In this document: one piece after another, positions 1 through 64,000 of the stretch
Layout of the letters: the number at the start of each line of letters is the position of its first letter
How positions within the stretch are numbered: the first letter of the stretch is position 1
Source of the DNA: a virus
Length of the DNA stretch: 64,000 bases
Virus record (IMG/VR): IMGVR_UViG_3300007513_000015
Location: 35,127-99,126 of that record
Strand: one strand, 5' to 3'
Notes under the pieces: generated by a model
Databases searched by the model: none
Seen by the model: only the letters and a program-made list of their open reading frames with translations
Told to the model about the DNA's origin: nothing
Translations under genes and position numbers: made by a program

Positions 1-735
1 CCTACTACAACAACAGAAACAGTAGAAGATTTGACAGAAAGAAAGACATTCGTTAATGGAATTCTTCAGGCGAATAACCCGCCTGTTATTTGGATTCAGC
101 CATCATTTATTGATGGAGAAGGTTCACACGACCACTTATTATATGATGGCTGTACACTTGACTCAGAAGGTCAATATGCAGGCAGAATCTGTGAACCAAT
201 TACACTTTCACAAGCAAATGAATTAATCAATGCTCAGGATATTAATTACGGATTCATTTTCTTCGATTCGCCTAATGGGGCTGACGCTCATTATCACGGA
301 TATACAATTAAGTTTAATCCTAATATTGGGCCAGATGGTGAGTTTGTTGTAACAGGAATCACTCAGTTTGATAGAATTCCTGGTACTGGTGAGACTGTAC
401 ATAAATTCAAGTTGTCTGGTGGTTATCACGATCACGATTATTGGATGAGCGTTTCTGAATACACTTCTCTTCTTTCTGGAAATCTCGTTATAACTCCTCA
501 GAGAGATATGATTCACGCAACTCAATATACACACGAATTGACAGTTTCACATACGACTGGACAATATAACATTGTATCACAAACTAGCGACTATGACAAT
601 CACAATTTGTTGACATATTTAGGTAGTGTTGCATTAGGTGGAGAATGGACACAAAACTTTGAAGGCGGCGGTGCAGGCGATCATATACATACTACAATCA
701 TTGATGATTCAAATGTGTGGCCTGTCCCAGTATAA
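1..735 (+). CDS. C-terminal part of baseplate wedge protein (gp7-like), His-rich; 5' truncated by the window
   Basis: Frame is open from base 1 (PTTTTETVEDLTERK...); lies directly upstream of gp8; several HxH motifs. Confidence 0.55.
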   Translation, partial: PTTTTETVEDLTERKTFVNGILQANNPPVIWIQPSFIDGEGSHDHLLYDGCTLDSEGQYAGRICEPITLSQANELINAQDINYGFIFFDSPNGADAHYHGYTIKFNPNIGPDGEFVVTGITQFDRIPGTGETVHKFKLSGGYHDHDYWMSVSEYTSLLSGNLVITPQRDMIHATQYTHELTVSHTTGQYNIVSQTSDYDNHNLLTYLGSVALGGEWTQNFEGGGAGDHIHTTIIDDSNVWPVPV

Positions 736-759
736 TGTAACGATAATTATTTTTAGATG

Positions 760-767
760 TATAAATA
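760..767 (+). promoter_or_regulatory. T4-type late promoter TATAAATA
   Basis: Exact gp55 consensus upstream of gp8. Confidence 0.75.
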
Positions 768-817
768 GTTCTGATTATTTAATCAAATATATTAAAAAAC
801 TTTAAGGAGTATTCAAA

Positions 818-1828
818 ATGGGTGCAATTGTAACCAGTAAATTTAGAACACAGAACTTGATGGTATTTATTGACCAGTTCAAAACTACTGGTTCTGTTGA
901 TGATAACTTCCTGTATCTAGGCTTCGGACGTTCACAAGCGTGGGCTGATGATGCTCAAGGAAATGACGAATCTTCAGGTAACTTCACATTACCTGATCCA
1001 CTTGATGAAGATGAAGGACAATATTGGGCTGACATTGTTGGCGCAAAGCGTATTCAGAATGATGATATATCACCTGTACTTCCACGTGTTGACTGGGAAG
1101 GCGGTGATACTTTAGCATTCGATGGTGATACTACTAATGGTATTGTAGGTATCGCTGAGCCCGGTCGTTCTTTCGTTTCAAAGACTGGATATCATTCAGT
1201 TATAATGAATTCAGAGTATCGTGTTTATATGTGTACTGGTGAACCTACTGGTGGTAAGTGTTATATTGGTGGTGTATTTGATGGTGGTACTGCTACTTCA
1301 CGTACAACTTGTGAGAACACTACTGGTGGATTATGGCTACCTACTGGTGCTTCTGAGGAACCAACTGGATTTACAGGTGATGCGGCAGGACTAACTTCAC
1401 AAGCAATTACTACTGCTGATGGTTATGTGTGGACTTTCCTTTATAAGCTAGAATTGAATGATATTATTAACTCAACTACAAATGACTGGATGCCTGTTAT
1501 TTCTGGTACTGGTGTTCTTTCTGGTTCTGAGCAATCAAACTTTGGTGATGTTGATGCTATCTTTACGGCAAAATGTCATCACGGTTTGATTCACGTTCGA
1601 CTAGAAACTTCTGATGGATTCCCAGAAAATGATGACTTCCGTCAAATTGGTCTGTTACGTAATCCTGAATTGGCGGGCGGTGGAACAAAGGCACAATCTG
1701 CGGTATATGCTGATGCTGTTACATCACTTGAACAAGATTCAGGACAGTTAATTTATCTTGAGAATCGCCGTGCGATTACTCGTGCTTCTGATCAGATTGA
1801 AGATTTGAAACTTGTAGTTGAATTCTAA
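818..1828 (+). CDS. gp8: Baseplate wedge subunit gp8
   Basis: AIVTSKFRT N-terminus, DGYVWTFLY, FRQIGLLRNP and C-terminal YLENRRAITRASDQIEDLKLVVEF, all characteristic of T4 gp8. Confidence 0.92.
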   Translation: MGAIVTSKFRTQNLMVFIDQFKTTGSVDDNFLYLGFGRSQAWADDAQGNDESSGNFTLPDPLDEDEGQYWADIVGAKRIQNDDISPVLPRVDWEGGDTLAFDGDTTNGIVGIAEPGRSFVSKTGYHSVIMNSEYRVYMCTGEPTGGKCYIGGVFDGGTATSRTTCENTTGGLWLPTGASEEPTGFTGDAAGLTSQAITTADGYVWTFLYKLELNDIINSTTNDWMPVISGTGVLSGSEQSNFGDVDAIFTAKCHHGLIHVRLETSDGFPENDDFRQIGLLRNPELAGGGTKAQSAVYADAVTSLEQDSGQLIYLENRRAITRASDQIEDLKLVVEF

Positions 1829-1847
1829 ATCTGTAAAAGCTATACTG

Positions 1848-1893
1848 AATATCCCTATTCTGTATATAAGATAAATATACGAATAGGGATATT
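1848..1893. promoter_or_regulatory. Long intergenic inverted repeat enclosing a late-promoter-like GATAAATA
   Basis: AATATCCCTATTC pairs with GAATAGGGATATT; inner GTATAT/ATATAC pair. Confidence 0.5.
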
Positions 1894-1921
1894 TCATAAG
1901 AACAAACTGTAGGATAAGATA

Positions 1922-4900
1922 ATGGCGTATAATTTTAACACTTCACCATACTATGACGATTTTAATGCAGATGATAGATTTCTAAGGATTCTATTCAATC
2001 CAGGTCGTGCTGTCCAGGCAAGAGAATTAACGCAAATTCAATCCATTCTACAGAATCAATTGCAGTCAGGCGCCAACCATATTTGGAAGAACGGTACTCC
2101 AGTAATTGGTGGTGAAGTATCAATTAATACAAGAGAATGGTTACAATTAGCTGATGTTGATTCGACCTGGTTGAATCGTGTTGTTTATGGAGAAACATCA
2201 AACGCGGTTGCGATAATTGAGCAACTACACGATGATGAAACTCAGCCAATTTATTATTATAGAGTTCTTTCAGGAAATTTTGCTGATACTGAAAATCTAC
2301 ATACATATGATACGGTTTGTGATGGTGGTTTCGATGAATCTGGTAATTGCGCGGACAACTCTTGGTATGATGCTACTCAAGCATACAAAGCGGGTGTTAT
2401 TACAGCAAAGGGTCAAGGTCTTGAAGCTAAAGTTGGGAATGGAATATACTGGTTGGATGGATTTTTCACTCCAGTATTAGAACAAACAATTTTTCTTTCT
2501 CCAACCTCTCCAACACCAACAACAAAAGTTGGTTTTGATATTGGAGAGAATATCATTGAATCTACAACTGATCCGAGACTTCTTGATCCTGCTTCAGGAT
2601 TCTATAATCAGAATGCTCCTGGTGCAGACAGATATCAAATTGCTTTAACCTTAGTAAAAGAAGAGGATTCTGCTGAATCTAATAAATGGATTTGGTTGAT
2701 GGACATTTCTGAAGGTAAAATCACAACTACATTTGAATCAACTACATATTCCCTTCTAGCAAATGAATTGGCACAGCGTACATATGATGAGAGTGGTAAC
2801 TATACACTAAATCCATTCCCATTAGAGATGAAAGAGAGTGCTGATTCTAGTAAATTTATAATTAAAGTAGAACCATCAAAAGCATATATTAATGGCCATT
2901 CTCACGAATTATTAGTTCCTACTGAACTTGAATCTAATAGAGCAAGAACATCAAGGCACGTGGCAAATGACCACATCACTCCTGAATTTGGTCCATATTT
3001 TGAGATTGAAAGTGTTAATGATTTACACGGTGTATTTAATGTAGTTAATAAGGAATATGTTAATTTTGTAACTGATGAAAATTATACTTCTGCTATTGCG
3101 AATCCAACAACTGTAGGTCAGAAACAAAGAATTACCCACGTTACTAAAGAGGATACCTCTTTTAGAATCTATGTTGAAAATGATGATGGTTTAGATGCTA
3201 TTTCACCAGCACGTTATATTGTTTCAGAAAGTGATCCTGATGTATATGCTAAACTATATCGTCCAACGGGAGTAGCAACCCGCAATGGGGTTAATTATCC
3301 TTGGATATATAAAATGACGGATATTGTTTCGTCTGTTACTCTTGGACAGGTAACATTCTCAACACAAAAGAATTTCAGTGCAACATTAACCTCTGATACT
3401 GCTTCTGTTCCTGCTGTATTTAATGATATGCATTGGGAACGTGTTTTATACATTTTCGATGATACTACAGGAAGTATTATTCCTAAATCTGGCACGGTCG
3501 CTTCTGGTGATATGTGGACTGCTGACTTATCAGGAAACACAAACGCTATTATTAATATAGTTGACCAGGATGGTAATGTTAGCACTAATTTAAGTGGACA
3601 CCATATTAGCATTATGGCTGATATGTATATGAGTAATGCCCAGTGGAGGTCAATTGGTCAAGATGCTGCCGCATCTGGTGACTTCATTCTTTCCGATGAA
3701 GTGTTGACTCTTCCACACGGTGTAACTAAAATTGTTTCTGTAATTGCTCCTGATACAACAAATGTTACTAACTCTTTCACTTTCCTTTATGGTGAGACTG
3801 ACACCACATATGGCAATGCCACACTCACTTGGACAGATACAGTAAACGCCTCTCAACCGGGCACATATACAGTTACATATGAAGTATATAACTTCGGCAA
3901 CATCACAACAGCAAACTATTTCGCTGTAAACTCATATACTGATGCTGGTTTATCATATGAGATTATTCCTGCATATAGAGGAAATGTTAATCAGGAAATT
4001 TTTTCACTAGCAGATACACTTGATTTCAGAACATCGGAGGATGATTATGCTGTGGGTACATATTTACCACTTCCTTCATCTAATATTTCTGTTTCATATG
4101 ACTACTATCTTCCTAGAAAGGATAGACTTGTAATTGATGATGATGGTATTATTTCAATCAAAGAGGGATTCCCTTCTGATGATCCGATTCTTCCTACAGA
4201 AGAACCAAATGAAATGACACTATATACAATGTTTGTTCCTGCTTATACATTTGAACATAAAAATGTTAATGTCACTCACGTTAAAAACAAACGATACACA
4301 ATGCAGGATATTCGAGGCATTGAGAATAGACTTGATAAATTAGAATATTACACCGCACTAAATCTACTAGAACAAGAAACTGCGGCGATGCAGGTTATTG
4401 ATGAGAGTGGTTTAATGCGTTATAAGAATGGTATGCTAGTGGATCCATTCGTAGACCACGGCATTGGTGATATCAATGATGAAGAATACTATGTTTCGAT
4501 TTATCCAGAAGCAGGTATTTGCACAACTCCATTTGAAATGAGTGGTCTTGATTTTGAGGGTGGTGTTGTCTCTGGAATGAGAAAGAATAACATTACATAT
4601 ACACTTGATTTTGATATTATCGAGAGTTGGATTTCTCAACCATATGGTTCACAAGTTATCAATCTAAATCCTTACGCAAGAAAATCTTGGGTTGGATTCG
4701 TAACACTTACTCCTTCAACTGATACTTGGTTTGAAGAAGAATATATGCCTGATGTTATTATTCAAAATGAAAATAATAATGCAGTTCTACAACAAGTAGA
4801 GACTTATGGCACTCAAACTCGCTGGGGTAATTGGCAGACAACTTGGAGTGGTTGGAGAGATACTGGCGGAAGATTTGGAGTAACCAGTGGTGCAGAACAA

Positions 4901-7330
4901 ACATTCGGCGGTTGGGGTGGTGCTGGTACAGCAAGAAGAGTTTTCAATGGAACCCAAGGAAGACTTGGTCGTCAATCAGGCGGTATCTCAAGACAGGTTA
5001 GTGTTTGGAGAACTATTGTTAATAGAGAAAGATGGCAACAGGCTCAGCAACAGCAAAGTTCTCAAGTTCGTACAGGTGAAAGAAGTTGGATGGAAACCAA
5101 TGATATCAGAACAGAAGTTGGTGACCGTTTAGTTGATACTTCTGCTATTCCTTGGATGAGATCAATACCTATCACAGTGGAAGCAGATAAATTACGACCT
5201 AATACTGTAATACATTTTAAATTTGACGGTGTCGATGTTGATGCTTATATGACTCCTGAAGGCGGTTCAATGGGTGATGCTGTTTCTACGGATTCTATGG
5301 GACGATTAAGAAATACTATATTCACTGTTCCTTCCGAAGGTTCCGATGGCGTTAGATTTAGAACTGGCACAAAAATACTTGATATGAAAGATTCATATGA
5401 GTCTGATATGACGACTCAAGCAATTGCACCATTCACCTCTGCTGGAACACTTCACACCAGACAAAAAGATATTCTTTCGACTCTCGAATCATATACAGTC
5501 ACAGAATCTATTAGAGATGATAGATCAATCCTTGGACCACGCAGAACTGTTTCGAGAAGTAGAGTAATTAATTCCTCTACATCAAGGATGAATGTTTCGT
5601 TGTGGTATGATCCAGTAGCAGAATCATTCCTTGTTAATGATATGGAGGGCGGGGTATTTATTGATTCAATTGATCTTTACTTCTGGTCAAAAGATGACGA
5701 ATCAACTCCAGTTCGTGTTGAACTTCGTACAATGGAGAATGGATATCCTACGGCTTCTGAAATCCCATTGGCTTCTTCTATGCTATATCCTGAAGATGTT
5801 GTAACAGCTTCAAATGGTACTGCTAATACTCGTTTCACCTTTGCTGATCCAATTTATCTAATGAACGGCACAGAATATTGTTTCGTTGTTATTTCCGATT
5901 CACTTAAATACAATTTGTTTATTTCAGAATTAGGAGAAACAGATTTAGCGACAGGAGAGTATATATCTTCACAACCTTATCTTGGTTCAATGTTCACTTC
6001 ACAGAATAACACAACTTGGACTGCCGAACAAAATAAAGATGTTAAGTTCCGGATTAACAGGTGTGATTTTGATACTGGTTCCGAAGGAACCATTCAATTG
6101 AATATGAAGGGATTTGATGGAACTAAAAAGATTACCAGTTTTACGCCAAACTTCCAGCCTATGGTTCTAACTGGAACTGATTTCACTCTTGAAGGAATTA
6201 TTAACGGTAATACGAATAATACTATTACCGGTATTCTTGATAACGAGAACGAGTTCCTTGAACAACAAGAAACTATTGATGGATCTCATACAATTGAAGG
6301 TGGTTATCAATATACCCCAATTTCTTATATAGCAACTGTTTCTTCTGAAAACTCAAATATATCTCCCGTTATTAACACAGAGAGAATGGGCACTATTATT
6401 CAAAACAATGTTGTTTTTGATAATGCAACTGAGGAAAAGAATCAGAAAGGTGTTTATCTTTCTAAAGATATTAAACTCTCAAATCCAGCAATGGATTTAG
6501 TTATGTGGCTGTCTATTCAAGCAGTTCCTAATACATATATTAAAGTGTTCTATGACACAGGTAAAGTGATTCCGCGTTATATTACTACTAAATCCTATAC
6601 AAACACGATTACACACGGTGATTATAATGTGAATGATTTTGAGGAAGAATATGCTTATGTATATCCTGCTGGAACTAATAGTCCTGAGAATACAATCACT
6701 AATAATGGCCAAGGTATTGCGTCTTGGACTGGTGTGATTGGATCCACACCTGCTTCTACTCACGTTTCAACAGCATATGTTGATGGTGATGATAATCCAG
6801 ATAATACAACTATGATGCATATTGCTGATATATCTAATATGAAGAGTATTGTTAAGTCTTGTTTCATTTCAAGATATGACCTTGATACTGTAACTGCTGA
6901 TGTTACAAGTGCTGGTATTGGTACTGATATCTCTAATTATGAAGTTGGAGATATTTGGTTCGGTATTTGGGATAATGACTTGGATAGAAAGTTCTATCGT
7001 AAAATTCTGATGGCGGATGGTTCTATGAGTAAGGAAGAAGTTCCTGTTCTTGAAATTGATTCTGAGGTTCCAGAAGAGCATCCTGATTTTGGTATTAATC
7101 TTGCTGTTATTGAAGAAGATGCAGTCACTTGGAGAGAAATGAAAGACTCAGGTACAGGTATTACAAACTCTTCTATTGTTACTGATATGGAGTTTGTTGA
7201 ACATACTTTCTCTCCATTGAAGAAAATTGTTGATGAGTTTGATCACTTTAGAGTTAAGATTGAACTTCACACAACTAATCCAGTTTATCTTCCTGCTGTA
7301 CGTGAATTACGTGTAATGGCAGTAACATAG
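1922..7330 (+). CDS. Large virion structural protein (DUF4815-like)
   Basis: N-terminus PYYDDF...LFNPGRAVQARELTQIQSILQNQ, APGADRY, LAQRTYDESGNY, DPVAESF, YLGSMFTSQN motifs; follows gp8. Confidence 0.8.
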   Translation: MAYNFNTSPYYDDFNADDRFLRILFNPGRAVQARELTQIQSILQNQLQSGANHIWKNGTPVIGGEVSINTREWLQLADVDSTWLNRVVYGETSNAVAIIEQLHDDETQPIYYYRVLSGNFADTENLHTYDTVCDGGFDESGNCADNSWYDATQAYKAGVITAKGQGLEAKVGNGIYWLDGFFTPVLEQTIFLSPTSPTPTTKVGFDIGENIIESTTDPRLLDPASGFYNQNAPGADRYQIALTLVKEEDSAESNKWIWLMDISEGKITTTFESTTYSLLANELAQRTYDESGNYTLNPFPLEMKESADSSKFIIKVEPSKAYINGHSHELLVPTELESNRARTSRHVANDHITPEFGPYFEIESVNDLHGVFNVVNKEYVNFVTDENYTSAIANPTTVGQKQRITHVTKEDTSFRIYVENDDGLDAISPARYIVSESDPDVYAKLYRPTGVATRNGVNYPWIYKMTDIVSSVTLGQVTFSTQKNFSATLTSDTASVPAVFNDMHWERVLYIFDDTTGSIIPKSGTVASGDMWTADLSGNTNAIINIVDQDGNVSTNLSGHHISIMADMYMSNAQWRSIGQDAAASGDFILSDEVLTLPHGVTKIVSVIAPDTTNVTNSFTFLYGETDTTYGNATLTWTDTVNASQPGTYTVTYEVYNFGNITTANYFAVNSYTDAGLSYEIIPAYRGNVNQEIFSLADTLDFRTSEDDYAVGTYLPLPSSNISVSYDYYLPRKDRLVIDDDGIISIKEGFPSDDPILPTEEPNEMTLYTMFVPAYTFEHKNVNVTHVKNKRYTMQDIRGIENRLDKLEYYTALNLLEQETAAMQVIDESGLMRYKNGMLVDPFVDHGIGDINDEEYYVSIYPEAGICTTPFEMSGLDFEGGVVSGMRKNNITYTLDFDIIESWISQPYGSQVINLNPYARKSWVGFVTLTPSTDTWFEEEYMPDVIIQNENNNAVLQQVETYGTQTRWGNWQTTWSGWRDTGGRFGVTSGAEQTFGGWGGAGTARRVFNGTQGRLGRQSGGISRQVSVWRTIVNRERWQQAQQQQSSQVRTGERSWMETNDIRTEVGDRLVDTSAIPWMRSIPITVEADKLRPNTVIHFKFDGVDVDAYMTPEGGSMGDAVSTDSMGRLRNTIFTVPSEGSDGVRFRTGTKILDMKDSYESDMTTQAIAPFTSAGTLHTRQKDILSTLESYTVTESIRDDRSILGPRRTVSRSRVINSSTSRMNVSLWYDPVAESFLVNDMEGGVFIDSIDLYFWSKDDESTPVRVELRTMENGYPTASEIPLASSMLYPEDVVTASNGTANTRFTFADPIYLMNGTEYCFVVISDSLKYNLFISELGETDLATGEYISSQPYLGSMFTSQNNTTWTAEQNKDVKFRINRCDFDTGSEGTIQLNMKGFDGTKKITSFTPNFQPMVLTGTDFTLEGIINGNTNNTITGILDNENEFLEQQETIDGSHTIEGGYQYTPISYIATVSSENSNISPVINTERMGTIIQNNVVFDNATEEKNQKGVYLSKDIKLSNPAMDLVMWLSIQAVPNTYIKVFYDTGKVIPRYITTKSYTNTITHGDYNVNDFEEEYAYVYPAGTNSPENTITNNGQGIASWTGVIGSTPASTHVSTAYVDGDDNPDNTTMMHIADISNMKSIVKSCFISRYDLDTVTADVTSAGIGTDISNYEVGDIWFGIWDNDLDRKFYRKILMADGSMSKEEVPVLEIDSEVPEEHPDFGINLAVIEEDAVTWREMKDSGTGITNSSIVTDMEFVEHTFSPLKKIVDEFDHFRVKIELHTTNPVYLPAVRELRVMAVT

Positions 7331-7339
7331 GAGAATAAA

Positions 7340-7549
7340 GTGAAAGAACTAAATTACACCAAAGATAGAAAAACAGGTGCTGTTATCTTCAATGATGTGG
7401 ATGCTTATGCTCAAAGAAAAAAAGTAATTGAGAAACAGAAAATCACTAAGGCTGTAGAGAAAGATTCTAAAAAAGTTATAAATAGTCTTAGAAATGAAAT
7501 TAATGGGCTGAAACAACTCCTAAAAGGTTTGATTGAAAATCAAGGATAA
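7340..7549 (+). CDS. Small hypothetical protein (coiled-coil C-terminus)
   Basis: GGAGA RBS with GTG start; KDRKTGAVI motif; position after the DUF4815-like gene. Confidence 0.65.
   Translation: MKELNYTKDRKTGAVIFNDVDAYAQRKKVIEKQKITKAVEKDSKKVINSLRNEINGLKQLLKGLIENQG
7477..7484 (+). promoter_or_regulatory. Late promoter TATAAATA (intragenic)
   Basis: Exact consensus upstream of the 7533 and 7764 genes. Confidence 0.5.
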
Positions 7550-7745
7550 TTCTATGATTGGAACTACTGAAATACCATACGTAAGAAAGGACGAAACTTT
7601 CAAAACTTGGCGTGAACGTACAAATCAAATGATTCAGCAACAAAATAATTTCGTTAGAATGCAGGAATTTGAGATGCTGGGAGTAAGTGATCCATATGTT
7701 ACTACTTCAATGCAGTTAAATTACGCAAGTGAAACAACTGATTAA
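7533..7745 (+). CDS. Small virion-associated hypothetical protein; true start may be the ATG near 7554
   Basis: ETFKTWRERTN motif resembles N-termini of phage fibre/structural proteins. Confidence 0.55.
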   Translation: MKIKDNSMIGTTEIPYVRKDETFKTWRERTNQMIQQQNNFVRMQEFEMLGVSDPYVTTSMQLNYASETTD

Positions 7746-7763
7746 TATTTAGGAAGAATAATA

Positions 7764-10700
7764 ATGGCACACTATACAGGTCACAAATTCACTTTAACTG
7801 AATTAAATACAATAGAACAACAGAAGAGTGATTTTCTCAACTCTCTGAATATTAAATTATCTGCTCCTGATCTGTTAGTTAAGGATCTATCTCTGATGTT
7901 GAAGTCTCTGGAAGTAATGGAGAATCTTGAGCATTTACCAGAGTATAAAGACTTTCTGATTAATGTTGCTAATCGTTCTGCAACATTTGTTAATCCAACA
8001 GAAATGATTCCTAATGGTGGTTTTGATGTAACATATAACACAACAAACCTTGTCACCAATTCGTCTTTTTCTGCTGATGCTTTTGAACTTGAAATAATTA
8101 AAAACTCTGGTTTTGATGTTCCTGTTGACCTTGCACGTCCTTGGGCGAATGGTATTGCATATAAGTTTGATACATTATTTACAGAAGGCACTCAAATTGT
8201 TCAAGCATTCACTGATGGACAACAGACTGCTCTTACTTGGTTCGAGACTGAATTAAAACCCAATACACAGTACAAGTTTTCTTATGACTTGACTGTAAAT
8301 CCAGTTAATTGGGATTTACTGAGTGGTGGCTTCAATATGGTTGATATACCATCTTCTGATAAAGCAGTATTCTCGGAGACTGGCGGCGGCCCTGATCCAC
8401 AAACATTCATTTGTTCTGTAATTGAAGATGCATCTTTGGTTCGTCCTACTTGTGATGGCGTTGCCATCGAGTGGAATACTTCTATTGAACAAATGGCTAT
8501 TGATTGTCAATCTGGCGGCGGCGTTTGGGATGAAGGCGCTATTAATGATCCACAAGCACAAAATCACATACTGATTCCTTATCATATTAATGCTCGGGAA
8601 GGCGACACAATCATTTTCACTAATCCATCTACATCTATTCTGGTTCACAATGCTGTATCTGATGATAATATTGCATTCATTTCACCAGACTTAAATCCAG
8701 GAGAATCTTGGTCTTGGGTAGTTGACGGTTATCACGACTTGTATTTCCACTGTACATTCCACCCACTTGAAGAAGGTCGTTTAACTTCCACAACTAATCA
8801 TAGATACGTTTATGCTATCGACCACGGTTTGAATCCGGGCGATACAGTTAAGATTCCTATTAATTATGGTGCGAATGTTGCATTACCATCATTATCAAAT
8901 TCTTATGCTATTAACTTAGCATTACCACAATCTTGTACTTCACTTGGTGGTGCGGGCGACCAAAATGTAGTTGAGTCTCTATATCACGATTTATCAATTG
9001 GTAATATTGTTTCCTTCCAGTCTGGTGAAGTTGAAACGAATCCTGATGCTGGTGTTCCTGTTGATGTAGTTTTTCAAGGCGGCACTGGTTCAGATACTGC
9101 TAATGCGTCTGCGAGTGTTCAAGTCACTGGCGGTGTTGTTTCTGATATATCACTAACAAGTGGTGGTTCTGGATATATTGAAATTCCTACAGTTTATATT
9201 GTGGGTGGAGGCGGTGCTGGTGCTACTGCATCAATTAATTTCTCTGGCAACATAACATCTATAAGTATTGATGATATCGGTTCTGGTTACCAAACTGCTC
9301 CTACTGTTCAAATATCTGCTCCAGATGTAGCAACAATTCCTGATGGTATTGGTGGCACAATACCAACAACTCCAGCAACTGCTATAGCAACAATTAATGC
9401 CTCTGGGTCAATAGATTCTATTACCATTACGGAGAATGGTAGTGGTTACCATTCTCCTCCAACTATTACACTTGTAGGTGGTACACCTACAGTAGCAGGT
9501 AGTGTTAGTGGAGAAATTAACGGTTCTGTTCTTGGTATTACACTTATATCAGGTGGCTCAGGTTATGGTTCTGGTGATGGTTCTGTTGGAGTAGGCGAAC
9601 GTAAATGGGAAGAATATATTATTACTGCTGTTCAAAAGGGCGATGCTCGTGTAGATATATTCTTTGATGATGTTAATGTTATCGGACACTTGCATACTGC
9701 TGAATTAACTCCTGCTGAATATCAACAGATTAAGAATGGCACACCTACAGTTATTATGACTTCTACTGATGGTGAAGGTTCTGGAGAGAATTCTCCTCAC
9801 TCACACTCTGCAACTTTCGATTGGGATCCTGCATTAAATAATGGCGACGGTGGTATGTACCTTGTTGGTATGACAGGTTCACACACTCACGGAATGCAGA
9901 ACTATTATGATATTACTGGCGGCACTAAGGTAGAACTTACTAACTTCGGTCACTATCACGAGATTCTAATTTCTCTTGATGATGAGGCTACTCTTAAGGC
10001 CGCTCCACTACAGAATGTAACACAGGATACTGACGGTACTTGGAGTGCTACTTCAGGCAATACACTGATTCTTACTTCTGACTACGGTACTTCTGATCCT
10101 CAGCATTTCCATACTCTTGAGATGGGGTGTTTGGATCCAGACAATGATACTTACTTAATCATTGCTATTGACCAGCATATCCACGATTTCGATAGAGTTT
10201 GGTACCCTGGTTCTTCACAGTTTACACTTGGTCAGTATAATTTTGCGTTAGGTGGAGATGATACTAATCCCACATCTATTAATCTTCCATTTATTGATAT
10301 TATTGGATATGTTAAGAAAGATAAAGGTATCGAATGTGATGCTCACGGCTTGAAAGCTGGCGATAAAGTTCATTATCAGAATGTTTATAACGGCATTCAT
10401 CACGGTAATACTAACTACTTTGTTGACTATGTTATCGATTGGGATCACTTTGTATTAACCGAATCTGTTATTTATCCGCTTGAAAATGCTCCTGGCACAA
10501 CTCCAACACAATTCGATGTTGTTGAATCTTATGAAGTTGTTGCGGATTTAGCATCATATAGATTTGAAGTAGAAAGAGATTTAACAAATCACGTTGGTTC
10601 TCCATTTATTGAAGGCGTAGAGATTCATTGGTCACGTCCTAGAACAGTAAAATCAACCAATCACGGACTTTCTGTTGGCGATGTTGTTCAGTTACCTTCT

Positions 10701-13700
10701 GGACCACAACCATATACACCATCTGAATTACCTGGTGCTATGAACGACCATACTGTTGTTGCGCTTGGTGATGGTTATGGCCCGACTGACAATATGGAAA
10801 TCACTGTAGATACGCAAACTACATTAACATTTGTTGATCCAGACACCACTACTGTTGAAGGCGCACAAGACTCACCTTGGTACTGGACTTGGTGGGATCA
10901 TTCTGATCCATCATATGCTCCTTATCAAGTAGATGAAGCAGTGGCAGCATCATTTGGTGGTAACGAAGGAACAACAGGTGGTTTTGACTTATATCGTGGT
11001 GGTACATATAAATTCACTAATAATGCTTGGAATCCATCAGGTCATATCGTACAGCCTGATCCATTCACTGGACTCCCTACTCCAATGTATATGCACGCGG
11101 CTGGTGTTAAAGCTATTCTCGGCGCAGGGTGGGATAATCTAGTTGAAGCGGGTATGGTACAGAATGATGGTAAGAAGTGTGTTTCTATGAGAGCAGATCA
11201 CGGTCTAACTATCGTTGCTGGTGATCATAATCCATTCAACAATCTTGAAGAGGAGCCAGGCAACTGGACTTCTACAGAAACATTCCCGGTTTGTATGGGG
11301 TTAAATGGTTGGTGTGAAGAGTTAGACGTTGATGGATGGTACTACAATGGCGAAGATGATAAACAGACTTGTTTAGATTTGAATCCAACAAGTGAGGTTG
11401 GATTAGCGCAATGGAGAGAATCACAATACATTGGTAACTTCTCTAAAGAATTCACTTGGAAGATTCCTGAAGATTTCGGTCTTACTGGTTCTGATGGTAA
11501 TTCTGGACTTGGTCCATTTGTTGCGCCTGGCGAAGTAAATGGATACTATGCTGTAGAAGCTGATGGTGGTCTATATAAATTTGATAAAGAAGGTATGATT
11601 GAAGGTACTAACAGAACAGTCAACCTTTATCGTGGTGGCACTTATCGCTTCCGTGTGAATGCGGCTGGTCACCCAATGTATATTACAACTGATGATGGTT
11701 CACACTTTACTCCAGGTGCTTATTTTGGTGAGTATCTACTTGGTGTAAATGGTTCAAGAGCAGAAGAGGGAGCTGGTGACCAAACATACGCTGATTCTTC
11801 TAACTTTGGTCTTGATGGGGCAGGCGTTCCTAAATATGAAATTTTAGAATTCACTGTACCATCTGTCGCTCCTGATACACTTTACTATCAGTGTGCTTGG
11901 CACGCTTCTATGATGGGACAATTCAATATTATTGACTTGCCTGTTGTTAATGCTGGTGAAGATATTGTTGTTTACTACCATCACGGTCAGGACAATATGT
12001 ACACTCCTCTACATATTAAGGATAAGATTGTTGTTGATAACGGCACTTCTACTGACTACTTCCAGGTACAGCCTGAGCCAGTAAATTCATTCCCAGTAAA
12101 AGGAACTCAAGCAGACGTACTTAATGAAGGCAATCTGTTAACTGCTACAGGTGAAGGTGCAATTCCAAAGATTCAAGCAATGAATATTGAACTTGGCACT
12201 ACATCTTATATTGATCCACTTGTGATGATTCCAGGAATTGGTTCTGAGCAATTCCTTGTAACAAACAATGAAAGTGGTCTTGCTAAGGTTTATATCAGTG
12301 TTGATATAGATAAGCGTTCTAATATCTCTCTTGATAACGTAACATTCAAGGAAGTTGTATGGACAGAATCTGGTTCTTGGCAGATTCAAGGTGGTACTGC
12401 ATTTACGAATACTACTGTTGCAGGATATATTGAGCAGATTGTTACTGGTTCAATTGTTGAAGGCACAACATACGAGATCCAATACGATATCGTAGAATCA
12501 TTCAAGGATGACTTTGATGCGGAAGTTGGAACAGTTCAAGCAGTTCTTATTGGTGATACTATTGTTGAAGGCACATCTAATACTACAGTTGGACACTACT
12601 CCGAAACAGTAATTGCTCCTGCTAATACAAATATATTGAGACTAAATAACACAGGTAAGGGTAAGATTGATAATGTTTCAATCCGTGAACGTGTAACTGG
12701 TCAAAATGCTTGGTATATGGGTGAAGGCTGGAATTCAGTCGGAGGTAAAGCATATATTGACGGCACTATCTCTTCTAAAACAGAAGTTAACCAGACTGTT
12801 GATATTGAGACTGGTAAACTATATGAAGTTAAGTATAATTTAGCAGACCTCGACCCTAATGATAACGGTATGTCTGGTAGATTACGTGTTACTCTAGGTA
12901 CTAATCCTGAGAATTTAATTTCAAATTGGAACTTTGATTTCACTGATCCTGTTCTAGTTAATTGGACAACTTCTGGTCCTGATGTACAGATTGTTAATGA
13001 GAAGTTAATTTTCAATTCTTCTACAAATGGCACTGCTACATACACCTTAGCTAATGCTCTTGTTAAGAATGAGAAGTATGAAGCAACTATTGATTGTGAT
13101 GTGTTTGATGAAAATATCTTGAATTTCCAAGTTGGGCCTGGGCCTGCTGGAACTCACGCTCATACATTCCAAATGACTGAAACACAGAGTAATTGGTTAC
13201 AAGAGAATCCATCTGTTAATACGCTATCATTTGTGCAGACTGATGGTTATCACGCAGAAACATATACACACATCTTTACAATTGCTTGGTCTCAAGATAT
13301 TATGAGTTATGTGTTAGTTTCACAAACAATTCCTGAAGGTCACGATGAATTAACTCTAGTGTCAACTACTAATAACAATCCTACAATTGATGTGTTTGTT
13401 GATGGTGTTGCTCAACATACTATTTCTACAACTGGTATCCATCACATTGATTTAGTTGGAGAGGCTTCATCTACATTTATGCTACAGATGAATGGTTCAG
13501 GTTCTATCAACTCCGTTAAGCTAGTTGAAGAAGAAATACCAGCAATTGATTATGACTCTACTGGTGTTGTTCCTAATGGTGAACAATCTTACTATACGAG
13601 AGCTGGTTCACACGACTCTAAGATTCACTTCATTGCTGATGTGGACAATAATCGTCCTGAAGAAAATAATCCTTACTACACTAATATTGGTTTTGAAGGA

Positions 13701-15299
13701 TCTATTGATAATATTTCAGTTCGTGAAGTGGAAGAGAATTGGACTTTCGCTTCTCAAGAAGGTGGTAATTCATATGTTGACCAAACTTCACAACAGATTT
13801 ACACTTCTGGTGTTGGTACTGGTGCAAGAGGAATCGCACATATCTCATTTGAAATCACTAATGAAATGAACTATCGTGTAGGCTTCAATATTGATAGACC
13901 TACTGATTCTATTGTTAAGATTGGTCCTACTCCAGATTCAGACACGTATGGTAGTTTTGAAATCACTGCTAATGATAATGATGGAGATAAAGACTTTATA
14001 TTCACTGCACCAGTTACTGGTGTTGCGTACATAACACTTTCTACTACTGGAAATGGCTTCACTTATTGGGATAATGTTTCTGTTAAGACTATTCCTAATC
14101 TTTCTTCTGATGAGTATCTATTGCTTGCACGTTCTTTGAATGTGTTTGGTGTACCTATCGGTGGAGAAGAAAGATGGAAGAGTGTCCATCTTGATATGGA
14201 AAATGCAGACTATACAGGTCAGCCTATCTCTGGTATGCGTACACTGGAATCATTTGGCGAATCAGTGATTGAAAATTACTATGATGTTAACAGACGTTCT
14301 AATGATATCTTGAATCCACCTGTATCTCTGACCGGTATGAATATTGAGTTTGGTACAAGAGCGGTTACAGCAATTAATCCTTCTTGTTCTAATGATCTAT
14401 ATAATAATCAAGTAGATTGTGAGACACCTAACGGTACTTGGTTCGATACAGTAGTATCCTTCTGTTCTGATTCAATCTATCCAGATGAAGTGTCTTGTAT
14501 TGAGCCTAATGGTACTTGGACTGCTGGTTCTTGTTCTAATCCAATATATGGAGATGTTTCATCTTGTGAAGATGCGGGAACGTGTTCTGATTCACAGTTT
14601 AACAACAGTGAAACACAGTGTACTACTTCTGGTGGAGTTTGGACTTCTGATAATAATACTTGGACATTTGGTGTTTGTACTGACTTATCTTTCAATGACC
14701 AATCTTCTTGTGAATCACCAAGAGGAGTTTGGACACCTGAGAATCCAGCTCATTGTACTGACTTATCTTTCAATGACCAATCTTCTTGTGAATCACCAAG
14801 AGGAGTTTGGGATGCTACTGTAGTTGAGGCAATGACTGGAGACACAATCGAAGTAACTGGTGCTGGTATTGATCCAAACTATATTATCACTATTGGTGGG
14901 GTTGAACAATCATCTTCACCAATAAATCTACCAACTAAGGTTAACTTTATATTAAATGCTGATACTCCACTAGGAATACAAGAATTTAAGATTACAAATA
15001 TTGACGGTGATTTTGCTATACTTGATGTGCCATTCACTGTACTTGATCACTTGAGAATCATTACTGTTACTGATAATCTTGATGGCACTTATGGAGTTAC
15101 AGGAGCATCATTTGAATCTACTACAACAGTAACACTTATTGACCAAGCAACTACAACTGATTATCCTCAAACGGTAACATTTGTTGATGCTAACAATATT
15201 TCATTTACTGATGTTGTAAATCCTGGTACATATGATGTGAGAGTTGATAATTCTGATGGATCAACATTCACTGAAATTGATGCAGTAGTTATAGCATAA
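7764..15299 (+). CDS. Giant (2511 aa) virion/fibre protein with cupredoxin-like, His-x-His, Gly-rich beta-repeat, carbohydrate-binding-like and Cys-repeat modules
   Basis: HNAV...YFHCTFHP and GHPMY...YYQCAWHASMMG motifs; GSGY repeats; IDNVSIRE jelly-roll-like repeats; C-terminal C-x10-CE repeats. Confidence 0.75.
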   Translation: MAHYTGHKFTLTELNTIEQQKSDFLNSLNIKLSAPDLLVKDLSLMLKSLEVMENLEHLPEYKDFLINVANRSATFVNPTEMIPNGGFDVTYNTTNLVTNSSFSADAFELEIIKNSGFDVPVDLARPWANGIAYKFDTLFTEGTQIVQAFTDGQQTALTWFETELKPNTQYKFSYDLTVNPVNWDLLSGGFNMVDIPSSDKAVFSETGGGPDPQTFICSVIEDASLVRPTCDGVAIEWNTSIEQMAIDCQSGGGVWDEGAINDPQAQNHILIPYHINAREGDTIIFTNPSTSILVHNAVSDDNIAFISPDLNPGESWSWVVDGYHDLYFHCTFHPLEEGRLTSTTNHRYVYAIDHGLNPGDTVKIPINYGANVALPSLSNSYAINLALPQSCTSLGGAGDQNVVESLYHDLSIGNIVSFQSGEVETNPDAGVPVDVVFQGGTGSDTANASASVQVTGGVVSDISLTSGGSGYIEIPTVYIVGGGGAGATASINFSGNITSISIDDIGSGYQTAPTVQISAPDVATIPDGIGGTIPTTPATAIATINASGSIDSITITENGSGYHSPPTITLVGGTPTVAGSVSGEINGSVLGITLISGGSGYGSGDGSVGVGERKWEEYIITAVQKGDARVDIFFDDVNVIGHLHTAELTPAEYQQIKNGTPTVIMTSTDGEGSGENSPHSHSATFDWDPALNNGDGGMYLVGMTGSHTHGMQNYYDITGGTKVELTNFGHYHEILISLDDEATLKAAPLQNVTQDTDGTWSATSGNTLILTSDYGTSDPQHFHTLEMGCLDPDNDTYLIIAIDQHIHDFDRVWYPGSSQFTLGQYNFALGGDDTNPTSINLPFIDIIGYVKKDKGIECDAHGLKAGDKVHYQNVYNGIHHGNTNYFVDYVIDWDHFVLTESVIYPLENAPGTTPTQFDVVESYEVVADLASYRFEVERDLTNHVGSPFIEGVEIHWSRPRTVKSTNHGLSVGDVVQLPSGPQPYTPSELPGAMNDHTVVALGDGYGPTDNMEITVDTQTTLTFVDPDTTTVEGAQDSPWYWTWWDHSDPSYAPYQVDEAVAASFGGNEGTTGGFDLYRGGTYKFTNNAWNPSGHIVQPDPFTGLPTPMYMHAAGVKAILGAGWDNLVEAGMVQNDGKKCVSMRADHGLTIVAGDHNPFNNLEEEPGNWTSTETFPVCMGLNGWCEELDVDGWYYNGEDDKQTCLDLNPTSEVGLAQWRESQYIGNFSKEFTWKIPEDFGLTGSDGNSGLGPFVAPGEVNGYYAVEADGGLYKFDKEGMIEGTNRTVNLYRGGTYRFRVNAAGHPMYITTDDGSHFTPGAYFGEYLLGVNGSRAEEGAGDQTYADSSNFGLDGAGVPKYEILEFTVPSVAPDTLYYQCAWHASMMGQFNIIDLPVVNAGEDIVVYYHHGQDNMYTPLHIKDKIVVDNGTSTDYFQVQPEPVNSFPVKGTQADVLNEGNLLTATGEGAIPKIQAMNIELGTTSYIDPLVMIPGIGSEQFLVTNNESGLAKVYISVDIDKRSNISLDNVTFKEVVWTESGSWQIQGGTAFTNTTVAGYIEQIVTGSIVEGTTYEIQYDIVESFKDDFDAEVGTVQAVLIGDTIVEGTSNTTVGHYSETVIAPANTNILRLNNTGKGKIDNVSIRERVTGQNAWYMGEGWNSVGGKAYIDGTISSKTEVNQTVDIETGKLYEVKYNLADLDPNDNGMSGRLRVTLGTNPENLISNWNFDFTDPVLVNWTTSGPDVQIVNEKLIFNSSTNGTATYTLANALVKNEKYEATIDCDVFDENILNFQVGPGPAGTHAHTFQMTETQSNWLQENPSVNTLSFVQTDGYHAETYTHIFTIAWSQDIMSYVLVSQTIPEGHDELTLVSTTNNNPTIDVFVDGVAQHTISTTGIHHIDLVGEASSTFMLQMNGSGSINSVKLVEEEIPAIDYDSTGVVPNGEQSYYTRAGSHDSKIHFIADVDNNRPEENNPYYTNIGFEGSIDNISVREVEENWTFASQEGGNSYVDQTSQQIYTSGVGTGARGIAHISFEITNEMNYRVGFNIDRPTDSIVKIGPTPDSDTYGSFEITANDNDGDKDFIFTAPVTGVAYITLSTTGNGFTYWDNVSVKTIPNLSSDEYLLLARSLNVFGVPIGGEERWKSVHLDMENADYTGQPISGMRTLESFGESVIENYYDVNRRSNDILNPPVSLTGMNIEFGTRAVTAINPSCSNDLYNNQVDCETPNGTWFDTVVSFCSDSIYPDEVSCIEPNGTWTAGSCSNPIYGDVSSCEDAGTCSDSQFNNSETQCTTSGGVWTSDNNTWTFGVCTDLSFNDQSSCESPRGVWTPENPAHCTDLSFNDQSSCESPRGVWDATVVEAMTGDTIEVTGAGIDPNYIITIGGVEQSSSPINLPTKVNFILNADTPLGIQEFKITNIDGDFAILDVPFTVLDHLRIITVTDNLDGTYGVTGASFESTTTVTLIDQATTTDYPQTVTFVDANNISFTDVVNPGTYDVRVDNSDGSTFTEIDAVVIA
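14675..14810 (+). repeat. Two identical 58-bp copies (14675-14732, 14753-14810) encoding CTDLSFNDQSSCESPRGVW
   Basis: Nucleotide identity read directly. Confidence 0.9.
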
Positions 15300-15315
15300 A
15301 GAGATACTAAACTAT

Positions 15316-15342
15316 TATAAATAGTTTTAATTATTATAAATA
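15316..15342 (+). promoter_or_regulatory. Tandem late promoters (TATAAATA x2)
   Basis: Exact matches at 15316-15323 and 15335-15342. Confidence 0.75.
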
Positions 15343-15378
15343 TAATCAGAAATAGATTTAATTTGGAGATAAACTAAA

Positions 15379-18300
15379 ATGTCCGTAACACTATCAAACA
15401 TAACAACTGCGGTTGATCCGTTTAACGATATTCCAGATATTACATTTGATAGTATCGACATCACGGCTTTCACCGAAGAAGTAGAAATTTATACTAACAC
15501 TCCTGCGGTGATGATTCCAACTAAGTTGAACGCAATGGCTGGTTCAATGAAAACTTGGTTGAATGATAATATTAGTGCGCCACTAGAGAACCAACAAAAC
15601 ACATTCAAGAATGAAGTGATTATAAGAACCAACACTGCTATGAATGCTGTTGAAACCTATATGAATGATGAAGTTCAAGGTTTCGTTAATACAGTATTTG
15701 TGCCTTGGGCAAACGATGCTGGTAATATTCTTTCAAATCACGCAAACATTCTTGAAACTAATGTGACTGGAACAATATCACAGTTACAAAGTGACTACAC
15801 TCTTCACGTTGAATCTCAGGATGCTATTATCCAGCAGGCCCTTGATGATATATTATCTAATATTGCTCAATATACTTCTGGTGCGGCAGATTCTGGTTAT
15901 TCTATTCATCAAACCAATGAATTACTTGCCGATGTTACGATGACTCGTGAGATTGGATTTGATAACTACAAATACAATGCAGAAGGTCAGATCACATTCG
16001 CAGAAGAAGGACCAAATAGAACACATCATATTTCATATAACAAATCAACTGGCGCTATTCAGGCATTTGGTGAGTCAATGCAAATCGAAGGTGAGCCTCG
16101 TCCATTCGTTCAACATCTTAAACTTGAACAAGAGGCTTCTACTGGCTCAACTTCTGTTACTAAGATTAAAGCATATGATATAAACAAGTATGTATCCACT
16201 ACTAATGTTAATTCATTCAGAGGAACTGGACACGAAGAAGATGGCACACCGGCTGTTGAATTAACTATTCTTAATAATACGTCTATTGCTGATACTGATA
16301 ATCCTGAACTTGTCTTGAGAAGAGGTATTGATTCAGCTATGATGTGGGGTAGTCTTGATGATGGTGATTTTATTACAATCACAAATCTTGATGGTTCTAT
16401 TTACAATGAAGGTATTGTTGGCCAATATGCACAGAACTATGATACAACTTTATTTAAGCCTTATTCTTCCTATTGTCACGATTCAACATCATCCGTAACT
16501 GGATGGGGTGTGGATGCTAGTATGAATGCTATTGATATTGATTCTTCTGGCGGCCTATATGACACTCCTGTAAAATGTGAAATGTATAAAGATTCTAATG
16601 TTGCTCTTTTAGATGATTTAAGTCGTTCTTATGAGTTTAATATTGCTGGTGAATCTTATGATTCTGATTTATCTGATGGTCTTATCTATAATGTATACAT
16701 TAATGATGATTCCGGTTTCATTGATTCGTATGCATACACAATTGATGCTAATGGCAAACAAGATACTGGTGCAATCTTAAATGCTGTTTATGATAATGGT
16801 GTTTCAGATGTTACAATCACTAATAGAGGTACAAAATATTCTAAAAACTCATCTGCAAGAGCATTTGATTTAGGTGCTGTTGATGTTACAGGTTCCATTG
16901 AAACAAAAGCAGTAGCAACTCATACATTAAAGAATGGTATGGTTGATGAGATTTTAATTACTAATGCTGGTGCAGGTTATACCGGATATTATGAAATTAT
17001 CGTTCCTGAAGTTCCGGGTGGTGATGGTCATACTCATACATTACAATTTTCACAAGCAATAATTAATCAAATTAAAGCAGGAACTCCTCAAGTCGGCGCA
17101 ACCGTTGAGGCAGGTCACTCACACGATATTACTGTTGCTTGGAATGATTTTAACAATTCATTCATTCTAACACAAACAGTTGGCGGTGGTCACGACCACG
17201 AAATGACTATTACAACACATAATGTTAATCCAACAATTACAGTAGCATTCACAACAAATACTGGTGGTCTTGCTGATGGTTATGTTGTATTAGCAGAAGA
17301 TGGAACAGTAGATGAAGTTATTATAACTAATGGTGGTGCTGATTATGGAGTAGGAGATACAGTCTCTATTAGTGGTGGAGCCCCTGCTACTCCTGCGCAA
17401 GTATCAATGAATCTTGCTGATGGTGGTATCGCAAGTATTGCAGTTTCAGATCAAGGTACTGGATATACTGATAATACAGCAAAGACTGTTCAGGTGGATA
17501 TTCAAAACAATACTTTCACTCCGTCCGTTATTTCTGTAAATGTTGGAGATACAATCGACTTTACAAATCTTGATATTCAAGCGCATACAGTAACACATAC
17601 TGATGGAATGTTTAATTCTGGTGATATTCCACAAAATGCTACATTCTCATATACAGTCACAAAGGACACTGAATTAACAGATAGATATGATATTGTTGAT
17701 GAGAATAATACTGAAACTACTGCTACTCTTTGGGTTCGTGAAAACACGGTATTTGTTGAAATGAACACAACAACTGGTGGTGGTCTGAGAGGTCTTGGTA
17801 CTATTAATGCATCAGGAAACTTAATTGATATTGCTGTTGATAACCCAGGAAAAGGATATAATGCAACAGATACAGTTCGTATTATTGATGTATCTGGCCC
17901 AGGAGAAGGAGCATATGCTTCTGTAGAAACTAATCGCTCTATTGGTGCTGTTACTGTTGTGAATAAGGGAACTGGTTATTCTGAGAATACTCAAATTCTT
18001 GCGTTTGATCCTACTGGTACTCCTATCATTGATTCTGCTACTGGATTAGAAACAGGAAGAACATATGGTTCTGGAGCTATTTTGAGACCAAATTTAACAA
18101 CAGAATACGTTCCAGCTGTTTGTTCTGATTCGCAATTTCTCGTTCAAGCGGATTGTGAAGGGGCCGGGGCAACTTGGAGTGCAGAAATCACTATAGGTGA
18201 AATAATTGATGTTACTGTAGCTGATGGCGGCTCTAATTATAATGATATTCAACTTATTATTAATGATCCTGCTGGAACTGGTGCAGGTGGTTCATTGACA

Positions 18301-18969
18301 CCAGATGTTAATAATATAATCTCTGATGTAAGTTTGACTAATCGAGGTTCAAATTACAATGAGCCTATCATAATTATATCTGATCCTTCAGGTAAGATTG
18401 GTACTACTTTAGATAGCACAATTGGCGGTGGATTCGCTGGAACAGTCACACTTAATAATGGTATCGGCTCGGCTACAATCGTTGAAGATTGGCAAAATTA
18501 TATTGATGGACAAACAAGAGTTATAGTAGTTGATGCAGATCCTATTCCTACTGGTTACGGTGCTACTGGCACAGTTCAACTTGGAGCGGCAGGCAATGTT
18601 TCATCTATCACATTCACTAATCCTGGAACTGCTTATAAGCAACCTGTAGTGGTGGTTGCAGGACCAGTTAGTTATACTGGTGCTTCTATCAATAATGTTA
18701 ATACTGATTTAGCACTGTATGGGCCAGAAGGAAATACAGATAATAGCCCATTTTCTGCTAATAACACAGCCGGAACAAACTTTAAGAATGGTATTATGAT
18801 TCAGTTTGAGAATCCAAATGGTCATTCTATGGATGATTATTGGACATTCAAATGCCAGTCTTGGAAAAAAGGAACGCCAGATTCACTACTATACACTTCT
18901 AGTAGATATGATGGTAATAATGAAAATATGCGTGGAATTATTACATTGAAAGATGTATGGGACGTTTAA
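15379..18969 (+). CDS. Large virion structural/fibre protein (1196 aa) with GxGY repeats, a His-x-His module and a degenerate cupredoxin-like domain
   Basis: ITNxGxGY repeats; GHTH/GHSH/GHDH; FTPSVISVNVGDTIDFTNLDIQAHTVT. Confidence 0.7.
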   Translation: MSVTLSNITTAVDPFNDIPDITFDSIDITAFTEEVEIYTNTPAVMIPTKLNAMAGSMKTWLNDNISAPLENQQNTFKNEVIIRTNTAMNAVETYMNDEVQGFVNTVFVPWANDAGNILSNHANILETNVTGTISQLQSDYTLHVESQDAIIQQALDDILSNIAQYTSGAADSGYSIHQTNELLADVTMTREIGFDNYKYNAEGQITFAEEGPNRTHHISYNKSTGAIQAFGESMQIEGEPRPFVQHLKLEQEASTGSTSVTKIKAYDINKYVSTTNVNSFRGTGHEEDGTPAVELTILNNTSIADTDNPELVLRRGIDSAMMWGSLDDGDFITITNLDGSIYNEGIVGQYAQNYDTTLFKPYSSYCHDSTSSVTGWGVDASMNAIDIDSSGGLYDTPVKCEMYKDSNVALLDDLSRSYEFNIAGESYDSDLSDGLIYNVYINDDSGFIDSYAYTIDANGKQDTGAILNAVYDNGVSDVTITNRGTKYSKNSSARAFDLGAVDVTGSIETKAVATHTLKNGMVDEILITNAGAGYTGYYEIIVPEVPGGDGHTHTLQFSQAIINQIKAGTPQVGATVEAGHSHDITVAWNDFNNSFILTQTVGGGHDHEMTITTHNVNPTITVAFTTNTGGLADGYVVLAEDGTVDEVIITNGGADYGVGDTVSISGGAPATPAQVSMNLADGGIASIAVSDQGTGYTDNTAKTVQVDIQNNTFTPSVISVNVGDTIDFTNLDIQAHTVTHTDGMFNSGDIPQNATFSYTVTKDTELTDRYDIVDENNTETTATLWVRENTVFVEMNTTTGGGLRGLGTINASGNLIDIAVDNPGKGYNATDTVRIIDVSGPGEGAYASVETNRSIGAVTVVNKGTGYSENTQILAFDPTGTPIIDSATGLETGRTYGSGAILRPNLTTEYVPAVCSDSQFLVQADCEGAGATWSAEITIGEIIDVTVADGGSNYNDIQLIINDPAGTGAGGSLTPDVNNIISDVSLTNRGSNYNEPIIIISDPSGKIGTTLDSTIGGGFAGTVTLNNGIGSATIVEDWQNYIDGQTRVIVVDADPIPTGYGATGTVQLGAAGNVSSITFTNPGTAYKQPVVVVAGPVSYTGASINNVNTDLALYGPEGNTDNSPFSANNTAGTNFKNGIMIQFENPNGHSMDDYWTFKCQSWKKGTPDSLLYTSSRYDGNNENMRGIITLKDVWDV

Positions 18970-18977
18970 TAAATTAA

Positions 18978-18985
18978 TATAAATA
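18978..18985 (+). promoter_or_regulatory. Late promoter TATAAATA
   Basis: Exact consensus upstream of 19021. Confidence 0.75.
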
Positions 18986-19020
18986 GAAGTAAATAAAAGA
19001 ATTTCTGGAGATAAACAACT

Positions 19021-19983
19021 ATGGATATTTTAACACTTGGTAAGATGAACCAGATGGCAAAAGAAGTTGACCAAACTATGGAATATCTTGCCAATGCGAC
19101 ATTCTCCGCACTGAAAGATATTTGTACAGTTCAAGATGAACAACTAACTTGCATCAATCAAACAGTCGCCGAAGGTGTAACAAATCTTGAAGATATGGGC
19201 GGTGGCGGAAGTGGCGTTCAAATTGTAGATTTTTACAATGAAAACGATATAGGCTGTCATTGTTTTACTGGTTGTAACACTACTTGGACTGTCCCTGATG
19301 GCATAAAATCTATTACATTTGAAGCCTGGGGTGGAGGCGGTGCTGGCGCTGGCCACTGTTGTCACGGGTGTTGGTGTGATATGGCATCGTGCGGTTCTCA
19401 AGGTGGCGTATATGCACGAAAAACTGTTTGTTGTATTGCTGAGGATTTTGTAGCAGGTGATGTTTACTCACTTTGTATGGGTGACGGTGGTAATGCGGCC
19501 GGTGGAGGCGGTTGTTGGACCGGTTGTTGTGATGCTCCACGAGGGTGTATGTCATATATCACTGGCCCAGGATTGGATAATTTCTGTGCGCCTGGTGGTA
19601 GGGGTGGTTATAATTTATACTGTAGTTGTAGGTGTAATATGAACCATTGTTGGTACGAAACTCCACAGTGTTTAGGTCTTTGTGTTGGTCAAAATGTTGA
19701 TTTTGCCGCAACAGCGACTGGTCACCAATTCTTCAAGGGCCGCCGTAATTGTGATTGTAACTCACGTTACACACAAACAGGCTCTTCTTATGGTTTAAGA
19801 AATGATTTTATGCAACATATTGAGGATTCTATGAGCTGGTGTGGTTGCGAAACAAATTGTCACGCATATCGACTGGCAGGCGGCGGTATGAATGTTCAAA
19901 AATCATATTGCGGAAACGCTCTTTGTGGTGGATGCTTAGGCAGCCCAGGACATTCTGGTTTAATTAGAATCACATACGCATAA
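19021..19983 (+). CDS. Cys/Gly-rich tail-fibre-like protein 1
   Basis: WTVPDG...TFEAWGGGGAG...GLIRITY glycine-rich domain; ~32 Cys; followed by a fibre-chaperone-like gene. Confidence 0.65.
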   Translation: MDILTLGKMNQMAKEVDQTMEYLANATFSALKDICTVQDEQLTCINQTVAEGVTNLEDMGGGGSGVQIVDFYNENDIGCHCFTGCNTTWTVPDGIKSITFEAWGGGGAGAGHCCHGCWCDMASCGSQGGVYARKTVCCIAEDFVAGDVYSLCMGDGGNAAGGGGCWTGCCDAPRGCMSYITGPGLDNFCAPGGRGGYNLYCSCRCNMNHCWYETPQCLGLCVGQNVDFAATATGHQFFKGRRNCDCNSRYTQTGSSYGLRNDFMQHIEDSMSWCGCETNCHAYRLAGGGMNVQKSYCGNALCGGCLGSPGHSGLIRITYA

Positions 19984-19999
19984 TTTAGGAGTTATAAAA

Positions 20000-20692
20000 A
20001 TGAGTGAAACTTGGCAAGAAACAGTAAATGTAGAATATACATACGACTGTCCAACAGACAATTATCTATCCGGGAAGATAAATGAAACTATTACTGAAAA
20101 TTATAATGGTCCAGCTAGATTAGTTTCCCTAGTCGATAAAGAGACTAATGTTCCTGAAGTTGTTTTAAGGGAATGGGAAGCATATGACGGCAGACCCGAT
20201 AGGTTAAATTGTTATAGTGTTGTTATTGACTGTTCTGAAAATGCTTTAGTGTGTGAGGTTCTTTCTGACTATCATAACAACCATTTAGATGATGAAAACT
20301 TAGGTATTGAAGGAAACGAAGATACTAGAGAAATGAAATCAATTTCTACTCCTGACGGTTATAATGAATTCACTTATCCATATCCAATTCATCCTGATGA
20401 ACTTTATGATGATAAACGGTCTACATATAATAAAGAAACAGAAACTTGGAATCTTCAAAAGAATACAAATGTTGATATTTTAGGTGAAAGTAATTGGGAT
20501 GAAATTCGTATTTTGAGAAATGAAATTCTTCAAAATACTGATGGAATGATGAGTTCTGATGTACCAGAAAATATTAAAACAAATGTTGGTGCTTTAAGAC
20601 AAAAATTAAGAGATTTACCAGAAGAACTCGCAGGAATTGATGAAGTATTTGTGCCATCTTCTTTCCCCAGCACTTCTATTTTGGAGAAATAA
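20000..20692 (+). CDS. Tail fibre assembly chaperone-like protein 1
   Basis: WDEIRILRNEILQNTD...LRQKLRDLP C-terminal motif. Confidence 0.7.
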   Translation: MSETWQETVNVEYTYDCPTDNYLSGKINETITENYNGPARLVSLVDKETNVPEVVLREWEAYDGRPDRLNCYSVVIDCSENALVCEVLSDYHNNHLDDENLGIEGNEDTREMKSISTPDGYNEFTYPYPIHPDELYDDKRSTYNKETETWNLQKNTNVDILGESNWDEIRILRNEILQNTDGMMSSDVPENIKTNVGALRQKLRDLPEELAGIDEVFVPSSFPSTSILEK

Positions 20693-20694
20693 AA

Positions 20695-21666
20695 ATGGAT
20701 ATTTTAACATTAGGTAAAATGAATGAAATGGCCAAGAGCAACAATGTGGCTCTTGAGTTGATGGCAAATCACGTTTATGATGCGCTTTCAGATATTAATA
20801 CAGTTCAAGCTGGTAATGTCAATTGTGTTAATAGTGTTGTTCAAGAAGGTGTTGACAATTTAAATGAAATGGGCGATTCTTATCTACAGGAGCCTCAAAA
20901 ACACTTTTATATTTACAACACAAATCACTGGTCAGTAACGAACGGTGGATGTTGCCTACAATGGACTGTTCCTACTGGAACTCGATTAATTACATTTGAG
21001 ATTCTATCTGGTGGCGGACCGGGTGGTTCTTCAGGACACGACTATGACTCAGGTCACGGTGGAGCAGGCGGTAACTATAATGAAAAAACACTCTGCCTAG
21101 AAGCAGGTAACTTTAACTCTACAGCAGGAAGTGAATCAGTTTATACACTTTGTTCTGGTGGAACATCTCAGTGTAATTGTTGTGCTAGTTGTAACAGGTC
21201 TTGTAGACACGGATGTACGTCCTATGTAACCGGACCGGGACTATCAAACTTTTGTGCGATAGGTGGACACGGTGGTTCAACTTCTTGGGATGTTAACTCT
21301 CATTGTTATAACTGTCATATCGGTAACCAACAGTGTGACTTAGGTAACTACAACGCAGGTTGGGTATCAAATAACTGTAACGAGGCAACGCAAGGTGGAG
21401 ATATGTGTTTCAGAGGAATTTCTGGCTCACATACAAAACAATACGATTGTTGTTCAGACACGAACTCATTTGCGGGTGGACCTTCGGGACCATTTACAGT
21501 ATCAGGCACTTCTGTTAATAAGCACTGGTGTACTGGGAATATGGCTTGTTGTAATGCTCACGCGGCCTTCCCGGGCGGTGGTGGAAGTGGACACGCATCT
21601 GGTTCTGGCTCGGCTTGTTGGGGAAGTTTCGGTGCAGGTGGATTAGTCAAAGTGACTTACCAATAA
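20695..21666 (+). CDS. Cys/Gly-rich tail-fibre-like protein 2 (paralog of 19021)
   Basis: Same MDILTLGKMN start; WTVPTG...TFEILSGGGPGG...GGLVKVTY; ~23 Cys. Confidence 0.65.
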   Translation: MDILTLGKMNEMAKSNNVALELMANHVYDALSDINTVQAGNVNCVNSVVQEGVDNLNEMGDSYLQEPQKHFYIYNTNHWSVTNGGCCLQWTVPTGTRLITFEILSGGGPGGSSGHDYDSGHGGAGGNYNEKTLCLEAGNFNSTAGSESVYTLCSGGTSQCNCCASCNRSCRHGCTSYVTGPGLSNFCAIGGHGGSTSWDVNSHCYNCHIGNQQCDLGNYNAGWVSNNCNEATQGGDMCFRGISGSHTKQYDCCSDTNSFAGGPSGPFTVSGTSVNKHWCTGNMACCNAHAAFPGGGGSGHASGSGSACWGSFGAGGLVKVTYQ

Positions 21667-21695
21667 TAAATATGAATTTTAGGAGATAGAATAAA

Positions 21696-22439
21696 ATGGC
21701 AAATGTACAAAAAGTCGTAACTTATGACTTGCCTGACGAGTTTGAACAGGCTGTCCCAACAACTGCGTTAGGTAAAACGTCAACGCAAAGTTATGATGGG
21801 CCTGAAACTCTAATCCTGTGGATTGACAAAGAGTCACAAGACATCGAACAAACTTGGAACAAGGATGAATATACAGAACGTCCTGTTCCTTTGAATTGCG
21901 AAGTTAAAGAACTACACGCTGACACAGATGAGAATACGATTAAAATCGGAATGCTCTTCGGTGGATTTGAAGAAGTAATTAAACTTTATGAAGTTCAGGT
22001 AGGACCTGCTGAAGATGATAATGCGGTTCTCAGAGACCCATCTGACCCACGTCAAATCTTTTCAGAAAATGACATCATTGATGACTACACTAAGCCTCTA
22101 GTTTTTAGAACTGACTGGCGTAGGTATGATGATGCGTTCGTCCGTAGTGAACGTAATGCTAAATTGAAGCAGTCTGATTCCAGAATCGCTGAAGATATGC
22201 CTGACGAAGTTAAAGCAAAATGGTTAGCATATAGACAGAAATTGAGGGATATTCCTGCGGATTGGGCGGCTGTTCCAAATCATATGATTAAATGGCCTAC
22301 TGACCCTGACGGAGAGTATGATGAACCTTTGGTTCGTGGAGAAGATCCAGATAACCCAGTAATTATGATTGCAGACAGAGGGCCATCTGATGCAGATGCT
22401 ATCGCTCAGTTAGCACCTATTAGTGGCGTTGATGAATAA
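21696..22439 (+). CDS. Tail fibre assembly chaperone-like protein 2
   Basis: VRSERNAKLKQSD...WLAYRQKLRDIP...WP motif. Confidence 0.72.
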   Translation: MANVQKVVTYDLPDEFEQAVPTTALGKTSTQSYDGPETLILWIDKESQDIEQTWNKDEYTERPVPLNCEVKELHADTDENTIKIGMLFGGFEEVIKLYEVQVGPAEDDNAVLRDPSDPRQIFSENDIIDDYTKPLVFRTDWRRYDDAFVRSERNAKLKQSDSRIAEDMPDEVKAKWLAYRQKLRDIPADWAAVPNHMIKWPTDPDGEYDEPLVRGEDPDNPVIMIADRGPSDADAIAQLAPISGVDE

Positions 22440-22455
22440 GATTTAAAGATACACC

Positions 22456-22494
22456 AAAAGAGGCTCTGTTTCTTCCTGAAACAGAGCCTTTTTT
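22456..22494 (+). terminator. Rho-independent terminator
   Basis: AGGCTCTGTTTC-ttcct-GAAACAGAGCCT followed by a T-run. Confidence 0.85.
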
Positions 22495-22499
22495 ATGCG

Positions 22500-22537
22500 T
22501 ATAAATACTTGACAAATAGAGCGAACTATAGTATAAT
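22500..22537 (+). promoter_or_regulatory. Adjacent late (TATAAATA) and sigma70-type (TTGACA-17-TATAAT) promoters
   Basis: TATAAATA 22500-22507; TTGACA 22509-22514; TATAAT 22532-22537. Confidence 0.85.
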
Positions 22538-22577
22538 AGTTCCAATTATAGATTATTAAAACAAGTGAGGTGAAACA

Positions 22578-23627
22578 ATGAGTCGTTCCAAGGCTTTCTT
22601 TATTAATGGTGGTGCCGGTCGGGTACTATGTTCAATTCCTGCTCTCGAAAGATATGCAGAGGACTCAGGTGATGAGGACTTTGTAATTGTTTGTGAAGCT
22701 GGTATGGATTTCTATCGCGGTCATCCAATTCTTCATAAACACGCATATGAAGTGTGGCATAAAGGTCTTTTTGAGAATCATCTAAAAGACAAAGATATTG
22801 TTACTCCAGAGCCATATCGAGTTCACGATTATTTCAATCAAAATTGTAATCTTACTCAAGCGTTTGATATTGAAATTAATGGTCTTGAAGAGCCAAGAGT
22901 AGTGAATGATCCTTCAATTAAACTCAACAAAATGGAATTGATTGTAGGATTTCAAACTATTCAAGAAATCAAGGCTACCACAGGAAAAGATAAGGTTCTT
23001 GTTGTACAACCATTTGGTAGAAGTGTTACACAAATGGGAGAATTTATTGTTGATCCCTCTTCTAGGTCTTTTGAACTTCAAAATATCATTAACATCATTC
23101 AAGGTCTACGAAAAGAATATGCTATCATTATGATGAGTGAGTTGAAAATTCCTCTACCAACTGATGAGAATAATATAATTGCGGCACCACAAGAGCCTGA
23201 TTTAAGAAAATGGGCAGCAATGATTAATTCAGCGGACCATTTCTTAGGATGTGACTCTGTTGGACAGCATATCGCAAAGGCACTTGGTAAAACTGCAACA
23301 GTAGTAACAGGATCAACAGTGCCTGAAAATATCAGTTATCCAGATTTCGTAGATTTTGATGTTATAGATATTGGTGAAGGTAAAAGAAAATATTCTCCTA
23401 TTCGTATAGCTATGGATGATGAATGTGATAGAGTAAATGATGAGGTTATGATGATGGATGAATATCAAGAGAAAGAGGTTATCGACTCTTGTAAACAATT
23501 CCTAGGTGAAGGAAAGAAGTTTGAAGGTTCTTTTACTCCAACACAACAGGGCGGTTGCGGAACTTGTGGCACAAGTGAATCTCTGCCTAAGTATGATTTT
23601 AATACTACTAACCTTCTGGAGAATTAA
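22578..23627 (+). CDS. GT-B glycosyltransferase, GT9/heptosyltransferase-like
   Basis: NGGAGRVLCSIPAL N-terminus and ADHFLGCDSVGQHIAKALGK match the GT9 pattern (DSGxxHxAxAL). Confidence 0.65.
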   Translation: MSRSKAFFINGGAGRVLCSIPALERYAEDSGDEDFVIVCEAGMDFYRGHPILHKHAYEVWHKGLFENHLKDKDIVTPEPYRVHDYFNQNCNLTQAFDIEINGLEEPRVVNDPSIKLNKMELIVGFQTIQEIKATTGKDKVLVVQPFGRSVTQMGEFIVDPSSRSFELQNIINIIQGLRKEYAIIMMSELKIPLPTDENNIIAAPQEPDLRKWAAMINSADHFLGCDSVGQHIAKALGKTATVVTGSTVPENISYPDFVDFDVIDIGEGKRKYSPIRIAMDDECDRVNDEVMMMDEYQEKEVIDSCKQFLGEGKKFEGSFTPTQQGGCGTCGTSESLPKYDFNTTNLLEN

Positions 23628-23630
23628 ATT

Positions 23631-25367
23631 ATGAGTCAGTGGATTGCGGGAATTGCTCTAGGGCATAATGCTGGCGTTTGTTTATTAAAAGATGGTGAAA
23701 TTATTTTCTCTGTTGAGGAAGAAAGACTATCAAAGTTTAAGCACGACGGTGGTCCTCTTCTCAGTATGATGAAAATCTTAGACTATACAGATAAACTTGA
23801 TTATCTGATAATCTCTCATTTAATAGCTAATCCACAAGACATAAAAGAATACACGGTTTTAGAATATACTAGAGAACCTCTTTATCAAGGATTTGCCAGA
23901 AGATTAGGATTAATTGAACAATCAAAACCACTTGAAGAACAATCACCACAAGTTATCAATATGGTTGATAACCATCATCAATGTCACTCCGCAATTGCTT
24001 TTTACAATTCTGGATTTCAGACAGCGGCGAGTGTTATTGTAGATAGCAATGGAAGTTCTAATATGTTGACGCCAAACGGAGAAATATATTATGAAACAGA
24101 ATCTATTTTTGATTGTTCTTATACAAAAGGAATAAAAACATTATATAAAAAGGTTCATTGTACTAAGGGGAAAAGTTATTTATTACCAGACAATCATAAT
24201 GCAGATTTGAACGAAACGTTTGAGTTAGAGGCTGATGAAGGTCCGGGCATTGGTAAAGTGTGGGATGCGGTCACAGAGTTTTGTGGATTTCACGTAAACG
24301 AATGTGGAAAGACAATGGGATTATCTGCATACGGCGCACCAAACCCAAACTTACCAGACTTATTTCAAAATGATACTGCTAATAAAGATTTGATAAAAGC
24401 ATTTTATCCATACAGATCCGAACTGAATACAAACAAATATAATATTTTAGATGTTTTGGAATCAGCCGATCAGGATATGGCTTTCAAAGTACAAAAGGAA
24501 ACCCAAGAACAAGTCTTAAAGTTAATTATCAAAGCATCCGAGATGAGTAACAATAAGAATGTGGTATTAAGTGGAGGCTATGCTCTCAATTGTGTTTCTA
24601 ATTATTATTACTTGGATAAACTGAAAGAACACGATATTAATTTGTATGTAGAACCAAATTCGTCTGATGCTGGAACTGCAACTGGTGCCGCCTTGTTATA
24701 TCATTATCGAAAAGGTGATATAAATAAACGAAAAAGAATTGAGAGTTTATATCTAGGGCCGGAACAAAAGTATACCGGTTACGATGTTTTTCAAATTATT
24801 GACAGTTACAATGGACAAGTGAATGATGCTTCATATAAAGAAATTGCCGAACTAATTAAAGAAGGAAATATAGTTGCTATATTTCAGGGTAGGTCTGAGA
24901 TTGGACCTAGAGCATTAGGAAATAGAAGTATTTTGTTCAATCCAACCATAAAAAATGGCAAAGATATCGTAAACAAAGTAAAGAAACGGGAATATTTTAG
25001 ACCATTTGCCGCTTCAGTAATGAAAGAATATGCTCACGATTGGTTTGATATGAAAGGTTTAAAGGAGTCTCCTAATATGATGTATGCTGTTAATGTTAAA
25101 GAAGATAAGAAAAATTTAATACCAGCAGTTTTACACGTAGATGATACTTGCAGAATACAGACCGTTAATAAAAATGTAAATGAACATTATTATAATCTCA
25201 TTGAGGAGTTTTATAAATTAACAGGTATACCGTTATTGTTCAATACTTCATTGAATCTAGCAGGAGATCCTTTAGCGGAAACTCTTAATGATGTGATGGA
25301 AATTTTAACCGATTCGGAAATAGAATATTGTTATATGCCCGAACACGCAACTTTAATTAAATTATAA
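23631..25367 (+). CDS. O-carbamoyltransferase, NodU/CmcH family (copy 1, diverged)
   Basis: EEERLS, HHQCH, GKTMGLSAYG, SGGYALNC, SEIGPRALGNRS, KKREYFRPFA, NTSLN. Confidence 0.88.
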   Translation: MSQWIAGIALGHNAGVCLLKDGEIIFSVEEERLSKFKHDGGPLLSMMKILDYTDKLDYLIISHLIANPQDIKEYTVLEYTREPLYQGFARRLGLIEQSKPLEEQSPQVINMVDNHHQCHSAIAFYNSGFQTAASVIVDSNGSSNMLTPNGEIYYETESIFDCSYTKGIKTLYKKVHCTKGKSYLLPDNHNADLNETFELEADEGPGIGKVWDAVTEFCGFHVNECGKTMGLSAYGAPNPNLPDLFQNDTANKDLIKAFYPYRSELNTNKYNILDVLESADQDMAFKVQKETQEQVLKLIIKASEMSNNKNVVLSGGYALNCVSNYYYLDKLKEHDINLYVEPNSSDAGTATGAALLYHYRKGDINKRKRIESLYLGPEQKYTGYDVFQIIDSYNGQVNDASYKEIAELIKEGNIVAIFQGRSEIGPRALGNRSILFNPTIKNGKDIVNKVKKREYFRPFAASVMKEYAHDWFDMKGLKESPNMMYAVNVKEDKKNLIPAVLHVDDTCRIQTVNKNVNEHYYNLIEEFYKLTGIPLLFNTSLNLAGDPLAETLNDVMEILTDSEIEYCYMPEHATLIKL

Positions 25368-25376
25368 GGATAAAAT

Positions 25377-27149
25377 ATGAGTCAGTGGATTGCGGGAATT
25401 GCTCGAGGACATAATGGCGGTATTTGTCTTTTGAAAGATGGTGAAATTGTTTTTGCTATTGAAGAAGAAAGACTATCCCGAAGAAAATATGATGGTGGAC
25501 CATTTGCATCTATAGTCAAAATTCTTGATTATACAGATAAACTAGATTATCTTGTAATATCACACACACAATCAGATGAAAGTCGTGTTGACTTTTCTGG
25601 TGATAATGTATATGCTGGTCTAGCGAGAAAACTTCGATTGATTGAATCAGAAGATCAAATTATTGATATGCATAAATGGCATCATAAAATGCACGCCGCT
25701 TGTGCTTTCTATCGTTCTGGTTTTGAATCCGCAACAGCATTGATTGTTGATGGAGCTGGCACGTTTATTCCAATGAATATTAATATGCAACAAGAAATGA
25801 CTTGGGAACTTGAAACGATTTTTGATTGTAAGTATCCGGCAGACTTCAAAACTCTTTATAAGCATCAAGGCGGGAGAGGCCCTTGGACATCTGCTCATTA
25901 CACTGATATGGATTCAGAAAGAGAAGGTGAAGAAGGCACGCACGAAATGATTCTTGATGATAGTGCAGGTATTGTAAAAGCGTATGAAGCAGTAACACAA
26001 TATTGTGGCTGGCAACCAATCGAGGCGGGTAAGACTATGGGGCTGTTTCCGTATGGTAAGCCGAATGATAATATTCCTGATATCTATACAGATGGGAATG
26101 GTGGTGATTGGAAAACAACAGATAGAAATGTAATTATTCCAACATATCCCAATGGCGCGCTTGTTAACGCAGGAAGATATAAAGAATTGAGAGAGTGGAA
26201 TGATGGGGATGTAACATTGCTCCAAAATCGTAGAGATATGGCATATGCGATTCAAACTGAATCGCAAGCTATGGTTCTTGATTTGATTCGTAAAGCAGTC
26301 GATAAGAGTGGAAATAAAAATGTAGTTCTTTCTGGTGGATATGGTTTGAATTGTGTAGCAAATTATTGGTATCTTGAGCAATTGAAAGATGAAGATATCA
26401 ATCTATATGTTGAACCAATTTCAAATGATGCAGGAACAGCAGTTGGAGCGGCAATGTTAGCATATCATTCTATAACAAAAGATAATAATGTACGTCCTTT
26501 TGGTGAGTCATTATTCCTTGGTCCTGTACAGAAGAACACTACAGAAGAGATTGTTGAGATTGCAAAGAATTATGGTGCAACTGGTGTATTTGATAAGCAG
26601 TATGCTCCTGATGCAGTTAAGTTGATTTTGAAAGGGAATATAGTAACACTATTCCAGGATAGATGTGAGAATGGGCCGAGAGCATTGGGCAACCGTTCTA
26701 TTCTCTTTGATCCTCGTACGCTTGATGGTAAAGACTACGTGAATAAAGTCAAGCATAGAGAATACTTCCGCCCATTTGCTGGTTCAATCTTACACGAACA
26801 CGCACACGAATGGTTTGATATGAGAGGGCTTGAAGAGTCTCCACATATGATGTATGCTATGAATTGCGCTTCTGATGAATATGCAGAACAGATTCCAGCA
26901 ATCATTCACGTTGATGGTACTTGTAGAATTCAGACTGTAAAGGAACATCAAAATCCAGTCTATTATGAAATGATTGACCACTTCTACAAAGAAACTGGAG
27001 TACCAATTCTTTTCAATACTTCTTTCAATCTTGGTGGTGAACCGCTTGTTGAAACGATTGATGATGCGATTCGTACCCTTGCTAATAGTGATATTGAATA
27101 TCTTTATATTCCAGATAATGATCTAATAATTGAGGTGAAAAACAAATGA
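25377..27149 (+). CDS. O-carbamoyltransferase, NodU/CmcH family (copy 2)
   Basis: EEERLSR, HHKMHA, VDGAG, GKTMGL, GPRALGNRS, REYFRPFA, HVDGTCRIQTV, NTSFN. Confidence 0.92.
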   Translation: MSQWIAGIARGHNGGICLLKDGEIVFAIEEERLSRRKYDGGPFASIVKILDYTDKLDYLVISHTQSDESRVDFSGDNVYAGLARKLRLIESEDQIIDMHKWHHKMHAACAFYRSGFESATALIVDGAGTFIPMNINMQQEMTWELETIFDCKYPADFKTLYKHQGGRGPWTSAHYTDMDSEREGEEGTHEMILDDSAGIVKAYEAVTQYCGWQPIEAGKTMGLFPYGKPNDNIPDIYTDGNGGDWKTTDRNVIIPTYPNGALVNAGRYKELREWNDGDVTLLQNRRDMAYAIQTESQAMVLDLIRKAVDKSGNKNVVLSGGYGLNCVANYWYLEQLKDEDINLYVEPISNDAGTAVGAAMLAYHSITKDNNVRPFGESLFLGPVQKNTTEEIVEIAKNYGATGVFDKQYAPDAVKLILKGNIVTLFQDRCENGPRALGNRSILFDPRTLDGKDYVNKVKHREYFRPFAGSILHEHAHEWFDMRGLEESPHMMYAMNCASDEYAEQIPAIIHVDGTCRIQTVKEHQNPVYYEMIDHFYKETGVPILFNTSFNLGGEPLVETIDDAIRTLANSDIEYLYIPDNDLIIEVKNK

Positions 27150-27991
27150 TAGTTGTTACAGGTGGTGCAGGCTTCATTGGAAGTCGATTGATTAAAGCAT
27201 TAAATCAAGAGGGTATTGAAGATATTCTTTTAGTTGATGATTTGACAGATGGTTCTAAAGTCAACAATATTAAAGACTTGAAAATATTTGAATATACTGA
27301 TAAAGATAAATTTATTGAACTTTTACCACTATTAACGGGTCAGAAATTAATAGATTGTATATATCATTTGGGTGCTGAATCTTCAACTAAATGTACTGAT
27401 GGTAAATATCTAATGGATAATAATTATCAATACACTTGTAGTATATTGAGTATATGTTCTTCTGAAAACGTGCCAGTAGTATATGCTTCGTCTGCTAGTG
27501 TGTATGGTAACAGCACAACATTTAATGATAAATCTGATGATTATCAACCAAACAATATGTATGGTTTTTCTAAACTTCTCGCTGATAAATTTGCCAGACG
27601 TTTAATGAATAATAGTAAGATTATTGGACTTCGATATTTCAATGTGTATTCAGATGGTGAGTTTGAAACCCATAAAGACGGAATGAAATCACCAACTGCT
27701 TGGTTGAAAGATCAATATGAGTCAACAGGTAAGGTTCAATTGTTTGAAGGATCAGATGAGTTCAAACGAGACTTTATAAGCATTGATATGACAATCAATA
27801 AAACCATTCAGATGATGAATTCTGGTAATTCAGGAATCTATAATATCGGCACAGGTACAGCAAGATCCTTTGTTGATATGGCCAAAACTATAGATGAAAA
27901 TATTGAAATTGAATATATCCCTATGCCAGAAGATTTGAAAGAACATTATCAATCATTCACTGAGGCTGATATGACAAATTATCCTTTTTGA
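27146..27991 (+). CDS. hldD: ADP-L-glycero-D-manno-heptose 6-epimerase
   Basis: VTGGAGFIGS, DGKYLMDNNYQY, YASSASVYG, YGFSK, LRYFNVY, YQSFTEAD match HldD/RfaD. Confidence 0.88.
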   Translation: MIVVTGGAGFIGSRLIKALNQEGIEDILLVDDLTDGSKVNNIKDLKIFEYTDKDKFIELLPLLTGQKLIDCIYHLGAESSTKCTDGKYLMDNNYQYTCSILSICSSENVPVVYASSASVYGNSTTFNDKSDDYQPNNMYGFSKLLADKFARRLMNNSKIIGLRYFNVYSDGEFETHKDGMKSPTAWLKDQYESTGKVQLFEGSDEFKRDFISIDMTINKTIQMMNSGNSGIYNIGTGTARSFVDMAKTIDENIEIEYIPMPEDLKEHYQSFTEADMTNYPF

Positions 27992-28335
27992 GAATCCCCA
28001 GGTCTGATACGGTAATTATCTTCGGTAGTATCCTCACTTGATGCTTCGATAATTACCGTATCGTTTTCTAAACAAGTCACCTGATGTGGAGTCATTGGTT
28101 CAATATGAATAGTTCCCCCTTGATTCACAATCATAACTCTTGTGGATGAATCTCTCATATCCATTAATTCAACCTCAATTGCACCACTCTGGACCAACCA
28201 CGTTTCAGTCTTATTCTTATGAAAATGCATTGATGATTGATGGCCCCTTCTATGAAAGTGAAGTTCTTTCATACAATATTGCTCATTACTTTCAATGATT
28301 CGTTCGTGTCCCCATCCTTTTTCAATCTTTTCCAT
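27979..28335 (-). CDS. Cupin-fold sugar isomerase-like protein
   Basis: KGWGHE...SMHFHKNKTETW...PMTPHQ...DNYRIRPGD cupin motifs. Confidence 0.75.
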   Translation of the reverse strand: MEKIEKGWGHERIIESNEQYCMKELHFHRRGHQSSMHFHKNKTETWLVQSGAIEVELMDMRDSSTRVMIVNQGGTIHIEPMTPHQVTCLENDTVIIEASSEDTTEDNYRIRPGDSQKG

Positions 28336-29572
28336 TCTTCACTCTCTCAATCGTATTAGTTGTACTCTTACCCTCAATCGTTGGAATTATCACAACATTT
28401 TCTACTAAGTCATTACCAATAACTTCATCAAAAGTGTAATCTCCTCCCTTTATCAGTATATCAGGCTCTAATGTTTTAATCAAGTCATATGGAGTATCAT
28501 CTTCAAAAATAATTACACTATCGACCCCATCTATTGCTTCTAATACAGCCTTTCTCTCATACATATCATTCACTGGTTCACGCTTGATACGTCTTACTGA
28601 ATTATCACTATTCAATCCTACAATCAATCTATCACCAAATCGACTTGCTTTCTGTAGAAGAGCAATATGGCCAGAATGGATGATATCAAAACAACCATTA
28701 GTAAATACCACTGTTTCTTTTACGGCAGCTTTGTCTGGGGTAGCAGTTCCTAATTTACTCACAACATTTCCAGCCGCTTTATTGGAATACTTCATTGCAT
28801 TCTTAACCCCCTTCGGTAAGAAAAGAGCAAACGTAGCAATCACGGTATCTCCAGCTCCAGTAACATCTATCACTTCCTTTGCTTCTGTAGGCAAATAGAT
28901 TGATGATGCATCCCTGCCAATCCAGTGCATTCCTCCTGCACCTAGAGTGACAAGAATTCCATCTAGTTTCAGTTCTTTCACTACACGAAGAGCATTCATT
29001 GCAGTAAATACTCCATATGTTTCCTCAAACTCTTTCTTATTTGGGGTTAAACAGAATGCCCCACGATATTTATTCCAATCTGTACCCTTAGGATCAACTA
29101 AAACGGGGCAAGTATTATTATCAATAATATCTTGAATATATGATTCTGATAAGGTTCCTTTATTGTAGTCCGATAGTATTATAACGTCAGGAGACTGCGT
29201 AGGAGCGTTGGCCTCGTCTTTAATCACTCCAGAATCTATTCTGCATAGTTGATGCTCGTTCGCAAGGATACGGGTCTTTTTAAGCGTTTTGGAGTTACAA
29301 CCATATTTAAGATTATATTCAATTCCCTCGTCTGCTAGAATAGCAGTGATTATTTCAGAATCTTTATCATAACCAACAGAACTGTAAAGAGTAACATCTT
29401 TAGTAAACACACGCACGTTTTGAGCAACATTACCAGCTCCACCAAGATGATGTGTCTCTTTTACAGAATCAACCACTGGTACTGGAGATTCGGGTGATAT
29501 CCGATTAGCCACCCCATTACAGTATTCATCTAACATCAAATCACCGATCACGATTACTTGGTTATTCATCAT
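28322..29572 (-). CDS. hldE: Bifunctional heptose-7-phosphate kinase / heptose-1-phosphate adenylyltransferase
   Basis: IGDLMLDEY, RISPESPVPV, GGAGNVA, DVTGAGDTV (PfkB) plus FTNGCFDIIHSGH, KGGDY, GKSTT; start moved to the ATG at 29572 (GGA upstream). Confidence 0.92.
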   Translation of the reverse strand: MMNNQVIVIGDLMLDEYCNGVANRISPESPVPVVDSVKETHHLGGAGNVAQNVRVFTKDVTLYSSVGYDKDSEIITAILADEGIEYNLKYGCNSKTLKKTRILANEHQLCRIDSGVIKDEANAPTQSPDVIILSDYNKGTLSESYIQDIIDNNTCPVLVDPKGTDWNKYRGAFCLTPNKKEFEETYGVFTAMNALRVVKELKLDGILVTLGAGGMHWIGRDASSIYLPTEAKEVIDVTGAGDTVIATFALFLPKGVKNAMKYSNKAAGNVVSKLGTATPDKAAVKETVVFTNGCFDIIHSGHIALLQKASRFGDRLIVGLNSDNSVRRIKREPVNDMYERKAVLEAIDGVDSVIIFEDDTPYDLIKTLEPDILIKGGDYTFDEVIGNDLVENVVIIPTIEGKSTTNTIERVKNGKD

Positions 29573-29588
29573 ATCTAATTTCCATTCA

Positions 29589-29596
29589 TATAAATA
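29589..29596 (+). promoter_or_regulatory. Late promoter TATAAATA
   Basis: Exact consensus upstream of 29629. Confidence 0.65.
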
Positions 29597-29628
29597 TATC
29601 AATATTGTAAATATATATAAGGTAAAAA

Positions 29629-29904
29629 ATGAACGATAACACAGAAGTAGTTTCAGAACGACTGTGGATTGCCGTTGATAATATGAAAGAACGAATAACA
29701 AGACTCGAGGAACAAATGAAAACTGTCTACAACAAGACAGAGAGAATCGAATCGAAGTTGGATAAGTTGATTGAGCAAGGCACAGATCACGAGGTTGACA
29801 TAGCCACTAATCAAATTCAGATTAGTAATGGCGAGAGGATATTTTGGCTTATTATTTCTGCCACGATTGGTTTAATTATGTATTGGGTGAAAGGTGGAGT
29901 ATAG
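29629..29904 (+). CDS. Coiled-coil protein with C-terminal TM helix
   Basis: RITRLEEQ heptads and IFWLIISATIGLIMYWV. Confidence 0.65.
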   Translation: MNDNTEVVSERLWIAVDNMKERITRLEEQMKTVYNKTERIESKLDKLIEQGTDHEVDIATNQIQISNGERIFWLIISATIGLIMYWVKGGV

Positions 29905-29907
29905 TAT

Positions 29908-30312
29908 ATGGAAATATTGATAGAGGTTGAGAGATTTTTCTTAATATTTGTTACTGCAATTTCAATCGGTGGATTTTTATTCACATTGAGGCATAGAGGA
30001 TATTATAGTGTTTGGGCAAGGTCATCTATTTTGATGGGAGCTATTTCATCATTTTTTTTGACATTTACTTGCAATTTTGATGTTGTTTCTCATACAAATT
30101 TAAATGAATATTCAGAACCATTGTTTGCTTCAATTCATATATTAACATCTTTGTCTTTGTTATTGTTCACATACACAATTTTAAGATTTAAGTGGAAATG
30201 GCATACAGAATGTAGGTTATTTTCTAATGGTAAAGTTTATTGTGAGGATATTCCAGAATGTAAATATAATCTTGACATAAATAGTGAGGAAGAGGTAAAA
30301 AATAATGGCTAA
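29908..30312 (+). CDS. Hypothetical membrane protein (~3 TM)
   Basis: Three hydrophobic stretches; RBS present. Confidence 0.55.
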   Translation: MEILIEVERFFLIFVTAISIGGFLFTLRHRGYYSVWARSSILMGAISSFFLTFTCNFDVVSHTNLNEYSEPLFASIHILTSLSLLLFTYTILRFKWKWHTECRLFSNGKVYCEDIPECKYNLDINSEEEVKNNG

Positions 30313-31117
30313 AGTACAATCAGCAGAAGAATTAAGGGATTACGCATATCGTAAATTAGGATCTCCAAAAGTAGAGATTCAAGTTGATGATACTCAGGCG
30401 TATGATAGAATTGATGATGCTCTCCAACTATTTATTGAAAGACACTTTGATGGTGTTGAAGAGAAATTTGTTACTATCGAATTCACTGCTATAGATGAGG
30501 CAAATCAATTTATAACACTTGATGATGATATCATTGCTGTTACACGAATCTATGAGCCTGGGAAGTATTCTTCTGAGGCGATGGCTGATGTGCGTTATAG
30601 AATTATGTATGATGAAATGTTTGATATGACTAAGGTTAGTATGCAATACTACGAAATAACGATGGAACATCTGGAGATGGTCAATAGTTATTTTAATCTC
30701 GATAGAACTTTCACATTTAATAAAGCAACCAATCGCCTCTATTCGCATTCTGGAAAGATTATAGGCCCTAAGTGTTCTGATGTATCATATACAGATAAAA
30801 CAGCCTGTGAAGCGGCTGGAGAGACTTGGAGCGTTGGTAATTCAATGCTTGTGAGAGCGTGGAAAGCAGTCGTTCCTGATGAAGCCAATAGTTATGCAAT
30901 TGATGTATATAATGATGAGTGGGTCAAGAAATATGCTACTGCATTGATTAAACAACAGTGGGGAGCAAATATGAAGCAGTTTGACGGTATGCCTCTTCCT
31001 GGTGGTATCACTATAAATGGTCAGCAAGTTTGGGATGAAGCAAAAGAAGAGATTGAAAAACTCGAAGAAGAATTTTCACTTAATTACGAACTACCTGTCA
31101 ACTTCATTGTAGGATAA
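30305..31117 (+). CDS. gp13: Neck protein gp13
   Basis: YRKLGSPKVEIQV; WVKKYATALIKQQWG; LPGGITING. Confidence 0.93.
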   Translation: MAKVQSAEELRDYAYRKLGSPKVEIQVDDTQAYDRIDDALQLFIERHFDGVEEKFVTIEFTAIDEANQFITLDDDIIAVTRIYEPGKYSSEAMADVRYRIMYDEMFDMTKVSMQYYEITMEHLEMVNSYFNLDRTFTFNKATNRLYSHSGKIIGPKCSDVSYTDKTACEAAGETWSVGNSMLVRAWKAVVPDEANSYAIDVYNDEWVKKYATALIKQQWGANMKQFDGMPLPGGITINGQQVWDEAKEEIEKLEEEFSLNYELPVNFIVG

Positions 31118-31121
31118 TAAA

Positions 31122-31736
31122 ATGGGTATGTTTGATAATATGTCCAAATCACCAATGATTAAGGATATGATCGAAGAAGTAGTTGCTGTTGTGGGGTTTG
31201 AAGCAAAATATCTACCACGCAAGTATGGTGCAACTGTTGATCCTATTTTTGGTGAAGATCCAACAAGCAAATTTGACACTGTTTGGACACTAAATATTCT
31301 CGTAGATGAATACCAAGATTATGGTGATGTAGGAGATTTCTATTCTAAATTCGGAGTTCAAGTTACTGATGAAATGAAGGTGACTTTCACTAAGAAAGAA
31401 TTTGCTGAGGAAACCACGGACACTTCTGATGATACTCCTATCGCTGGAGATTTACTATTCTTCACTGATGCAGAAGCATTATTTGAGGTCACATTTGTTG
31501 GAAATGATTCTATGTTTTATCCAACTCCCGATGGACCACAACACGTTTGGCAACTAACTCTTAAACCTTGGGAATATGGTCACGAAAATATTGATGTTGT
31601 TGATACTGAAATTGAAGCACTTGAGGCAGATATTCAAAGTTCAATTGACAAAGAACTAGGCACTCCGGATTGGGACGTAGAGGATGATGAAGTTCTTGAC
31701 TTCACAGAAATGAATCCATTTGGGACGGTGAATTAA
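31122..31736 (+). CDS. gp14: Neck protein gp14
   Basis: YLPR, FGEDP, SKFGVQVTDE, GDLLFF, NPFG C-terminus. Confidence 0.92.
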   Translation: MGMFDNMSKSPMIKDMIEEVVAVVGFEAKYLPRKYGATVDPIFGEDPTSKFDTVWTLNILVDEYQDYGDVGDFYSKFGVQVTDEMKVTFTKKEFAEETTDTSDDTPIAGDLLFFTDAEALFEVTFVGNDSMFYPTPDGPQHVWQLTLKPWEYGHENIDVVDTEIEALEADIQSSIDKELGTPDWDVEDDEVLDFTEMNPFGTVN

Positions 31737-31737
31737 T

Positions 31738-32538
31738 ATGTTTGGAACTACTTTTTATCACGGAACCGCAAGAAAACTAATCGTTGCTTTTGGATCGGTA
31801 TTTAATAACATACACGTCCAGAGGAAAGAGGACGATGGATCATTAATTAAAGATATCAAAGTTCCATTAGCATATGAATCACAAAAGAAATATTTGGCGC
31901 GTTTAATAAAGGATGCTAAAAAGAATAAACAAGTTCCTAGAATGGGATTTGTGATGAATGATATTCAAGCGGACCTATCAAGAGCCACAAATCAGATGAA
32001 TGAATTAAGATTCTCTCATACTGATGTTAATAAAGCTCATAAAATATATTCGCCTATTCCATACAACTTCGGATTTTCGCTTGATATCTATGTTGATTAT
32101 ATGGATGATGGGTTGCAAATTATAGAACAAATATTACCATACTTTCAACCAGATTTCAACATTGTTATTGAAGAAATACCTGAATTGGATATGAAGAGAG
32201 ATATTCCTATTGAATTATCTGGCGTTACTATGACAGATGAATTTGAGGGAGAATTTGGTGAACATAGAATTGTAAACTGGACACTTGATTTTATTGTTAA
32301 AGGATGGATGTATCCGCCTATTAGAGAACAAGGAATAATCAAGAAAGTTACTGCAAATTATATGATTGGGGATTTTGATCCAAATGCACCAATTGTAGAA
32401 CAAGTCAAAGAAACTGTAAATCCGTGGACTGCGGACGTTACTGATGATTGGACAACTACAATCGAGGTCGGTCATCCAGACGATCCAACCGATCCATCTG
32501 ACACTGATACAATGAGTGAAGTCAAATGGCCATTATGA
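31738..32538 (+). CDS. gp15: Tail terminator/sheath stabilizer gp15
   Basis: FYH...IVAFGSVFNNI, KVPLAY, QIIEQILPYFQP. Confidence 0.93.
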   Translation: MFGTTFYHGTARKLIVAFGSVFNNIHVQRKEDDGSLIKDIKVPLAYESQKKYLARLIKDAKKNKQVPRMGFVMNDIQADLSRATNQMNELRFSHTDVNKAHKIYSPIPYNFGFSLDIYVDYMDDGLQIIEQILPYFQPDFNIVIEEIPELDMKRDIPIELSGVTMTDEFEGEFGEHRIVNWTLDFIVKGWMYPPIREQGIIKKVTANYMIGDFDPNAPIVEQVKETVNPWTADVTDDWTTTIEVGHPDDPTDPSDTDTMSEVKWPL

Positions 32539-32550
32539 TGAGAATACAAT

Positions 32551-33036
32551 ATGACAAAGAAATCTGTAGACGAACGGTTAGATGCTGAGTTAGATATAGC
32601 CGAAAATATAATTGACGAATTTGAGCATCCTGAAATAGTAGAGGGTGAAGAAACTCGTATTGTTAATACTAGAAGAGAACGTGGACTTGCTCCTCGTGCT
32701 AGTGTAAATTCAAATCCTGATACTGGCGACCTAGATAATGACTATTCATACGCCAGAGACAATCTTTACAATCTCATAGAAAGAGGTAATGATGCTCTTG
32801 AGGGAATTCTTGAGTTAGCAAAAGAGATGGAGCATCCTAGAGCCTATGAAGTTGCTAGTGGACTAATCAAAACTGTAGGTGATACAACAATGGAGTTGTT
32901 GAAGATGCAGAAAGAATTGAAGTTGATGAAAGACGAGACACAATCACCAAACGGCACAACAAATAATAATCTATATGTTGGATCTACTGCTGATTTACAA
33001 GAATTATTAAAAGGTAAGACACTCGATGGACAATAA
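32551..33036 (+). CDS. gp16: Terminase small subunit gp16
   Basis: DYSYARDNL, HPRAYEVA, NNNLYVGST. Confidence 0.92.
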   Translation: MTKKSVDERLDAELDIAENIIDEFEHPEIVEGEETRIVNTRRERGLAPRASVNSNPDTGDLDNDYSYARDNLYNLIERGNDALEGILELAKEMEHPRAYEVASGLIKTVGDTTMELLKMQKELKLMKDETQSPNGTTNNNLYVGSTADLQELLKGKTLDGQ

Positions 33037-33277
33037 AACAATAAGAATTCAGAACTTTAGCCTAATTACTATTATCGCTATTGTTATGTTCACTGCTATG
33101 ACATTGATGGATTTAGTGCGTGATGTGAATAATATCAAACACTTTATTACGGAGCGACAAGAAATGCCAAATAAAGTTAAAGCGTATGCTAGACAACAGA
33201 TTAATCTTCATATCGAAGAAGATAAAATTTGGCAGAATAGAATTGAACAGAAGATAGATAGATTAATAAAAGAATAG
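33026..33277 (+). CDS. Hypothetical protein with N-terminal TM
   Basis: Fills the gap between gp16 and gp17; hydrophobic N-terminus. Confidence 0.55.
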   Translation: MDNKTIRIQNFSLITIIAIVMFTAMTLMDLVRDVNNIKHFITERQEMPNKVKAYARQQINLHIEEDKIWQNRIEQKIDRLIKE

Positions 33278-33292
33278 AAGAAAAATTATATT

Positions 33293-34867
33293 ATGGCAAC
33301 AACAACTTATCTCGGTAATCCTCTTCTAAAGCGAGTAAATGTCCCGTATGAGTACACCGAAGAAGAAATCAAAGAGTATGTAAAGTGTAGAGATAATCCT
33401 ATTTACTTTATTAAGAACTATATTCACATTGTTAATGTAGATAAGGGACTGATGAAGTTTGAGTTATATCCATTCCAAGAAAAACTTGTGAAAGGTCTTT
33501 ATGCTAATAGATTTTCAATCGTAAAATGTCCTAGACAGTCTGGTAAATCACAGACAAGCCTAGCGTTTATGCTCCACTACATTCTTTTCAATGATCAGAA
33601 GAATGTTGCTATTCTTGCTAATAAGGGAGCCACTGCTAGGGAACTTCTTGGCCGTGTTCAAATGGCATACGAAAGACTTCCTAAATTTCTTCAACAAGGA
33701 GTTGTTGAGTGGAACAAAGGCTCAATAGAACTTGAGAATGGTAGTCGAGTATTAGCTGGTTCTACATCTTCAAGTGCTATTCGTGGATACTCTTTCAATC
33801 TAATCTTTCTTGATGAGTTTGCATTCATCCAACAGAATATGGCAGAGGACTTCTTCCGATCTGTATATCCAACAATCTCTTCTGGTCATTCATCAAAAGT
33901 AATTATCGTTTCTACTCCGAATGGTATGAATCACTTCTATAAGATGTGGATTGATGCAGTTGAGAAGCGTTCTAATTATATGGCATTTGAAATTAACTGG
34001 TGGGATGTACCTGGACGTGATGAAGAATGGAAGAAGCAAACCATAGCAAATACAAGCGAAGAGCAATTCAGACAAGAATTTGAATGTGAGTTCCTAGGTT
34101 CTTCTGGTACACTAATTACTCCAGGCAAGATTGCCGCAATGGTGATGAAAGAGCCGTTGAGAAGAAAAGACAATCTTGATGTATATGAAGAAACATTACA
34201 CGATCATCAATATTTTTTAACTGTTGATGTTGCAGAAGGTAGAGGACAAGATTATTCAACAATAAATGTTGTGGATGTCACTGAATTACCTTTCAAACAG
34301 GTTGCTAAATACCGTTCAAATACAATATCACCATTACTATTTCCAAGTATCATTCTACAATTAGCGAATGCTTATAATGAAGCAACTGTATTGATCGAAT
34401 CGAATGGGCCAGGTGGCGAAGTGGCCAATATTCTCCATTATGATTTGGAATATGAAAACACGATTAATGAATCAGGGGTTTTTAATAAATTAGGTCATAA
34501 AATGACGAAGAAAGTTAAGGCAGTTGGTTGTTCTAATTTAAAAGACTTGATTGAAAATGACAAACTGATTATTAATGATTTGGAGACTATTTCAGAATTG
34601 TCTATGTTTATCGTAAAAGGCAAATCTTGGGCAGCGGAGGAGGGAGGACACGATGATTTAGTAATGGGGCTTGTGATGTTCTCGTGGTTCTCCACACAAC
34701 CTATGTTCAAAGAACTTAATGATATTGAGTTGAGAACAAAATTATATGATGGTCATATTAAAGAAATTGAGGATGATTTAACCCCGTTTGGATTTATTGA
34801 AGATGGACACGATGAGATTGAACAGGTTGTTGTTGAGGGAGGCGAAATCTGGCAAGTAGTGGGTTAG
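33293..34867 (+). CDS. gp17: Terminase large subunit gp17
   Basis: YLGNP, PRQSGKS Walker A, IFLDEFAF, STPNGMNHFY, DVAEGRGQDYS, HDDLVM. Confidence 0.97.
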   Translation: MATTTYLGNPLLKRVNVPYEYTEEEIKEYVKCRDNPIYFIKNYIHIVNVDKGLMKFELYPFQEKLVKGLYANRFSIVKCPRQSGKSQTSLAFMLHYILFNDQKNVAILANKGATARELLGRVQMAYERLPKFLQQGVVEWNKGSIELENGSRVLAGSTSSSAIRGYSFNLIFLDEFAFIQQNMAEDFFRSVYPTISSGHSSKVIIVSTPNGMNHFYKMWIDAVEKRSNYMAFEINWWDVPGRDEEWKKQTIANTSEEQFRQEFECEFLGSSGTLITPGKIAAMVMKEPLRRKDNLDVYEETLHDHQYFLTVDVAEGRGQDYSTINVVDVTELPFKQVAKYRSNTISPLLFPSIILQLANAYNEATVLIESNGPGGEVANILHYDLEYENTINESGVFNKLGHKMTKKVKAVGCSNLKDLIENDKLIINDLETISELSMFIVKGKSWAAEEGGHDDLVMGLVMFSWFSTQPMFKELNDIELRTKLYDGHIKEIEDDLTPFGFIEDGHDEIEQVVVEGGEIWQVVG

Positions 34868-34879
34868 AAAAGACAATTT

Positions 34880-34887
34880 TATAAATA
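34880..34887 (+). promoter_or_regulatory. Late promoter TATAAATA
   Basis: Exact consensus upstream of gp18. Confidence 0.8.
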
Positions 34888-34950
34888 GTTGCAATGATTG
34901 AAGAATAAATCAATCAGAAACGAATAATTTTTAATAATAGGAGAAAAACG

Positions 34951-36663
34951 ATGGGATTTCAATTAAGCCCAGGCGTACAAACGAAAGAAATCGATTTGTC
35001 TACGTCTATTCCTGCGGTTGCTACCTCTTTAGGTGCTACAGTTGGTCGTTTTACTTGGGGACCTTGCGATGAGCCTTATCTTTGCACCTCAGAAAATGAT
35101 CTAGTTAGTGTTTTCGGTCAGCCAACCAATGATACATATCCAGCGTTTCTTTCTTCTGCGGCCTTCTTGAAGTATGCTAATTCACTTCAAGTTATGCGTG
35201 TTGTTGATGAGGGTGCTATGAATGCTGCCCCTTCTGGTAACGTAACACAAATTAAGGGACAAGAAGATTTTGAAACACAACAAGATTCTGGTACTTTGAC
35301 AGAGGGATTTTATGCCCGCTATCCTGGTACATATGGTAACGGAATTTCAGTAGAAACTCATTCAGGTGATGGTACTTGGAGTGCTTGGTCACTTGCAAGT
35401 GCATTTGATGTACAACCTGATCCATCTAATAATGAAATGGCTGTTGCTGTTATCGTTGGTGGTGAAGTGGTAGAATCTTATCTTGTAGGTACTGCCGAAG
35501 GTACAAGAGACACTATGGGTGTTAATATCTTTGCCGAAGAAGTTATCAATAAACAATCTAAGCTAGTATGGGTTAACGCAAGTGAGGTAACTAATTCTGG
35601 ACCAGGCACTGTTGCATTTAGTGGCGGTATCGCTGTTTCTGCTGGTGTTGATGCACACTGTGACGATGGTTCTGCTGATGATCAGACTGCTTGTGAAGGT
35701 GCTGGAAACACTTGGGTTCCTGCTGTTGCGGCTGGTACTGTTGGTATTAACGAATATCAAGCTGGCTGGGACAAGTTTGTAAACGCTGATGAAATCAATG
35801 TTAGTCTATTGATTGCTGGCGGTGTTTCTAACGAGCCTACTGCTACCGTATCTGCTGTTGAGAAGTATATGGTAGAGTCTATTGCAGAAGCACGTAAAGA
35901 TTGTATTGCCGCTTTATCACCTCCAAAAGAGCAGGTTGTTAATGTTGGTGGTGCTACTAATGCTGTAAATAATGTACAAGACTGGAGAGTTGATGTTGGT
36001 TTCAATGTTGCATCTTCATATGGTACTCTTGACGGTAACTATAAGTACACATACGATAAGTATAATGACACATATCGCTGGATTGGATTCAGTGCTGATG
36101 TTGCTGGCCTTATGGCTCATACTGATTCAGTTCGTGATGCTTGGTGGTCACCAGGTGGTCTGAATCGTGGTAAGATTAAGGGTGTTGTTAAGTTAGCATA
36201 CCAGCCAACTCAAGCACATAGAGACCAATTGTATATGCTTCCTTATGGAATCAATCCAATTGTAACTTTCCCTGGTCAAGGTACTGTTCTTTGGGGTGAT
36301 CGCACACTACTGACTAAACCTTCTGCATTTGATAGAATCAATGTACGTAGATTGTTTATCATTCTTGAGAAAGCGATTGCAATTTCTAGTAAATACTTCT
36401 TGTTTGAATTCAATAATGAATTCACTCGTACTAATTTCAGAAATATGGTTAATCCATATCTTGCTGGCATTAAAGCGAAACAGGGAATGTATGACTTCTA
36501 TGTACAGTGTGATAGCACTAACAATACACCAGAAGTTATTGACGGTAACGAGTTTGTTGCTAGTATTTTCATTAAACCATCTAAATCAATTAACTTTATC
36601 ACACTAAACTTTGTTGCTACAAAGACTGGTGTTGATTTTAGTGAAGTGATTGGACAAGTATAA
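34951..36663 (+). CDS. gp18: Tail sheath protein gp18
   Basis: LSPGVQTKEIDL, WWSPGGLNRG, FDRINVRRLF, IKPSKSINFITLNFVAT. Confidence 0.97.
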   Translation: MGFQLSPGVQTKEIDLSTSIPAVATSLGATVGRFTWGPCDEPYLCTSENDLVSVFGQPTNDTYPAFLSSAAFLKYANSLQVMRVVDEGAMNAAPSGNVTQIKGQEDFETQQDSGTLTEGFYARYPGTYGNGISVETHSGDGTWSAWSLASAFDVQPDPSNNEMAVAVIVGGEVVESYLVGTAEGTRDTMGVNIFAEEVINKQSKLVWVNASEVTNSGPGTVAFSGGIAVSAGVDAHCDDGSADDQTACEGAGNTWVPAVAAGTVGINEYQAGWDKFVNADEINVSLLIAGGVSNEPTATVSAVEKYMVESIAEARKDCIAALSPPKEQVVNVGGATNAVNNVQDWRVDVGFNVASSYGTLDGNYKYTYDKYNDTYRWIGFSADVAGLMAHTDSVRDAWWSPGGLNRGKIKGVVKLAYQPTQAHRDQLYMLPYGINPIVTFPGQGTVLWGDRTLLTKPSAFDRINVRRLFIILEKAIAISSKYFLFEFNNEFTRTNFRNMVNPYLAGIKAKQGMYDFYVQCDSTNNTPEVIDGNEFVASIFIKPSKSINFITLNFVATKTGVDFSEVIGQV

Positions 36664-36678
36664 TAGGAGGGTAAGAAA

Positions 36679-37200
36679 ATGGCTGATTTTAATGTAAGTG
36701 CGTTTACCCAGCAATACGCAGATGATTATGCACGTCCTAATCTATTTGAAGTTGAGATTCAAGATCTTGGCGGCCAAGCAGTATGTAAGGCAGCATCATT
36801 GCCTGCCGCTACTGTAGGTGTGGTTGAAGTTCCATATCAGAATCGTAAACTTAAAGTACCTGGTGATCGTGTATTCCAAGATTGGACTGTCACTATTATC
36901 AATGATGATGCATATTCTTTACGTGATGGATTATTGCAATGGCAGAATGGTATCCAAGGCGACTTGGATATGACACAAGGGAATGGTGGTGTTGGTCCTT
37001 CGCATAGAAGTATCACAGTTCGTCCTTTTGACAGAGATGGCTCGGCAGGTTTAGGTGCTGTTGATTTATATGGGTGGCCATCTGAAATCGGTGCTATTGA
37101 TTTATCTTGGGAAACTAATGATGCAGTGCAAGAATACACTGTAACATTCTCCATCTCTTGGGATAACTCATATAGTGGTGATAATGTTGCGGCCCTATAA
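36679..37200 (+). CDS. gp19: Tail tube protein gp19
   Basis: ARPNLFEV, CKAASLP, PGDRVFQDWTVT, WPSEIGAIDLSW. Confidence 0.95.
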   Translation: MADFNVSAFTQQYADDYARPNLFEVEIQDLGGQAVCKAASLPAATVGVVEVPYQNRKLKVPGDRVFQDWTVTIINDDAYSLRDGLLQWQNGIQGDLDMTQGNGGVGPSHRSITVRPFDRDGSAGLGAVDLYGWPSEIGAIDLSWETNDAVQEYTVTFSISWDNSYSGDNVAAL

Positions 37201-37204
37201 TCAT

Positions 37205-37212
37205 TATAAATA
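37205..37212 (+). promoter_or_regulatory. Late promoter TATAAATA
   Basis: Exact consensus upstream of gp20. Confidence 0.75.
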
Positions 37213-37247
37213 ATATTACGATATTATAAGTAAGGATTATTAACTAA

Positions 37248-38756
37248 ATGGAACTATTCGGATATAAGATTGAGAAGAAGATCGGCTCATCTGTGGTCAA
37301 CAAGAGTGTAAAATCTTTTGTTGCACCAGATTTAGATGATGGTTCTACCGTTGTTGACGGAGGAGGTATTAACGCCTTCTCCGTCAATTTCGACACTGCT
37401 TTTAAGACTCAACAAGAATTAATTGATAAATATCGACAATTCGCAAGACAGCCTGAAGCTGAATCTGCTATTGATGATATTATTAATGAGGCTATTGTAT
37501 TGGACCCCTATAAGGATCCAGTAACAATATTGCTTGATAAGTTAGACACGGTGGATGTTTCTAAGAAAATTAAGGATACTATCCAAGAAGAGTTTAACAT
37601 TATTTCTAAGAAATTAGAATTTAATTCATCAGGGCCTGAAATTTTCAGACGTTGGTACGAAGATGGCGCAATCCATTTTCATATTATTTTCGATAACGAT
37701 AATATCAAGAAAGGTATTAAAGAATTACGCTATATTGATGCAACAAACATCAAAAAAGTGAAAGAAGTTATCAAAGAAAAAGATAATAATGGAGTGGAGA
37801 TTGTTAAGGGTGTTGATGAGTATTGGGTATACTCGAAAGAAAGCAGAGGGATTACACAAACCCTAAAAGTTGCTTTGGAAGCAGTTGCTACTGCTGATAG
37901 TGGACTTCACGACAAAGAGAAAGAGGTAACTATGTCGTATCTCCATAAGGCAATGAAACCCATTAACCAATTGCGTATGTTAGAAGATGCAATGGTTATT
38001 TATCGAATTACAAGGGCTCCCGAAAGACGGGTGTTCTATATTGATGTTGGTAATCTACCGAAATCAAAAGCAGAACAATATCTACGAAACATTATGAACA
38101 AGTTCAAGAATAAGATGGTTTATGATGCTTCAACGGGTTCTGTTAAAGACGGCAAAGATACAATGTCAATGATGGAAGATTTCTGGCTACCCCGAAAAGA
38201 GGGCGGTAGAGGAACAGAAGTAGAGACACTGCCAGGCGGTCAAAATCTTGGCGATATGGAAGATGTTATTTACTTCCAAAAGAAAGTATATCAAGCATTA
38301 CACGTTCCATCAAGTAGAATGGATACAGAATCCTCGTGGTCTTTTTCGAGAAGCGGGGAAATCACAAGAGATGAAATCAAATTCACTAAATTTGTAACAA
38401 AGTTGAGAAAAAAATTCTCTGATTTATTATATTCATTATTAAGAACACAACTCCTTGCTAAGGGTATTATTGATAAAGGCGAATGGAATATATATAAAGA
38501 GAATATTGACTTTGCCTTTGAGGATGATGGTTACTTCACTGAGATTAAGAAAATTGAAATGATGAAAGAGCGTATTGAAATGCTTGACACTATTTCAAAT
38601 AATAATATTATCGGTCGTTATTATTCTGTTGAGTGGGTACGTAAAAATGTACTGATGCAAACAGAAGAAGATATGGAAGCGATGGATAAACAAATGGAAA
38701 AAGAAAAGGCCGCTACACCCAAAAATGATGAAGGTGAATCGGATGATTTCTATTGA
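37248..38756 (+). CDS. gp20: Portal protein gp20
   Basis: YRITRAPERRVFYIDVGNLP, EDFWLPRKEGGRGTE, ITRDE. Confidence 0.97.
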   Translation: MELFGYKIEKKIGSSVVNKSVKSFVAPDLDDGSTVVDGGGINAFSVNFDTAFKTQQELIDKYRQFARQPEAESAIDDIINEAIVLDPYKDPVTILLDKLDTVDVSKKIKDTIQEEFNIISKKLEFNSSGPEIFRRWYEDGAIHFHIIFDNDNIKKGIKELRYIDATNIKKVKEVIKEKDNNGVEIVKGVDEYWVYSKESRGITQTLKVALEAVATADSGLHDKEKEVTMSYLHKAMKPINQLRMLEDAMVIYRITRAPERRVFYIDVGNLPKSKAEQYLRNIMNKFKNKMVYDASTGSVKDGKDTMSMMEDFWLPRKEGGRGTEVETLPGGQNLGDMEDVIYFQKKVYQALHVPSSRMDTESSWSFSRSGEITRDEIKFTKFVTKLRKKFSDLLYSLLRTQLLAKGIIDKGEWNIYKENIDFAFEDDGYFTEIKKIEMMKERIEMLDTISNNNIIGRYYSVEWVRKNVLMQTEEDMEAMDKQMEKEKAATPKNDEGESDDFY

Positions 38757-38768
38757 TAGGAGATAAAA

Positions 38769-38927
38769 ATGAGTAATATAGAAAAAATGATCCAATCGGC
38801 TCGTGATAAGAAAGCGAGTGTTTTCAGAGACACATTTAATAGTGAATTAGCAAATCGTGTTGCTGATAAATTAGACATAATGAAATCCTCTATAGCAAAA
38901 ACTCTATTCACTAAATCAGAGGACTAA
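38769..38927 (+). CDS. gp67: Prohead core protein gp67-like (52 aa, absent from the ORF track)
   Basis: GGAGA RBS; MSNIEKMIQSARDKKASVFRDTF...; position between gp20 and gp68. Confidence 0.6.
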   Translation: MSNIEKMIQSARDKKASVFRDTFNSELANRVADKLDIMKSSIAKTLFTKSED

Positions 38928-38931
38928 AAAG

Positions 38932-39378
38932 ATGAAATCATTCAAAATATTAAGAGAAGATTTGGAAGAATTATTCGATATTATTGAGTTCTCCGAAGAG
39001 TCTTGGAATGAGCTATCTGAGGAAGAACAAGCAGAGCTTGAAGAGGCCTCTAATGGTGGTGCTGTATGGACTAATACAGACGGCGACAAAGAAAAAGATG
39101 ATGAAGTGTTTGAGGATGAAGATATTGATGAAAATTCACCTAAAAGATATCAAGCACGTAACACACAAAAACGCAGAAAAACCCAACTCAATAAAGATAG
39201 AAACAAATTCAAGGATCGCAGTGTTAAACTAAAGGCGAAGATTGACCGTAAGAAAGGTAGCAATAAAGTTAAACGATTGAAATTAAGAAAGAAATGGATT
39301 CGTAGAAATAAATCAAAAATTGCTAATGCTAATAGAGTATTTGGTGGAAAAATCAAATCAAGATACACCAAGAAGTAG
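38932..39378 (+). CDS. gp68: Prohead core protein gp68-like
   Basis: Acidic N-half and K/R-rich C-half; immediately before gp21. Confidence 0.6.
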   Translation: MKSFKILREDLEELFDIIEFSEESWNELSEEEQAELEEASNGGAVWTNTDGDKEKDDEVFEDEDIDENSPKRYQARNTQKRRKTQLNKDRNKFKDRSVKLKAKIDRKKGSNKVKRLKLRKKWIRRNKSKIANANRVFGGKIKSRYTKK

Positions 39379-39387
39379 GAGAGGCGT

Positions 39388-40029
39388 ATGAGACTAATAT
39401 CAGAAGTTAATGAGTCTGTAGAATATATTACTGAAGGTAAGGGAAAGGACCTTTATATTGAGGGAGTATTTTTACAAGCAGACCTAAAGAATCGTAACGG
39501 TCGAGTATATCCTGGTGCGATTATGGAAAAGGAAGTTAATCGTTATACAGAAACATACATTAACAAGAAACGTGCATTTGGTGAGTTAGGTCATCCAGAA
39601 GGTCCAACTATTAATCTTGATCGTGTATCACATATTATCACTGAACTAAGGAAAGATGGTTCAAATTATATTGGTAAGGCTAAGATTACAGACACACCAC
39701 ACGGAAATATTGTCAAGAATCTTATTAATGAAGGTGCCCAACTTGGCGTTTCGTCAAGAGGTATGGGAACACTGAAAGCAAATAAGAAAGGAATTCAGGA
39801 AGTACAGGGTGACTTTTATCTTGCTACTGCCGCTGACATTGTGGCAGATCCATCTGCGCCAGATGCCTTTGTAAATGGTATTATGGAAGGTAAAGAATGG
39901 ATTTGGAACAATGGCATTATTCTTGAAAAAGATATTGCTGAAATGAATAAAACAATCAAAAATACGCCTAAGAGCCAGTTGACTGGGTTAGAAGCACGAA
40001 TTTTTGAAGATTTTATAAACAAGTTGTAG
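39388..40029 (+). CDS. gp21: Prohead protease gp21
   Basis: LYIEGVFLQ, NRNGRVY, GELGHP, GVSSRGMG, DPSAPDA. Confidence 0.96.
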   Translation: MRLISEVNESVEYITEGKGKDLYIEGVFLQADLKNRNGRVYPGAIMEKEVNRYTETYINKKRAFGELGHPEGPTINLDRVSHIITELRKDGSNYIGKAKITDTPHGNIVKNLINEGAQLGVSSRGMGTLKANKKGIQEVQGDFYLATAADIVADPSAPDAFVNGIMEGKEWIWNNGIILEKDIAEMNKTIKNTPKSQLTGLEARIFEDFINKL

Positions 40030-40058
40030 ATTTGCTACAATGTTAAAGTAATTAGTTT

Positions 40059-40066
40059 TATAAATA
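40059..40066 (+). promoter_or_regulatory. Late promoter TATAAATA
   Basis: Exact consensus upstream of gp22. Confidence 0.8.
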
Positions 40067-40122
40067 ATATTAATTAGCATAAAAACTAATTTTGATTAAT
40101 CAATAATGTTAGGAGAACCCTG

Positions 40123-41217
40123 ATGAAGTTAAAAACAGAAACTGGCGAAATGTTGGTTTTAGATGAGGAGCAGAACGCTTGGATTAGCGCAGATGCTTCG
40201 TCTGATACTTCTATCAATGTGTCAGAGGCTGAGGAACTTTTAGAAAAAGGGGAACTAGAAATGGTTGCTGAGGATTCTGAAATTACTGAGGCTGACTCTC
40301 TTGAAGAAGCAGAAACACCTAAAGCTAAAGCGTTGAAAAAGAAAAAGATTAAGGCAGATGGTTCTGGCGAAGTCGAAGTAATGGAAGACGAAGAAGAAGA
40401 TGGTGATGAAGCGGATGAAGATGATGACGATGAAGTAGAAGAAACCAAGAAAGCAACAAAAGAAGAAGTAGAGATTGAAGTAGATGTTACTGAGGACGTG
40501 GATGCACTATTCGACGGCCAAGAGTTGACGGAAGACTTCAAGGCTCGTACTACTTTAGTATTTGAAACTGCGGTTAAAGCGAAGGTTAAAGAGAATATTT
40601 CTAAGATTGAAGAGTCTATGGAAGCAAAACTTGCCGAGCAAACTGAATCTATGTTGGAAGATATCACTGCAAAACTAGATGGTTATTTAGACTATATGGT
40701 TACTGAGTGGGTTGAAGATAACAAGGTTGCCGTAGAGAATGGATTAAAGAACGAAATCCTTGAGGGTTTTGTTGGCGGTCTACAAACTCTGTTTGCTGAA
40801 AACTACATTGAAATTCCAGAAGAGAAATACAATGTTGTAGATGAGCAGGCTAAAGAGATTGAAGGTCTGAAAGAAGAGTTAGATGCTGAGATGAATAAAA
40901 ACATCGAAGTTAAGGCTCAACTTGCGGAGACTACTGCCGAAAAGATTTTCAGTGAAGTAACAGAAGAATTAACTATGTCACAGGTAGAGAAGATGAAATC
41001 TCTTGCTGAAGGTGTAGAATTTGATTCTGCTGAAACATATACTGAGAAGTTGAACACTCTAAAGGAAACGTACTTTCCTGGCGAGGCAGAGAAAGAAAAA
41101 GTAATTGCTGAGGATAAATCTGATGCAAAAGCGACTGATGAAGAAATGTCTGCTTCTATGAAAGCAGTAATGGATTCACTTTCACAATCAAGAGAAACAA
41201 GCATTTTAGGTGCTTAA
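40123..41217 (+). CDS. gp22: Prohead scaffold gp22
   Basis: Acidic; VFETAV, DGYLDYMVTEW, KLNTLKETYF; lies between gp21 and gp23. Confidence 0.9.
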   Translation: MKLKTETGEMLVLDEEQNAWISADASSDTSINVSEAEELLEKGELEMVAEDSEITEADSLEEAETPKAKALKKKKIKADGSGEVEVMEDEEEDGDEADEDDDDEVEETKKATKEEVEIEVDVTEDVDALFDGQELTEDFKARTTLVFETAVKAKVKENISKIEESMEAKLAEQTESMLEDITAKLDGYLDYMVTEWVEDNKVAVENGLKNEILEGFVGGLQTLFAENYIEIPEEKYNVVDEQAKEIEGLKEELDAEMNKNIEVKAQLAETTAEKIFSEVTEELTMSQVEKMKSLAEGVEFDSAETYTEKLNTLKETYFPGEAEKEKVIAEDKSDAKATDEEMSASMKAVMDSLSQSRETSILGA

Positions 41218-41245
41218 CATTTATATTTAATAGGAGAAAACGAAA

Positions 41246-42448
41246 ATGTTTTTATCAGAAGAAATTAAAGATAAGTGGCAGCCAGTAATGGAGCACGAGG
41301 ATTTACCAAAAATCCAGGATGCTACAAAGAAGGCAATTACACTTCGTCTTTTAGAAAATCAAGAAACTGCTTTGCAAGAAGCAAACGTAACTGGCGCTAA
41401 TGTTGATAATTGGGATCCAATTCTAATTTCATTAGTACGTAGAACTATGCCACAGCTAATGGCTTATGATACTATCGGTGTTCAACCAATGTCAGGTCCA
41501 ACCGGTCTAATCTTCGCTATGAAGAGTCATTATACTGGTGAGGCTTCTACTGGCGCCGAAGCACTTGCGCTTCCGGCTGGTCAGCCTGATGTTGACTTCT
41601 CAGGTAATGATGGTGCATCACCAGCTACTACTACATACACAACTGCTGATGGCGAGGCTCTAGGTGGCTTTGTTGCAGGTGGTGGAGATTTCAAAGAAAT
41701 GTCTTTCTCAATCGAGAAGTCTAGCGTAACTGCTGGTACTCGTGCGCTTAAAGCCAAGTATTCTTTAGAGCTTGCTCAGGATCTTAAGGCTATCCACGGT
41801 CTGGACGCTGAGTCTGAATTAAGCAACATCCTTTCTGCTGAAATTCTTGCTGAAATCAATCGTGAAGTAATTGAGAAGATTAACTCTCAAGCAACTGCTG
41901 GTGCCGCTTCTGGTACTACTACTGCTGGTACTTTTGATGTTAATGATGCCGCTGATAATCGTGGTGCTCGTTGGGGCGGAGAGCGTTATAAATCTCTTCT
42001 TATCCAGATCAATCGTGAAGCTAACCAAATTGCCTTGAACACTGGACGTGGTCGTGGTAACTGGTTAATTTGTTCACCAGATGTTGCTTCTGCACTTGAT
42101 ATGGTTGCAGGTTTAGCTGAGCCTAATATGTCACTTGATAATGGTATGCAGCCTGACGTTACTAACAACACTTTTGCTGGTGTTCTTGGTGGTAAGTTCA
42201 AGGTATTCATTGATCAGTTCGCAACTAGCGACTATGTGACTGTTGGTTATAAAGGTGCTAATATGTATGATGCAGGTCTTTTCTACTGCCCATATGTACC
42301 TCTACAGTTGATGAAGTCAATTGGTGAGGAAGACTTCCAGCCACGTCTTGGCTTCAAGACTCGTTATGGTCTTACTCATAACCCATATGCTACTGGTGCC
42401 GCTGGTGCTAATCCTTACTTCCGTAAGTTCACTGTTACAGACCTGTAA
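41246..42448 (+). CDS. gp23: Major capsid protein gp23
   Basis: LISLVRR, GVQPMSGPTGLIFAM, ELAQDLKAIHGLDAE, FYCPYVPL, GFKTRYG. Confidence 0.98.
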   Translation: MFLSEEIKDKWQPVMEHEDLPKIQDATKKAITLRLLENQETALQEANVTGANVDNWDPILISLVRRTMPQLMAYDTIGVQPMSGPTGLIFAMKSHYTGEASTGAEALALPAGQPDVDFSGNDGASPATTTYTTADGEALGGFVAGGGDFKEMSFSIEKSSVTAGTRALKAKYSLELAQDLKAIHGLDAESELSNILSAEILAEINREVIEKINSQATAGAASGTTTAGTFDVNDAADNRGARWGGERYKSLLIQINREANQIALNTGRGRGNWLICSPDVASALDMVAGLAEPNMSLDNGMQPDVTNNTFAGVLGGKFKVFIDQFATSDYVTVGYKGANMYDAGLFYCPYVPLQLMKSIGEEDFQPRLGFKTRYGLTHNPYATGAAGANPYFRKFTVTDL

Positions 42449-42491
42449 TAGAGTAGCGAAATAGATTTTCCTTTACCTTAGGAAAACCGTT

Positions 42492-42516
42492 AAACCCCTC
42501 TTCGGAGGGGTTTTTT
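42492..42516 (+). terminator. Rho-independent terminator with cUUCGg tetraloop
   Basis: AAACCCCTC-TTCG-GAGGGGTTTTTT after gp23. Confidence 0.9.
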
Positions 42517-42531
42517 AATGGATCAAGGATA

Positions 42532-42539
42532 TATAAATA
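42532..42539 (+). promoter_or_regulatory. Late promoter TATAAATA
   Basis: Exact consensus just upstream of the ATG at 42545. Confidence 0.7.
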
Positions 42540-42544
42540 ACAGT

Positions 42545-43045
42545 ATGACTACAAGAATTACACCAAACAAAATCAACCAAGCGAAGCCAACTAATTTTAT
42601 GTTGAATATACACGCTTTGCCTGATACTTCATTCTGGCTAACAACAGTAAATATACCTACTATATCTGCTAATGAGGTGCCTATTCCTAATCCTGTTCAC
42701 GGATACAAATATCTACCAACAAATACAATCGTTTGGGCTCCAATGACTCTGACATTCCTTGTAGATGAAGATTATGCCAATTATTATGAATTAATGCAAT
42801 GGATGAATCGACAGGCAGGCGGTGATATATCAAAAAGAGATAATGACGTTTCAAATCTTGTCACCACGGGAAGTATACATATACTATCAAATAATAAAAA
42901 TGTATCTGAAACGATCTTCACGTTTCATAATTTGTTTCCTACGATTATTGGTGAACTACAAATGCAGACTGATACGGCTGAACCTCTTCTCACTGATGTA
43001 ACTCTACAATACGACTGGATGGAAATGGAGAAGAAAAACATTTGA
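42545..43045 (+). CDS. gp3: Tail completion/tube terminator gp3
   Basis: VNIP, LTFLVDED..NYYEL..WM, FHNLFPT; follows gp23. Confidence 0.8.
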   Translation: MTTRITPNKINQAKPTNFMLNIHALPDTSFWLTTVNIPTISANEVPIPNPVHGYKYLPTNTIVWAPMTLTFLVDEDYANYYELMQWMNRQAGGDISKRDNDVSNLVTTGSIHILSNNKNVSETIFTFHNLFPTIIGELQMQTDTAEPLLTDVTLQYDWMEMEKKNI

Positions 43046-43070
43046 CAATCCATTCCAAATGATGTATAAT
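43042..43070 (+). promoter_or_regulatory. Sigma70-type early promoter
   Basis: TTGACA-17-TATAAT upstream of uvsY. Confidence 0.85.
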
Positions 43071-43077
43071 ATACTCT

Positions 43078-43488
43078 ATGAAAATAGAAGAACTTGAAAA
43101 AGCAGTAGAAAAAGACTTATATATAGATGAAACAATTCTAGCAAAAGAATCACTAGCAACACCAACAAAACACAACAAATATCTCAAGATGTTGTTGCGT
43201 GAGAGGTTGAAGTTGAAAAAATTACAGAATGAGTTGTATAAAGTGTCTCTTGGTAGAACTAACTACTATAATGGTAATGATCCTGATCCTTATGAATATG
43301 TTCTAAAGGATAGAGAAGTAAAGGATTATGTTAGAGTTGATCCAGTAGTTGTAGCAGAAGAAGCTAAAGTAACTCTTCAAGAGGAGTTGGTGAAGTATCT
43401 CGAAGAAATATGTAAGATGTTTGAAAGACGTGGTTTTGCTATCAAATCCGCCATAGATTTTATGAAATTTACGCAAGGTGAATATTAG
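43078..43488 (+). CDS. uvsY: Recombination mediator UvsY
   Basis: ESLATPTKHNKYL, YYNG, RGFAIKSAIDFMKF. Confidence 0.88.
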   Translation: MKIEELEKAVEKDLYIDETILAKESLATPTKHNKYLKMLLRERLKLKKLQNELYKVSLGRTNYYNGNDPDPYEYVLKDREVKDYVRVDPVVVAEEAKVTLQEELVKYLEEICKMFERRGFAIKSAIDFMKFTQGEY

Positions 43489-43491
43489 ATA

Positions 43492-44979
43492 ATGAGTGAT
43501 ATTGTTGTACATCAAAAGGATGATGTATTTCTACAGATAGAAAGTGAGGCTGGAATAGCACACGATTTATCAGACTTCTTCACGTTCAAAGTACCAGGAT
43601 ATAAGTTTATGCCTGCGTATCGTTCAAGAGCGTGGGATGGAAAAATTCGTCTATTCAGTGTATTTGGTGGTGAACTGTATGTTGGTCTACTGCCTTATGT
43701 TATTGAATTTGCAGAACGTAGAAATCTAACGATTGAATATCCGAAGAAAACAGCAAAAGTCACGCCAGAAGAAACTGCTAAATTCTTGATGGGCCTGAAT
43801 CCTCACGTAAATAAGAAAGCAATCACTCCTTATGATTATCAGATGGCTGCGGTCCATCACGCAATCAATCAAGATAGAGCATTGATGATATCACCAACGT
43901 CCTCGGGTAAGTCCTTTATGATTTACGCACTGGTGAATTGGTATCTAACTAAGATTAAGAGAAAGATTCTTATTATTGTTCCCACCACATCATTAGTAGA
44001 ACAACTATATAAAGACTTTGAGGACTACTCAACATCGAATGATGATCATACATTCATCTATAGTAATGACATTACTCATCGGATATACTCCGGAAAAGAG
44101 AAAAACACTACAAAGTCCGTGGTTATCACAACCTGGCAAAGTATCTATAAGTTGAAGAAAGATTGGTTCCAGCAATTTGATGTTGTGATTGGTGATGAAG
44201 CCCATAATTTCAAGGCTAAGAGCCTAACATCAATTCTCACTAAAATGACGAATTGTAAATATAAGTTCGGTTTCACTGGAACTCTTGACGGAACAACAAC
44301 ACACAAACTTGTCCTAGAGGGCCTGTTTGGACCAATCAAGAAAGTTATCACAACCAAAGAATTGATGGACTCTGATACAATCAGTCAATTACATATTGAA
44401 GCTATCACACTGAATTATAAAGACGAAGAAAAAAAGCACGTTAAGAATCTAATATACAAGGATGAGATCGACTGGCTTATAAGTAATACAAAAAGAAATA
44501 AATTCATTTGTGATTTGACCATTTCGAGAGAAAACAACACGCTTGTATTATTTCAATTCGTAGAGAAACACGGAAAGAAACTCTATTCATATCTACAGCA
44601 AATGGCACCAGATAGACCTATATTTTTCGTGAGTGGTTCAATTAAAACAGAAGTAAGAGAGGAAATACGTGAGATTACAGAACGGTCTACAAACGCTATT
44701 ATCGTGGCTAGTTACGGTACTTTTTCTACTGGGATTAATATTAGGAATCTCCATAATATTATTTTTGCTCATCCCTCTAAGTCTAGGATTCGTAATCTAC
44801 AGTCTGTTGGTCGAGTTCTTCGGAAATCCGATGGGAAAAACAAGGCCACCCTATTCGATATAAGCGATGATTTATCTTGGAAAAAGCATAAAAACTTTTC
44901 ACTCAAGCATTTCCTAGAAAGAGTGAAGATATATAATACTGAAAAATTTGATTATAAACTAAGGAGCATTAAATTATGA
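43492..44979 (+). CDS. uvsW: SF2 helicase UvsW
   Basis: WDGKIRL, SPTSSGKS, DEAH, GFTGT, FSTGINI, QSVGRVLR. Confidence 0.95.
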   Translation: MSDIVVHQKDDVFLQIESEAGIAHDLSDFFTFKVPGYKFMPAYRSRAWDGKIRLFSVFGGELYVGLLPYVIEFAERRNLTIEYPKKTAKVTPEETAKFLMGLNPHVNKKAITPYDYQMAAVHHAINQDRALMISPTSSGKSFMIYALVNWYLTKIKRKILIIVPTTSLVEQLYKDFEDYSTSNDDHTFIYSNDITHRIYSGKEKNTTKSVVITTWQSIYKLKKDWFQQFDVVIGDEAHNFKAKSLTSILTKMTNCKYKFGFTGTLDGTTTHKLVLEGLFGPIKKVITTKELMDSDTISQLHIEAITLNYKDEEKKHVKNLIYKDEIDWLISNTKRNKFICDLTISRENNTLVLFQFVEKHGKKLYSYLQQMAPDRPIFFVSGSIKTEVREEIREITERSTNAIIVASYGTFSTGINIRNLHNIIFAHPSKSRIRNLQSVGRVLRKSDGKNKATLFDISDDLSWKKHKNFSLKHFLERVKIYNTEKFDYKLRSIKL

Positions 44980-45290
44980 GTACAGAAGTACAAAAAGCAA
45001 CAGTACATTTGAAACACACTGGCGTAGAATTGATTTGTGACATTGTAGAATTCAATGAAGAAAACAAGGCTATCACAATCAAGGATCCCGCAACACTCCA
45101 GATGATTAGTGCTGATGGAAACTCATCACAAATGGGATTGATGCCATTCCTTTTAACCTGTAAGGATAATGTGATTCATCTAGCACTTCAAGATATCCTC
45201 TTTATTGCAGACACAAAAGATGAAATTGCGGATCAACATACACAAATGTTTAGTCCTATCGATTTACCAAATCAAAAAATAATTACATAA
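44976..45290 (+). CDS. Hypothetical protein (Sm-like beta fold possible)
   Basis: LKHTGVELIC...PFL pattern; usual position between uvsW and gp55. Confidence 0.6.
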   Translation: MSTEVQKATVHLKHTGVELICDIVEFNEENKAITIKDPATLQMISADGNSSQMGLMPFLLTCKDNVIHLALQDILFIADTKDEIADQHTQMFSPIDLPNQKIIT

Positions 45291-45295
45291 AATAC

Positions 45296-45349
45296 TTGAC
45301 ATTCATATAAGTATAGTGTATAATACTTGAAAAATTGTACATATAAATA
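45296..45349 (+). promoter_or_regulatory. Sigma70 promoter (TTGACA-17-TATAAT) plus late promoter, both facing a non-coding region
   Basis: 45296-45324 and TATAAATA 45342-45349; no ORF downstream for ~590 bp. Confidence 0.8.
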
Positions 45350-45355
45350 AATCTG

Positions 45356-45594
45356 CCTGGGATACGAAAACCAGGATAGTAGCGAAAGCGAAGTGAGCAG
45401 ACTATAATATCTTAAACGCAATTAGATTGAGGTCTGTGGATTGATGCACCGTACAAGTGCTAGATATCTGAAATAATCGTGTCAGGACTTTCACCACATA
45501 ATGGTATCATATAGTCCAGTAGAGATGGTTGAATTGACAACCAGTGGCAAACAGGATCCCGTAACCTGTCTCTATAAGTCTACCTGTATCTAAT
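45356..45594 (+). ncRNA. Putative structured non-coding RNA
   Basis: Nested complementary segments (CCTGG/CCAGG, ATAGT/ACTAT, GCAC/GTGC, CTGA/TCAG, GGACT/AGTCC, TGGTTG/CAACCA, ACAGG/CCTGT, TAGAG/CTCTA, ATTAGAT/ATCTAAT) behind two promoters. Confidence 0.5.
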
Positions 45595-45687
45595 GAATTC
45601 GAAAATATATAATATGAAAAACAAATAAACTGGAGCGAACGAAGTGAGCGACACTGGTCGAACGAAGTGAGACCAGAGTTAGAGAAC

Positions 45688-45772
45688 TGTCCTAAAACTA
45701 TAGGATTGATGTAATAATTTATCCTTACATTGTCCTAAAACTATAGGATTGATGTAATAATTTATCCTTACA
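45688..45772. repeat. Two identical 42-bp iteron-like repeats with internal palindromes
   Basis: TGTCCTAAAACTATAGGATTGATGTAATAATTTATCCTTACA at 45688-45729 and 45731-45772. Confidence 0.92.
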
Positions 45773-45879
45773 CTTTCTATAGGATCATTACACATTAGGA
45801 CACAACCCTAAGAACCAATCTCGCTTCGCTCGATTGGTCCTCCTTCGCTTCGCTCAGTCGGTTTTCTTTGATTTTAGTA

Positions 45880-45908
45880 TTGACTTTTTCTATATTTTAT
45901 GATATAAT
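45880..45908 (+). promoter_or_regulatory. Sigma70-type promoter for gp55
   Basis: TTGACT-17-TATAAT with extended TG. Confidence 0.75.
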
Positions 45909-45943
45909 TGTATCTAATAACTACTATAAATGGAGATAGGAAA

Positions 45944-46561
45944 GTGACTAAAAAGACTGAAAAACCAGTTGATGAAGATAACAAGAACCATTACATTAAT
46001 AACAAAGAGTTTCTTGCGGCTCTTATTGAATACCAAAAGGACATTAGGGAGGCAGAAGAACAGAACCTTCCTAAACCTTATGTTACTGAGTACATTGCTA
46101 CGTGTTTTCTACAGATAGCACAAAGACTTTCCTATCGACCTAATTTTATTAACTACACTTATAAGGATGATATGATTTCTGACGGATTAGAGAATTGCCT
46201 TGCGTATATGCATAACTTTAATCCCGACAAGTCGGATAATCCTTTTGCGTATTTCACACAAATCATTTACTACGCCTTCCTAAGACGAATCCAGAAAGAG
46301 AAAAAACAACAGTACATCAAGTACAAATACTTTGATGAAGGTGGTGGTTTTGAACAAATGGATGAACTTCAAGAACACGATAAGGATTCTTTTGACTACA
46401 TTAATGACCGGGGTTCAGTGGATTTTCATACACACATTAAAGAATTTATTGATGATATGGAGAAGAAAGAAGCCGAAAAGATTGCTAAACGAGAAGCAAA
46501 GAGAGCGGAGAAAGAAAAACGCGGTTCTTCCCTTGACTTTTTTATGACTCCTGTCGTATGA
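45944..46561 (+). CDS. gp55: Late sigma factor gp55
   Basis: HYINNKEFL, RPNFINYTYKDDMISDG, NPFAYFTQIIYYAFLRRIQKEKKQ; GTG start after GGAGA. Confidence 0.95.
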   Translation: MTKKTEKPVDEDNKNHYINNKEFLAALIEYQKDIREAEEQNLPKPYVTEYIATCFLQIAQRLSYRPNFINYTYKDDMISDGLENCLAYMHNFNPDKSDNPFAYFTQIIYYAFLRRIQKEKKQQYIKYKYFDEGGGFEQMDELQEHDKDSFDYINDRGSVDFHTHIKEFIDDMEKKEAEKIAKREAKRAEKEKRGSSLDFFMTPVV

Positions 46562-47601
46562 GTAAGGTAGCAATAATCACAGACACCCACTTTGGTGCCA
46601 GAAATGATAGTCAAGCATTTTCAGATTATTTTTATAAATTTTGGAATGAAATATTCTTTCCTTATTTGATTGAAAATGATATTAAAGAAATCATTCACTG
46701 TGGTGACTTGATGGACAGACGGAAGTATGTCAACTTTGATACTCTCAATAGGATGAGAAAAGAATTCATTCAGCCTATGAAAGATAATTGTATCACTATG
46801 CATACCATTGTAGGTAACCACGATACTTATTTTAAGAATACAGTAGAGGTTAACTCAGTAGAACAATTATTTGATATTTACGATGTTGAAGGCTCTCCTA
46901 TTGTAGCATATAGTAAACCATTCACAGTTAAGTTAATTGATGGATATAAGGTTGATATGATACCTTGGATCAATCAAGAGAACGAATCAGAGGTGATGGA
47001 GTTTATTGATAAAACAAAATCAACTATTTCCTTTGGACATTTTGATTTGAGTGGATTCGAAATGCATAAGGGAGTTAAATCAGCATATCATTCAATGAAA
47101 TCTGACTTTCTGAATGGATACGATACAGTGTATTCAGGTCATTTTCATACCAAAAGTGATAATGGTCATATCTACTATCTAGGTAACACATATGAAATGA
47201 CTTGGTCGGATCACAATGACAAGAGGGGTTTTCACATCTTTGATACAGAAACCCTTGAATGTGAGCATATCATAAATCCATTTATTATGCACTCAAAAAT
47301 TATTTATGATGATAGTGATTTGGGTGACCTAGATAAATATGAGGGAAGAATTGTTAAACTGATTGTTGATAAGAAAGAGGACATTGAGTATTTCAACAAT
47401 GTAGTTGATATTCTCCAGAGAGATTGTGAGAACCTCACAATCATTGAGGACTTCGGATTGTTATCTTCTAGTCAGATTGAATTTGAGGCAGAAGATACAA
47501 TAACCACATTAAATAACTATGTGGATAATTTAAGTATAGATAATGGTAAAGAAGTAAAGAAAATTCTACACGAGGTATATGTGGAAGCACTTGCAATATA
47601 G
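46558..47601 (+). CDS. gp47: Recombination endonuclease gp47 (Mre11/SbcD-like)
   Basis: DTHFG, GDLMD, GNHD, GHF, SGHFH phosphoesterase motifs. Confidence 0.95.
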   Translation: MSKVAIITDTHFGARNDSQAFSDYFYKFWNEIFFPYLIENDIKEIIHCGDLMDRRKYVNFDTLNRMRKEFIQPMKDNCITMHTIVGNHDTYFKNTVEVNSVEQLFDIYDVEGSPIVAYSKPFTVKLIDGYKVDMIPWINQENESEVMEFIDKTKSTISFGHFDLSGFEMHKGVKSAYHSMKSDFLNGYDTVYSGHFHTKSDNGHIYYLGNTYEMTWSDHNDKRGFHIFDTETLECEHIINPFIMHSKIIYDDSDLGDLDKYEGRIVKLIVDKKEDIEYFNNVVDILQRDCENLTIIEDFGLLSSSQIEFEAEDTITTLNNYVDNLSIDNGKEVKKILHEVYVEALAI

Positions 47602-47610
47602 GAGAGAAAA

Positions 47611-47790
47611 ATGAGTAAGTTAAACAACCACGAAATTGATATTCAATTGGAAGAGTATGAAGATGGACAAGAATCAACAGAAGCCATAGATGAGTATGTT
47701 GATGAACAAACAAATCTTGATTACTTGAGTGATATTAATGAAATGAGTGTTGAGTCTATGGCCAAACAAATTCTTGACAAAGAGGTTTAA
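47611..47790 (+). CDS. Small, highly acidic hypothetical protein (59 aa, absent from the ORF track)
   Basis: AGGAGA RBS; MSKLNNHEIDIQLEEYEDGQESTEAIDEYVDEQ... Confidence 0.65.
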   Translation: MSKLNNHEIDIQLEEYEDGQESTEAIDEYVDEQTNLDYLSDINEMSVESMAKQILDKEV

Positions 47791-47802
47791 ATCTGATATA
47801 AT
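47774..47802 (+). promoter_or_regulatory. Sigma70-type promoter for gp46
   Basis: TTGACA-17-TATAAT. Confidence 0.8.
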
Positions 47803-47810
47803 ACCTATCT

Positions 47811-49478
47811 ATGATAACATTCAAAACTGTAAGATATAAGAATTTCCTTTCCACAGGAAATAAGTTTTCTGAAATCAAGATTGATAATTCCCGCACCACC
47901 CTAATGATTGGGACAAATGGTGCGGGAAAGTCAACTTTTATGGATGCAATATCCTTTGGGTTGTTTGGCAAACCATTCAGAAAGATCAAACTAGGACAAT
48001 TAGTCAATAGCATAAACAATAAGAATTGTCAAGTAGAACTTGAGTTTTCTGTCGGCAATAAGGATTTTTTAATCAGACGAGGACTCAAGCCAGCAAAATT
48101 TGAAATCTATATTGATGGTGAAATGAAAGACCAAGATGCTAAGGCGAAAGATCAACAAGATTTCCTAGAGCGTTATGTTCTAAAGATGAATGAGAAATCA
48201 TTTAGACAAATTGTTGTGCTTGGTTCTGGATCATTTGTTCCATTTATGAGATTATCAGCAGGTGATAGACGTTCTATTATTGAGGAATTGCTTGATATTC
48301 AGATTTTTTCTGTTATGAATGATTTGGTCAAAAGTCGTATAGGTGACAACAAAGGGGGTATCACTGATGTGGCTCATAGAATAGAGTTGCTTGAACAAAG
48401 TATCCAGATTCAAGAGAACCACCTGAAAGAACTTCAGGAGAATAAAGAAGAGAGTATTATAACAAAACGTGCTGAAATAACCCGTTGTAATGAGCAGATT
48501 GAGGAGATTAATACTGAAATTTCTAAGTTGAAGAGTAGTGTTACCGATTATAAAGTTAAGCAGGAAAAGCATAAGAAACTAAGGAATTACTCAACTTCAT
48601 TCAAAAGTAAAAAACAAAATGTATCTAAACAGTTAGAGTTGGTAACCAATCATAAAGAGTGTCCTGCTTGTAAACAAGATATTGATGATAAGCATAGAGC
48701 TGAGGTGACTAAGAAACTAACTAAAGAGGAAAATGAACTTATCACAGCAATGGAAGATATTGCTAGTGAGATAGAAAAGGTCACTGATCGCATCAATGAG
48801 ATTGAGAGTATCCTTCTTCAAATAACCAATAAAAATAGTTCTATAACGGGTATTAATGAGTATATTAATAGACTCACAATGGATCTTGAAATTGATATCG
48901 AGGAGAAGGAAATTAATGTTGATACTAAAGAAATAGATTCCAAGAAGATACAACTTGACGCTGAGAGGGAAACAAAGTATACTTTACAGGAAAGTAGCCA
49001 TCATCTGAATACTGTTCAGGAGTTGTTGAAGGATTCTGGTATCAAGACTGTTATCATTCGCAACTACTTGCCGCTGATTAACCAATTAATTAACAAGTAT
49101 CTTTCTGAATTGAACTTCTATATCAACTTTGAGTTGGATGAGGCATTCAACGAGACCATCAAGAGTCGTGGTCGTGATGCGTTCCAATACGGATCATTCT
49201 CCGAGGGAGAGAAGTTGAGAATTGACCTAGCACTCTTATTTACTTGGAGAGAAGTTGCTAAGTTGAAATCTTCGGTGGCTACCAATCTATTGATTCTTGA
49301 TGAAATATTTGATTCAAGTCTGGACACAACTGGTATCGAGGACTTCCTAGGAATTCTCAACTCTCTTGGTGAAGAGACCAACACATTTGTCATATCACAC
49401 AAGGGGGACCAGATTCTTGACAAGTTTGGACGTGTGATTTATGTTGAAAAAGAGAAAAATTTTAGCAGAATTTCTTAA
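47811..49478 (+). CDS. gp46: Recombination ATPase gp46 (Rad50/SbcC-like)
   Basis: KNFLSTGN, GTNGAGKST, CPAC hook, FSEGEK, LILDEIFD, ISH. Confidence 0.96.
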   Translation: MITFKTVRYKNFLSTGNKFSEIKIDNSRTTLMIGTNGAGKSTFMDAISFGLFGKPFRKIKLGQLVNSINNKNCQVELEFSVGNKDFLIRRGLKPAKFEIYIDGEMKDQDAKAKDQQDFLERYVLKMNEKSFRQIVVLGSGSFVPFMRLSAGDRRSIIEELLDIQIFSVMNDLVKSRIGDNKGGITDVAHRIELLEQSIQIQENHLKELQENKEESIITKRAEITRCNEQIEEINTEISKLKSSVTDYKVKQEKHKKLRNYSTSFKSKKQNVSKQLELVTNHKECPACKQDIDDKHRAEVTKKLTKEENELITAMEDIASEIEKVTDRINEIESILLQITNKNSSITGINEYINRLTMDLEIDIEEKEINVDTKEIDSKKIQLDAERETKYTLQESSHHLNTVQELLKDSGIKTVIIRNYLPLINQLINKYLSELNFYINFELDEAFNETIKSRGRDAFQYGSFSEGEKLRIDLALLFTWREVAKLKSSVATNLLILDEIFDSSLDTTGIEDFLGILNSLGEETNTFVISHKGDQILDKFGRVIYVEKEKNFSRIS

Positions 49479-49539
49479 CAATCATCATATTTCGTTAAAA
49501 ATCAACAACATACACTATAGATTATTTTTGGTAAAGGGG

Positions 49540-49582
49540 TTGACACTGCCTTGAATCCGTGTATAATATGTATTGTTGATTG
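49540..49582 (+). promoter_or_regulatory. Early promoter, copy 1 of an identical 43-bp element
   Basis: TTGACACTGCCTTGAATCCGTGTATAATATGTATTGTTGATTG. Confidence 0.85.
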
Positions 49583-49600
49583 AGAAAACGGAGACAAAAT

Positions 49601-51748
49601 ATGTCAGTAAATATTGCTTCTAAAAATGTTCTAGCCAAGTTGATGGCTACTGAGAACATTCACGTTGAGCATAGAAAAGTTCAAACTGCTTCGTTTGATG
49701 TGAAAAATCGTGTTCTATCTCTTCCTATGTGGGAAGATATGGATGATTCGATTTATGAGGGATTGATTGGCCACGAAGTTGGCCACGCCCTTTACACACC
49801 ATTTGAAGAGTGGGTGGAGTTTGTAAAAACTAACCCAGGACTTAAAGATTATGCTAATATCATTGAAGATGCTCGAATCGAGCGTAAAATGAAGGTCAAA
49901 TATCCTGGGATGAAAAAAACATTCTTCAGTATGTATGGTCAGTTGAAGAATCGTGATTTTTTCGGAACGAAGGGTCGTGAACTTGATTCTTATGGACTTC
50001 TTGATCGTATCAATATTCACTTCAAACTTGGTGTGATGGCGGAAGTGCCTTTCACGGATGATGAAAAAGTGTTTGTTGGTCGTATTATGAGGGCTGAATC
50101 ATTTGAGGATGTTCTTGCTCTTACCCTTGAGTTGGCTGAAAAGGCTAAGGAAGAACAGGCTGAAATTAACTTTGATAATTTTGATTTTGATGATGAGTCT
50201 GGTGATGAGTCTGAAAGTGAAGAAGAGTCTACTCCACCCCCTCCATCTAGCTCTGGAGACACGGAAGAAGAGTCTGATGAGTCTGAAAGTGAAGAAGAGT
50301 CTGGTGAGTCTGGTGAGTCTGGTGATGAGTCTGGTGATGAGTCTGAAAGTGAAGAATCTCCTCCTGAGTCCGAGACAATGCGGAACTTTGAGGATTCTCT
50401 TTCCCGTCTGAATAATGAAAATGCCAAAGATATCATATATGTTGACTTACCAAATGTTGCGCCTGAGAATGTCATTGTTGGATATAAGGACGTTCTTGGT
50501 GAACTGTCAAATTGGTGGGATAGAGATAGTGCCTGGGGTTATGGGGGTTATGACCGCTGGGGCCAGGGAAGTTTTAGAAAACAATTGAATGAAAACTTTC
50601 GTTCTTGGAAAAAAGATACTCTACCAGTGGTTAATTATCTTGTTAAAGAGTTTGAAATGAAACAGGCCGCTACTGCCCATCGCCGAACTTCTGTTGGCAA
50701 GACTGGAGTTATTGATACTAATAAGCTCCACGCATACAAGATTGATGAGGATATTTTCAAACGTGTTGCTACAGTACGTGATGGACGTAACCACGGACTT
50801 GTTATGTATATTGATTGGTCTGTATCAATGTCAGATAAGATTGTTGATACAATCAAGCAAGCCTTGACTCTGGTGATGTTTGCTCGAAAAGTCGGCATTC
50901 CATTTCGTGTCTATTCATTCACCAATTCAAAATCTACTTTTAATAAAACTACTTCTAAATCTATGTTTAAAAAATCAAATCAAACATCTTCGAAAGTCCT
51001 TGATTTGGGTAAAGTTGCTTTCCACGAGTTCTTTAATGATCGAATGAGTGGTCGTGAATTTAATAAACAAATTGAAAATATGTTCTATTTAGGCAAATCA
51101 CTGGTTTCTTATGGCGAGCCGATCTGTCCTGATGGATTCTCTCTTGGATCAACCCCTTTGAATGAAGCAATCATTGCTTCATATGATATGGTTGCTGATT
51201 TCAAGCGTACTACAGGTAAGGAAAAAATTAATGTGATTTTCTTGACTGATGGCGGCACTGATGGAAACACTGGATATCTGGACTGTACGGAGGATGATTT
51301 AGCTAGAAAATATATCTCATATGGTGAGAAAATGATGCTTCGAGATCCAGTTACCAAGAAAATCATCTGTAAAGAACGATACAATATGACTCACGGATTG
51401 TTGAGTGGTCTTGGTAGTCGCTGTGGAGTTAATGTGATTGGATTCCATATCACCAGTACCAAACACATTCGTAACAATATTGAATACACCTATTCTTGGG
51501 AAGAAGTTGCAAACAAGAAAAAATTCTTGACCAAGAATGGTTATGTTGGAATTCAAGAGGCTGGATATGATACCTACTTTCTGATTAATTCCAAATGTCT
51601 TGATAAGGAAGCCGAGTTTGTAGAGCCTGGTCGTAAGGATGATGGTTCAATTAACAAGGGCAAACTTCGTACTCAATTCCGCAAGTTCACAAAAGCCCGT
51701 AAGGTCAATAAAATGATGTTGAATGAGTTTGTTGCCTTGGTTGCCTAA
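49601..51748 (+). CDS. Metallopeptidase-motif + vWA domain protein (CobT-like partner of the AAA ATPase)
   Basis: LAKLMATENI, HEVGHAL (HExxH), EDARIE, acidic linker, DWSVSM MIDAS-like, TPLNE, LTDG. Confidence 0.85.
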   Translation: MSVNIASKNVLAKLMATENIHVEHRKVQTASFDVKNRVLSLPMWEDMDDSIYEGLIGHEVGHALYTPFEEWVEFVKTNPGLKDYANIIEDARIERKMKVKYPGMKKTFFSMYGQLKNRDFFGTKGRELDSYGLLDRINIHFKLGVMAEVPFTDDEKVFVGRIMRAESFEDVLALTLELAEKAKEEQAEINFDNFDFDDESGDESESEEESTPPPPSSSGDTEEESDESESEEESGESGESGDESGDESESEESPPESETMRNFEDSLSRLNNENAKDIIYVDLPNVAPENVIVGYKDVLGELSNWWDRDSAWGYGGYDRWGQGSFRKQLNENFRSWKKDTLPVVNYLVKEFEMKQAATAHRRTSVGKTGVIDTNKLHAYKIDEDIFKRVATVRDGRNHGLVMYIDWSVSMSDKIVDTIKQALTLVMFARKVGIPFRVYSFTNSKSTFNKTTSKSMFKKSNQTSSKVLDLGKVAFHEFFNDRMSGREFNKQIENMFYLGKSLVSYGEPICPDGFSLGSTPLNEAIIASYDMVADFKRTTGKEKINVIFLTDGGTDGNTGYLDCTEDDLARKYISYGEKMMLRDPVTKKIICKERYNMTHGLLSGLGSRCGVNVIGFHITSTKHIRNNIEYTYSWEEVANKKKFLTKNGYVGIQEAGYDTYFLINSKCLDKEAEFVEPGRKDDGSINKGKLRTQFRKFTKARKVNKMMLNEFVALVA
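50190..50357 (+). repeat. Low-complexity GAGTCTGGT / GATGAGTCTGAAAGTGAAGAA repeats encoding an acidic ES(G) linker
   Basis: Repeats read directly; protein DESGDESESEEE repeated. Confidence 0.8.
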
Positions 51749-51780
51749 AGTAAAAAGTTGAAAAAAAGTCACCAAAAGTG

Positions 51781-51823
51781 TTGACACTGCCTTGAATCCG
51801 TGTATAATATGTATTGTTGATTG
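51781..51823 (+). promoter_or_regulatory. Early promoter, copy 2 of the identical 43-bp element
   Basis: Identical to 49540-49582. Confidence 0.85.
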
Positions 51824-51855
51824 TGAAAATTTGTTGATAAAACGGAGAAAATATT

Positions 51856-53058
51856 ATGAGTAAAAAACGTATTTCAGTTAATGAGTTTGCTGCCGCTTCG
51901 AAGGAAATGTTCGGCACACTTGACATCACTAAAGCTCAAATGAGTGCCATTTCTGAGACATATGGGGTGTTCATCCCGTCTGATGTTAAATATTCAGAAA
52001 AGATTGCAAGGGGTGTTCATCGAATCCCTGCTACTGAGGATGCGGTCACGCCTGCCAAATCAGAGAATACTACTACTGTTCCTAATAAATCTGATATTCA
52101 TACACCAGCGCCCGCACCCACCACTTCTGTGAGTGGAACTTCTGCGGCATCACTTGATTCTACTATTTCATTTATTCCTAAGACTGACCCATCGTTTGTT
52201 TCTTGGGGAAATATCACTGACTTGAAAAAGATCCTCAAGTCTCGCCTGTTCTTTCCTGTTTATCTAACTGGTATGAGTGGTAATGGTAAGACATTTGGAA
52301 TTGAACAAACTTGTGCTTCACTTGGACGTGAAATGATTCGAGTGAATTTCACTGCTGAAACAGATGAGGATGATTTGTTTGGTGGATTCCGCCTTGTGAA
52401 TGGTGAGACTGTTTTCCAGTACGGACCAGTTGTTGAGGCTATGAAGCGTGGTGCTGTTCTTCTGCTTGATGAAGTTGATCTTGCATCATCCAAGGTGATG
52501 GCTCTACAGTCTGTTCTTGAAGGTAAGGGGTACTTCATCAAAAAACGTGCTGAATGGGTTGAGCCTTCACCTGGATTTACAGTGATTGCTACTGCTAATA
52601 CCAAGGGCAAGGGATCGGATGATGGACGTTTTGTCGGTACTAATGTTATGAATGAGGCGTTCTTGGATCGCTTTTCAATCACAATGTATCAGCCTTACCC
52701 ATCTGAGGCAATTGAGAAAAAGATTTTAACTAAGGCGGCCGAGGGTTTTGGACTTCGCTCTGCCGAAGTCGATGCTTTCATTCCAAACCTAACAATGTGG
52801 GGAGATATCATCCGTAAGACATTTGAAGAGGGTGGGGTTGATGAGATTGTTTCGACTCGCCGACTTGTTGATATCTTGAAGAGTTATTCAATCTTCCAAG
52901 ATAAGGGTAAAGCAATCAAGATGGCTATTGAGCGTTTTGATGATGAAACCCGTGAGTCGTTTATGAGTCTTTATGAGAAGATTGATGCTGGAGTTGGAAA
53001 TGAGCAGTATGGCTCTTCTATTGAGGAGTCAGCCACCCAAAATGTTTCTAACTTCTAA
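51856..53058 (+). CDS. MoxR/CobS-like AAA+ ATPase
   Basis: GMSGNGKT, ETDEDDL, LLLDEVD, TANTKGKGS, NEAFLDRF, STRRL. Confidence 0.9.
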   Translation: MSKKRISVNEFAAASKEMFGTLDITKAQMSAISETYGVFIPSDVKYSEKIARGVHRIPATEDAVTPAKSENTTTVPNKSDIHTPAPAPTTSVSGTSAASLDSTISFIPKTDPSFVSWGNITDLKKILKSRLFFPVYLTGMSGNGKTFGIEQTCASLGREMIRVNFTAETDEDDLFGGFRLVNGETVFQYGPVVEAMKRGAVLLLDEVDLASSKVMALQSVLEGKGYFIKKRAEWVEPSPGFTVIATANTKGKGSDDGRFVGTNVMNEAFLDRFSITMYQPYPSEAIEKKILTKAAEGFGLRSAEVDAFIPNLTMWGDIIRKTFEEGGVDEIVSTRRLVDILKSYSIFQDKGKAIKMAIERFDDETRESFMSLYEKIDAGVGNEQYGSSIEESATQNVSNF

Positions 53059-53098
53059 TGAATACTCCGTGGGGTAGTTGACCCCTCAATCAACGCTT

Positions 53099-53126
53099 CC
53101 TCACCTCTCCGGGGGTGAGGTTTTTT
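53099..53126 (+). terminator. Rho-independent terminator
   Basis: CCTCACC...GGTGAGG followed by TTTTTT. Confidence 0.8.
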
Positions 53127-53146
53127 AACATATAGGAGACCTGATA

Positions 53147-53461
53147 ATGTGTGGTGTTTTAGAATTTGATTGGAAATATGGTGAAGGTGATGTACTGTCC
53201 GAATTGGCAGAATATCTAAAGGGAACTTATGGAGCCCACTACACCAACGAAAATAACGATGTGCAGACTCTTGATGTGTTTGCTTCCAGAGGCACTCTGG
53301 CATCAACCTCCATTGATAATGCTATTAAGTATCTAATGAGGTATGGTAAGAAGAATGGTAAGAATAAGATGGACTTGACAAAAGCCCTTCATTATGTTAT
53401 ACTGGCTCTAGCATATGAAGAAAAAACAAATCAGTTTGAAACTGATACGATTTACGAATAA
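53147..53461 (+). CDS. DUF3310-like conserved phage protein
   Basis: TYGAHY, NAIKYLMRYGKKNG..MDLTKALHY. Confidence 0.7.
   Translation: MCGVLEFDWKYGEGDVLSELAEYLKGTYGAHYTNENNDVQTLDVFASRGTLASTSIDNAIKYLMRYGKKNGKNKMDLTKALHYVILALAYEEKTNQFETDTIYE
53375..53403 (+). promoter_or_regulatory. Intragenic sigma70-type promoter upstream of gp45
   Basis: TTGACA-17-TATACT. Confidence 0.6.
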
Positions 53462-53470
53462 GGAGAAAAT

Positions 53471-54130
53471 ATGAAGTTAAGTGAAAATACGATTGACGTT
53501 CTAAAGAATTTTGCGACTATCAATCAATCTATCCTCTTCACCGAGGGTAGTGAATTGAATACTATGAGTGTTCAAAAGAACCTATTGGGTTCTGCTACTG
53601 TAAAGGAGACCTTTCCTAAAGAAGTTGCTATCTATGATTTGAATGAGTTCCTTTCAACTGTATCATTGTTTGATGATCCTGATTTGGAGTTTGGTGACAA
53701 ATCGGTCACTATCACGGATGGCAATTCCAGCACCACATATTGGTTTGCTGATAAGGAAATCATCGTATATCCTACATCGAAGATTGAAATGCCTGAGACC
53801 GAGGTAGACTTCACCCTAACATCTGATGTGTTAGATAAACTCAAGAGGGCGACTGGCACACTATCTGTTCCTGATATGGTTATCAGAAACGAAGATGGTA
53901 AGATTATGGCAGAGGTGCTAGATAAACGTAATGATACAACCAACACATATTCGATTGAGGTAGGAGATTATGATGGTGATGCTAACTTCCGCTTCTACTT
54001 CCTAACAGAGCGTTTGAAGATGCTCCAGAATGACTATGTTGTTAATATCAGTTCTAAGAATATTTCCAAATTCACCTCTGGTGACTTGACTTACTGGATT
54101 GCATTAGAGCAGGATTCATCATATGAGTAA
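53471..54130 (+). CDS. gp45: Sliding clamp gp45
   Basis: MKLSENT..LKNFATINQSI, IYDLNEFL, YWIALE. Confidence 0.95.
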   Translation: MKLSENTIDVLKNFATINQSILFTEGSELNTMSVQKNLLGSATVKETFPKEVAIYDLNEFLSTVSLFDDPDLEFGDKSVTITDGNSSTTYWFADKEIIVYPTSKIEMPETEVDFTLTSDVLDKLKRATGTLSVPDMVIRNEDGKIMAEVLDKRNDTTNTYSIEVGDYDGDANFRFYFLTERLKMLQNDYVVNISSKNISKFTSGDLTYWIALEQDSSYE

Positions 54131-55067
54131 AGAAGAGTTTCTATGGGTTGAGAAGTATCGCCCACAGAAGATTGAGGAGTGTATCTTACCAGACTCATTA
54201 AGAGATACTTTTGATGAGTTTATTGAAAATGGTGATATGCCGAATCTTCTGTTGAGTGGTACAGCAGGAACAGGTAAGACTACAGTAGCAAAAGCATTGT
54301 GTAACGAACTAGGTTACACAACCTTACTGATTAATGGTTCTCTTGATAGGAATCTTGATACTCTGAGAAACGAAGTGGCACAGTTCGCCTCCACAGTCTC
54401 CTTTGACGGAGGCAAGAAGTGTGTTATATTAGATGAAGCTGATTACCTCAATCCACAATCGTTCCAGCCCGCTCTGAGGGGGTTTATAGAGCAGTTTTCC
54501 AAGAATGTTAGGTTCATCTTGACTTGTAACTATAAAGACAAGATTATTGAGCCTATCCACTCTAGGACTACATATATCGACTTCCGAACTGGTAAAAAGG
54601 ATATACCAGTGCTGATGGGTGCGTTTATGAATCGCATTATAGATATACTTGATAAAGAGAATATCAATGTAGATTCTAAGCCTGCCTTAGCAGAACTGAT
54701 TAAGAGACATTATCCTGATATGCGTAGAACTCTGAATGAACTCCAGAGATATGCCGCAGGTGGAGTCGTGGATAAAGGTATTCTTGCTAAAGTTGGTGAG
54801 ACTGATATTGATGGTTTGATGAACCATCTAAAGGATAAGAACTTCTCTGATATGAGACAATGGGTGGTAGATAATATTGATGCTGATCCAGTTCGTATTT
54901 TCAGACAAGTATATGATAATATGTATAAGTATTTAGCACCACAGAGTATCCCTCAAGTGGTACTATTAATAGCCGACTATCAGTATAAACAAGCATTCGT
55001 TCAGGATGGTGAGATTAATCTGGTAGCATTTTTAACCGAAGTAATGGTGGAAGCAGAATGGAAGTAA
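54123..55067 (+). CDS. gp44: Clamp loader large subunit gp44
   Basis: WVEKYRP, GTGKTT, DEAD, HSR, PDMRR. Confidence 0.96.
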   Translation: MSKEEFLWVEKYRPQKIEECILPDSLRDTFDEFIENGDMPNLLLSGTAGTGKTTVAKALCNELGYTTLLINGSLDRNLDTLRNEVAQFASTVSFDGGKKCVILDEADYLNPQSFQPALRGFIEQFSKNVRFILTCNYKDKIIEPIHSRTTYIDFRTGKKDIPVLMGAFMNRIIDILDKENINVDSKPALAELIKRHYPDMRRTLNELQRYAAGGVVDKGILAKVGETDIDGLMNHLKDKNFSDMRQWVVDNIDADPVRIFRQVYDNMYKYLAPQSIPQVVLLIADYQYKQAFVQDGEINLVAFLTEVMVEAEWK

Positions 55068-55354
55068 GCGAAAAAATTGATAAGTGGTTTGATGATCGTG
55101 GAATCACTGAGAATGGCAAAGCAATGGGTCAAGCGATTAAGACACTAGAAGAGACTACAGAACTCTTGGATGCGATTAATCATAATGACCGTGATGATAT
55201 TATGGATGCTATTGGTGATATCTATGTGACGATTCGTGGTGTATGTAAAGTATCTGATTTTTCATTTGACGAATGTGCTGAAAAAGCGTATAATGAGATT
55301 AAAGATCGCACTGGTTATCTAACATCTGAGGGTGTATTTGTGAAGGATAAATAA
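55058..55354 (+). CDS. MazG-like NTP pyrophosphohydrolase
   Basis: KTLEETTEL...DAIGD...AYNEIKDRTG...GVFVK. Confidence 0.8.
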   Translation: MEVSEKIDKWFDDRGITENGKAMGQAIKTLEETTELLDAINHNDRDDIMDAIGDIYVTIRGVCKVSDFSFDECAEKAYNEIKDRTGYLTSEGVFVKDK

Positions 55355-55355
55355 T

Positions 55356-55667
55356 ATGAAAACCGTGAGTGAGAAGGCGGCCAGAGAGTTGGTCAAGAAA
55401 CATAAAGATGTTGTGATTGTTCATACGAAAAAGACTTGTCCAGTGTGTGAGTATTTTGTGCCTGAAGTGTTGCTTCCCATCTTCGGAGATGAGAAGTATA
55501 AACACGTTAAGGTATATGAAATTACGGAAGATATGACTTTCCCCGTTGGCTCCCACCCTGTAACATACTTCTTTAAGAATGGAAAATGTGTGCATCATCC
55601 TTCTGGTTCAGCACCAGAGAAAGCAGTTAGAGATTTAATGGATACATTCTATGGCAGACCTGTTTAA
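55356..55667 (+). CDS. Thioredoxin-fold protein (CPVC)
   Basis: TCPVC, cis-Pro loop (HPV..FFKNG). Confidence 0.7.
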   Translation: MKTVSEKAARELVKKHKDVVIVHTKKTCPVCEYFVPEVLLPIFGDEKYKHVKVYEITEDMTFPVGSHPVTYFFKNGKCVHHPSGSAPEKAVRDLMDTFYGRPV

Positions 55668-56073
55668 AGAGATACTACCAGACATCAACTTCGGCCATAA
55701 GAACCTGATTCGCCAAGGAGATATGGACGAGGCAGAATATGGCCGAAGTTGTTTTATGATTAATCGTGCTTTAAGTATGAATAGTGATACCATTCTATAT
55801 GTAAATGATATGAATGAGCATTATCAATTGGACCCGATGTTACAATATGATTATTATATAAATAGTCTAAGGAAGAAAAAGAGGTGGTCAAAATGGGCTA
55901 AAGCGTCCAAAGCAACCTCTAATCTCGAATTAGTTAAAGACTATTATAATTATAATGAACAGCGGGCCAGGGAAGTTTTAGAACTACTGCCCGAAGAGCA
56001 TATTGAGTATATTCGCTCAAAGATGCAAAGGGGTGGTAATAATGCAATTTCAAAACAGGTATCACAAAAATGA
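55651..56073 (+). CDS. gp62: Clamp loader small subunit gp62
   Basis: FMINRALS, QYDYYINSLRKKKRWSKW, VKDYYNY. Confidence 0.9.
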   Translation: MADLFKEILPDINFGHKNLIRQGDMDEAEYGRSCFMINRALSMNSDTILYVNDMNEHYQLDPMLQYDYYINSLRKKKRWSKWAKASKATSNLELVKDYYNYNEQRAREVLELLPEEHIEYIRSKMQRGGNNAISKQVSQK

Positions 56074-56470
56074 AGATGTGATGTGGACGCCTGCCGATAT
56101 GGTAGAGATTCGTTTTCGTGAATATGATGATTTTTTGAAAATTAAAGAAACACTCACAAGAATGGGTGTAGCGTCCAACAGAGATAAAATACTTTATCAA
56201 TCAGCACATATACTCCATAAGCAAGGTAGATATTATATTGTCCATTTTAAAGAGTTATTTGCTTTAGATGGTAAAAATACAAACATATCTGATGTCGATA
56301 TAGAGAGAAGAAACGCAATCATAAAATTACTACAGGAATGGAATTTGTTGAATGTTCTTGATGAAACTCAACTTGAACCTATGGGTAATGTTGGACAGTT
56401 TAAGATTATATCCTATAAGGAAAAAAACAATTGGGAATTAGTTCCTAAATACAATATAGGTGTAAAATAA
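56042..56470 (+). CDS. regA: Translational repressor RegA (start uncertain: 56042 or 56081)
   Basis: DFLKIKETLTRMGVA, LYQSAHILHKQGRYYIVHFKELF, WELVPKYNIG. Confidence 0.95.
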   Translation: MQFQNRYHKNEDVMWTPADMVEIRFREYDDFLKIKETLTRMGVASNRDKILYQSAHILHKQGRYYIVHFKELFALDGKNTNISDVDIERRNAIIKLLQEWNLLNVLDETQLEPMGNVGQFKIISYKEKNNWELVPKYNIGVK

Positions 56471-56492
56471 TAAAAAGTTTGGAGTTTATATA

Positions 56493-57836
56493 ATGAGTAA
56501 GAAGTTTGAGAAGATTTGGTCGCTCCCTCACAACGACATATTGAAATGCGTGATGGATGGTCCTGACAATTTTTTAAGATACGATACCACTGACCAAGAC
56601 GATGAGACTTTTTTCTATAATGTAATTGCCAACGCAGACCAATCATACAGAGATGAAATAGACGATATATATTTTGCCAAAGATTTCCATTATAAATTCG
56701 CAGGCACTAATAGGCGATATGGAGATGTTATGGGCAAGAATGCCACTGACTACCAGATAGATAAACTATTCGAGATACAGGAGAAGTGGGGAATCCCCGC
56801 ATCACTGACTCTTAATCAAGAAACACATCCTACCGAAATCATAATAGACCCAGATATCAGAAAACAATTTGTCAATTTTATTGGCGAGTTTTATGAGCGT
56901 GGTCTAAGAGTTTGTACCATCAGTAATATACACTTGATGGGAACTGGAATTCTCCAGAAGAACTTTCCCGAAATGAATTGGAAAAATACTGTTAATCATA
57001 TTGTAGGGAATGCCCAACAAATGGTTGACCTACACGTCCTTGGTTACAACTACATCCAACTTGATAGACAACTTAATAGGAATATATCTCAATTGAGACG
57101 TGTATCCAGAGTGGCAAAAGAGAGGGAAATTAAAACCTTTCTCTTAGCATCCGAAGGGTGTATGCCTTTTTGTCCATTCAAAGAAGAACACGATACAGTA
57201 CAACCGTGGATTGGCTCGAATCAGGGCAAAAGTTATTTTGGTACTCTGAATGCGATATCCTGTAACAAATGGCGATTCCCAGAAAGATGGGGTCAACCTC
57301 CTCGAATTGGTACGTCTTGTGTCTGGGACACTAATGCACGATTTGATATGTATAATGAGTTGGTCGATGTTTTCAAATTATCTGGACGATTGATAAAAGG
57401 ACTACAGGGTGCTTCAGAATCATCACGAGGTGTTTGGTCATATATCGATAAGAAGGCCGATAAGATTTTCATTGCCAAAAACTTTGAAGATGTATATAAT
57501 AATGGTCAAGGATTTTTGAGCAATTGGAATGGACTGGGATATGTTACTATAGACCCTTCCCAAGAACACGACTATTTCCTAGGTTATCCCGGAGTTGGTG
57601 AAAGGTGCAAAGAATATTTCGATTCAATAGACCATCCTTATAAAACCGAGGCGGGGGAGAAAATGTGTAAAGCCCTTCCTAATTGTAAGAACCAGTGTTA
57701 TGATTGTCATTTATGTGAAGATGCCTACGGCTATGACCATTTCGATTCATTAGCACAGGTTAATAGAACAGAAAATTCTGATTATACGAGAGAAAATCTA
57801 AAGAATATTTCAGAGAAAAGCAAAATTGGAATTTAG
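56493..57836 (+). CDS. U32-family-like Cys-rich (putative Fe-S) protein
   Basis: LDRQLNRN, ASEGCMPFCPF..EH, VFKLSGR, C-terminal CKNQCYDCHLC. Confidence 0.6.
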   Translation: MSKKFEKIWSLPHNDILKCVMDGPDNFLRYDTTDQDDETFFYNVIANADQSYRDEIDDIYFAKDFHYKFAGTNRRYGDVMGKNATDYQIDKLFEIQEKWGIPASLTLNQETHPTEIIIDPDIRKQFVNFIGEFYERGLRVCTISNIHLMGTGILQKNFPEMNWKNTVNHIVGNAQQMVDLHVLGYNYIQLDRQLNRNISQLRRVSRVAKEREIKTFLLASEGCMPFCPFKEEHDTVQPWIGSNQGKSYFGTLNAISCNKWRFPERWGQPPRIGTSCVWDTNARFDMYNELVDVFKLSGRLIKGLQGASESSRGVWSYIDKKADKIFIAKNFEDVYNNGQGFLSNWNGLGYVTIDPSQEHDYFLGYPGVGERCKEYFDSIDHPYKTEAGEKMCKALPNCKNQCYDCHLCEDAYGYDHFDSLAQVNRTENSDYTRENLKNISEKSKIGI

Positions 57837-57862
57837 TTCCTAAATATAATATAGGATCACGA

Positions 57863-57870
57863 TATAAATA
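57863..57870 (+). promoter_or_regulatory. Late promoter TATAAATA
   Basis: Exact consensus upstream of 57913. Confidence 0.65.
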
Positions 57871-57912
57871 ACACATAAATAATAGACAATTCTAATATAA
57901 GGAATAGTCTCT

Positions 57913-58308
57913 ATGCAATGTGAAACAAGTAAGTGGTGTGGTTGGTTAACAGCAATATCACAAGTAGCAGTAGCAACAGTTATTGTGTTTGCTGGTTTAG
58001 TTGTTAATACTCATATGGAGTCTTGGACAAAATCATTTGAACGTGGCGCAGATGATTTACATTCTATTAGAGAAAATATGAATTCAATAGCATATTCGAT
58101 GGAGTCAATCAATCAAGATATGGAGGATATTAAGACTCGAATGGAAGTGATGGCAAATATTGGTCACGATATGAATACGAATGTTGCCGCTATTGAGCAA
58201 GATATTACAATACTAAATAACCAGATAAATACAATGAATTATAGTGTTGGTGGAATACAAAGAAGATTCAGCCCTAATGGGATGATGAGAAGTTTTATGC
58301 CTTTTTAG
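57913..58308 (+). CDS. Membrane-anchored Met-rich coiled-coil protein
   Basis: N-terminal TM followed by M/I heptads. Confidence 0.65.
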   Translation: MQCETSKWCGWLTAISQVAVATVIVFAGLVVNTHMESWTKSFERGADDLHSIRENMNSIAYSMESINQDMEDIKTRMEVMANIGHDMNTNVAAIEQDITILNNQINTMNYSVGGIQRRFSPNGMMRSFMPF

Positions 58309-58317
58309 GAGATAGAT

Positions 58318-59025
58318 ATGGCAGATTCAGAACAAGGTGAAATTGAAATTGAAGATTTTGATTGGGGATTCTCATTTTCAGATACAGATGATGGAGATTT
58401 AACCAGTGTAGTTCAACAGACTACAGAACAAGTATCAGCCGACCTTGGGCCGATTATTAAAAAGTTGGATGCTATTATCGCTCTAATTCCTTCTGATGGA
58501 ATTGAGAATTCGGAAACAGTAGATGTTGATTTGAGTGGTCTTGATAACAAACTAGACCAGATTTTAGCGTTGGAAAAGGTTGATGCCTTGACTGCTGGTG
58601 ATATGCCAGATATGACGCCAATCGAAGAAAAGTTGGATGAGATATTAGCGAAAGATACAACCGTTAATGCTCCAGAAGTTAATGTTGATTTAACATCAAT
58701 CACAGAGAAACTTGAAACGATTGAAACACAAGTAGGAGAAGTGCGTGATTTGGATTTTGACGGAAATAGTAGCGTTGATTTTGGGGATGTTAATAACAAT
58801 CTTGCTGATCTCTTGGCGCGACAAGAAACAGTTGAAGAGGAACTTGAGTTAAAGAAGCAAGAATTTGAAGATTTCAAGAGCAAGAAGTTAAAGGCACTCG
58901 AAAAGTTAATTGTACCTCTGTTGAAGAACTTGAAGAGTAATCCTGACAAAGCATATATTCACTGGCCAAATCGTTCTGGTGTAATCGATGCTCAAATTAG
59001 TAAAATATTGAGTATTACAAGATAA
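58318..59025 (+). CDS. Acidic hypothetical protein with DLxxIxxKLDxI repeats
   Basis: GGAGA RBS; DFDWGFS N-terminus; PLLKNLKSNPDKAYIHWPNR C-terminus. Confidence 0.7.
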   Translation: MADSEQGEIEIEDFDWGFSFSDTDDGDLTSVVQQTTEQVSADLGPIIKKLDAIIALIPSDGIENSETVDVDLSGLDNKLDQILALEKVDALTAGDMPDMTPIEEKLDEILAKDTTVNAPEVNVDLTSITEKLETIETQVGEVRDLDFDGNSSVDFGDVNNNLADLLARQETVEEELELKKQEFEDFKSKKLKALEKLIVPLLKNLKSNPDKAYIHWPNRSGVIDAQISKILSITR

Positions 59026-59050
59026 TTAATAAACAATAGGAATTTATATT

Positions 59051-59260
59051 ATGGCAGAAAAAATTTATCATTATATGTCAACCGAGCCAAAATTAGAAGC
59101 TAGACATTACCATTCATTTAAAAAAGGTGGTGCAAACTATACCGATTTTGAATGTGGTAAGTGTAGTGGACGCTGGGCAAAACAAGACTTCAACCGCAAT
59201 GCTGTATATAAAATAACTTGCCCAGAATGTGGTCATAGGGAGATTCCATATATTGTTTGA
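59051..59260 (+). CDS. Small zinc-ribbon protein
   Basis: CGKC...CPECG. Confidence 0.65.
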   Translation: MAEKIYHYMSTEPKLEARHYHSFKKGGANYTDFECGKCSGRWAKQDFNRNAVYKITCPECGHREIPYIV

Positions 59261-59280
59261 GTATAATGCGAAAGTCAAGC

Positions 59281-59303
59281 AAAAAGGGGGAAATTAATCC
59301 CCC
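59281..59303 (-). terminator. Hairpin terminator between convergent genes
   Basis: GGGGG-aaattaat-CCCCC with an A-run on the + strand side (U-tail on the - strand). Confidence 0.6.
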
Positions 59304-59311
59304 AGTTGATG

Positions 59312-59533
59312 CTAAATTTTCCAGACTCGGATGCCTTTTATACCACTTTCAACACACACTCTTGATGATGTCTTGAAAAGTGGTGTTGCAGGGCGGGACT
59401 TTGGATTAGCCAACTCGTGTTCAGGAACAAAAAAACTATCTCCTGAATTTAGTTGATGCCACGGATACTTGCCTGTGCCAGTTCCGTATTTACTTGCAGG
59501 TATTTTAACACCTGTGTCTACTTGGTATGCCAT
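59312..59533 (-). CDS. Small hypothetical protein, possibly DNA-binding
   Basis: KYPWHQLNSGDSFFVP...GIRVWK motif; ATG 59533 after GGAGA. Confidence 0.7.
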   Translation of the reverse strand: MAYQVDTGVKIPASKYGTGTGKYPWHQLNSGDSFFVPEHELANPKSRPATPLFKTSSRVCVESGIKGIRVWKI

Positions 59534-59647
59534 TATATCTCCTTGAGGCAATTTGCCTCTCATTATACCGTTCTTCTAAAACAAAATTGTCTTAAAAGTA
59601 TATTCAAACAATAAACATATAAACTTTATTATTTAAATATGTAACAT

Positions 59648-59676
59648 ATTATATCATAAACACAAGCACAAGTCAA
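59648..59676 (-). promoter_or_regulatory. Sigma70-type promoter on the minus strand
   Basis: TTGACT-17-TATAAT (reverse complement). Confidence 0.75.
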
Positions 59677-59731
59677 GCAAATAAACAGGAATAATTAGGA
59701 AAAAATATATTCGTGAAGTAAAACTAACTAA

Positions 59732-60187
59732 CTAACTAATTATTTTAAACAACATACTGTCTGGATTTGATAGCATTAAACCAATGAAAATAGAACCACC
59801 AACGATAATCCATCTCCATTTCTCTAATACTGCAACTCTTTGGTCTAATTGATATCTGATGGCTCGCATTTCGTTGAGCATTTTGTTTTCTGAAATCACT
59901 TGGTGTTCTCTTAATTCTCTAGTATTTGTGGTTATTCTTGAATGTAATTCTTTGAGGTCATTATCCCACTCTTTACGGCGAGATTCTAAAGTAACAAAAA
60001 TATCATTATCAGTTTCTTCTGCCTTTTGAAGTTTAGTTTCTTGTTGAACAAGCATACCCTTTAACGATACTGTTATATCGGTTAATTTTTCAATTGCTAC
60101 TTCTAGTCGCTGGTGAATATGCTCACTTTGTTTAGCCTCTTTTTTGAGTAAAGCAACATCTGTTTGAAGTTTTTGTAAATCTGACAT
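59732..60187 (-). CDS. Coiled-coil protein with C-terminal TM
   Basis: LHSRIT, RVAVLEKWRWIIVGG. Confidence 0.7.
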   Translation of the reverse strand: MSDLQKLQTDVALLKKEAKQSEHIHQRLEVAIEKLTDITVSLKGMLVQQETKLQKAEETDNDIFVTLESRRKEWDNDLKELHSRITTNTRELREHQVISENKMLNEMRAIRYQLDQRVAVLEKWRWIIVGGSIFIGLMLSNPDSMLFKIIS

Positions 60188-60208
60188 AACTATATTTATC
60201 CGTAGTTA

Positions 60209-60604
60209 TTACTCAACTACATCTGAAGCCTCTGTTGTGGGCTGTGGGTCTGATGGCTCATAATATTCTTTATATGCCAATAAGAGTTGTCTTTGTTCTG
60301 CAAGTTTGTTTCTTATGTCAGTATAGTTTATTTGTATTTTTTCATATCCAGTATCTTCTACAGCAAACAGGGCATACTCACCGCCTGCTGATTTGATTCT
60401 TTCAAATATTTCAGCTGCGTTATCTTTTGTGATAACAATCCATTCAATGTCTTGCAATTTTAGTGGGTCTGGATTTGGTAGATTAAGTGGTGTCTTTGAA
60501 ACTTCAATTGTTGTTACTTGTATTTCTTGTACACTCTCTGAACAGCTTGATAAAAATACTGCAAGTAGTCCTAGAAGTAGGATGTTTTTCATTTTATTCT
60601 CCAT
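60209..60604 (-). CDS. Lipoprotein, o-spanin-like
   Basis: MKNILLLGLLAVFLSSC lipobox; Pro-rich segment; directly follows the i-spanin-like gene; start approximate. Confidence 0.55.
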   Translation of the reverse strand: MENKMKNILLLGLLAVFLSSCSESVQEIQVTTIEVSKTPLNLPNPDPLKLQDIEWIVITKDNAAEIFERIKSAGGEYALFAVEDTGYEKIQINYTDIRNKLAEQRQLLLAYKEYYEPSDPQPTTEASDVVE

Positions 60605-60608
60605 AATA

Positions 60609-61070
60609 TTATTTAGGTACATAATTCGGGTTTGCCAATCGAGGGCAGTCTAAATTTGCTTGTGATTTCTTTGTAACTGCAATTTCTTCTTCAGTAAGTG
60701 GTGAACCAGAAGCAATCTCCATACACCTTTTTGCGTTACCTCTTTCCTTGTTTACTATCTTTACGACTAATGCTGGTCTTGCCTCTGCGAGTTGACCGAA
60801 ATCGTGTTCTGATAACTTTTTAATTAGAACATCTTTATCTGATTGCAAAGCATCTCTATTATCTCGAACCTCGCCCAATGTAGTTCTGACTTTTTCAAAA
60901 TCTTCGGCTTGTTGTTTGATAGTCGCTTCGTTTTGTTCAACAGCACCTTCTAATTTAGTAGTATTGATTTTTAAAGTAGCATTGTCTGCTCGAAGTTTCT
61001 GCACATACACATATCCGCCGCCAGCAACACTAACGATTAATAAAAAGATTATTAATTTAACTTGAAACAT
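60609..61070 (-). CDS. i-spanin-like protein (N-terminal TM + coiled coil)
   Basis: Signal-anchor, long coiled coil and two Cys; adjacent to the lipoprotein gene. Confidence 0.55.
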   Translation of the reverse strand: MFQVKLIIFLLIVSVAGGGYVYVQKLRADNATLKINTTKLEGAVEQNEATIKQQAEDFEKVRTTLGEVRDNRDALQSDKDVLIKKLSEHDFGQLAEARPALVVKIVNKERGNAKRCMEIASGSPLTEEEIAVTKKSQANLDCPRLANPNYVPK

Positions 61071-61285
61071 TAGTTATTAATGATATCAAAGATATCTTGT
61101 ACTGTTTCAATTGTGCCAGCTTCTTCGTCAGTAATAGGACGATTCCATTTCTTTCCAACTTCAATGATTACTTCTAAATTAGTCCAATCATCTGAGTCTA
61201 AATCGTCTATTAAATGTGAAGTCGGTGATATTTCACTTACATCTACATCTAATTTTTCACTTAAATATTTTATTAATTCTTCCAT
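61070..61285 (-). CDS. Acyl carrier protein-like, canonical Ser absent
   Basis: ISPTSHLIDDL...ITDEEAGTIETVQDI aligns with the ACP helices. Confidence 0.7.
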   Translation of the reverse strand: MEELIKYLSEKLDVDVSEISPTSHLIDDLDSDDWTNLEVIIEVGKKWNRPITDEEAGTIETVQDIFDIINN

Positions 61286-61560
61286 TATTTCTCCAATTTT
61301 TCTAATCGTTTTTCAAGTTCATCAATCTTTTTAGTAACATATGGATACTTCTTTCTCCAAGCATCTTCTGGTTGTTCTAACCAAGTCCAACCAAATCGTT
61401 CAACGAGATAGTCTACACTTCTGTCGAACTTAGAATATAACCAAAGACCTATTCTTGTGCCTTTAAAGTATGTTGAAAACGCCAGACCGAATAGAGAACC
61501 AACTAATGCAGTATAAATCCACAGACGATTTGACGCCATTTGTTCTATCATTTCCCACAT
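61285..61560 (-). CDS. Small membrane protein
   Basis: TM segment LWIYTALVGSLFGLAF; WRKKYP; coiled-coil end. Confidence 0.65.
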   Translation of the reverse strand: MWEMIEQMASNRLWIYTALVGSLFGLAFSTYFKGTRIGLWLYSKFDRSVDYLVERFGWTWLEQPEDAWRKKYPYVTKKIDELEKRLEKLEK

Positions 61561-62294
61561 TACTTCTTACCTGCTCTCTCACAAAGTTCGTGATAACCGC
61601 CCATAGAATGGTCAGAGAATCCATCAACTTTACCTTTCAGTAATCCTCTGCTTGTGCCTTTGAACCATTGTGAAATCATATACCAACGACTATATCCTTC
61701 TTTAACATTGCCGTCAATATCAAAATATGTTGTCTTATCACTTTTATGACTGAATCCAAGAAACTCGGGTGGAACTTTTGTAACTATATCGTTATTATTT
61801 CTAAAACGATAAGCAGTAAATAACATTCTCTTTGTTTGTTTTGGGGTTCCTACTCTTGGTGAACCAAAAGTATAACAAACAGAATTTGGGTCGCCTATTC
61901 TATGTGAATATAATGTTGCCAAAGCAGCACCCAAACTATGTCCTGTTACTACTAATTGTTTGCCTTCAGAATTTTTATTATAGTCGTCAAATAAATCATC
62001 CCAAACATCATCTAATGCGGCTTTAAATCCTCTGTGTATTCCGCCTTTCTTACGAAATTGAACATCTGCTTTAATATCTTCCCAAGATGTTGGTTCTGTG
62101 CCTCGAAAAACTACAATATAGTTCTTTGGACAGGTGAGTACATAACATTCAGTACCACCATGAGCGAACATCTTAATAACATCCCAATCTTTACTGAATG
62201 TTTTCTTAAAGTCTTTTAAACCTGTATAGGCGTGTTTACTTAATCTTGCCATAAAGGTTGCAGTCTTCCAAGAAAACTTATTATCCAGTTGCAT
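61560..62294 (-). CDS. Class 3 lipase (alpha/beta hydrolase)
   Basis: VVFRGTE, HRGF, VTGHSLGAALA, TFGSPRVG, DIVTKVP, DHSM. Confidence 0.9.
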   Translation of the reverse strand: MQLDNKFSWKTATFMARLSKHAYTGLKDFKKTFSKDWDVIKMFAHGGTECYVLTCPKNYIVVFRGTEPTSWEDIKADVQFRKKGGIHRGFKAALDDVWDDLFDDYNKNSEGKQLVVTGHSLGAALATLYSHRIGDPNSVCYTFGSPRVGTPKQTKRMLFTAYRFRNNNDIVTKVPPEFLGFSHKSDKTTYFDIDGNVKEGYSRWYMISQWFKGTSRGLLKGKVDGFSDHSMGGYHELCERAGKK

Positions 62295-62298
62295 GATA

Positions 62299-62457
62299 TT
62301 AACCTTTAGTTAATGATTGATAAGCGCCATAAGCAATAGCGGCATAAGCTGCTAAATTTGCCCAACTACCTAAAAATAAAATAACTAATCCGACTGCGAT
62401 TAATCCTAATCCACCTTGTGAGGATTTTTCTTTAATTCTTTCTGTTACGAAGTTCAT
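62299..62457 (-). CDS. 52-aa two-TM protein (holin-like; absent from the ORF track)
   Basis: AGGAGA RBS; MNFVTERIKEKSSQGGLGLIAVGLVILFLGSWANLAAYAAIAYGAYQSLTKG. Confidence 0.6.
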   Translation of the reverse strand: MNFVTERIKEKSSQGGLGLIAVGLVILFLGSWANLAAYAAIAYGAYQSLTKG

Positions 62458-62467
62458 ATTTTTCTCC

Positions 62468-62818
62468 TTAATTGTTGTGTTTACTTGTATCTGTCTTAGT
62501 CCATCTACCTCTTTCCATAAACTTTGCAGATACGGAAACTTTCCTACCAGCTAATTCTTTTGGTGAAAGTATTGTTAAATGATATTTTCTATTTACATTA
62601 TCTGTACCAGTAACTTCTACTTCCATTTTATCGTGTTTCTTACCATCAAAAGTCAGACCATGTCCAGTCATAAACTTATGTACTACTTCTTTTAATTCTG
62701 GTTTTACTGACTCTTTCTTTTTTAATTTCATTGATGCAGTAGGCTTCAAGTAACTTGTAGAAGGAACTAGAAGTCCCATATTATATTCATTTATAAATTG
62801 TTTAAATGTTTTTGCCAT
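62468..62818 (-). CDS. Hypothetical protein
   Basis: MAKTFKQFINE start, typical of T4-like head-internal proteins. Confidence 0.6.
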   Translation of the reverse strand: MAKTFKQFINEYNMGLLVPSTSYLKPTASMKLKKKESVKPELKEVVHKFMTGHGLTFDGKKHDKMEVEVTGTDNVNRKYHLTILSPKELAGRKVSVSAKFMERGRWTKTDTSKHNN

Positions 62819-63404
62819 GTTCTCTTGCCATATCTATTAGTTGCTGCTTTCGTTTTGTGATTTCATCTTCGGGATATTCTAAGTCTGGAACAGCTCTATC
62901 GATTGCTTCTTTGATGCCCATTCTTTTCATTAACTTGTCTTGTAAAGGTTTCTTCTTCTTTACAACAACTGTAGATGAATCATCGCCCGTTCCTGCAACT
63001 GCTGTGCCTGTTGCGTTTGCTGGCGCATCTTCACTCAATTTCTTCCAATCGTCATATGAAATATACATATCTGTATCGGGATTATAATAATCACCATGAA
63101 TTTTATCATAGTACACAACTTGTCCTGCCTTTGTCATAAATGGACCTTCAAGACCCTTACGAGGTTGATATTTTACCTTATCAAGTCTTGGAAATGTGGA
63201 TTGTTGTGTCTTTAGCTTTAAGTAATCTCTAGCTTTTTGATATCGCACCTTCTTTGATGCTTGCGACATATAAGGTGATTTAGATTCTTTACGAACTTTG
63301 ACATCCGTGCCATATTTTGGGCGTAACCGATGCCATTCAGACCTTGCGTCCTGTTCTTTTTCATGTCTGGATACTTCTTTACCTTTAACAGTTATTATGT
63401 ACAT
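62802..63404 (-). CDS. Hypothetical basic protein
   Basis: GLEGPF...YYD and EDAPANATG motifs. Confidence 0.6.
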   Translation of the reverse strand: MYIITVKGKEVSRHEKEQDARSEWHRLRPKYGTDVKVRKESKSPYMSQASKKVRYQKARDYLKLKTQQSTFPRLDKVKYQPRKGLEGPFMTKAGQVVYYDKIHGDYYNPDTDMYISYDDWKKLSEDAPANATGTAVAGTGDDSSTVVVKKKKPLQDKLMKRMGIKEAIDRAVPDLEYPEDEITKRKQQLIDMAREHGKNI

Positions 63405-63949
63405 AAATCCTCTGTCGTTAAATAGACACCATTATATTTGAATACATCATATCCCATAATTGTGTCTGTTGTTTCTTTAAATTCGATACTCTCATCCATA
63501 TTTATGACTACATCACCATCTAAATTATAGATATCGTGTTTGACTTTATATGTGCCTTCAGTTAGTGGTTCGCCATAGTTTTCAGAAATTTCAAACTCGA
63601 AACCTTGTTCTTTTATAAACTTATAGACTTCTTTTTCGACTTCAGGGTTTTCACCGTGCTCTTCTTTAAAAAACGCAATTGCAGCTGCAGCCGCAGAACC
63701 TAGAGGTCCACGAATACCAACTTTGGCTAACATTCTTTTGAGATTGAATACAAAACGGATGAGAAGTGTGTATGCGGTTCTGAATTCGGTCCTTTGTGGA
63801 TTGACCATTTTTTTAATGTCTTGCGACTTGATTAAGACCTTACCTTTTTCATCAATAATACCAAGAGCATACGCCTTAGTTTTATTAAAAGGTGTAACTA
63901 ATAATTTTAATACTCTGTATGCCACTAGGGCATCTATTACTCTACTCAT
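63395..63949 (-). CDS. Conserved hypothetical T4-like phage protein
   Basis: YRVLKLLVTPFNKTKAYALGIIDEKG...RFVFNLKR. Confidence 0.7.
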   Translation of the reverse strand: MSRVIDALVAYRVLKLLVTPFNKTKAYALGIIDEKGKVLIKSQDIKKMVNPQRTEFRTAYTLLIRFVFNLKRMLAKVGIRGPLGSAAAAAIAFFKEEHGENPEVEKEVYKFIKEQGFEFEISENYGEPLTEGTYKVKHDIYNLDGDVVINMDESIEFKETTDTIMGYDVFKYNGVYLTTEDLCT

Positions 63950-64000
63950 TAAATTTTTCCTAGTTGTCCCATAATTTCATGGTCGATTGGCACTTCTATT
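63949..64000 (-). CDS. 3' end of a CDS truncated by the window
   Basis: ...IEVPIDHEIMGQLGKI* with a TAATG overlap onto the next start. Confidence 0.45.
   Translation of the reverse strand, partial: IEVPIDHEIMGQLGKI

Follow-up and report, generated by a model that had tools for sequence, protein, structure and literature searches.

A probable two-cysteine mini-domain repeatedly gained and lost in the neck, sheath and baseplate of a marine clade of T4-like phages

Why should one and the same short cysteine motif recur in unrelated virion proteins of a T4-like phage? The question is raised by the DNA analysed here, a 64,000-nt window corresponding to positions 35,127-99,126 of the 99-kb contig deposited as IMG/VR record IMGVR_UViG_3300007513_000015. 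A preliminary description, made from the letters alone, had reported that a 19-residue module recurs in unrelated genes, and this is indeed the case: its translations of the copies in the neck protein gp13, the sheath protein gp18 and a 1196-aa virion protein are exact at the positions given in Table 1. These three copies share the strict pattern C-x10-C-E-x2-G-x2-W, and in all six frames of the window the pattern matches only at these three dispersed sites. The module consensus is C-S-D-x2-Y-T-T/D-Q/E-x2-C-E-x3-G-T-W and its spacing follows C-x10(11)-C-x6(7)-W; the variants in the baseplate protein gp8 and at position 8451 instead have a first loop of 17 residues.

Table 1. Module copies and the genes that carry them (positions in the window)
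Feature	Position	Strand	Evidence
gp8 baseplate wedge gene, 336 aa, host protein	818..1828	+	Pfam PF09215 (Phage-Gp8) 5.8e-34
gp8 long-loop variant C-x17-C-E-x4-G-x-W	1259..1336	+	aligns with canonical T4 and KP1 gp8 copies
2511-aa virion protein, host protein	7764..15299	+	ORF list; PHROG virion structural protein matches
Long-loop variant C-x17-C-x6-W in 2511-aa protein	8451..8528	+	BLASTP alignment to ortholog P0127
Tandem array in 2511-aa protein, five full and one truncated copy	14385..14810	+	external HMM
Array copy r1	14385-14441	+	
Array copy r2	14463-14519	+	
Array copy r3 (truncated)	14532-14582	+	
Array copy r4	14583-14642	+	
Array copy r5	14676-14732	+	
Array copy r6	14754-14810	+	
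1196-aa virion protein with cupredoxin-like segment, host protein	15379..18969	+	Pfam/PHROG scans
Single canonical copy between Ig-like repeats of 1196-aa protein	18121..18177	+	external HMM E 3e-6
gp13 neck protein (head-tail adaptor), host protein	30305..31117	+	phrog_211 2.2e-36
Canonical copy, residues 157-175, beta-hairpin tip of gp13	30773..30829	+	external HMM E 5.9e-9
gp18 tail sheath gene, host protein	34951..36663	+	Pfam sheath domains; Foldseek
Canonical copy, residues 237-255, in 33-residue insert at domain II/III junction of gp18	35659..35715	+	external HMM E 2.7e-5

Similarity among the copies was assessed with an external HMM built from 135 module copies, all of them from unrelated metagenome proteins and none from this genome. 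Run against the 854 six-frame ORFs of the 99-kb contig, this profile recovered the array (7e-6 to 1e-5 for each copy), gp13, the 1196-aa protein and gp18, and nothing else with E < 1. The HMM comparison proposed in the preliminary description thus gives significant similarity, from 5.9e-9 for gp13 to 2.7e-5 for gp18. In addition, an HMM made from the tandem copies only returned gp13 and the 1196-aa protein as its best non-self matches. At the level of sequence similarity, these comparisons establish that the module copies are homologous to each other and to tandem arrays in unrelated proteins. In the profile of external copies Ser2, Thr7, Thr8 and Thr18 are conserved; Asp or Asn is common at position 3 (Asp3 in 81/135), Glu13 is found in 74/135, and neither a histidine nor a third cysteine is conserved across the 135. 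The module is probably an autonomous mini-domain of ~19-23 residues with two cysteines and one tryptophan.

The family extends well beyond this phage. Among 1.84 billion representatives, 37 proteins contain module arrays with a period of ~22-26 residues, some of them annotated at NCBI as prepilin-type, PilC/PilY and InlB B-repeat proteins, and a prepilin motif was seen. Further copies lie in a siphovirus-like tail block and in an amidase-like virion protein. A strict DNA pattern scan returned 5 viral loci only. No model in the Pfam, NCBIfam and PHROG scans covers the repeat, a PDB sequence search with the array gave chance matches only (E 0.6), ESM Atlas gave no usable match, the array had no tblastn match in GenBank phages, and literature searches returned no relevant description of the motif. 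A weak match to Toxin_13 was taken as chance. The module belongs to a repeat family that lacks a description in Pfam and NCBIfam.

The densest set of copies lies in the 2511-aa protein. It had been described as ending in about six copies; there are indeed five full copies and a truncated one, but the array is not terminal, as ~160 residues follow it on the C-terminal side. Copies r5 and r6 share the same 57-nt DNA sequence. The long-loop variant nearer the start of the same gene scores E 0.11 with the external HMM when taken by itself; in ortholog P0127, BLASTP places a canonical copy nested inside the first loop at this site, and this provides positional support for the 8451 site as a probable module. 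In the adjacent 1196-aa protein the single copy is kept in 37/37 of the orthologs listed, down to 51% identity, and a homolog at 41% identity has a clean gap in its place. Cupredoxin-like segments occur in the module-bearing giant proteins, whose orthologs are named 'plastocyanin' in the sources.

The situation in gp8 is different. The gp8 of this phage matches chains 9F4A (Klebsiella phage KP1) and 1N7Z (T4) in phmmer, and its long-loop variant, which by itself reaches only E 0.067 with the external HMM, is kept in every ortholog at >=77% identity; some other lineages have gained an extra module copy in gp8. T4 gp8 (PDB 1N7Z) carries a canonical copy at approximately residues 142-160, the same position as the variant of this phage. 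Over ~Cys142-Trp160, the T4 and KP1 (9F4A) proteins have the C-x10-C-x6-W spacing, Ser2, an acidic helix start and G-G-x-W, as in the copies described here, the gp8 copy of this phage differing from that of T4 in a first loop that is 7 residues longer. The T4 gp8 copy is the top profile match in the T4 structural block and is marginal in the full-length context (E 0.0055 among 392 ORFs). T4 gp13 and gp18 gave no match with the module profile, and a partial motif in T4 gp10 (profile E 0.36) was taken as chance. The preliminary suggestion that T4 gp8, gp13 and gp18 lack the module is thus borne out by the profile for the latter two and fails for gp8. Given the canonical T4 copy at the site of the variant, the gp8 module appears to be old, common to T4 and ancestral; the suggestion that it had been grafted into gp8 does not survive, the segment being an ordinary conserved part of the protein. 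In T4, then, the module is a fixed part of one protein, whereas this phage has further copies in gp13, gp18 and the giant proteins.

In gp18, which Foldseek pairs with the sheath proteins of T4 and KP1 (1e-49 to 6e-50), residues 236-268 lack any equivalent in KP1 gp18 and form an insert between KP1/T4-type residues ~350 and 353. The T4 gp18 fragment spanning residues 83-365 (domains I+II) is exposed to solution according to a review of T4 (PMC3004832), and the gp18 insert sites map in or at the edge of this region. Orthologs of gp18 carry between zero and three copies, distributed over three sites, and a gp18 tree built without the columns of the module trait requires at least 7 gain/loss events (at least 4 + 2 + 1 changes). 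The gp13 model superimposes on T4 gp13 with Z 16.6 and rmsd 16.2 over 215 residues; in gp13 the module takes the place of a tight hairpin turn. Orthologs of gp13 have 0, 1 or nested 2 copies, and inspection by eye of gp13 junctions with and without the module revealed no obvious direct repeats.

Comparison of orthologs, the kind of check that had been proposed, shows discrete indels in gp13 and gp18: the module is missing from orthologs at 65-77% identity, and its site and copy number vary. Module copies have also been gained in gp15 in other lineages. In a locus census every combination of gp13 and gp18 module states occurs, giving a mosaic distribution among relatives, and both cysteines and the tryptophan are retained in every orthologous module copy. 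As far as sequence comparison goes, the sheath and neck copies are recent, lineage-variable additions, and the module has been repeatedly gained and lost in neck, sheath and baseplate protein loops of this marine T4-like phage clade. The earlier term 'mobile' is accordingly apt for proteins, given the gains and losses at several sites, but not for DNA. We rejected mobility at the DNA level: apart from the local tandem duplicate r5/r6, copies align only at constrained codons. Rickettsia palindromic elements are in-frame insertions in coding genes and are recognisable as DNA repeats. The module resembles them in being a short in-frame unit placed in unrelated proteins at tolerated surface positions, but differs in that the similarity of its copies at the DNA level does not exceed what shared residues and codon bias impose.

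What kind of unit could be tolerated in this way? The gp18 and gp13 models predict the same arrangement, namely an extended segment at Cys1, a 6-residue helix with Cys2 and an extended segment at the tryptophan. In the AlphaFold model of gp18 the helix spans residues 245-250; in that of gp13, bridges 156-157 and 175-176 lie either side of helix 165-170, and in both models the module has a pLDDT of only ~70-80. Since both cysteines are kept in every copy, they may bond with each other inside the module when the virion reaches oxic water, with the tryptophan probably packed on the resulting disulfide. Any such disulfide must form after lysis because phage proteins fold in the reducing cytoplasm. 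An intramodule disulfide would bring the module ends side by side, and adjacent ends would explain both how the unit can be inserted into loops of gp18, gp13, gp15 and gp8 with the host fold undisturbed and how it can nest in the first loop of another copy. We would expect its role to be that of passive decoration of the virion surface, conferring weak adhesion or extra stability, and not that of an enzyme site. A 19-residue unit offers little surface for a binding site, which speaks against this reading. With moderate confidence, we regard the module as an insertion-tolerant, disulfide-stapled surface decoration, the disulfide, the exposure and the function each being presumed. A bolder version seems improbable to us: that the module is a natural loop-display scaffold, moved between virion proteins and nested in itself, which changes what the tail and neck stick to, each sheath subunit acting as an adhesin for host or particle glycans and the post-lysis disulfide serving as an oxidation-triggered maturation of the free virion.

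Disulfides could also run between copies on neighbouring sheath or neck subunits and so harden the tail. By analogy, a sheath disulfide network is documented for Agrobacterium phage Milano (PMC10811340), which, like the present phage, has cysteines in its contractile sheath protein and lives in an oxidising medium; gp18 itself contains four more cysteines besides the module pair, and the q237 insert borders a domain involved in sheath contacts. In Milano, however, intersubunit bonds hold the sheath, whereas the module cysteines are always paired inside one 19-residue unit that is found outside sheaths too. Long tandem arrays and monomeric pilin-like proteins carry the module, where an intramodule bond is simpler, and orthologs work without it or with it at other sites, making such cross-linking quite unlikely. 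The two cysteines could instead coordinate zinc, copper or iron, together with Asp3/Glu13 or with a further copy. Such a metal site would suit the neighbouring giant proteins, which look metal-rich with their cupredoxin-like segments and 'plastocyanin' orthologs, and would agree with the frequency of Asp/Asn3 and Glu13. We consider it very unlikely, however, given just two cysteines in C-x10-C spacing with no conserved histidine, the limited occurrence of either acidic residue among the external copies, and the single copies in gp13 and gp18, each of which stands alone in its chain. Known zinc knuckles are built on CxxC pairs. Membership of the zinc ribbons and knuckles, which have four ligands, usually as two CxxC/CxxH pairs, was rejected for a module with two cysteines only.

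In eukaryotes, small disulfide modules act as glycan acceptors. By analogy with O-glycosylation of EGF and TSR modules, the serine and threonines of the module could be glycosylated or carbamoylated by the cassette that immediately precedes gp13 at 22578-29701 (ADP-heptose, epimerase and twin carbamoyltransferase genes), and the conserved Ser2, Thr7, Thr8 and Thr18 would provide acceptors. This idea, raised in the preliminary description, finds no counterpart in the locus census, where cassette and module do not co-vary, and we rejected their co-occurrence on that basis. Homologs of cassette genes are present in loci L075-L078, where gp13 lacks the module (as does gp18, present only in L076), while L035, L036 and L071 carry the gp18 module without the kinase/adenylyltransferase and cupin genes. 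Furthermore, T4 and KP1 carry the gp8 copy, and the genes scanned yielded no glycosyltransferase domain. We consider an acceptor role extremely doubtful. A small but real chance attaches to the module being a near-neutral passenger, tolerated in loops, of no use to the virion and passed on when co-infecting relatives recombine, as the frequent gains and losses, the viability of orthologs that lack it and its mosaic distribution would suggest. Against this, the two cysteines, the glycine and the tryptophan are strictly conserved among orthologs at 64-82% identity whose loop residues vary, and retention in the 1196-aa protein is complete among the orthologs listed. Such strict retention shows that, where the module is present, its fold is under purifying selection.

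A surface decoration of this kind has parallels. Fraser and colleagues reportedly described, in 2006, Ig-like add-on domains of phage virion proteins (Big_2, I-set and FN3, as well as T4 Hoc), for which a mucus-adherence model has been put forward. Like these, the module is a promiscuous, non-essential extra domain found in many virion proteins and in bacterial surface proteins, with presumed weak adhesion. Unlike the Ig-like domains, which are 80-100-residue beta-sandwiches usually appended to protein ends, it is a 19-residue two-cysteine unit placed in loops and sometimes nested in itself. With this length and no Pfam match over the module, it was not assigned to the Ig-like decoration domains. 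It is a fresh case of the known phage habit of decorating virions with small add-on domains.

Collectively, these results define a small repeat family that is absent from current domain libraries. One member, in T4 gp8, has gone unnoticed within a solved structure, and others are scattered across virion proteins of phages and pilus/adhesin-type proteins of bacteria. The sheath and neck proteins gp18 and gp13 of T4-like phages are usually treated as conserved machinery, yet a tiny foldable unit comes and goes at several loop sites in them within one clade. Should the module prove to be a stable hairpin-like graft closed by a disulfide, it would mark insertion-tolerant loop positions in gp18 and gp13, and may partly explain how marine phages tune the surface properties of their virions.

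The window lies on a 99-kb contig and corresponds to the structural block of a T4-like myovirus (GC 37%). Its gp18 shares less than 50% identity with that of the closest GenBank phages, and the relatives of the phage are metagenomic, with Tara Oceans records among them.

Genes of the structural block, in order, and the module copies they contain
Feature	Position in the window	Module copies	Match or location
gp8	818-1828	1259-1336 (long-loop)	Pfam Phage-Gp8, 5.8e-34
1802-aa DUF4815 protein			after gp8
2511-aa protein	7764-15299	8451-8528 (long-loop); array	after gp8
1196-aa protein	15379-18969	18121-18177	after gp8
sugar-nucleotide and twin carbamoyltransferase cassette	22578-29701		
gp13	30305-31117	30773-30829	phrog_211
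gp14, gp15, both terminase subunits			after gp13
gp18	34951-36663	35659-35715	after gp13
gp19, gp20			after gp13

Translation of the copies in gp13, gp18 and the 1196-aa protein gave exactly the sequences of the preliminary description, and these three dispersed copies were the only strict-pattern matches in six frames. The array in the 2511-aa protein, previously counted as about six copies ending the protein, comprises five full copies and a truncated one (14385-14810) and is followed by about 160 further residues. For a test against chance, the window's own copies were kept out of the profile: phmmer with the array as query against 1.84 billion representative proteins returned 37 hits, which contain the module in tandem arrays repeating every 22-26 residues or so, and 135 non-redundant 19-residue copies from these hits (consensus C-S-D-P-x-Y-T-T-Q-x-x-C-E-A-A/P-x-G-T-W) supplied the profile. 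Against 854 six-frame ORFs from the whole contig, this external profile recovered the array, gp13 (5.9e-9), the 1196-aa protein (3e-6) and gp18 (2.7e-5), with no further match at E < 1 among the same ORFs. The similarity among the copies is therefore significant, and the outcome that the preliminary description had named as speaking against it, copies with no significant similarity, falls away.

That description had taken T4 to be without the module. phmmer alignments place a canonical C-x10-C-x6-W copy in gp8 of both T4 (1N7Z; residues ~142-160) and Klebsiella phage KP1 (9F4A), at exactly the position of the long-loop variant in the gp8 studied here; gp8 thus possesses the module as an ordinary, ancestral component. 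Scored in isolation against the external profile, the T4 and KP1 copies reach 17.7 and 15.8 bits, near the 18.3 bits of the gp18 copy; two gp8 orthologs have an extra canonical copy. When the profile was run over 50 kb of T4 structural genes, the top match was gp8 142-160 (E 0.0055), whereas gp13 and gp18 gave no match. The proposed grafting into core proteins thus holds for gp13 and gp18, where the module is specific to the lineage, but not for gp8. Residues 347-361 of T4 gp10 (L086:18050-19891, a compared phage locus) resemble the module's second half, with an acidic run, Cys, x4 and G-G-T-W without the first cysteine (E 0.36); this partial look-alike is probably due to chance.

In gp18, as had been proposed, the module is a discrete insertion whose presence, site and number vary among orthologs. 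Among 120 homologs, orthologs with at least 75% identity mostly carry one copy at residue 237; two carry it at 216 instead, two at 216 and 237, one at 170 and 237, and one has three tandem copies. Eleven orthologs of 535-541 residues (66-71% identity) have no copy, and neither does any homolog at 53% identity or below. Query residues 236-268 are without counterpart in the solved KP1 sheath chain, falling between its residues ~350 and 353. On a tree built after removal of the trait's own columns, with a copy-free outgroup, the fewest changes were four at site 237 and two at site 216, plus one at site 170, where a single row has a copy. Domains I and II of T4 gp18 (residues 83-365) face the solution, and the domain II/III border lies at residues 345/346 (T4 review, PMC3004832); all three insert sites map within the 83-365 part or at its edge.

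The insertion in gp13 is discrete as well: the 80 IMG/VR loci compared show a module-free tight turn (70-77% identity), one copy, or a four-cysteine form with one copy within the first loop of another, and every combination of gp13 and gp18 states is found among relatives. At the site near 8450, the 2511-aa protein has an outer long-loop unit, whose first loop harbours a nested canonical copy in the ortholog P0127, arranged as in the double gp13. This self-nesting, C-x5-[C-x10-C-x6-W]-x8-C-x6-W, is seen independently in gp13 (loci L013, L039 and L043) and in the 2511-aa family (P0127 residues 231-252). The copy in the 1196-aa protein is older: 37 of 37 orthologs, with identities as low as 51%, retain it, and the 41% homolog shows a clean 30-residue gap. 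Both giant proteins contain cupredoxin-like segments (Pfam Cupredoxin_1, 1.2e-4) and match the same PHROG virion protein families, and orthologs of the 1196-aa protein are named 'plastocyanin' by their sources. A more distant T4-like phage (gp13 41% identity) bears the module close to the C-terminus of the tail sheath stabiliser gp15 (L073:4626-5483, L074:2206-3063), and has none in gp13 (both loci) or in gp18 (contained in L073 only).

AlphaFold models of gp18 (79-sequence alignment, pLDDT 82) and gp13 (28 sequences, pLDDT 75) have a common pattern: a bridge or strand at the first cysteine, a six-residue helix starting three residues before the second, and a bridge at the tryptophan. In the gp13 model the module sits at a hairpin tip between strands 144-147 and 180-188. 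Since module-free orthologs have a two-residue turn at the same tip, the module's two ends probably lie close together there. The cysteines probably form a disulfide, and the unit is probably surface-exposed; a metal site is a possible alternative.

Elsewhere, named members of array-bearing clusters are MAG proteins annotated as prepilin-type, with a prepilin motif (Methylococcaceae), as PilC/PilY family (Desulfurivibrionaceae) and as an InlB B-repeat protein (Propionibacteriaceae). A search with the strict DNA pattern yielded five viral loci, with a siphovirus-like tail-block protein and an amidase-like virion protein among them. On a siphovirus-like contig (L082:8455-9417; L085, minus strand), a 320-aa protein without a PHROG match carries one canonical copy and is flanked by a tail protein on one side and a tail-fibre-like gene on the other. 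With members in these bacterial and other phage virion proteins, the family is a general extracellular repeat, which fits a disulfide-bonded unit.

Array copies 14676-14732 and 14754-14810 are identical over 57 nt at a unit offset of 78 nt, a very recent local tandem duplication inside the 2511-aa gene. Apart from this pair, the DNA of the copies agrees at constrained codons only, giving no sign of the suggested mobile element at the DNA level. The mosaic of states among relatives would most simply reflect old insertions or duplications, then shuffled by homologous recombination.

The cassette, directly upstream of gp13, encodes two carbamoyltransferases, an NAD epimerase, a cupin and a PfkB-cytidylyltransferase fusion (ADP-heptose synthase-like); it is an indel among relatives, and in several loci the epimerase gene leads straight to gp13. 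The idea that the module is an acceptor for these enzymes finds no support: homologs of some cassette genes are present in loci with module-free gp13 (gp18, contained in one of these loci, is also module-free), and other cassette genes are absent from loci with the gp18 module. An acceptor tag as such is possible, as are a cross-linker and a neutral passenger; we lean towards disulfide-stapled surface decoration as the most likely role.

Taken together, these results well support a real, undescribed mini-domain family, ancestral in gp8 and, within one marine T4-like clade, grafted again and again into core virion protein loops. This module adds a variant to a known theme, that of promiscuous domains decorating phage particles.

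Follow-up and report, generated by a model that had tools for sequence, protein, structure and literature searches.

Marine T4-like myoviruses rank among the ocean's most abundant viruses, and to our knowledge almost nothing is known about the RNA genes that they carry. At the origins ori(uvsY) and ori(34) of phage T4, and in ColE1 RNA II, a promoter sends a non-coding transcript into AT-rich DNA, as at the locus described here. A defined fold can be required of a primer RNA, as ColE1 RNA II illustrates; we know of no conserved tertiary structure in the T4 origin transcripts, nor of any use of hairpin signals by the T4 primase. The ssiA and ssiB hairpins of RSF1010 lie on opposite strands. GAA or GAAA mini-hairpins are present at RSF1010 ssiA and at the origin of phage G4, where they are recognised by primase (PMC13037366). 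A different kind of system is formed by GOLLD and ROOL, large 'ornate' non-coding RNAs of phages and prophages (10.1101/2024.12.08.627333).

The window analysed here (the whole 64-kb stretch of DNA) is part of a 99-kb IMG/VR virus record. Its gp55 is at most 59-60% identical to the gp55 of any GenBank phage, the nearest GenBank relatives being those of Pelagibacter phage HTVC008M and of cyanomyoviruses, and on the basis of these relationships the source phage was taken to be a marine T4-like myovirus that is uncultured. Locally, the genes come in the order tail tube, uvsY, uvsW helicase, a 104-aa open reading frame (ORF), a gap of 617 nt, gp55 (late sigma factor) and gp47; T4 ori(uvsY) lies within the syntenic uvsY-uvsW neighbourhood. 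The longest ORF in the gap (45291-45907) has 49 aa, in agreement with the initial annotation, which had described the segment as lacking ORFs and had proposed that it specifies a new phage non-coding RNA. The following features were located in and beside the gap:

44976-45290, + strand: gene for a predicted Sm/LSm-like protein of 104 aa (AlphaFold2 and Foldseek)
45296-45324, + strand: sigma70-type promoter of the RNA (-35 box 45296-45301, -10 box 45319-45324)
45331-45576, + strand: structured non-coding RNA, minimum extent (nhmmer conservation and covariation)
45342-45349, + strand: TATAAATA, a T4-type late promoter motif in the 5' linker of the RNA (seen in the sequence)
45634-45868, no single strand: downstream module (+ strand hairpins, direct repeats, - strand hairpins)
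45634-45680, + strand: GAA-triloop hairpins
45688-45773: two 43-bp direct repeats, AT-rich
45811-45868, - strand: hairpins of the same type

Given its conservation, the covariation of its helices, its conserved promoter and the lack of any Rfam match, the segment almost certainly specifies an independently transcribed, highly structured non-coding RNA of an undescribed family, extending from near position 45331 to at least 45576, which bears out the original proposal. In kind, though without homology, the RNA is most like GOLLD and ROOL, which are likewise stand-alone, phage-borne, intricately folded RNAs recognised by covariation; it differs from them in being smaller (~250 nt), in being confined to marine T4-like phages and related elements, and in being tied to a hairpin array. 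It differs from the T4 origins in its conserved tertiary fold, in the late promoters of several of its lineages and in that an R-loop is only putative here. The downstream mini-hairpins are likewise of the GAA/GAAA type of RSF1010 ssiA/ssiB and the G4 origin (PMC13037366), but those origins rely on RepB' or DnaG primases acting on single-stranded DNA and have no adjoining structured RNA gene.

Conservation and fold of the RNA

Eighty loci around relatives of gp55 were taken from IMG/VR. Positions 45295-45590 were found by blastn to be 72-85% identical in 39 distinct related loci, with the remaining gap barely conserved; this conservation held in most loci with a gp55 identity of at least 67%. 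Using nhmmer the RNA was detected in ~100 related loci, representing 58-60 distinct sequences, with a single copy per locus. Of 2.9 million IMG/VR contigs, only 50 contained a 17-nt core word, and these all belonged to the same phage group. Metagenomes were scanned with a loose pattern, which gave mostly chance matches, and nhmmer separated from these 47 real matches, contributing 17 further distinct sequences, some of which were divergent. No match was found in 50,697 GenBank phage records (blastn, 'distant' mode). When the GTDB species genomes were scanned with a strict pattern, the six matches obtained were GC-rich, lacked the helices and were treated as chance.

The RNA is predicted from these comparisons to comprise two domains, a 5' domain of helices H1 to H4 locked by a pseudoknot (PK1) and a 3' domain forming a compact nested double pseudoknot. 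The elements are as follows:

45335-45340, + strand: PK1a, the 5' strand of PK1 (UUGUAC), pairing with the H4a loop GUACAA (PK1b, 45451-45456)
45356-45375, + strand: H1 hairpin (45356-45360 with 45371-45375; covariation)
45382-45397, + strand: H2 mini-hairpin GC-GAAA-GC (45382-45389), followed by the near-invariant motif CGAAGUGAG (45389-45397)
45397-45437, + strand: H3 (45397-45402 with 45432-45437), enclosing H3a (45409-45412 with 45424-45427)
45438-45469, + strand: H4 (45438-45441 with 45466-45469), a conserved internal loop, and H4a (45446-45449 with 45457-45460)
45470-45479, + strand: A-rich single-stranded linker joining the two domains (GAAA(N)AAUCG-like, conserved in alignments A3 and A4)
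45480-45574, + strand: 3' double-pseudoknot domain (covariation)
45480-45483 with 45546-45549, + strand: H5
45485-45488 with 45514-45517, + strand: H6
45493-45496 with 45502-45505, + strand: H6a
45520-45524 with 45570-45574, + strand: PK2, TAGAG/CTCTA (covariation)
45526-45531 with 45538-45543, + strand: H7
45551-45555 with 45565-45569, + strand: H8

The full model of 53 pairs in 13 helices was mapped from the window onto an alignment built from sequence only (A3, 41 distinct sequences). It was observed that 97.4% of cells were paired, compared to 32-39% when the partners were slid by 1-3 columns, and that 34 of the 53 pairs showed double (compensatory) changes, so that the check for covariation among related loci which the initial annotation had proposed came out in favour of an RNA. 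The covariation score was 0.404, compared to 0.13 in shuffles, and none of 500 shuffles reached it. When RNAalifold was run on a plain MAFFT alignment it returned 39 pairs, with compensatory changes in 29. Three near-invariant G-U pairs, which on the opposite strand would read A-C, identify the + strand as the one that folds. The initial annotation had also set a folding energy better than that of shuffled controls as a test, and here the outcome was negative: the minimum free energy of the window RNA, taken as a single sequence, was -54.5 kcal/mol, no better than dinucleotide shuffles (z = +0.09 on the + strand and -1.33 on the - strand). As the comparative data show, single-sequence energy is uninformative for this AU-rich, pseudoknotted RNA.

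Two pairs of H1 covary (GC, AU, UA) and three are invariant, while compensatory changes were found in 7 of the 10 pairs of H3 and H3a, and all 8 pairs of H4 and H4a covary. H5 (UGUC/GGCA) covaries among UA, GC and GU, with a GAUC/GGUC variant in divergent homologues. The H2 loop and stem length differ among relatives, H6a and the H8 loop are likewise of variable length, some lineages carry insertions, and the 3' tail of the RNA is also variable. One subclade has an H-type pseudoknot inserted in the 5' linker, and a short form of the RNA (L009, L011, L028, L143, L147 and L252) is without H3a and H4 and therefore without PK1. Approximately 50 positions are invariant, many of them in unpaired stretches; inspection by eye for further loop-loop contacts of the H1, H3a and H7 loops gave none that was convincing.

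Every one of the 55 H4a-bearing sequences had a leader complement, 6 nt or longer, at a steady distance from H1. Among 21 loop sequence classes there were ~13 distinct complementary word pairs (loop/leader), including GAGUAA/UUACUC, GUGUAA/UUACAC, GUCAGU/ACUGAC, GAUGCAA/UUGCAUC, GUCCAA/UUGGAC and AUCAGUUG/UAACUGAU, and when one representative was taken per loop class all 21 matched their own leader, compared to 35% of crossed pairs. PK2, which crosses H5, is invariant in the main (uvsW-gp55) clade and changes in a compensating manner in divergent members (UGAAG/CUUUA, UGAAG/CUUUG and UAAGG/CCUUA). The strand order of the 3' domain is H5a, H6, PK2a, H7, H5b, H8, PK2b, with junctions of 0-2 nt. 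With its two pseudoknots and many invariant unpaired bases, the RNA looks built to act in its folded state.

The fold first put forward contained several of these helices and overlooked H5, PK1 and the crossing of PK2. Its hairpin CCTGG/CCAGG is supported by covariation, as are the helices of its three-way junction (TAGAG[TGGTTG/CAACCA][ACAGG/CCTGT]CTCTA), although these are actually part of the nested double pseudoknot. Its large closing helices (ATTAGAT/ATCTAAT and GTGGATT/AGTCTAC) were discarded, since only 50% of cells were paired, the same as in shuffled and slid controls; ATTAGAT pairs locally in H3a.

The window was searched against Rfam 15 and no match reached the gathering score, while inside 45331-45600 there was no match at E values up to 10, ribozyme, riboswitch and Intron_gpI models included; nor did the RNA match any RNase P, 6S, HEARO, IMES, GOLLD or ROOL model. 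ARAGORN found no tRNA or tmRNA in the window or in five homologous loci. The original view that this is not a tRNA, tmRNA, RNase P RNA or intron is in line with these searches, and a search of the literature returned no report of this RNA. Inspection by eye also led to the rejection of a group I intron, RNase P, tmRNA, hairpin ribozyme or K-turn, as the defining features were missing. In the case of group I introns, the strand topology of the 3' domain recalls their P3-P7-P8 core, but the defining junctions are absent, those of the RNA being 0-2 nt, there is no Intron_gpI match, and the RNA lies between a stop codon and promoter on one side and non-coding DNA on the other.

Genomic settings, promoters and downstream hairpins

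The RNA was found in at least four kinds of locus: uvsW-Sm-gp55 loci, uvsW-gp55 loci without the Sm-like gene, the locus L089, and elements bearing integrases or resolvases. The order is constant in the main clade (uvsW, Sm-like ORF, RNA, a variable 290-410 nt, gp55). In L184 and L117, whose uvsW is 48-50% and gp55 ~55% identical, the RNA lies between a 55-aa ORF and gp55 and ends ~60 nt before the gp55 ORF. In L089 it is antisense to both adjoining genes, which are unrelated, with nrdAB and spanin genes near and no co-directional gene downstream. In L261 it is 1.1 kb from a tyrosine integrase, tyrosine integrases adjoining a guaA-like gene, and in L205 it lies amid tiny ORFs with a serine resolvase and an integrase fragment; in these other contexts the neighbours are unrelated small ORFs, integrases and a resolvase. 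The variety of contexts indicates that the RNA is a self-contained unit which has moved between T4-like genomes and recombinase-bearing elements. L205 contains four TATAAATA motifs, a number reached in 0 of 200 shuffles, and the recombinase-bearing elements appear to be wired to T4-type late transcription.

In the window the promoter of the RNA (TTGACA-17-TATAAT) matches the consensus at 12 of 12 positions, exactly as first annotated, and a -10 box and a -35-like box are kept at the same place in related T4-like uvsW-gp55 loci. Transcription probably starts near 45331, which would put PK1a only a few bases past the start. The separate gp55 promoter described in the initial annotation is also present (TTGACT-17-TATAAT, 45880-45908), as is the TATAAATA motif, which sits between PK1a and H1 and is kept in the closest subclade only. 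If used, this candidate promoter would give a 5'-truncated RNA without PK1a, and PK1 implies a 5' end upstream of it. In seven loci (L184, L117, L185, L205, L214, L261 and L089) TATAAATA late promoters lie 35-45 nt upstream of H1, so that in these divergent lineages a late transcript would contain PK1a. No intrinsic terminator or terminator-like site was found for the RNA in the window, and its 3' end, at least at 45576, may extend to ~45591 or beyond.

Of 56 distinct loci, 52 had GAA-triloop hairpin motifs (examples are CGAAGTGA, GCGAAGC and GNCGAAGNC) in the 450 nt that follow the RNA, with the first copy usually lying 35-110 nt beyond it; no copy was found over this distance in L184, L117, L089 and L026. 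Their density was 5.7 per kb compared to 0.08 per kb elsewhere in the same loci, a 72-fold enrichment, and the association was also seen in contexts other than uvsW-gp55. The stems of the hairpins covary and the loops are conserved, and the hairpins recur inverted beyond an AT-rich spacer, which in the window consists of the two 43-bp direct repeats. The 9-nt single-stranded motif CGAAGUGAG of the RNA is the same word that caps the downstream hairpins, and its three exact copies in the 64-kb window are all in the 617-nt gap. Taken together, these sequence patterns suggest that the RNA and the downstream hairpin array are inherited as one module.

Possible functions of the RNA

Tentatively, the reading placed first is that of a putative transcription-activated replication origin module of which this would be the RNA half, although even this is more likely to be wrong than right. 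By analogy with T4 ori(uvsY) and ori(34), the promoter would drive the RNA into the AT-rich repeat region; the hairpins on both strands would act as single-strand initiation signals, like those of RSF1010 ssiA/ssiB and the phage G4 origin; the folded RNA and the loops of the hairpins would share a binding factor that recognises CGAAGUGAG; and integrative elements carrying the module behind T4-type late promoters would be replicated by the infecting helper phage. A promoter directed into an adjacent AT-rich unwinding region, as expected of a T4-type origin, is present (45296-45324 and the repeats at 45688-45773). An origin best accounts for the pairing of RNA and hairpins in a fixed module, for hairpins inverted about AT-rich repeats, for the strength of the promoter and for capture of the module by integrative elements, and the idea of an R-loop primer, which had been raised in the initial annotation, is favoured by the co-inheritance of RNA and hairpin repeats and by the shared 9-nt motif. 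Points that weaken the origin reading are the ribozyme-grade fold, the lineages without hairpins, and the late promoters upstream of the RNA in several lineages, whose timing fits poorly with early origin firing. A primer RNA needs neither two pseudoknots nor ~50 invariant positions, features which are more typical of ribozymes, riboswitches and protein scaffolds. The GC skew follows gene orientation and has no inflection at the RNA module.

Ranked second, and also possible rather than probable, is a trans-acting folded RNA that serves as a scaffold or decoy bound by a phage or host protein, an Sm ribonucleoprotein included. The candidate partners are the pentameric Sm-like protein encoded upstream, RNA polymerase, gp55 or a CGAAGUGAG-binding factor, and the downstream hairpins would be extra binding sites or 3' stabilisers. 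Such a role is consistent with the complex tertiary fold and its many invariant unpaired stretches, with the A-rich linker between the domains, with the presence of an RNA promoter in every context, and with L089, where the RNA stands alone.

The Sm-like gene bears on this role in both directions. The 104-aa ORF had no Pfam match and no sequence match in the PDB. Its AlphaFold2 model (22 homologues, pLDDT 85) had PDB 3BY7 as top Foldseek match (E = 2.6e-5, TM 0.70/0.83), with spliceosomal Sm and LSm chains as the next matches, and on this model the ORF is predicted to encode an Sm-like protein of the 3BY7 family. The structure paper for 3BY7 reportedly dates from 2009, and we know of no RNA partner for a protein of this family. 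3BY7 is an orphan cyanophage Sm-like pentamer (PMC3710371). The gene lies directly upstream of the RNA in every examined locus of the main clade, and here too, as with Sm/Hfq-dependent RNAs, a structured RNA therefore adjoins an Sm-family gene. Unlike those RNAs, however, the two do not co-occur outside the main clade, no Sm-like ORF being found closer than 3.5 kb to the RNA in the other contexts, and the RNA carries an A-rich linker with no U-rich Sm site evident. Furthermore, a profile HMM ties the ORF to HTVC008M gp098 and Syn19_130, both of which lie between uvsW and gp55 in genomes with a gap of only 75-185 nt before gp55, in which nhmmer found no RNA around gp55. A covariance model of the 3' domain recovered the window copy only, with no credible copy in the whole genomes of HTVC008M and Syn19 or in two other IMG/VR contigs; a single 18-bit match in HTVC008M was rejected because of poor pairing. 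As the Sm-like gene occurs without the RNA and the RNA without the gene, their adjacency is suggestive but gains no support from co-occurrence, and a functional link between them is weak and uncertain.

Less likely than either of these is a catalytic or ligand-sensing RNA of a new class that acts in trans during infection, which might form a ribonucleoprotein with the Sm-like pentamer and might have been captured by integrative satellite-like elements, with their late promoters, to exploit or sabotage the helper phage.

Lower again in probability is a cis-acting leader, riboswitch-like or an attenuator, gating read-through into small ORFs and gp55 with the first GAA hairpin as a regulated terminator. 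In two T4-like lineages with gp55 proteins only ~55% identical the RNA precedes gp55 on the same strand, and in L184 and L117 it comes close to the gp55 ORF; its pseudoknotted architecture is of aptamer grade, and in L185-type sequences the PK2b strand can, by eye, alternatively pair with a downstream complement. However, gp55 has its own promoters downstream of the RNA, and the content of the interval between them ranges from nothing to ORFs of 60-115 aa. A riboswitch or cis-leader should always lie upstream of a co-directional gene and carry an expression platform, but no such gene follows the RNA in L089, there is no terminator-like site with a U-run, and no known riboswitch model matches; the RNA was not assigned to this class.

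It is unlikely that the RNA is a new ribozyme, self-cleaving or with another catalytic activity, in spite of the HDV-like strand topology of its 3' domain. The helix order set by covariation (H5a, (H6), PK2a, H7, H5b, H8, PK2b) parallels the nested double-pseudoknot order P1, P2, P3, P1', P4, P2' of HDV-like ribozymes, with H5 in the position of P1, PK2 of P2, H7 of P3 and H8 of P4, and with an extra H6 in the J1/2 place. The 3' core is nearly invariant, and the P4-like H8 and H6 vary in length; in HDV-like ribozymes the P4 and J1/2 regions also vary in length. Against this, HDV ribozymes carry a J4/2 with the catalytic C where most sequences of the RNA have 0 nt between H8 and PK2b; the P1.1 helix and the ~7-bp P1 at the cleavage site are absent, H5 having 4 bp; H7 has 6 bp compared to 3 bp in HDV P3; and the Rfam ribozyme models gave no match at E values up to 10. 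With the defining junctions absent and no model match, the RNA was filed in neither the HDV-like nor the group I family.

It is equally unlikely that the RNA serves a mobile genetic unit, for instance as a guide or bridge-type RNA or within a recombination cassette. The several kinds of locus, some beside recombinases, and the variable 3' tail would fit such a unit, and the hairpins, with conserved loops and covarying stems, resemble those at transposon ends, but no nuclease or recombinase consistently adjoins the RNA, it is present as a single copy per contig, and neither HEARO nor any other guide-RNA model matches. An omega-RNA or bridge RNA guide would have IscB, TnpB or IS110 as its adjoining partner, whereas the neighbours here are uvsW, the Sm-like gene, gp55 and gp47.

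That the segment is not an RNA at all, being instead a small protein-coding gene, protein-binding DNA or a chance fold, as the shuffle-like folding energy and the 30-49-aa ORFs overlapping the region might suggest, is very improbable and is effectively refuted by the compensatory changes, by indels that are not multiples of three, by the strand-specific G-U pairs and by the length variation of the hairpins.

The functional readings would thus be ordered, from the evidence above, as origin, scaffold, leader, and then ribozyme together with mobile-unit RNA, the rest being left to readings that were not considered.

Significance for marine T4-like phages

The RNA has many covarying helices, two pseudoknots and unpaired bases of which dozens are invariant, all hallmarks of ribozymes, riboswitches and large ornate RNAs, yet it matches none of those classes. 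Its partnership with the GAA hairpins represents a testable replication origin candidate in a phage group in which none has been mapped, and the RNA is the first candidate partner to test for the orphan Sm-like protein of the 3BY7 family. Its occurrence in recombinase-bearing elements with T4-type late promoters points to an interplay between phages and satellites in marine hosts.

Variation in the structure of the RNA

The internal loop of helix H4 (window 45438-45469), in which 5' UGAU faces 5' UARAU, was found to be near-invariant; tandem sheared G-A pairs could form between these two strands, and the loop is a candidate motif for protein binding or a tertiary contact. Six homologous loci (L009, L011, L028, L143, L147 and L252) carry a shortened version of the RNA, which lacks H3a, H4, H4a and PK1 (the pairing of the 5' leader with the H4a loop) while retaining H1, H2, the GAAGUG motif and the entire 3' double-pseudoknot domain. 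In one subclade of loci (L046:2270-2310, L017, L037 and relatives) a compact H-type pseudoknot, located at columns 131-158 of alignment A1, stands in place of the AUAUAAAUA linker of the window; in one example GGUC/GACC is interleaved with CCGUG/CACGG, and covariation was observed in both stems.

Neighbouring features

The RNA of the window is flanked by the following features:
44976-45290: 104-aa ORF after uvsW, a protein of the Sm/LSm fold (PDB 3BY7 family)
45634-45868, both strands: GAA-triloop hairpins flanking two 43-bp direct repeats

The PDB 3BY7 family is that of a putative cyanophage pentamer. The ORF gave no Pfam match, and its relatives in cyanophage records are labelled 'methylamine utilization' (phrog_471; T4-GC 139).

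The word CGAAGUGAG of the RNA is also present in the loops of the GAA-triloop hairpins, a hairpin type which was found downstream of the RNA in 52 of the 56 distinct loci and whose stems covary. The hairpin and repeat layout resembles the single-strand initiation signals at the origins of plasmids and phages.

Distant T4-like and recombinase-bearing loci

In a distant T4-like lineage (L184, 1281-1560, and L117) the RNA ends approximately 60 nt upstream of gp55, a promoter for which (TTTACA-17-TATAAT) overlaps the 3' tail of the RNA, and the late promoter motif TATAAATA lies upstream of the RNA.

Homologues of the RNA were also identified on two metagenome contigs, in an element with tyrosine integrases adjoining a guaA-like gene (L261, 1-7400) and in one with a serine resolvase and an integrase fragment (L205, 1-8462). 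T4-type TATAAATA motifs are present upstream of the RNA in both elements, which may be satellites of T4-like phages.

What the first reader, a model, noticed from the sequence alone, without database searches (positions are those of the whole stretch)
45631..45862. Candidate bidirectional origin: palindromic iterons flanked by oppositely oriented GAA mini-hairpins
Seen: on the left, GAACGAAGTGA occurs twice on + (45637-45647, and 45660-45670 inside the stem CTGGTC/GACCAG). On the right, GAGCGAAGCGA occurs twice on - (45821-45831 inside ACCAATC/GATTGGT, and ~45845-45855). A related GCGAAGTGA lies at ~45388. Between them are two 42-bp repeats, each holding TCCTA-N6-TAGGA and TGTAA-N10-TTACA palindromes, plus a partial third copy; an AT-rich stretch precedes them. 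Established: d(GCGAAGC) is an unusually stable ssDNA mini-hairpin reported at some phage origins and promoters. Inference: the strand-symmetric layout indicates priming or helicase-loading signals around initiator-binding repeats.
Basis: partly seen in the sequence, partly recalled or inferred. Interest (0 to 1): 0.75.

Follow-up and report, generated by a model that had tools for sequence, protein, structure and literature searches.

The report
Mirror-image mini-hairpin phage origin candidate
Just upstream of the late-sigma-factor gene of an uncultured marine T4-like phage lies a conserved element of very stable three-base-loop DNA hairpins, on one strand at its left end and on the other strand at its right end, around a repeat-filled core; it is most likely a replication start site of a kind not described for T4-type phages, but no experiment shows this.

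Summary
The four 11-nt motifs are caps of hairpins of the form GA-N-C-GNA-G-N'-GA. N and N' covary (A:T 34, G:C 31, C:G 4, G:T 2, unpaired 1 in 72 distinct units), and the flanking stems change by compensation.

The layout is kept upstream of gp55 in most of about 60 distinct relatives. It runs: orphan consensus promoter, structured ~220-nt RNA, AT-rich stretch, left arm (caps on +), lineage-specific core, right arm (caps on -), gp55 promoter.

The same mirror-image module occurs about three times per genome in cultured T4-like phages (EC-W2, JC221, POP12, Cr30). It sits in or near the gene neighbourhoods where T4 has oriF, oriG, oriE and oriA. T4 itself, KVP40, P-SSM2 and pelagiphage Mosig lack it. 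One arm stands upstream of RNase H in SSU5-like phage-plasmids. An enteric-type copy lies next to a Rep-like gene in an E. coli island and in two plasmids.

My best reading (about 0.5) is a transcription-activated origin with strand-specific ssDNA hairpin signals. It works like RSF1010 ssiA/ssiB combined with T4 R-loop origins. The core repeats are not conserved iterons. GC skew and duplex-melting rank give no real support.

This scan has noted the element before on other DNA. I found no published description.

The parts
45296..45324 (+). Orphan sigma-70 consensus promoter (TTGACA-17-TATAAT, 12/12) firing rightward into the non-coding RNA and the element
   Evidence: the same arrangement is in L058
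45353..45572 (+). Conserved structured non-coding RNA (~220 nt), no Rfam family; carries an invariant G-Y-GAAGTGAG-CA segment
   Evidence: 18 of 39 predicted pairs keep pairing through changes on both sides across 11 relatives; no Rfam match
45590..45630 (.). AT-rich stretch (17% G+C), a candidate unwinding region between the RNA and the left arm
   Evidence: sequence; within the easiest 0.4% of 30-40-bp windows of the contig, but 27-48 other places melt more easily
45635..45649 (+). Left arm, outer mini-hairpin: 2-bp stem plus an 11-nt cap (cap at 45637-45647)
45654..45676 (+). Left arm, inner hairpin: 6-bp stem plus an 11-nt cap (cap at 45660-45670)
45677..45813 (.). Lineage-specific core: two 43-bp tandem repeats (45688-45773), each with two small palindromes, plus a partly inverted third piece
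   Evidence: The core is not shared with relatives
45814..45838 (-). Right arm, inner hairpin: 7-bp stem plus an 11-nt cap read on the - strand (45821-45831)
45843..45857 (-). Right arm, outer mini-hairpin: 2-bp stem plus a cap on the - strand (45845-45855)
45880..45908 (+). Outward sigma-70 promoter of gp55 (TTGACT-17-TATAAT with TG, 11/12), directly beside the right arm
45944..46561 (+). gp55, the late sigma factor (GTG start after GGAG); downstream neighbour
   Evidence: phrog_234, E 6e-62

Best explanation
The element is a replication origin, or origin-type initiation site, of a T4-like phage. It is activated by transcription and marked by strand-specific single-stranded-DNA hairpins.

What is shown:
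- A perfect host-type promoter with no gene fires through a structured RNA and an AT-rich stretch into two hairpins whose stable form lies on the non-template (+) strand.
- A mirror-image pair lies on the - strand, next to the outward gp55 promoter.
- The hairpin caps follow the DNA mini-hairpin rule: C-GNA-G closed by a covarying pair and a tandem G.A.

What is inferred:
- Transcription and negative supercoiling open the AT-rich DNA, or form an R-loop as at T4 oriF.
- The displaced strand folds into the very stable caps. These hold the bubble open and resist coating by single-strand-binding protein.
- The caps then offer a fixed entry point for the helicase loader or primase.
- A primer laid on the cap-bearing strand would grow away from the core. 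The two arms would therefore start two diverging leading strands, as ssiA and ssiB do in RSF1010.
- The variable core would be an unwinding or cruciform segment, or a site for a lineage-specific factor. It is not a set of universal iterons.
For: 1. The structure is selected. In 72 distinct units, pair 10:16 is A:T 34, G:C 31, C:G 4, G:T 2, other 1. The covariation score is 0.62, against 0.21 in shuffles (0 of 500 reach it) and at most 0.16 when partners are slid.
2. The triloop is G-N-A with all four bases seen at N, which is the DNA mini-hairpin rule (review PMC13037366).
3. Strand geometry is kept. In 42 distinct regions upstream of gp55, C-GNA-G hairpins occur 1.29 times per region on + (median -258) and 1.67 times on - (median -134). 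Background is 0.16 and 0.13. In 28 of 33 regions that have both, all + copies lie left of all - copies. The same geometry holds at every two-armed module in EC-W2, JC221, Cr30 and POP12. POP12 also has two one-armed half-modules.
4. Position. Modules lie in the gap upstream of uvsY, which is the T4 oriF gap. They also lie in the rnh/gp55 gap (T4 oriG is 2.2 kb from rnh), in the gene 3/2 gap, and between gene 5.4 and gene 6 (T4 oriE is 1.4-2.5 kb away). One lies upstream of the primase gene (T4 oriA is 1.2 kb from gene 61).
5. Outward promoters flank the EC-W2 modules, including an orphan promoter antisense to gp24. T4 oriE and oriG primers are likewise antisense transcripts (annotations).
6. 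A whole enteric-type module lies about 190 bp downstream of a YagK/YfjJ 'inovirus Gp2-type' Rep-like gene. This is seen in an E. coli island, in a Citrobacter plasmid and in a 10.8-kb circular plasmid.
7. One arm stands upstream of RNase HI in SSU5-like phage-plasmids.
8. There are precedents for this hairpin type at initiation sites: G4 ori(c), RSF1010 ssiA, and N4 promoters.
9. Only one copy occurs in the 99-kb contig.
Against: - No replication, R-loop or binding data exist for any copy.
- GC skew of the contig follows gene orientation only and does not turn here.
- The AT-rich parts melt easily but are not the easiest in the contig.
- Nearest-neighbour DNA folding of the arms is not better than shuffles (z -0.6 to -1.1). 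That model does not score mini-hairpin caps.
- T4's own origins lack the motif, so the positional match could simply reflect a shared preference for boundaries between gene modules.
- The cap motif is not origin-specific. Arrays of it fill intergenic DNA of many bacteria and archaea.
- Half-modules exist. L004 keeps only the left arm, and POP12 and SSU5 have single arms.
- In POP12 an orphan promoter fires into an arm whose caps lie on the template strand. That does not fit the simple R-loop picture.
Confidence: 0.5

Rival explanations
1. It is a REP/BIME-like structural or selfish palindromic element. Generic ultra-stable hairpin units have settled at gene-module boundaries of the phage. There they act as recombination hot spots, topoisomerase or nucleoid-protein sites, or RNA/DNA end protectors, without starting replication.
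For: - The same cap, often in tandem arrays of hairpin units, is abundant in genomes of many bacterial and archaeal phyla. Of 345 units, 18.5% have 4 or more flanking pairs, against 0.4% by chance.
- E. coli BIME-1 elements also pair inverted palindromic units around an AT-rich protein site (my own knowledge).
- POP12 and EC-W2 differ by a rearrangement whose breakpoints fall exactly at two modules.
Against: - Copy number is 1 per 99 kb or more here and about 3 per genome in cultured phages, not tens.
- The position and the strand geometry are fixed across relatives whose gp55 is only 65% identical, and stems are maintained by compensation.
- Cellular arrays show both geometries.
- Orphan promoters belong to the module.
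Confidence: 0.2
2. It is a transcription-control region for gp55 (and for uvsY and rnh in other phages). The palindromic core would be an operator for a phage or host regulator. The arms would be supercoiling-sensitive cruciforms that insulate or tune the adjoining early promoters.
For: - The right arm abuts the -35 box of the gp55 promoter here and in relatives.
- EC-W2 modules sit between divergent 11/12 promoters.
- The core holds dyad-symmetric sites such as TCCTA-N6-TAGGA.
Against: - Double-stranded binding sites do not need covariation within one strand, nor G.A-capped tips on one particular strand.
- The same module serves unrelated genes, and it also serves an orphan promoter with no gene.
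- It appears beside a Rep-like gene on plasmids.
- The cores are not conserved, so no common regulator site exists.
Confidence: 0.15
3. It acts at the RNA level. The left arm would be the 3' domain of the upstream non-coding RNA, and left and right arms would pair in one long transcript as a processing or attenuation signal before gp55.
For: - No terminator-like site separates the RNA from the arms.
- The 550-nt RNA fold pairs the two arms (z -4.1).
- The RNA carries the same GAAGTGAG octamer as the caps.
- L004 keeps the RNA plus the left arm only.
Against: - The stems of the two arms differ and cannot pair with each other, while each hairpin is kept locally.
- On the + transcript the right-arm caps become pyrimidine mismatches.
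- Enteric modules lie upstream of outward promoters and are not transcribed by them.
- GNA triloops are a DNA feature, not a typical RNA one.
Confidence: 0.08

Closest known systems
ssiA/ssiB single-strand initiation signals in oriV of the IncQ plasmid RSF1010
   Same: Both have two hairpin signals on opposite strands in inverted orientation beside repeats and AT-rich DNA. The hairpin tip is a C-GAA-G mini-hairpin. In RSF1010 the signals start two leading strands (PMC8567376 and PMC13037366).
   Different: No RepB'-type primase, RepC initiator or conserved iterons are known here. There are two hairpins per arm, and the arms flank the core instead of lying side by side. The cap carries tandem G.A pairs. 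Sequence relatedness to ssiA was not tested.
Phage T4 origins oriF(uvsY), oriG(34), oriE and oriA (Kreuzer and Brister 2010, PMC3016281)
   Same: Both have a promoter whose transcript has no coding role or runs antisense, followed by easily melted DNA. Both have several copies per genome. Modules of cultured relatives lie in the oriF gap and within 1-2.5 kb of the genes that flank oriG, oriE and oriA. uvsW and uvsY are neighbours here.
   Different: T4 origins share no motif and lack these hairpins. T4 uses MotA-dependent middle promoters, whereas this element has a host consensus promoter.
Hairpin promoters of the phage N4 virion RNA polymerase
   Same: Both have a 5-7-bp stem with a GGA or GAA three-base loop that is extruded from supercoiled DNA and read on one strand.
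   Different: No N4-type polymerase was seen in the window. The large ORFs match structural families, and T4-like phages are not known to carry one. The element is not at a genome end.
Complementary-strand origin of phage G4 (primase-dependent)
   Same: Both have a mini-hairpin sequence in a hairpin that stays free of SSB and marks a priming site.
   Different: G4 is a single-stranded phage with one site on one strand. This element is a mirrored pair in a double-stranded genome.
REP/BIME elements of enterobacteria
   Same: Both are extragenic palindromic units, sometimes in inverted pairs around an AT-rich protein site. The cap motif also forms REP-like arrays in many cellular genomes.
   Different: REP/BIME elements have tens to hundreds of copies and a partner transposase. 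This element has one to three copies, fixed positions and a fixed strand geometry.
PeSL promoter-stem-loop cassettes of T4-type phages (PMC2839356, PMC4122927)
   Same: Both place a stem-loop directly upstream of a strong early promoter, and both are linked to genome rearrangements.
   Different: PeSLs are numerous, lie in hyperplastic regions, and have simple G/C stems that act as terminators. Here no terminator-like site is found, the caps are conserved, and the arms are mirrored.

Membership tests
RSF1010-type ssi signals | Two hairpin signals on opposite strands, in inverted orientation, within an origin region | tested here: met
   Caps lie on + at the left and on - at the right. Whether the region is an origin is not shown.
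RSF1010-type ssi signals | Recognition by a dedicated RepB'-type primase encoded by the replicon | not tested
   No search for RepB' was made. T4-like phages use a gp61-type primase (my own knowledge).
RSF1010-type ssi signals | Adjacent iterons bound by an initiator (RepC) | tested here: not met
   The core repeats differ in every lineage and are absent in L004. No initiator gene was identified.
T4 R-loop origins (oriF/oriG) | A promoter whose transcript primes replication, with an unwinding element downstream | tested here: inconclusive
   An orphan 12/12 promoter and a 17% G+C stretch are present. The melting rank is only in the top 0.4-0.8%. R-loop formation cannot be tested here.
T4 R-loop origins (oriF/oriG) | MotA-dependent middle promoter | tested here: not met
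   The promoter is the host sigma-70 consensus and has no MotA box.
T4 R-loop origins (oriF/oriG) | Genomic position at uvsY or beside rnh | tested here: met
   Modules of EC-W2, JC221, POP12 and L133 lie in those gaps. The window copy lies one small gene after uvsW.
N4 hairpin promoters | Short stem with a three-purine loop on the template strand | tested here: met
   GNA triloops closed by C-G.
N4 hairpin promoters | Presence of the N4-type virion RNA polymerase | tested here: not met
   The large ORFs tested (1802 and 1196 aa; the 2511-aa ORF was not tested) match structural or unknown phage families only. The contig is about 54% complete.
REP/BIME | Many dispersed copies per genome | tested here: not met
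   One module in 99 kb, and three per cultured phage genome.
PeSL cassettes | A terminator stem-loop plus an early promoter, numerous in hyperplastic regions | tested here: not met
   No terminator-like sites. The element is a single copy between core genes.
Rfam RNA families | Match to a curated covariance model | tested here: not met
   No match at E<=1 in the window gap. The other four loci gave only two sub-threshold chance matches outside the element.

The most novel reading that the evidence does not exclude
One ancient origin design is shared by much of the T4-like phage world (marine, freshwater, enteric and Caulobacter phages), by SSU5-type phage-plasmids, and by small Rep-bearing plasmids and islands. 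In this design, ultra-stable strand-specific DNA mini-hairpins next to promoters define where two diverging leading strands begin. T4 itself would have replaced this design with MotA-promoter origins at the same places.
Probability: 0.35. Interest if true: 0.85.

Novelty: new variant of a known kind. Interest (0 to 1): 0.7.

Why it matters
Replication origins are mapped in T4 only. They share no motif, and nothing is known about origins in the huge marine and environmental T4-like groups.

A sequence-recognisable, covariation-supported module would make origin use in these phages directly testable. It marks the T4 origin neighbourhoods in relatives, reappears next to a Rep-like gene on plasmids and islands, and follows the rules of DNA mini-hairpins.

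It would also give a natural, widespread role to d(C-GNA-G) mini-hairpins. Finally, it could explain how satellite-like islands and phage-plasmids plug into phage replication.

Tried and rejected
- **Rfam** gave nothing for the gap or for four related loci beyond two sub-threshold chance matches outside the element.
- **blastn of the gap** against the phage records gave no match.
- **GC skew** follows gene orientation only.
- **DNA nearest-neighbour folding** of the arms and core gave weak z-scores. I do not use these either way, because the model ignores mini-hairpin bonuses.
- **Sequencing runs:** no RNA holder was listed. There were only 8 DNA runs from two marine studies, which may be the source of the contig.
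- **A conserved CTG (DnaG start triplet) 5' of the first hairpin:** seen in a few copies, but not general in the 72 units. Dropped.
- **A shared ATGTAAT-type site in the cores:** present in 8 of 12 representatives, but the DNA is AT-rich and I did not test it against shuffles. Enteric cores do keep a compensated ATGT....ACAT dyad around an AT tract.
- **PeSL cassette:** rejected.
- **N4-type polymerase:** not found.
- **The hypothetical gene beside module C of EC-W2 and JC221:** no Pfam hit and no likeness to the island Rep-like protein.
- **YagK/YfjJ family in the window's contig:** none.
- **Core repeat unit in IMG/VR:** no other holder.
- **Literature searches** for the motif strings found nothing relevant.

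Full report
**Context.** The window is part of a 99,126-bp viral contig with 37% G+C. Its gene order is major head protein, tail tube, UvsY, UvsW, a small conserved protein, a 617-bp gene-free gap (45291-45907), gp55, gp47, gp46. This is the core order of marine T4-like myoviruses. Known cyanophages and pelagiphages match at only about 70% at the DNA level, and they have 34-111 bp where this phage has 617 bp.

**The observation.** There are two small corrections. The repeats are 43 bp, and the third piece is partly an inverted copy. The octamer CGAAG[CT]GA occurs seven times on both strands of the contig, five of them within 470 bp here.

**What the motifs are.** Each 11-mer reads GA-N-C-GAA-G-N'-GA. 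The left copies have N:N' = A:T and the right copies have G:C. That difference preserves a base pair. I collected every unit of this form from the region upstream of gp55 in relatives and from cultured phages. This gave 72 distinct 25-nt units.
- The N:N' pair is A:T 34, G:C 31, C:G 4, G:T 2, unpaired 1.
- The first flanking pair is C:G 48, T:A 16, plus others.
- The overall covariation score is 0.62, against 0.21 in shuffles (0 of 500 reach it) and at most 0.16 with slid partners.
- The selection pattern fixed only the GA, C, G and GA letters, so this covariation is not built in.
- The loop is G-N-A, with A, T, G and C all seen at N.

This is the rule for the very stable DNA mini-hairpins d(GCGNAGC) (PMC13037366). 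The tandem G.A next to it would extend the stack (my own knowledge). Relatives that lack the full cap still carry plain C-GNA-G hairpins in the same places.

**Architecture and conservation.** Of the 58 closest of the 80 IMG/VR loci fetched with gp55, 49 have the motif within about 550 bp upstream of gp55. The common plan is as follows:
1. an orphan consensus promoter;
2. a structured RNA of about 220 nt, in which 18 of 39 pairs are kept through double changes;
3. an AT-rich spacer;
4. a left arm of two hairpins;
5. a 100-150-bp core that differs in every lineage;
6. a right arm of two hairpins;
7. the gp55 promoter.

In 42 distinct regions, C-GNA-G hairpins are 8- to 13-fold enriched. They lie on + at a median of -258 and on - at a median of -134 relative to gp55. 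In 28 of the 33 regions that have both, all + copies lie left of all - copies.

The stems of the two arms differ within one phage, here CTGGTC versus ACCAATC. What is conserved is therefore each local hairpin, not pairing between the arms.

**Beyond this clade.** The two-hairpin arm occurs once, nearly letter for letter, in SSU5-type phage-plasmids (71 IMG/VR contigs and 685 plasmid records). It lies upstream of the RNase HI gene, on the strand antisense to the genes.

It also occurs upstream of uvsY in another marine T4-like phage, L133.

A pattern scan of complete genomes found about three mirror-image modules per genome. In every two-armed copy the + caps are on the left and the - caps on the right, 90-220 bp apart.

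| Phage | Module positions |
|---|---|
| Enterobacter phage EC-W2 | gp24/uvsY gap, rnh/gp55 gap, gene 3/gene 2 gap |
| Yersinia phage JC221 | the same three gaps |
| Pectobacterium phage POP12 | upstream of uvsY, gp24/gene 3, rnh/gp55 |
| Caulobacter phage Cr30 | upstream of primase, near uvsW, between gene 5.4 and gene 6 |

The T4 record annotates four origins:
- oriF at the start of uvsY;
- oriG 2.2 kb from rnh;
- oriE in gene 5, which is 1.4 kb from gene 5.4 and 2.5 kb from gene 2;
- oriA 1.2 kb from gene 61.

So nearly every module position falls in or near a T4 origin neighbourhood. T4 itself, KVP40, P-SSM2 and pelagiphage Mosig lack the module.

This match is suggestive but not proof. 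Both kinds of site may simply prefer the boundaries between gene modules.

**Features that go with the module.** The three copies in one enteric phage share a polar core. It has an extremely AT-rich tract of about 33 bp flanked by a compensated ATGT....ACAT dyad. The window's core has ATGTAA-N10-TTACAT twice.

EC-W2 modules are flanked by outward 11/12 promoters. One of these is an orphan promoter antisense to gp24. The T4 oriE and oriG primers are likewise antisense transcripts.

**A lead from earlier notes, tested here.** An entire enteric-type module (80-99% identical) lies about 190 bp downstream of a YagK/YfjJ 'inovirus Gp2-type' Rep-like gene (PF11726, E 4e-9). This arrangement is found in three places:
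- an island inserted in malX of E. coli CX12;
- Citrobacter plasmid p6_C;
- the 10.8-kb circular plasmid pTR_1_35.

A Rep-like gene with this element beside it is the usual look of an initiator and its origin. It could also be a satellite that borrows a phage origin.

**Evidence that does not help, or that cuts the other way.**
- GC skew tracks gene orientation only.
- The AT-rich parts are in the easiest 0.4-0.8% of windows to melt, but 23-48 other places are easier.
- Standard DNA folding energies of the arms are unremarkable.
- The cap is not phage-specific. Pairs of it occur in at least 120 stretches of bacterial and archaeal genomes from many phyla. Often they form tandem arrays of hairpin units, and both strand geometries occur.
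- The cap is therefore a generic tip for single-strand hairpins. The phage-specific signal is the arrangement, not the motif.
- Half-modules exist (L004, POP12, SSU5).
- In one POP12 half-module, the promoter fires into caps that lie on the template strand.

**Reading.** Covariation within one strand rules out a plain double-stranded binding site. Three things argue for a DNA-level rather than an RNA-level element: the mirrored strand choice, the G-N-A loops, and the position of enteric arms upstream of outward promoters.

Among DNA-level roles, an origin with single-strand initiation signals fits the most facts (confidence 0.5). It works like RSF1010 ssiA/ssiB and T4 R-loop origins. It fails the membership tests for both families, because it has no RepB'/RepC-type parts, no MotA promoter and no shared sequence.

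The rivals are a REP/BIME-like structural or recombination element (0.2), a promoter-control region (0.15) and an RNA-level signal (0.08).

I found no published description. Earlier notes of this scan describe the same element on other genomes and reach similar readings. They are not independent evidence.

Noticed in passing
window 45296-45572: An orphan perfect sigma-70 promoter drives a conserved structured RNA of about 220 nt with no Rfam family. Across 11 relatives, 18 of 39 pairs are compensated. The RNA contains a loop-E-like AGUA/GAA hairpin and an invariant GAAGTGAG octamer identical to the 3' half of the hairpin caps.
   Followed up: partly
L186-L305 (genome contigs): The cap motif forms tandem arrays of hairpin units in intergenic DNA of very diverse bacteria and archaea, including Haloarchaea (often next to tRNA genes), Acidimicrobiia, Deltaproteobacteria, Bacteroidota, Saccharibacteria, Altarchaeum and Woesearchaeota. 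Many loci can occur per genome. I could not find a name for this repeat family. A few hits (Gordonia, Mycobacterium) look like coding repeats instead.
   Followed up: partly
L164 4100-4620 (Salmonella phage SSU5) and 685 plasmid records: SSU5-type phage-plasmids carry one two-hairpin arm, nearly identical to that of marine phage L058, in a 437-bp non-coding gap upstream of RNase HI. The annotated GTG start of SSU5_090 runs through the motif and is probably too long. Phage Cyrano annotates a shorter gene.
   Followed up: partly
L185 8090-9170; L306 3844-4930; L307 1935-3671: A YagK/YfjJ (inovirus Gp2-type) Rep-like gene is followed by a complete RB43-type module. This pairing is found in an E. 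coli CX12 island in malX, in Citrobacter plasmid p6_C and in the 10.8-kb plasmid pTR_1_35, each time with a serine recombinase nearby. It may be a small mobile replicon or a phage satellite.
   Followed up: partly
L166, L172 (EC-W2) versus L169, L180 (POP12): The gene order differs by an exchange whose breakpoints fall exactly at two modules. EC-W2 has gp24|uvsY and gene 3|gene 2, whereas POP12 has gp24|gene 3 and gene 2|uvsY. The modules are therefore also rearrangement points.
   Followed up: no
L004 2860-3000: The relative with the most similar gp55 (91%) keeps the RNA and the left arm but has no core and no right arm. The left arm runs straight into the gp55 promoter.
   Followed up: no
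L133 650-1100: Another marine T4-like phage has a promoter-like site and about 400 nt of structured non-coding sequence before its single arm upstream of uvsY. A ...TTAGAG-hairpin-TGG... segment resembles part of the window's RNA. Its uvsW is split into two ORFs.
   Followed up: no
L166 2647-2675 (EC-W2): An 11/12 sigma-70 promoter next to the uvsY-gap module points into gp24 in antisense and has no gene of its own.
   Followed up: no
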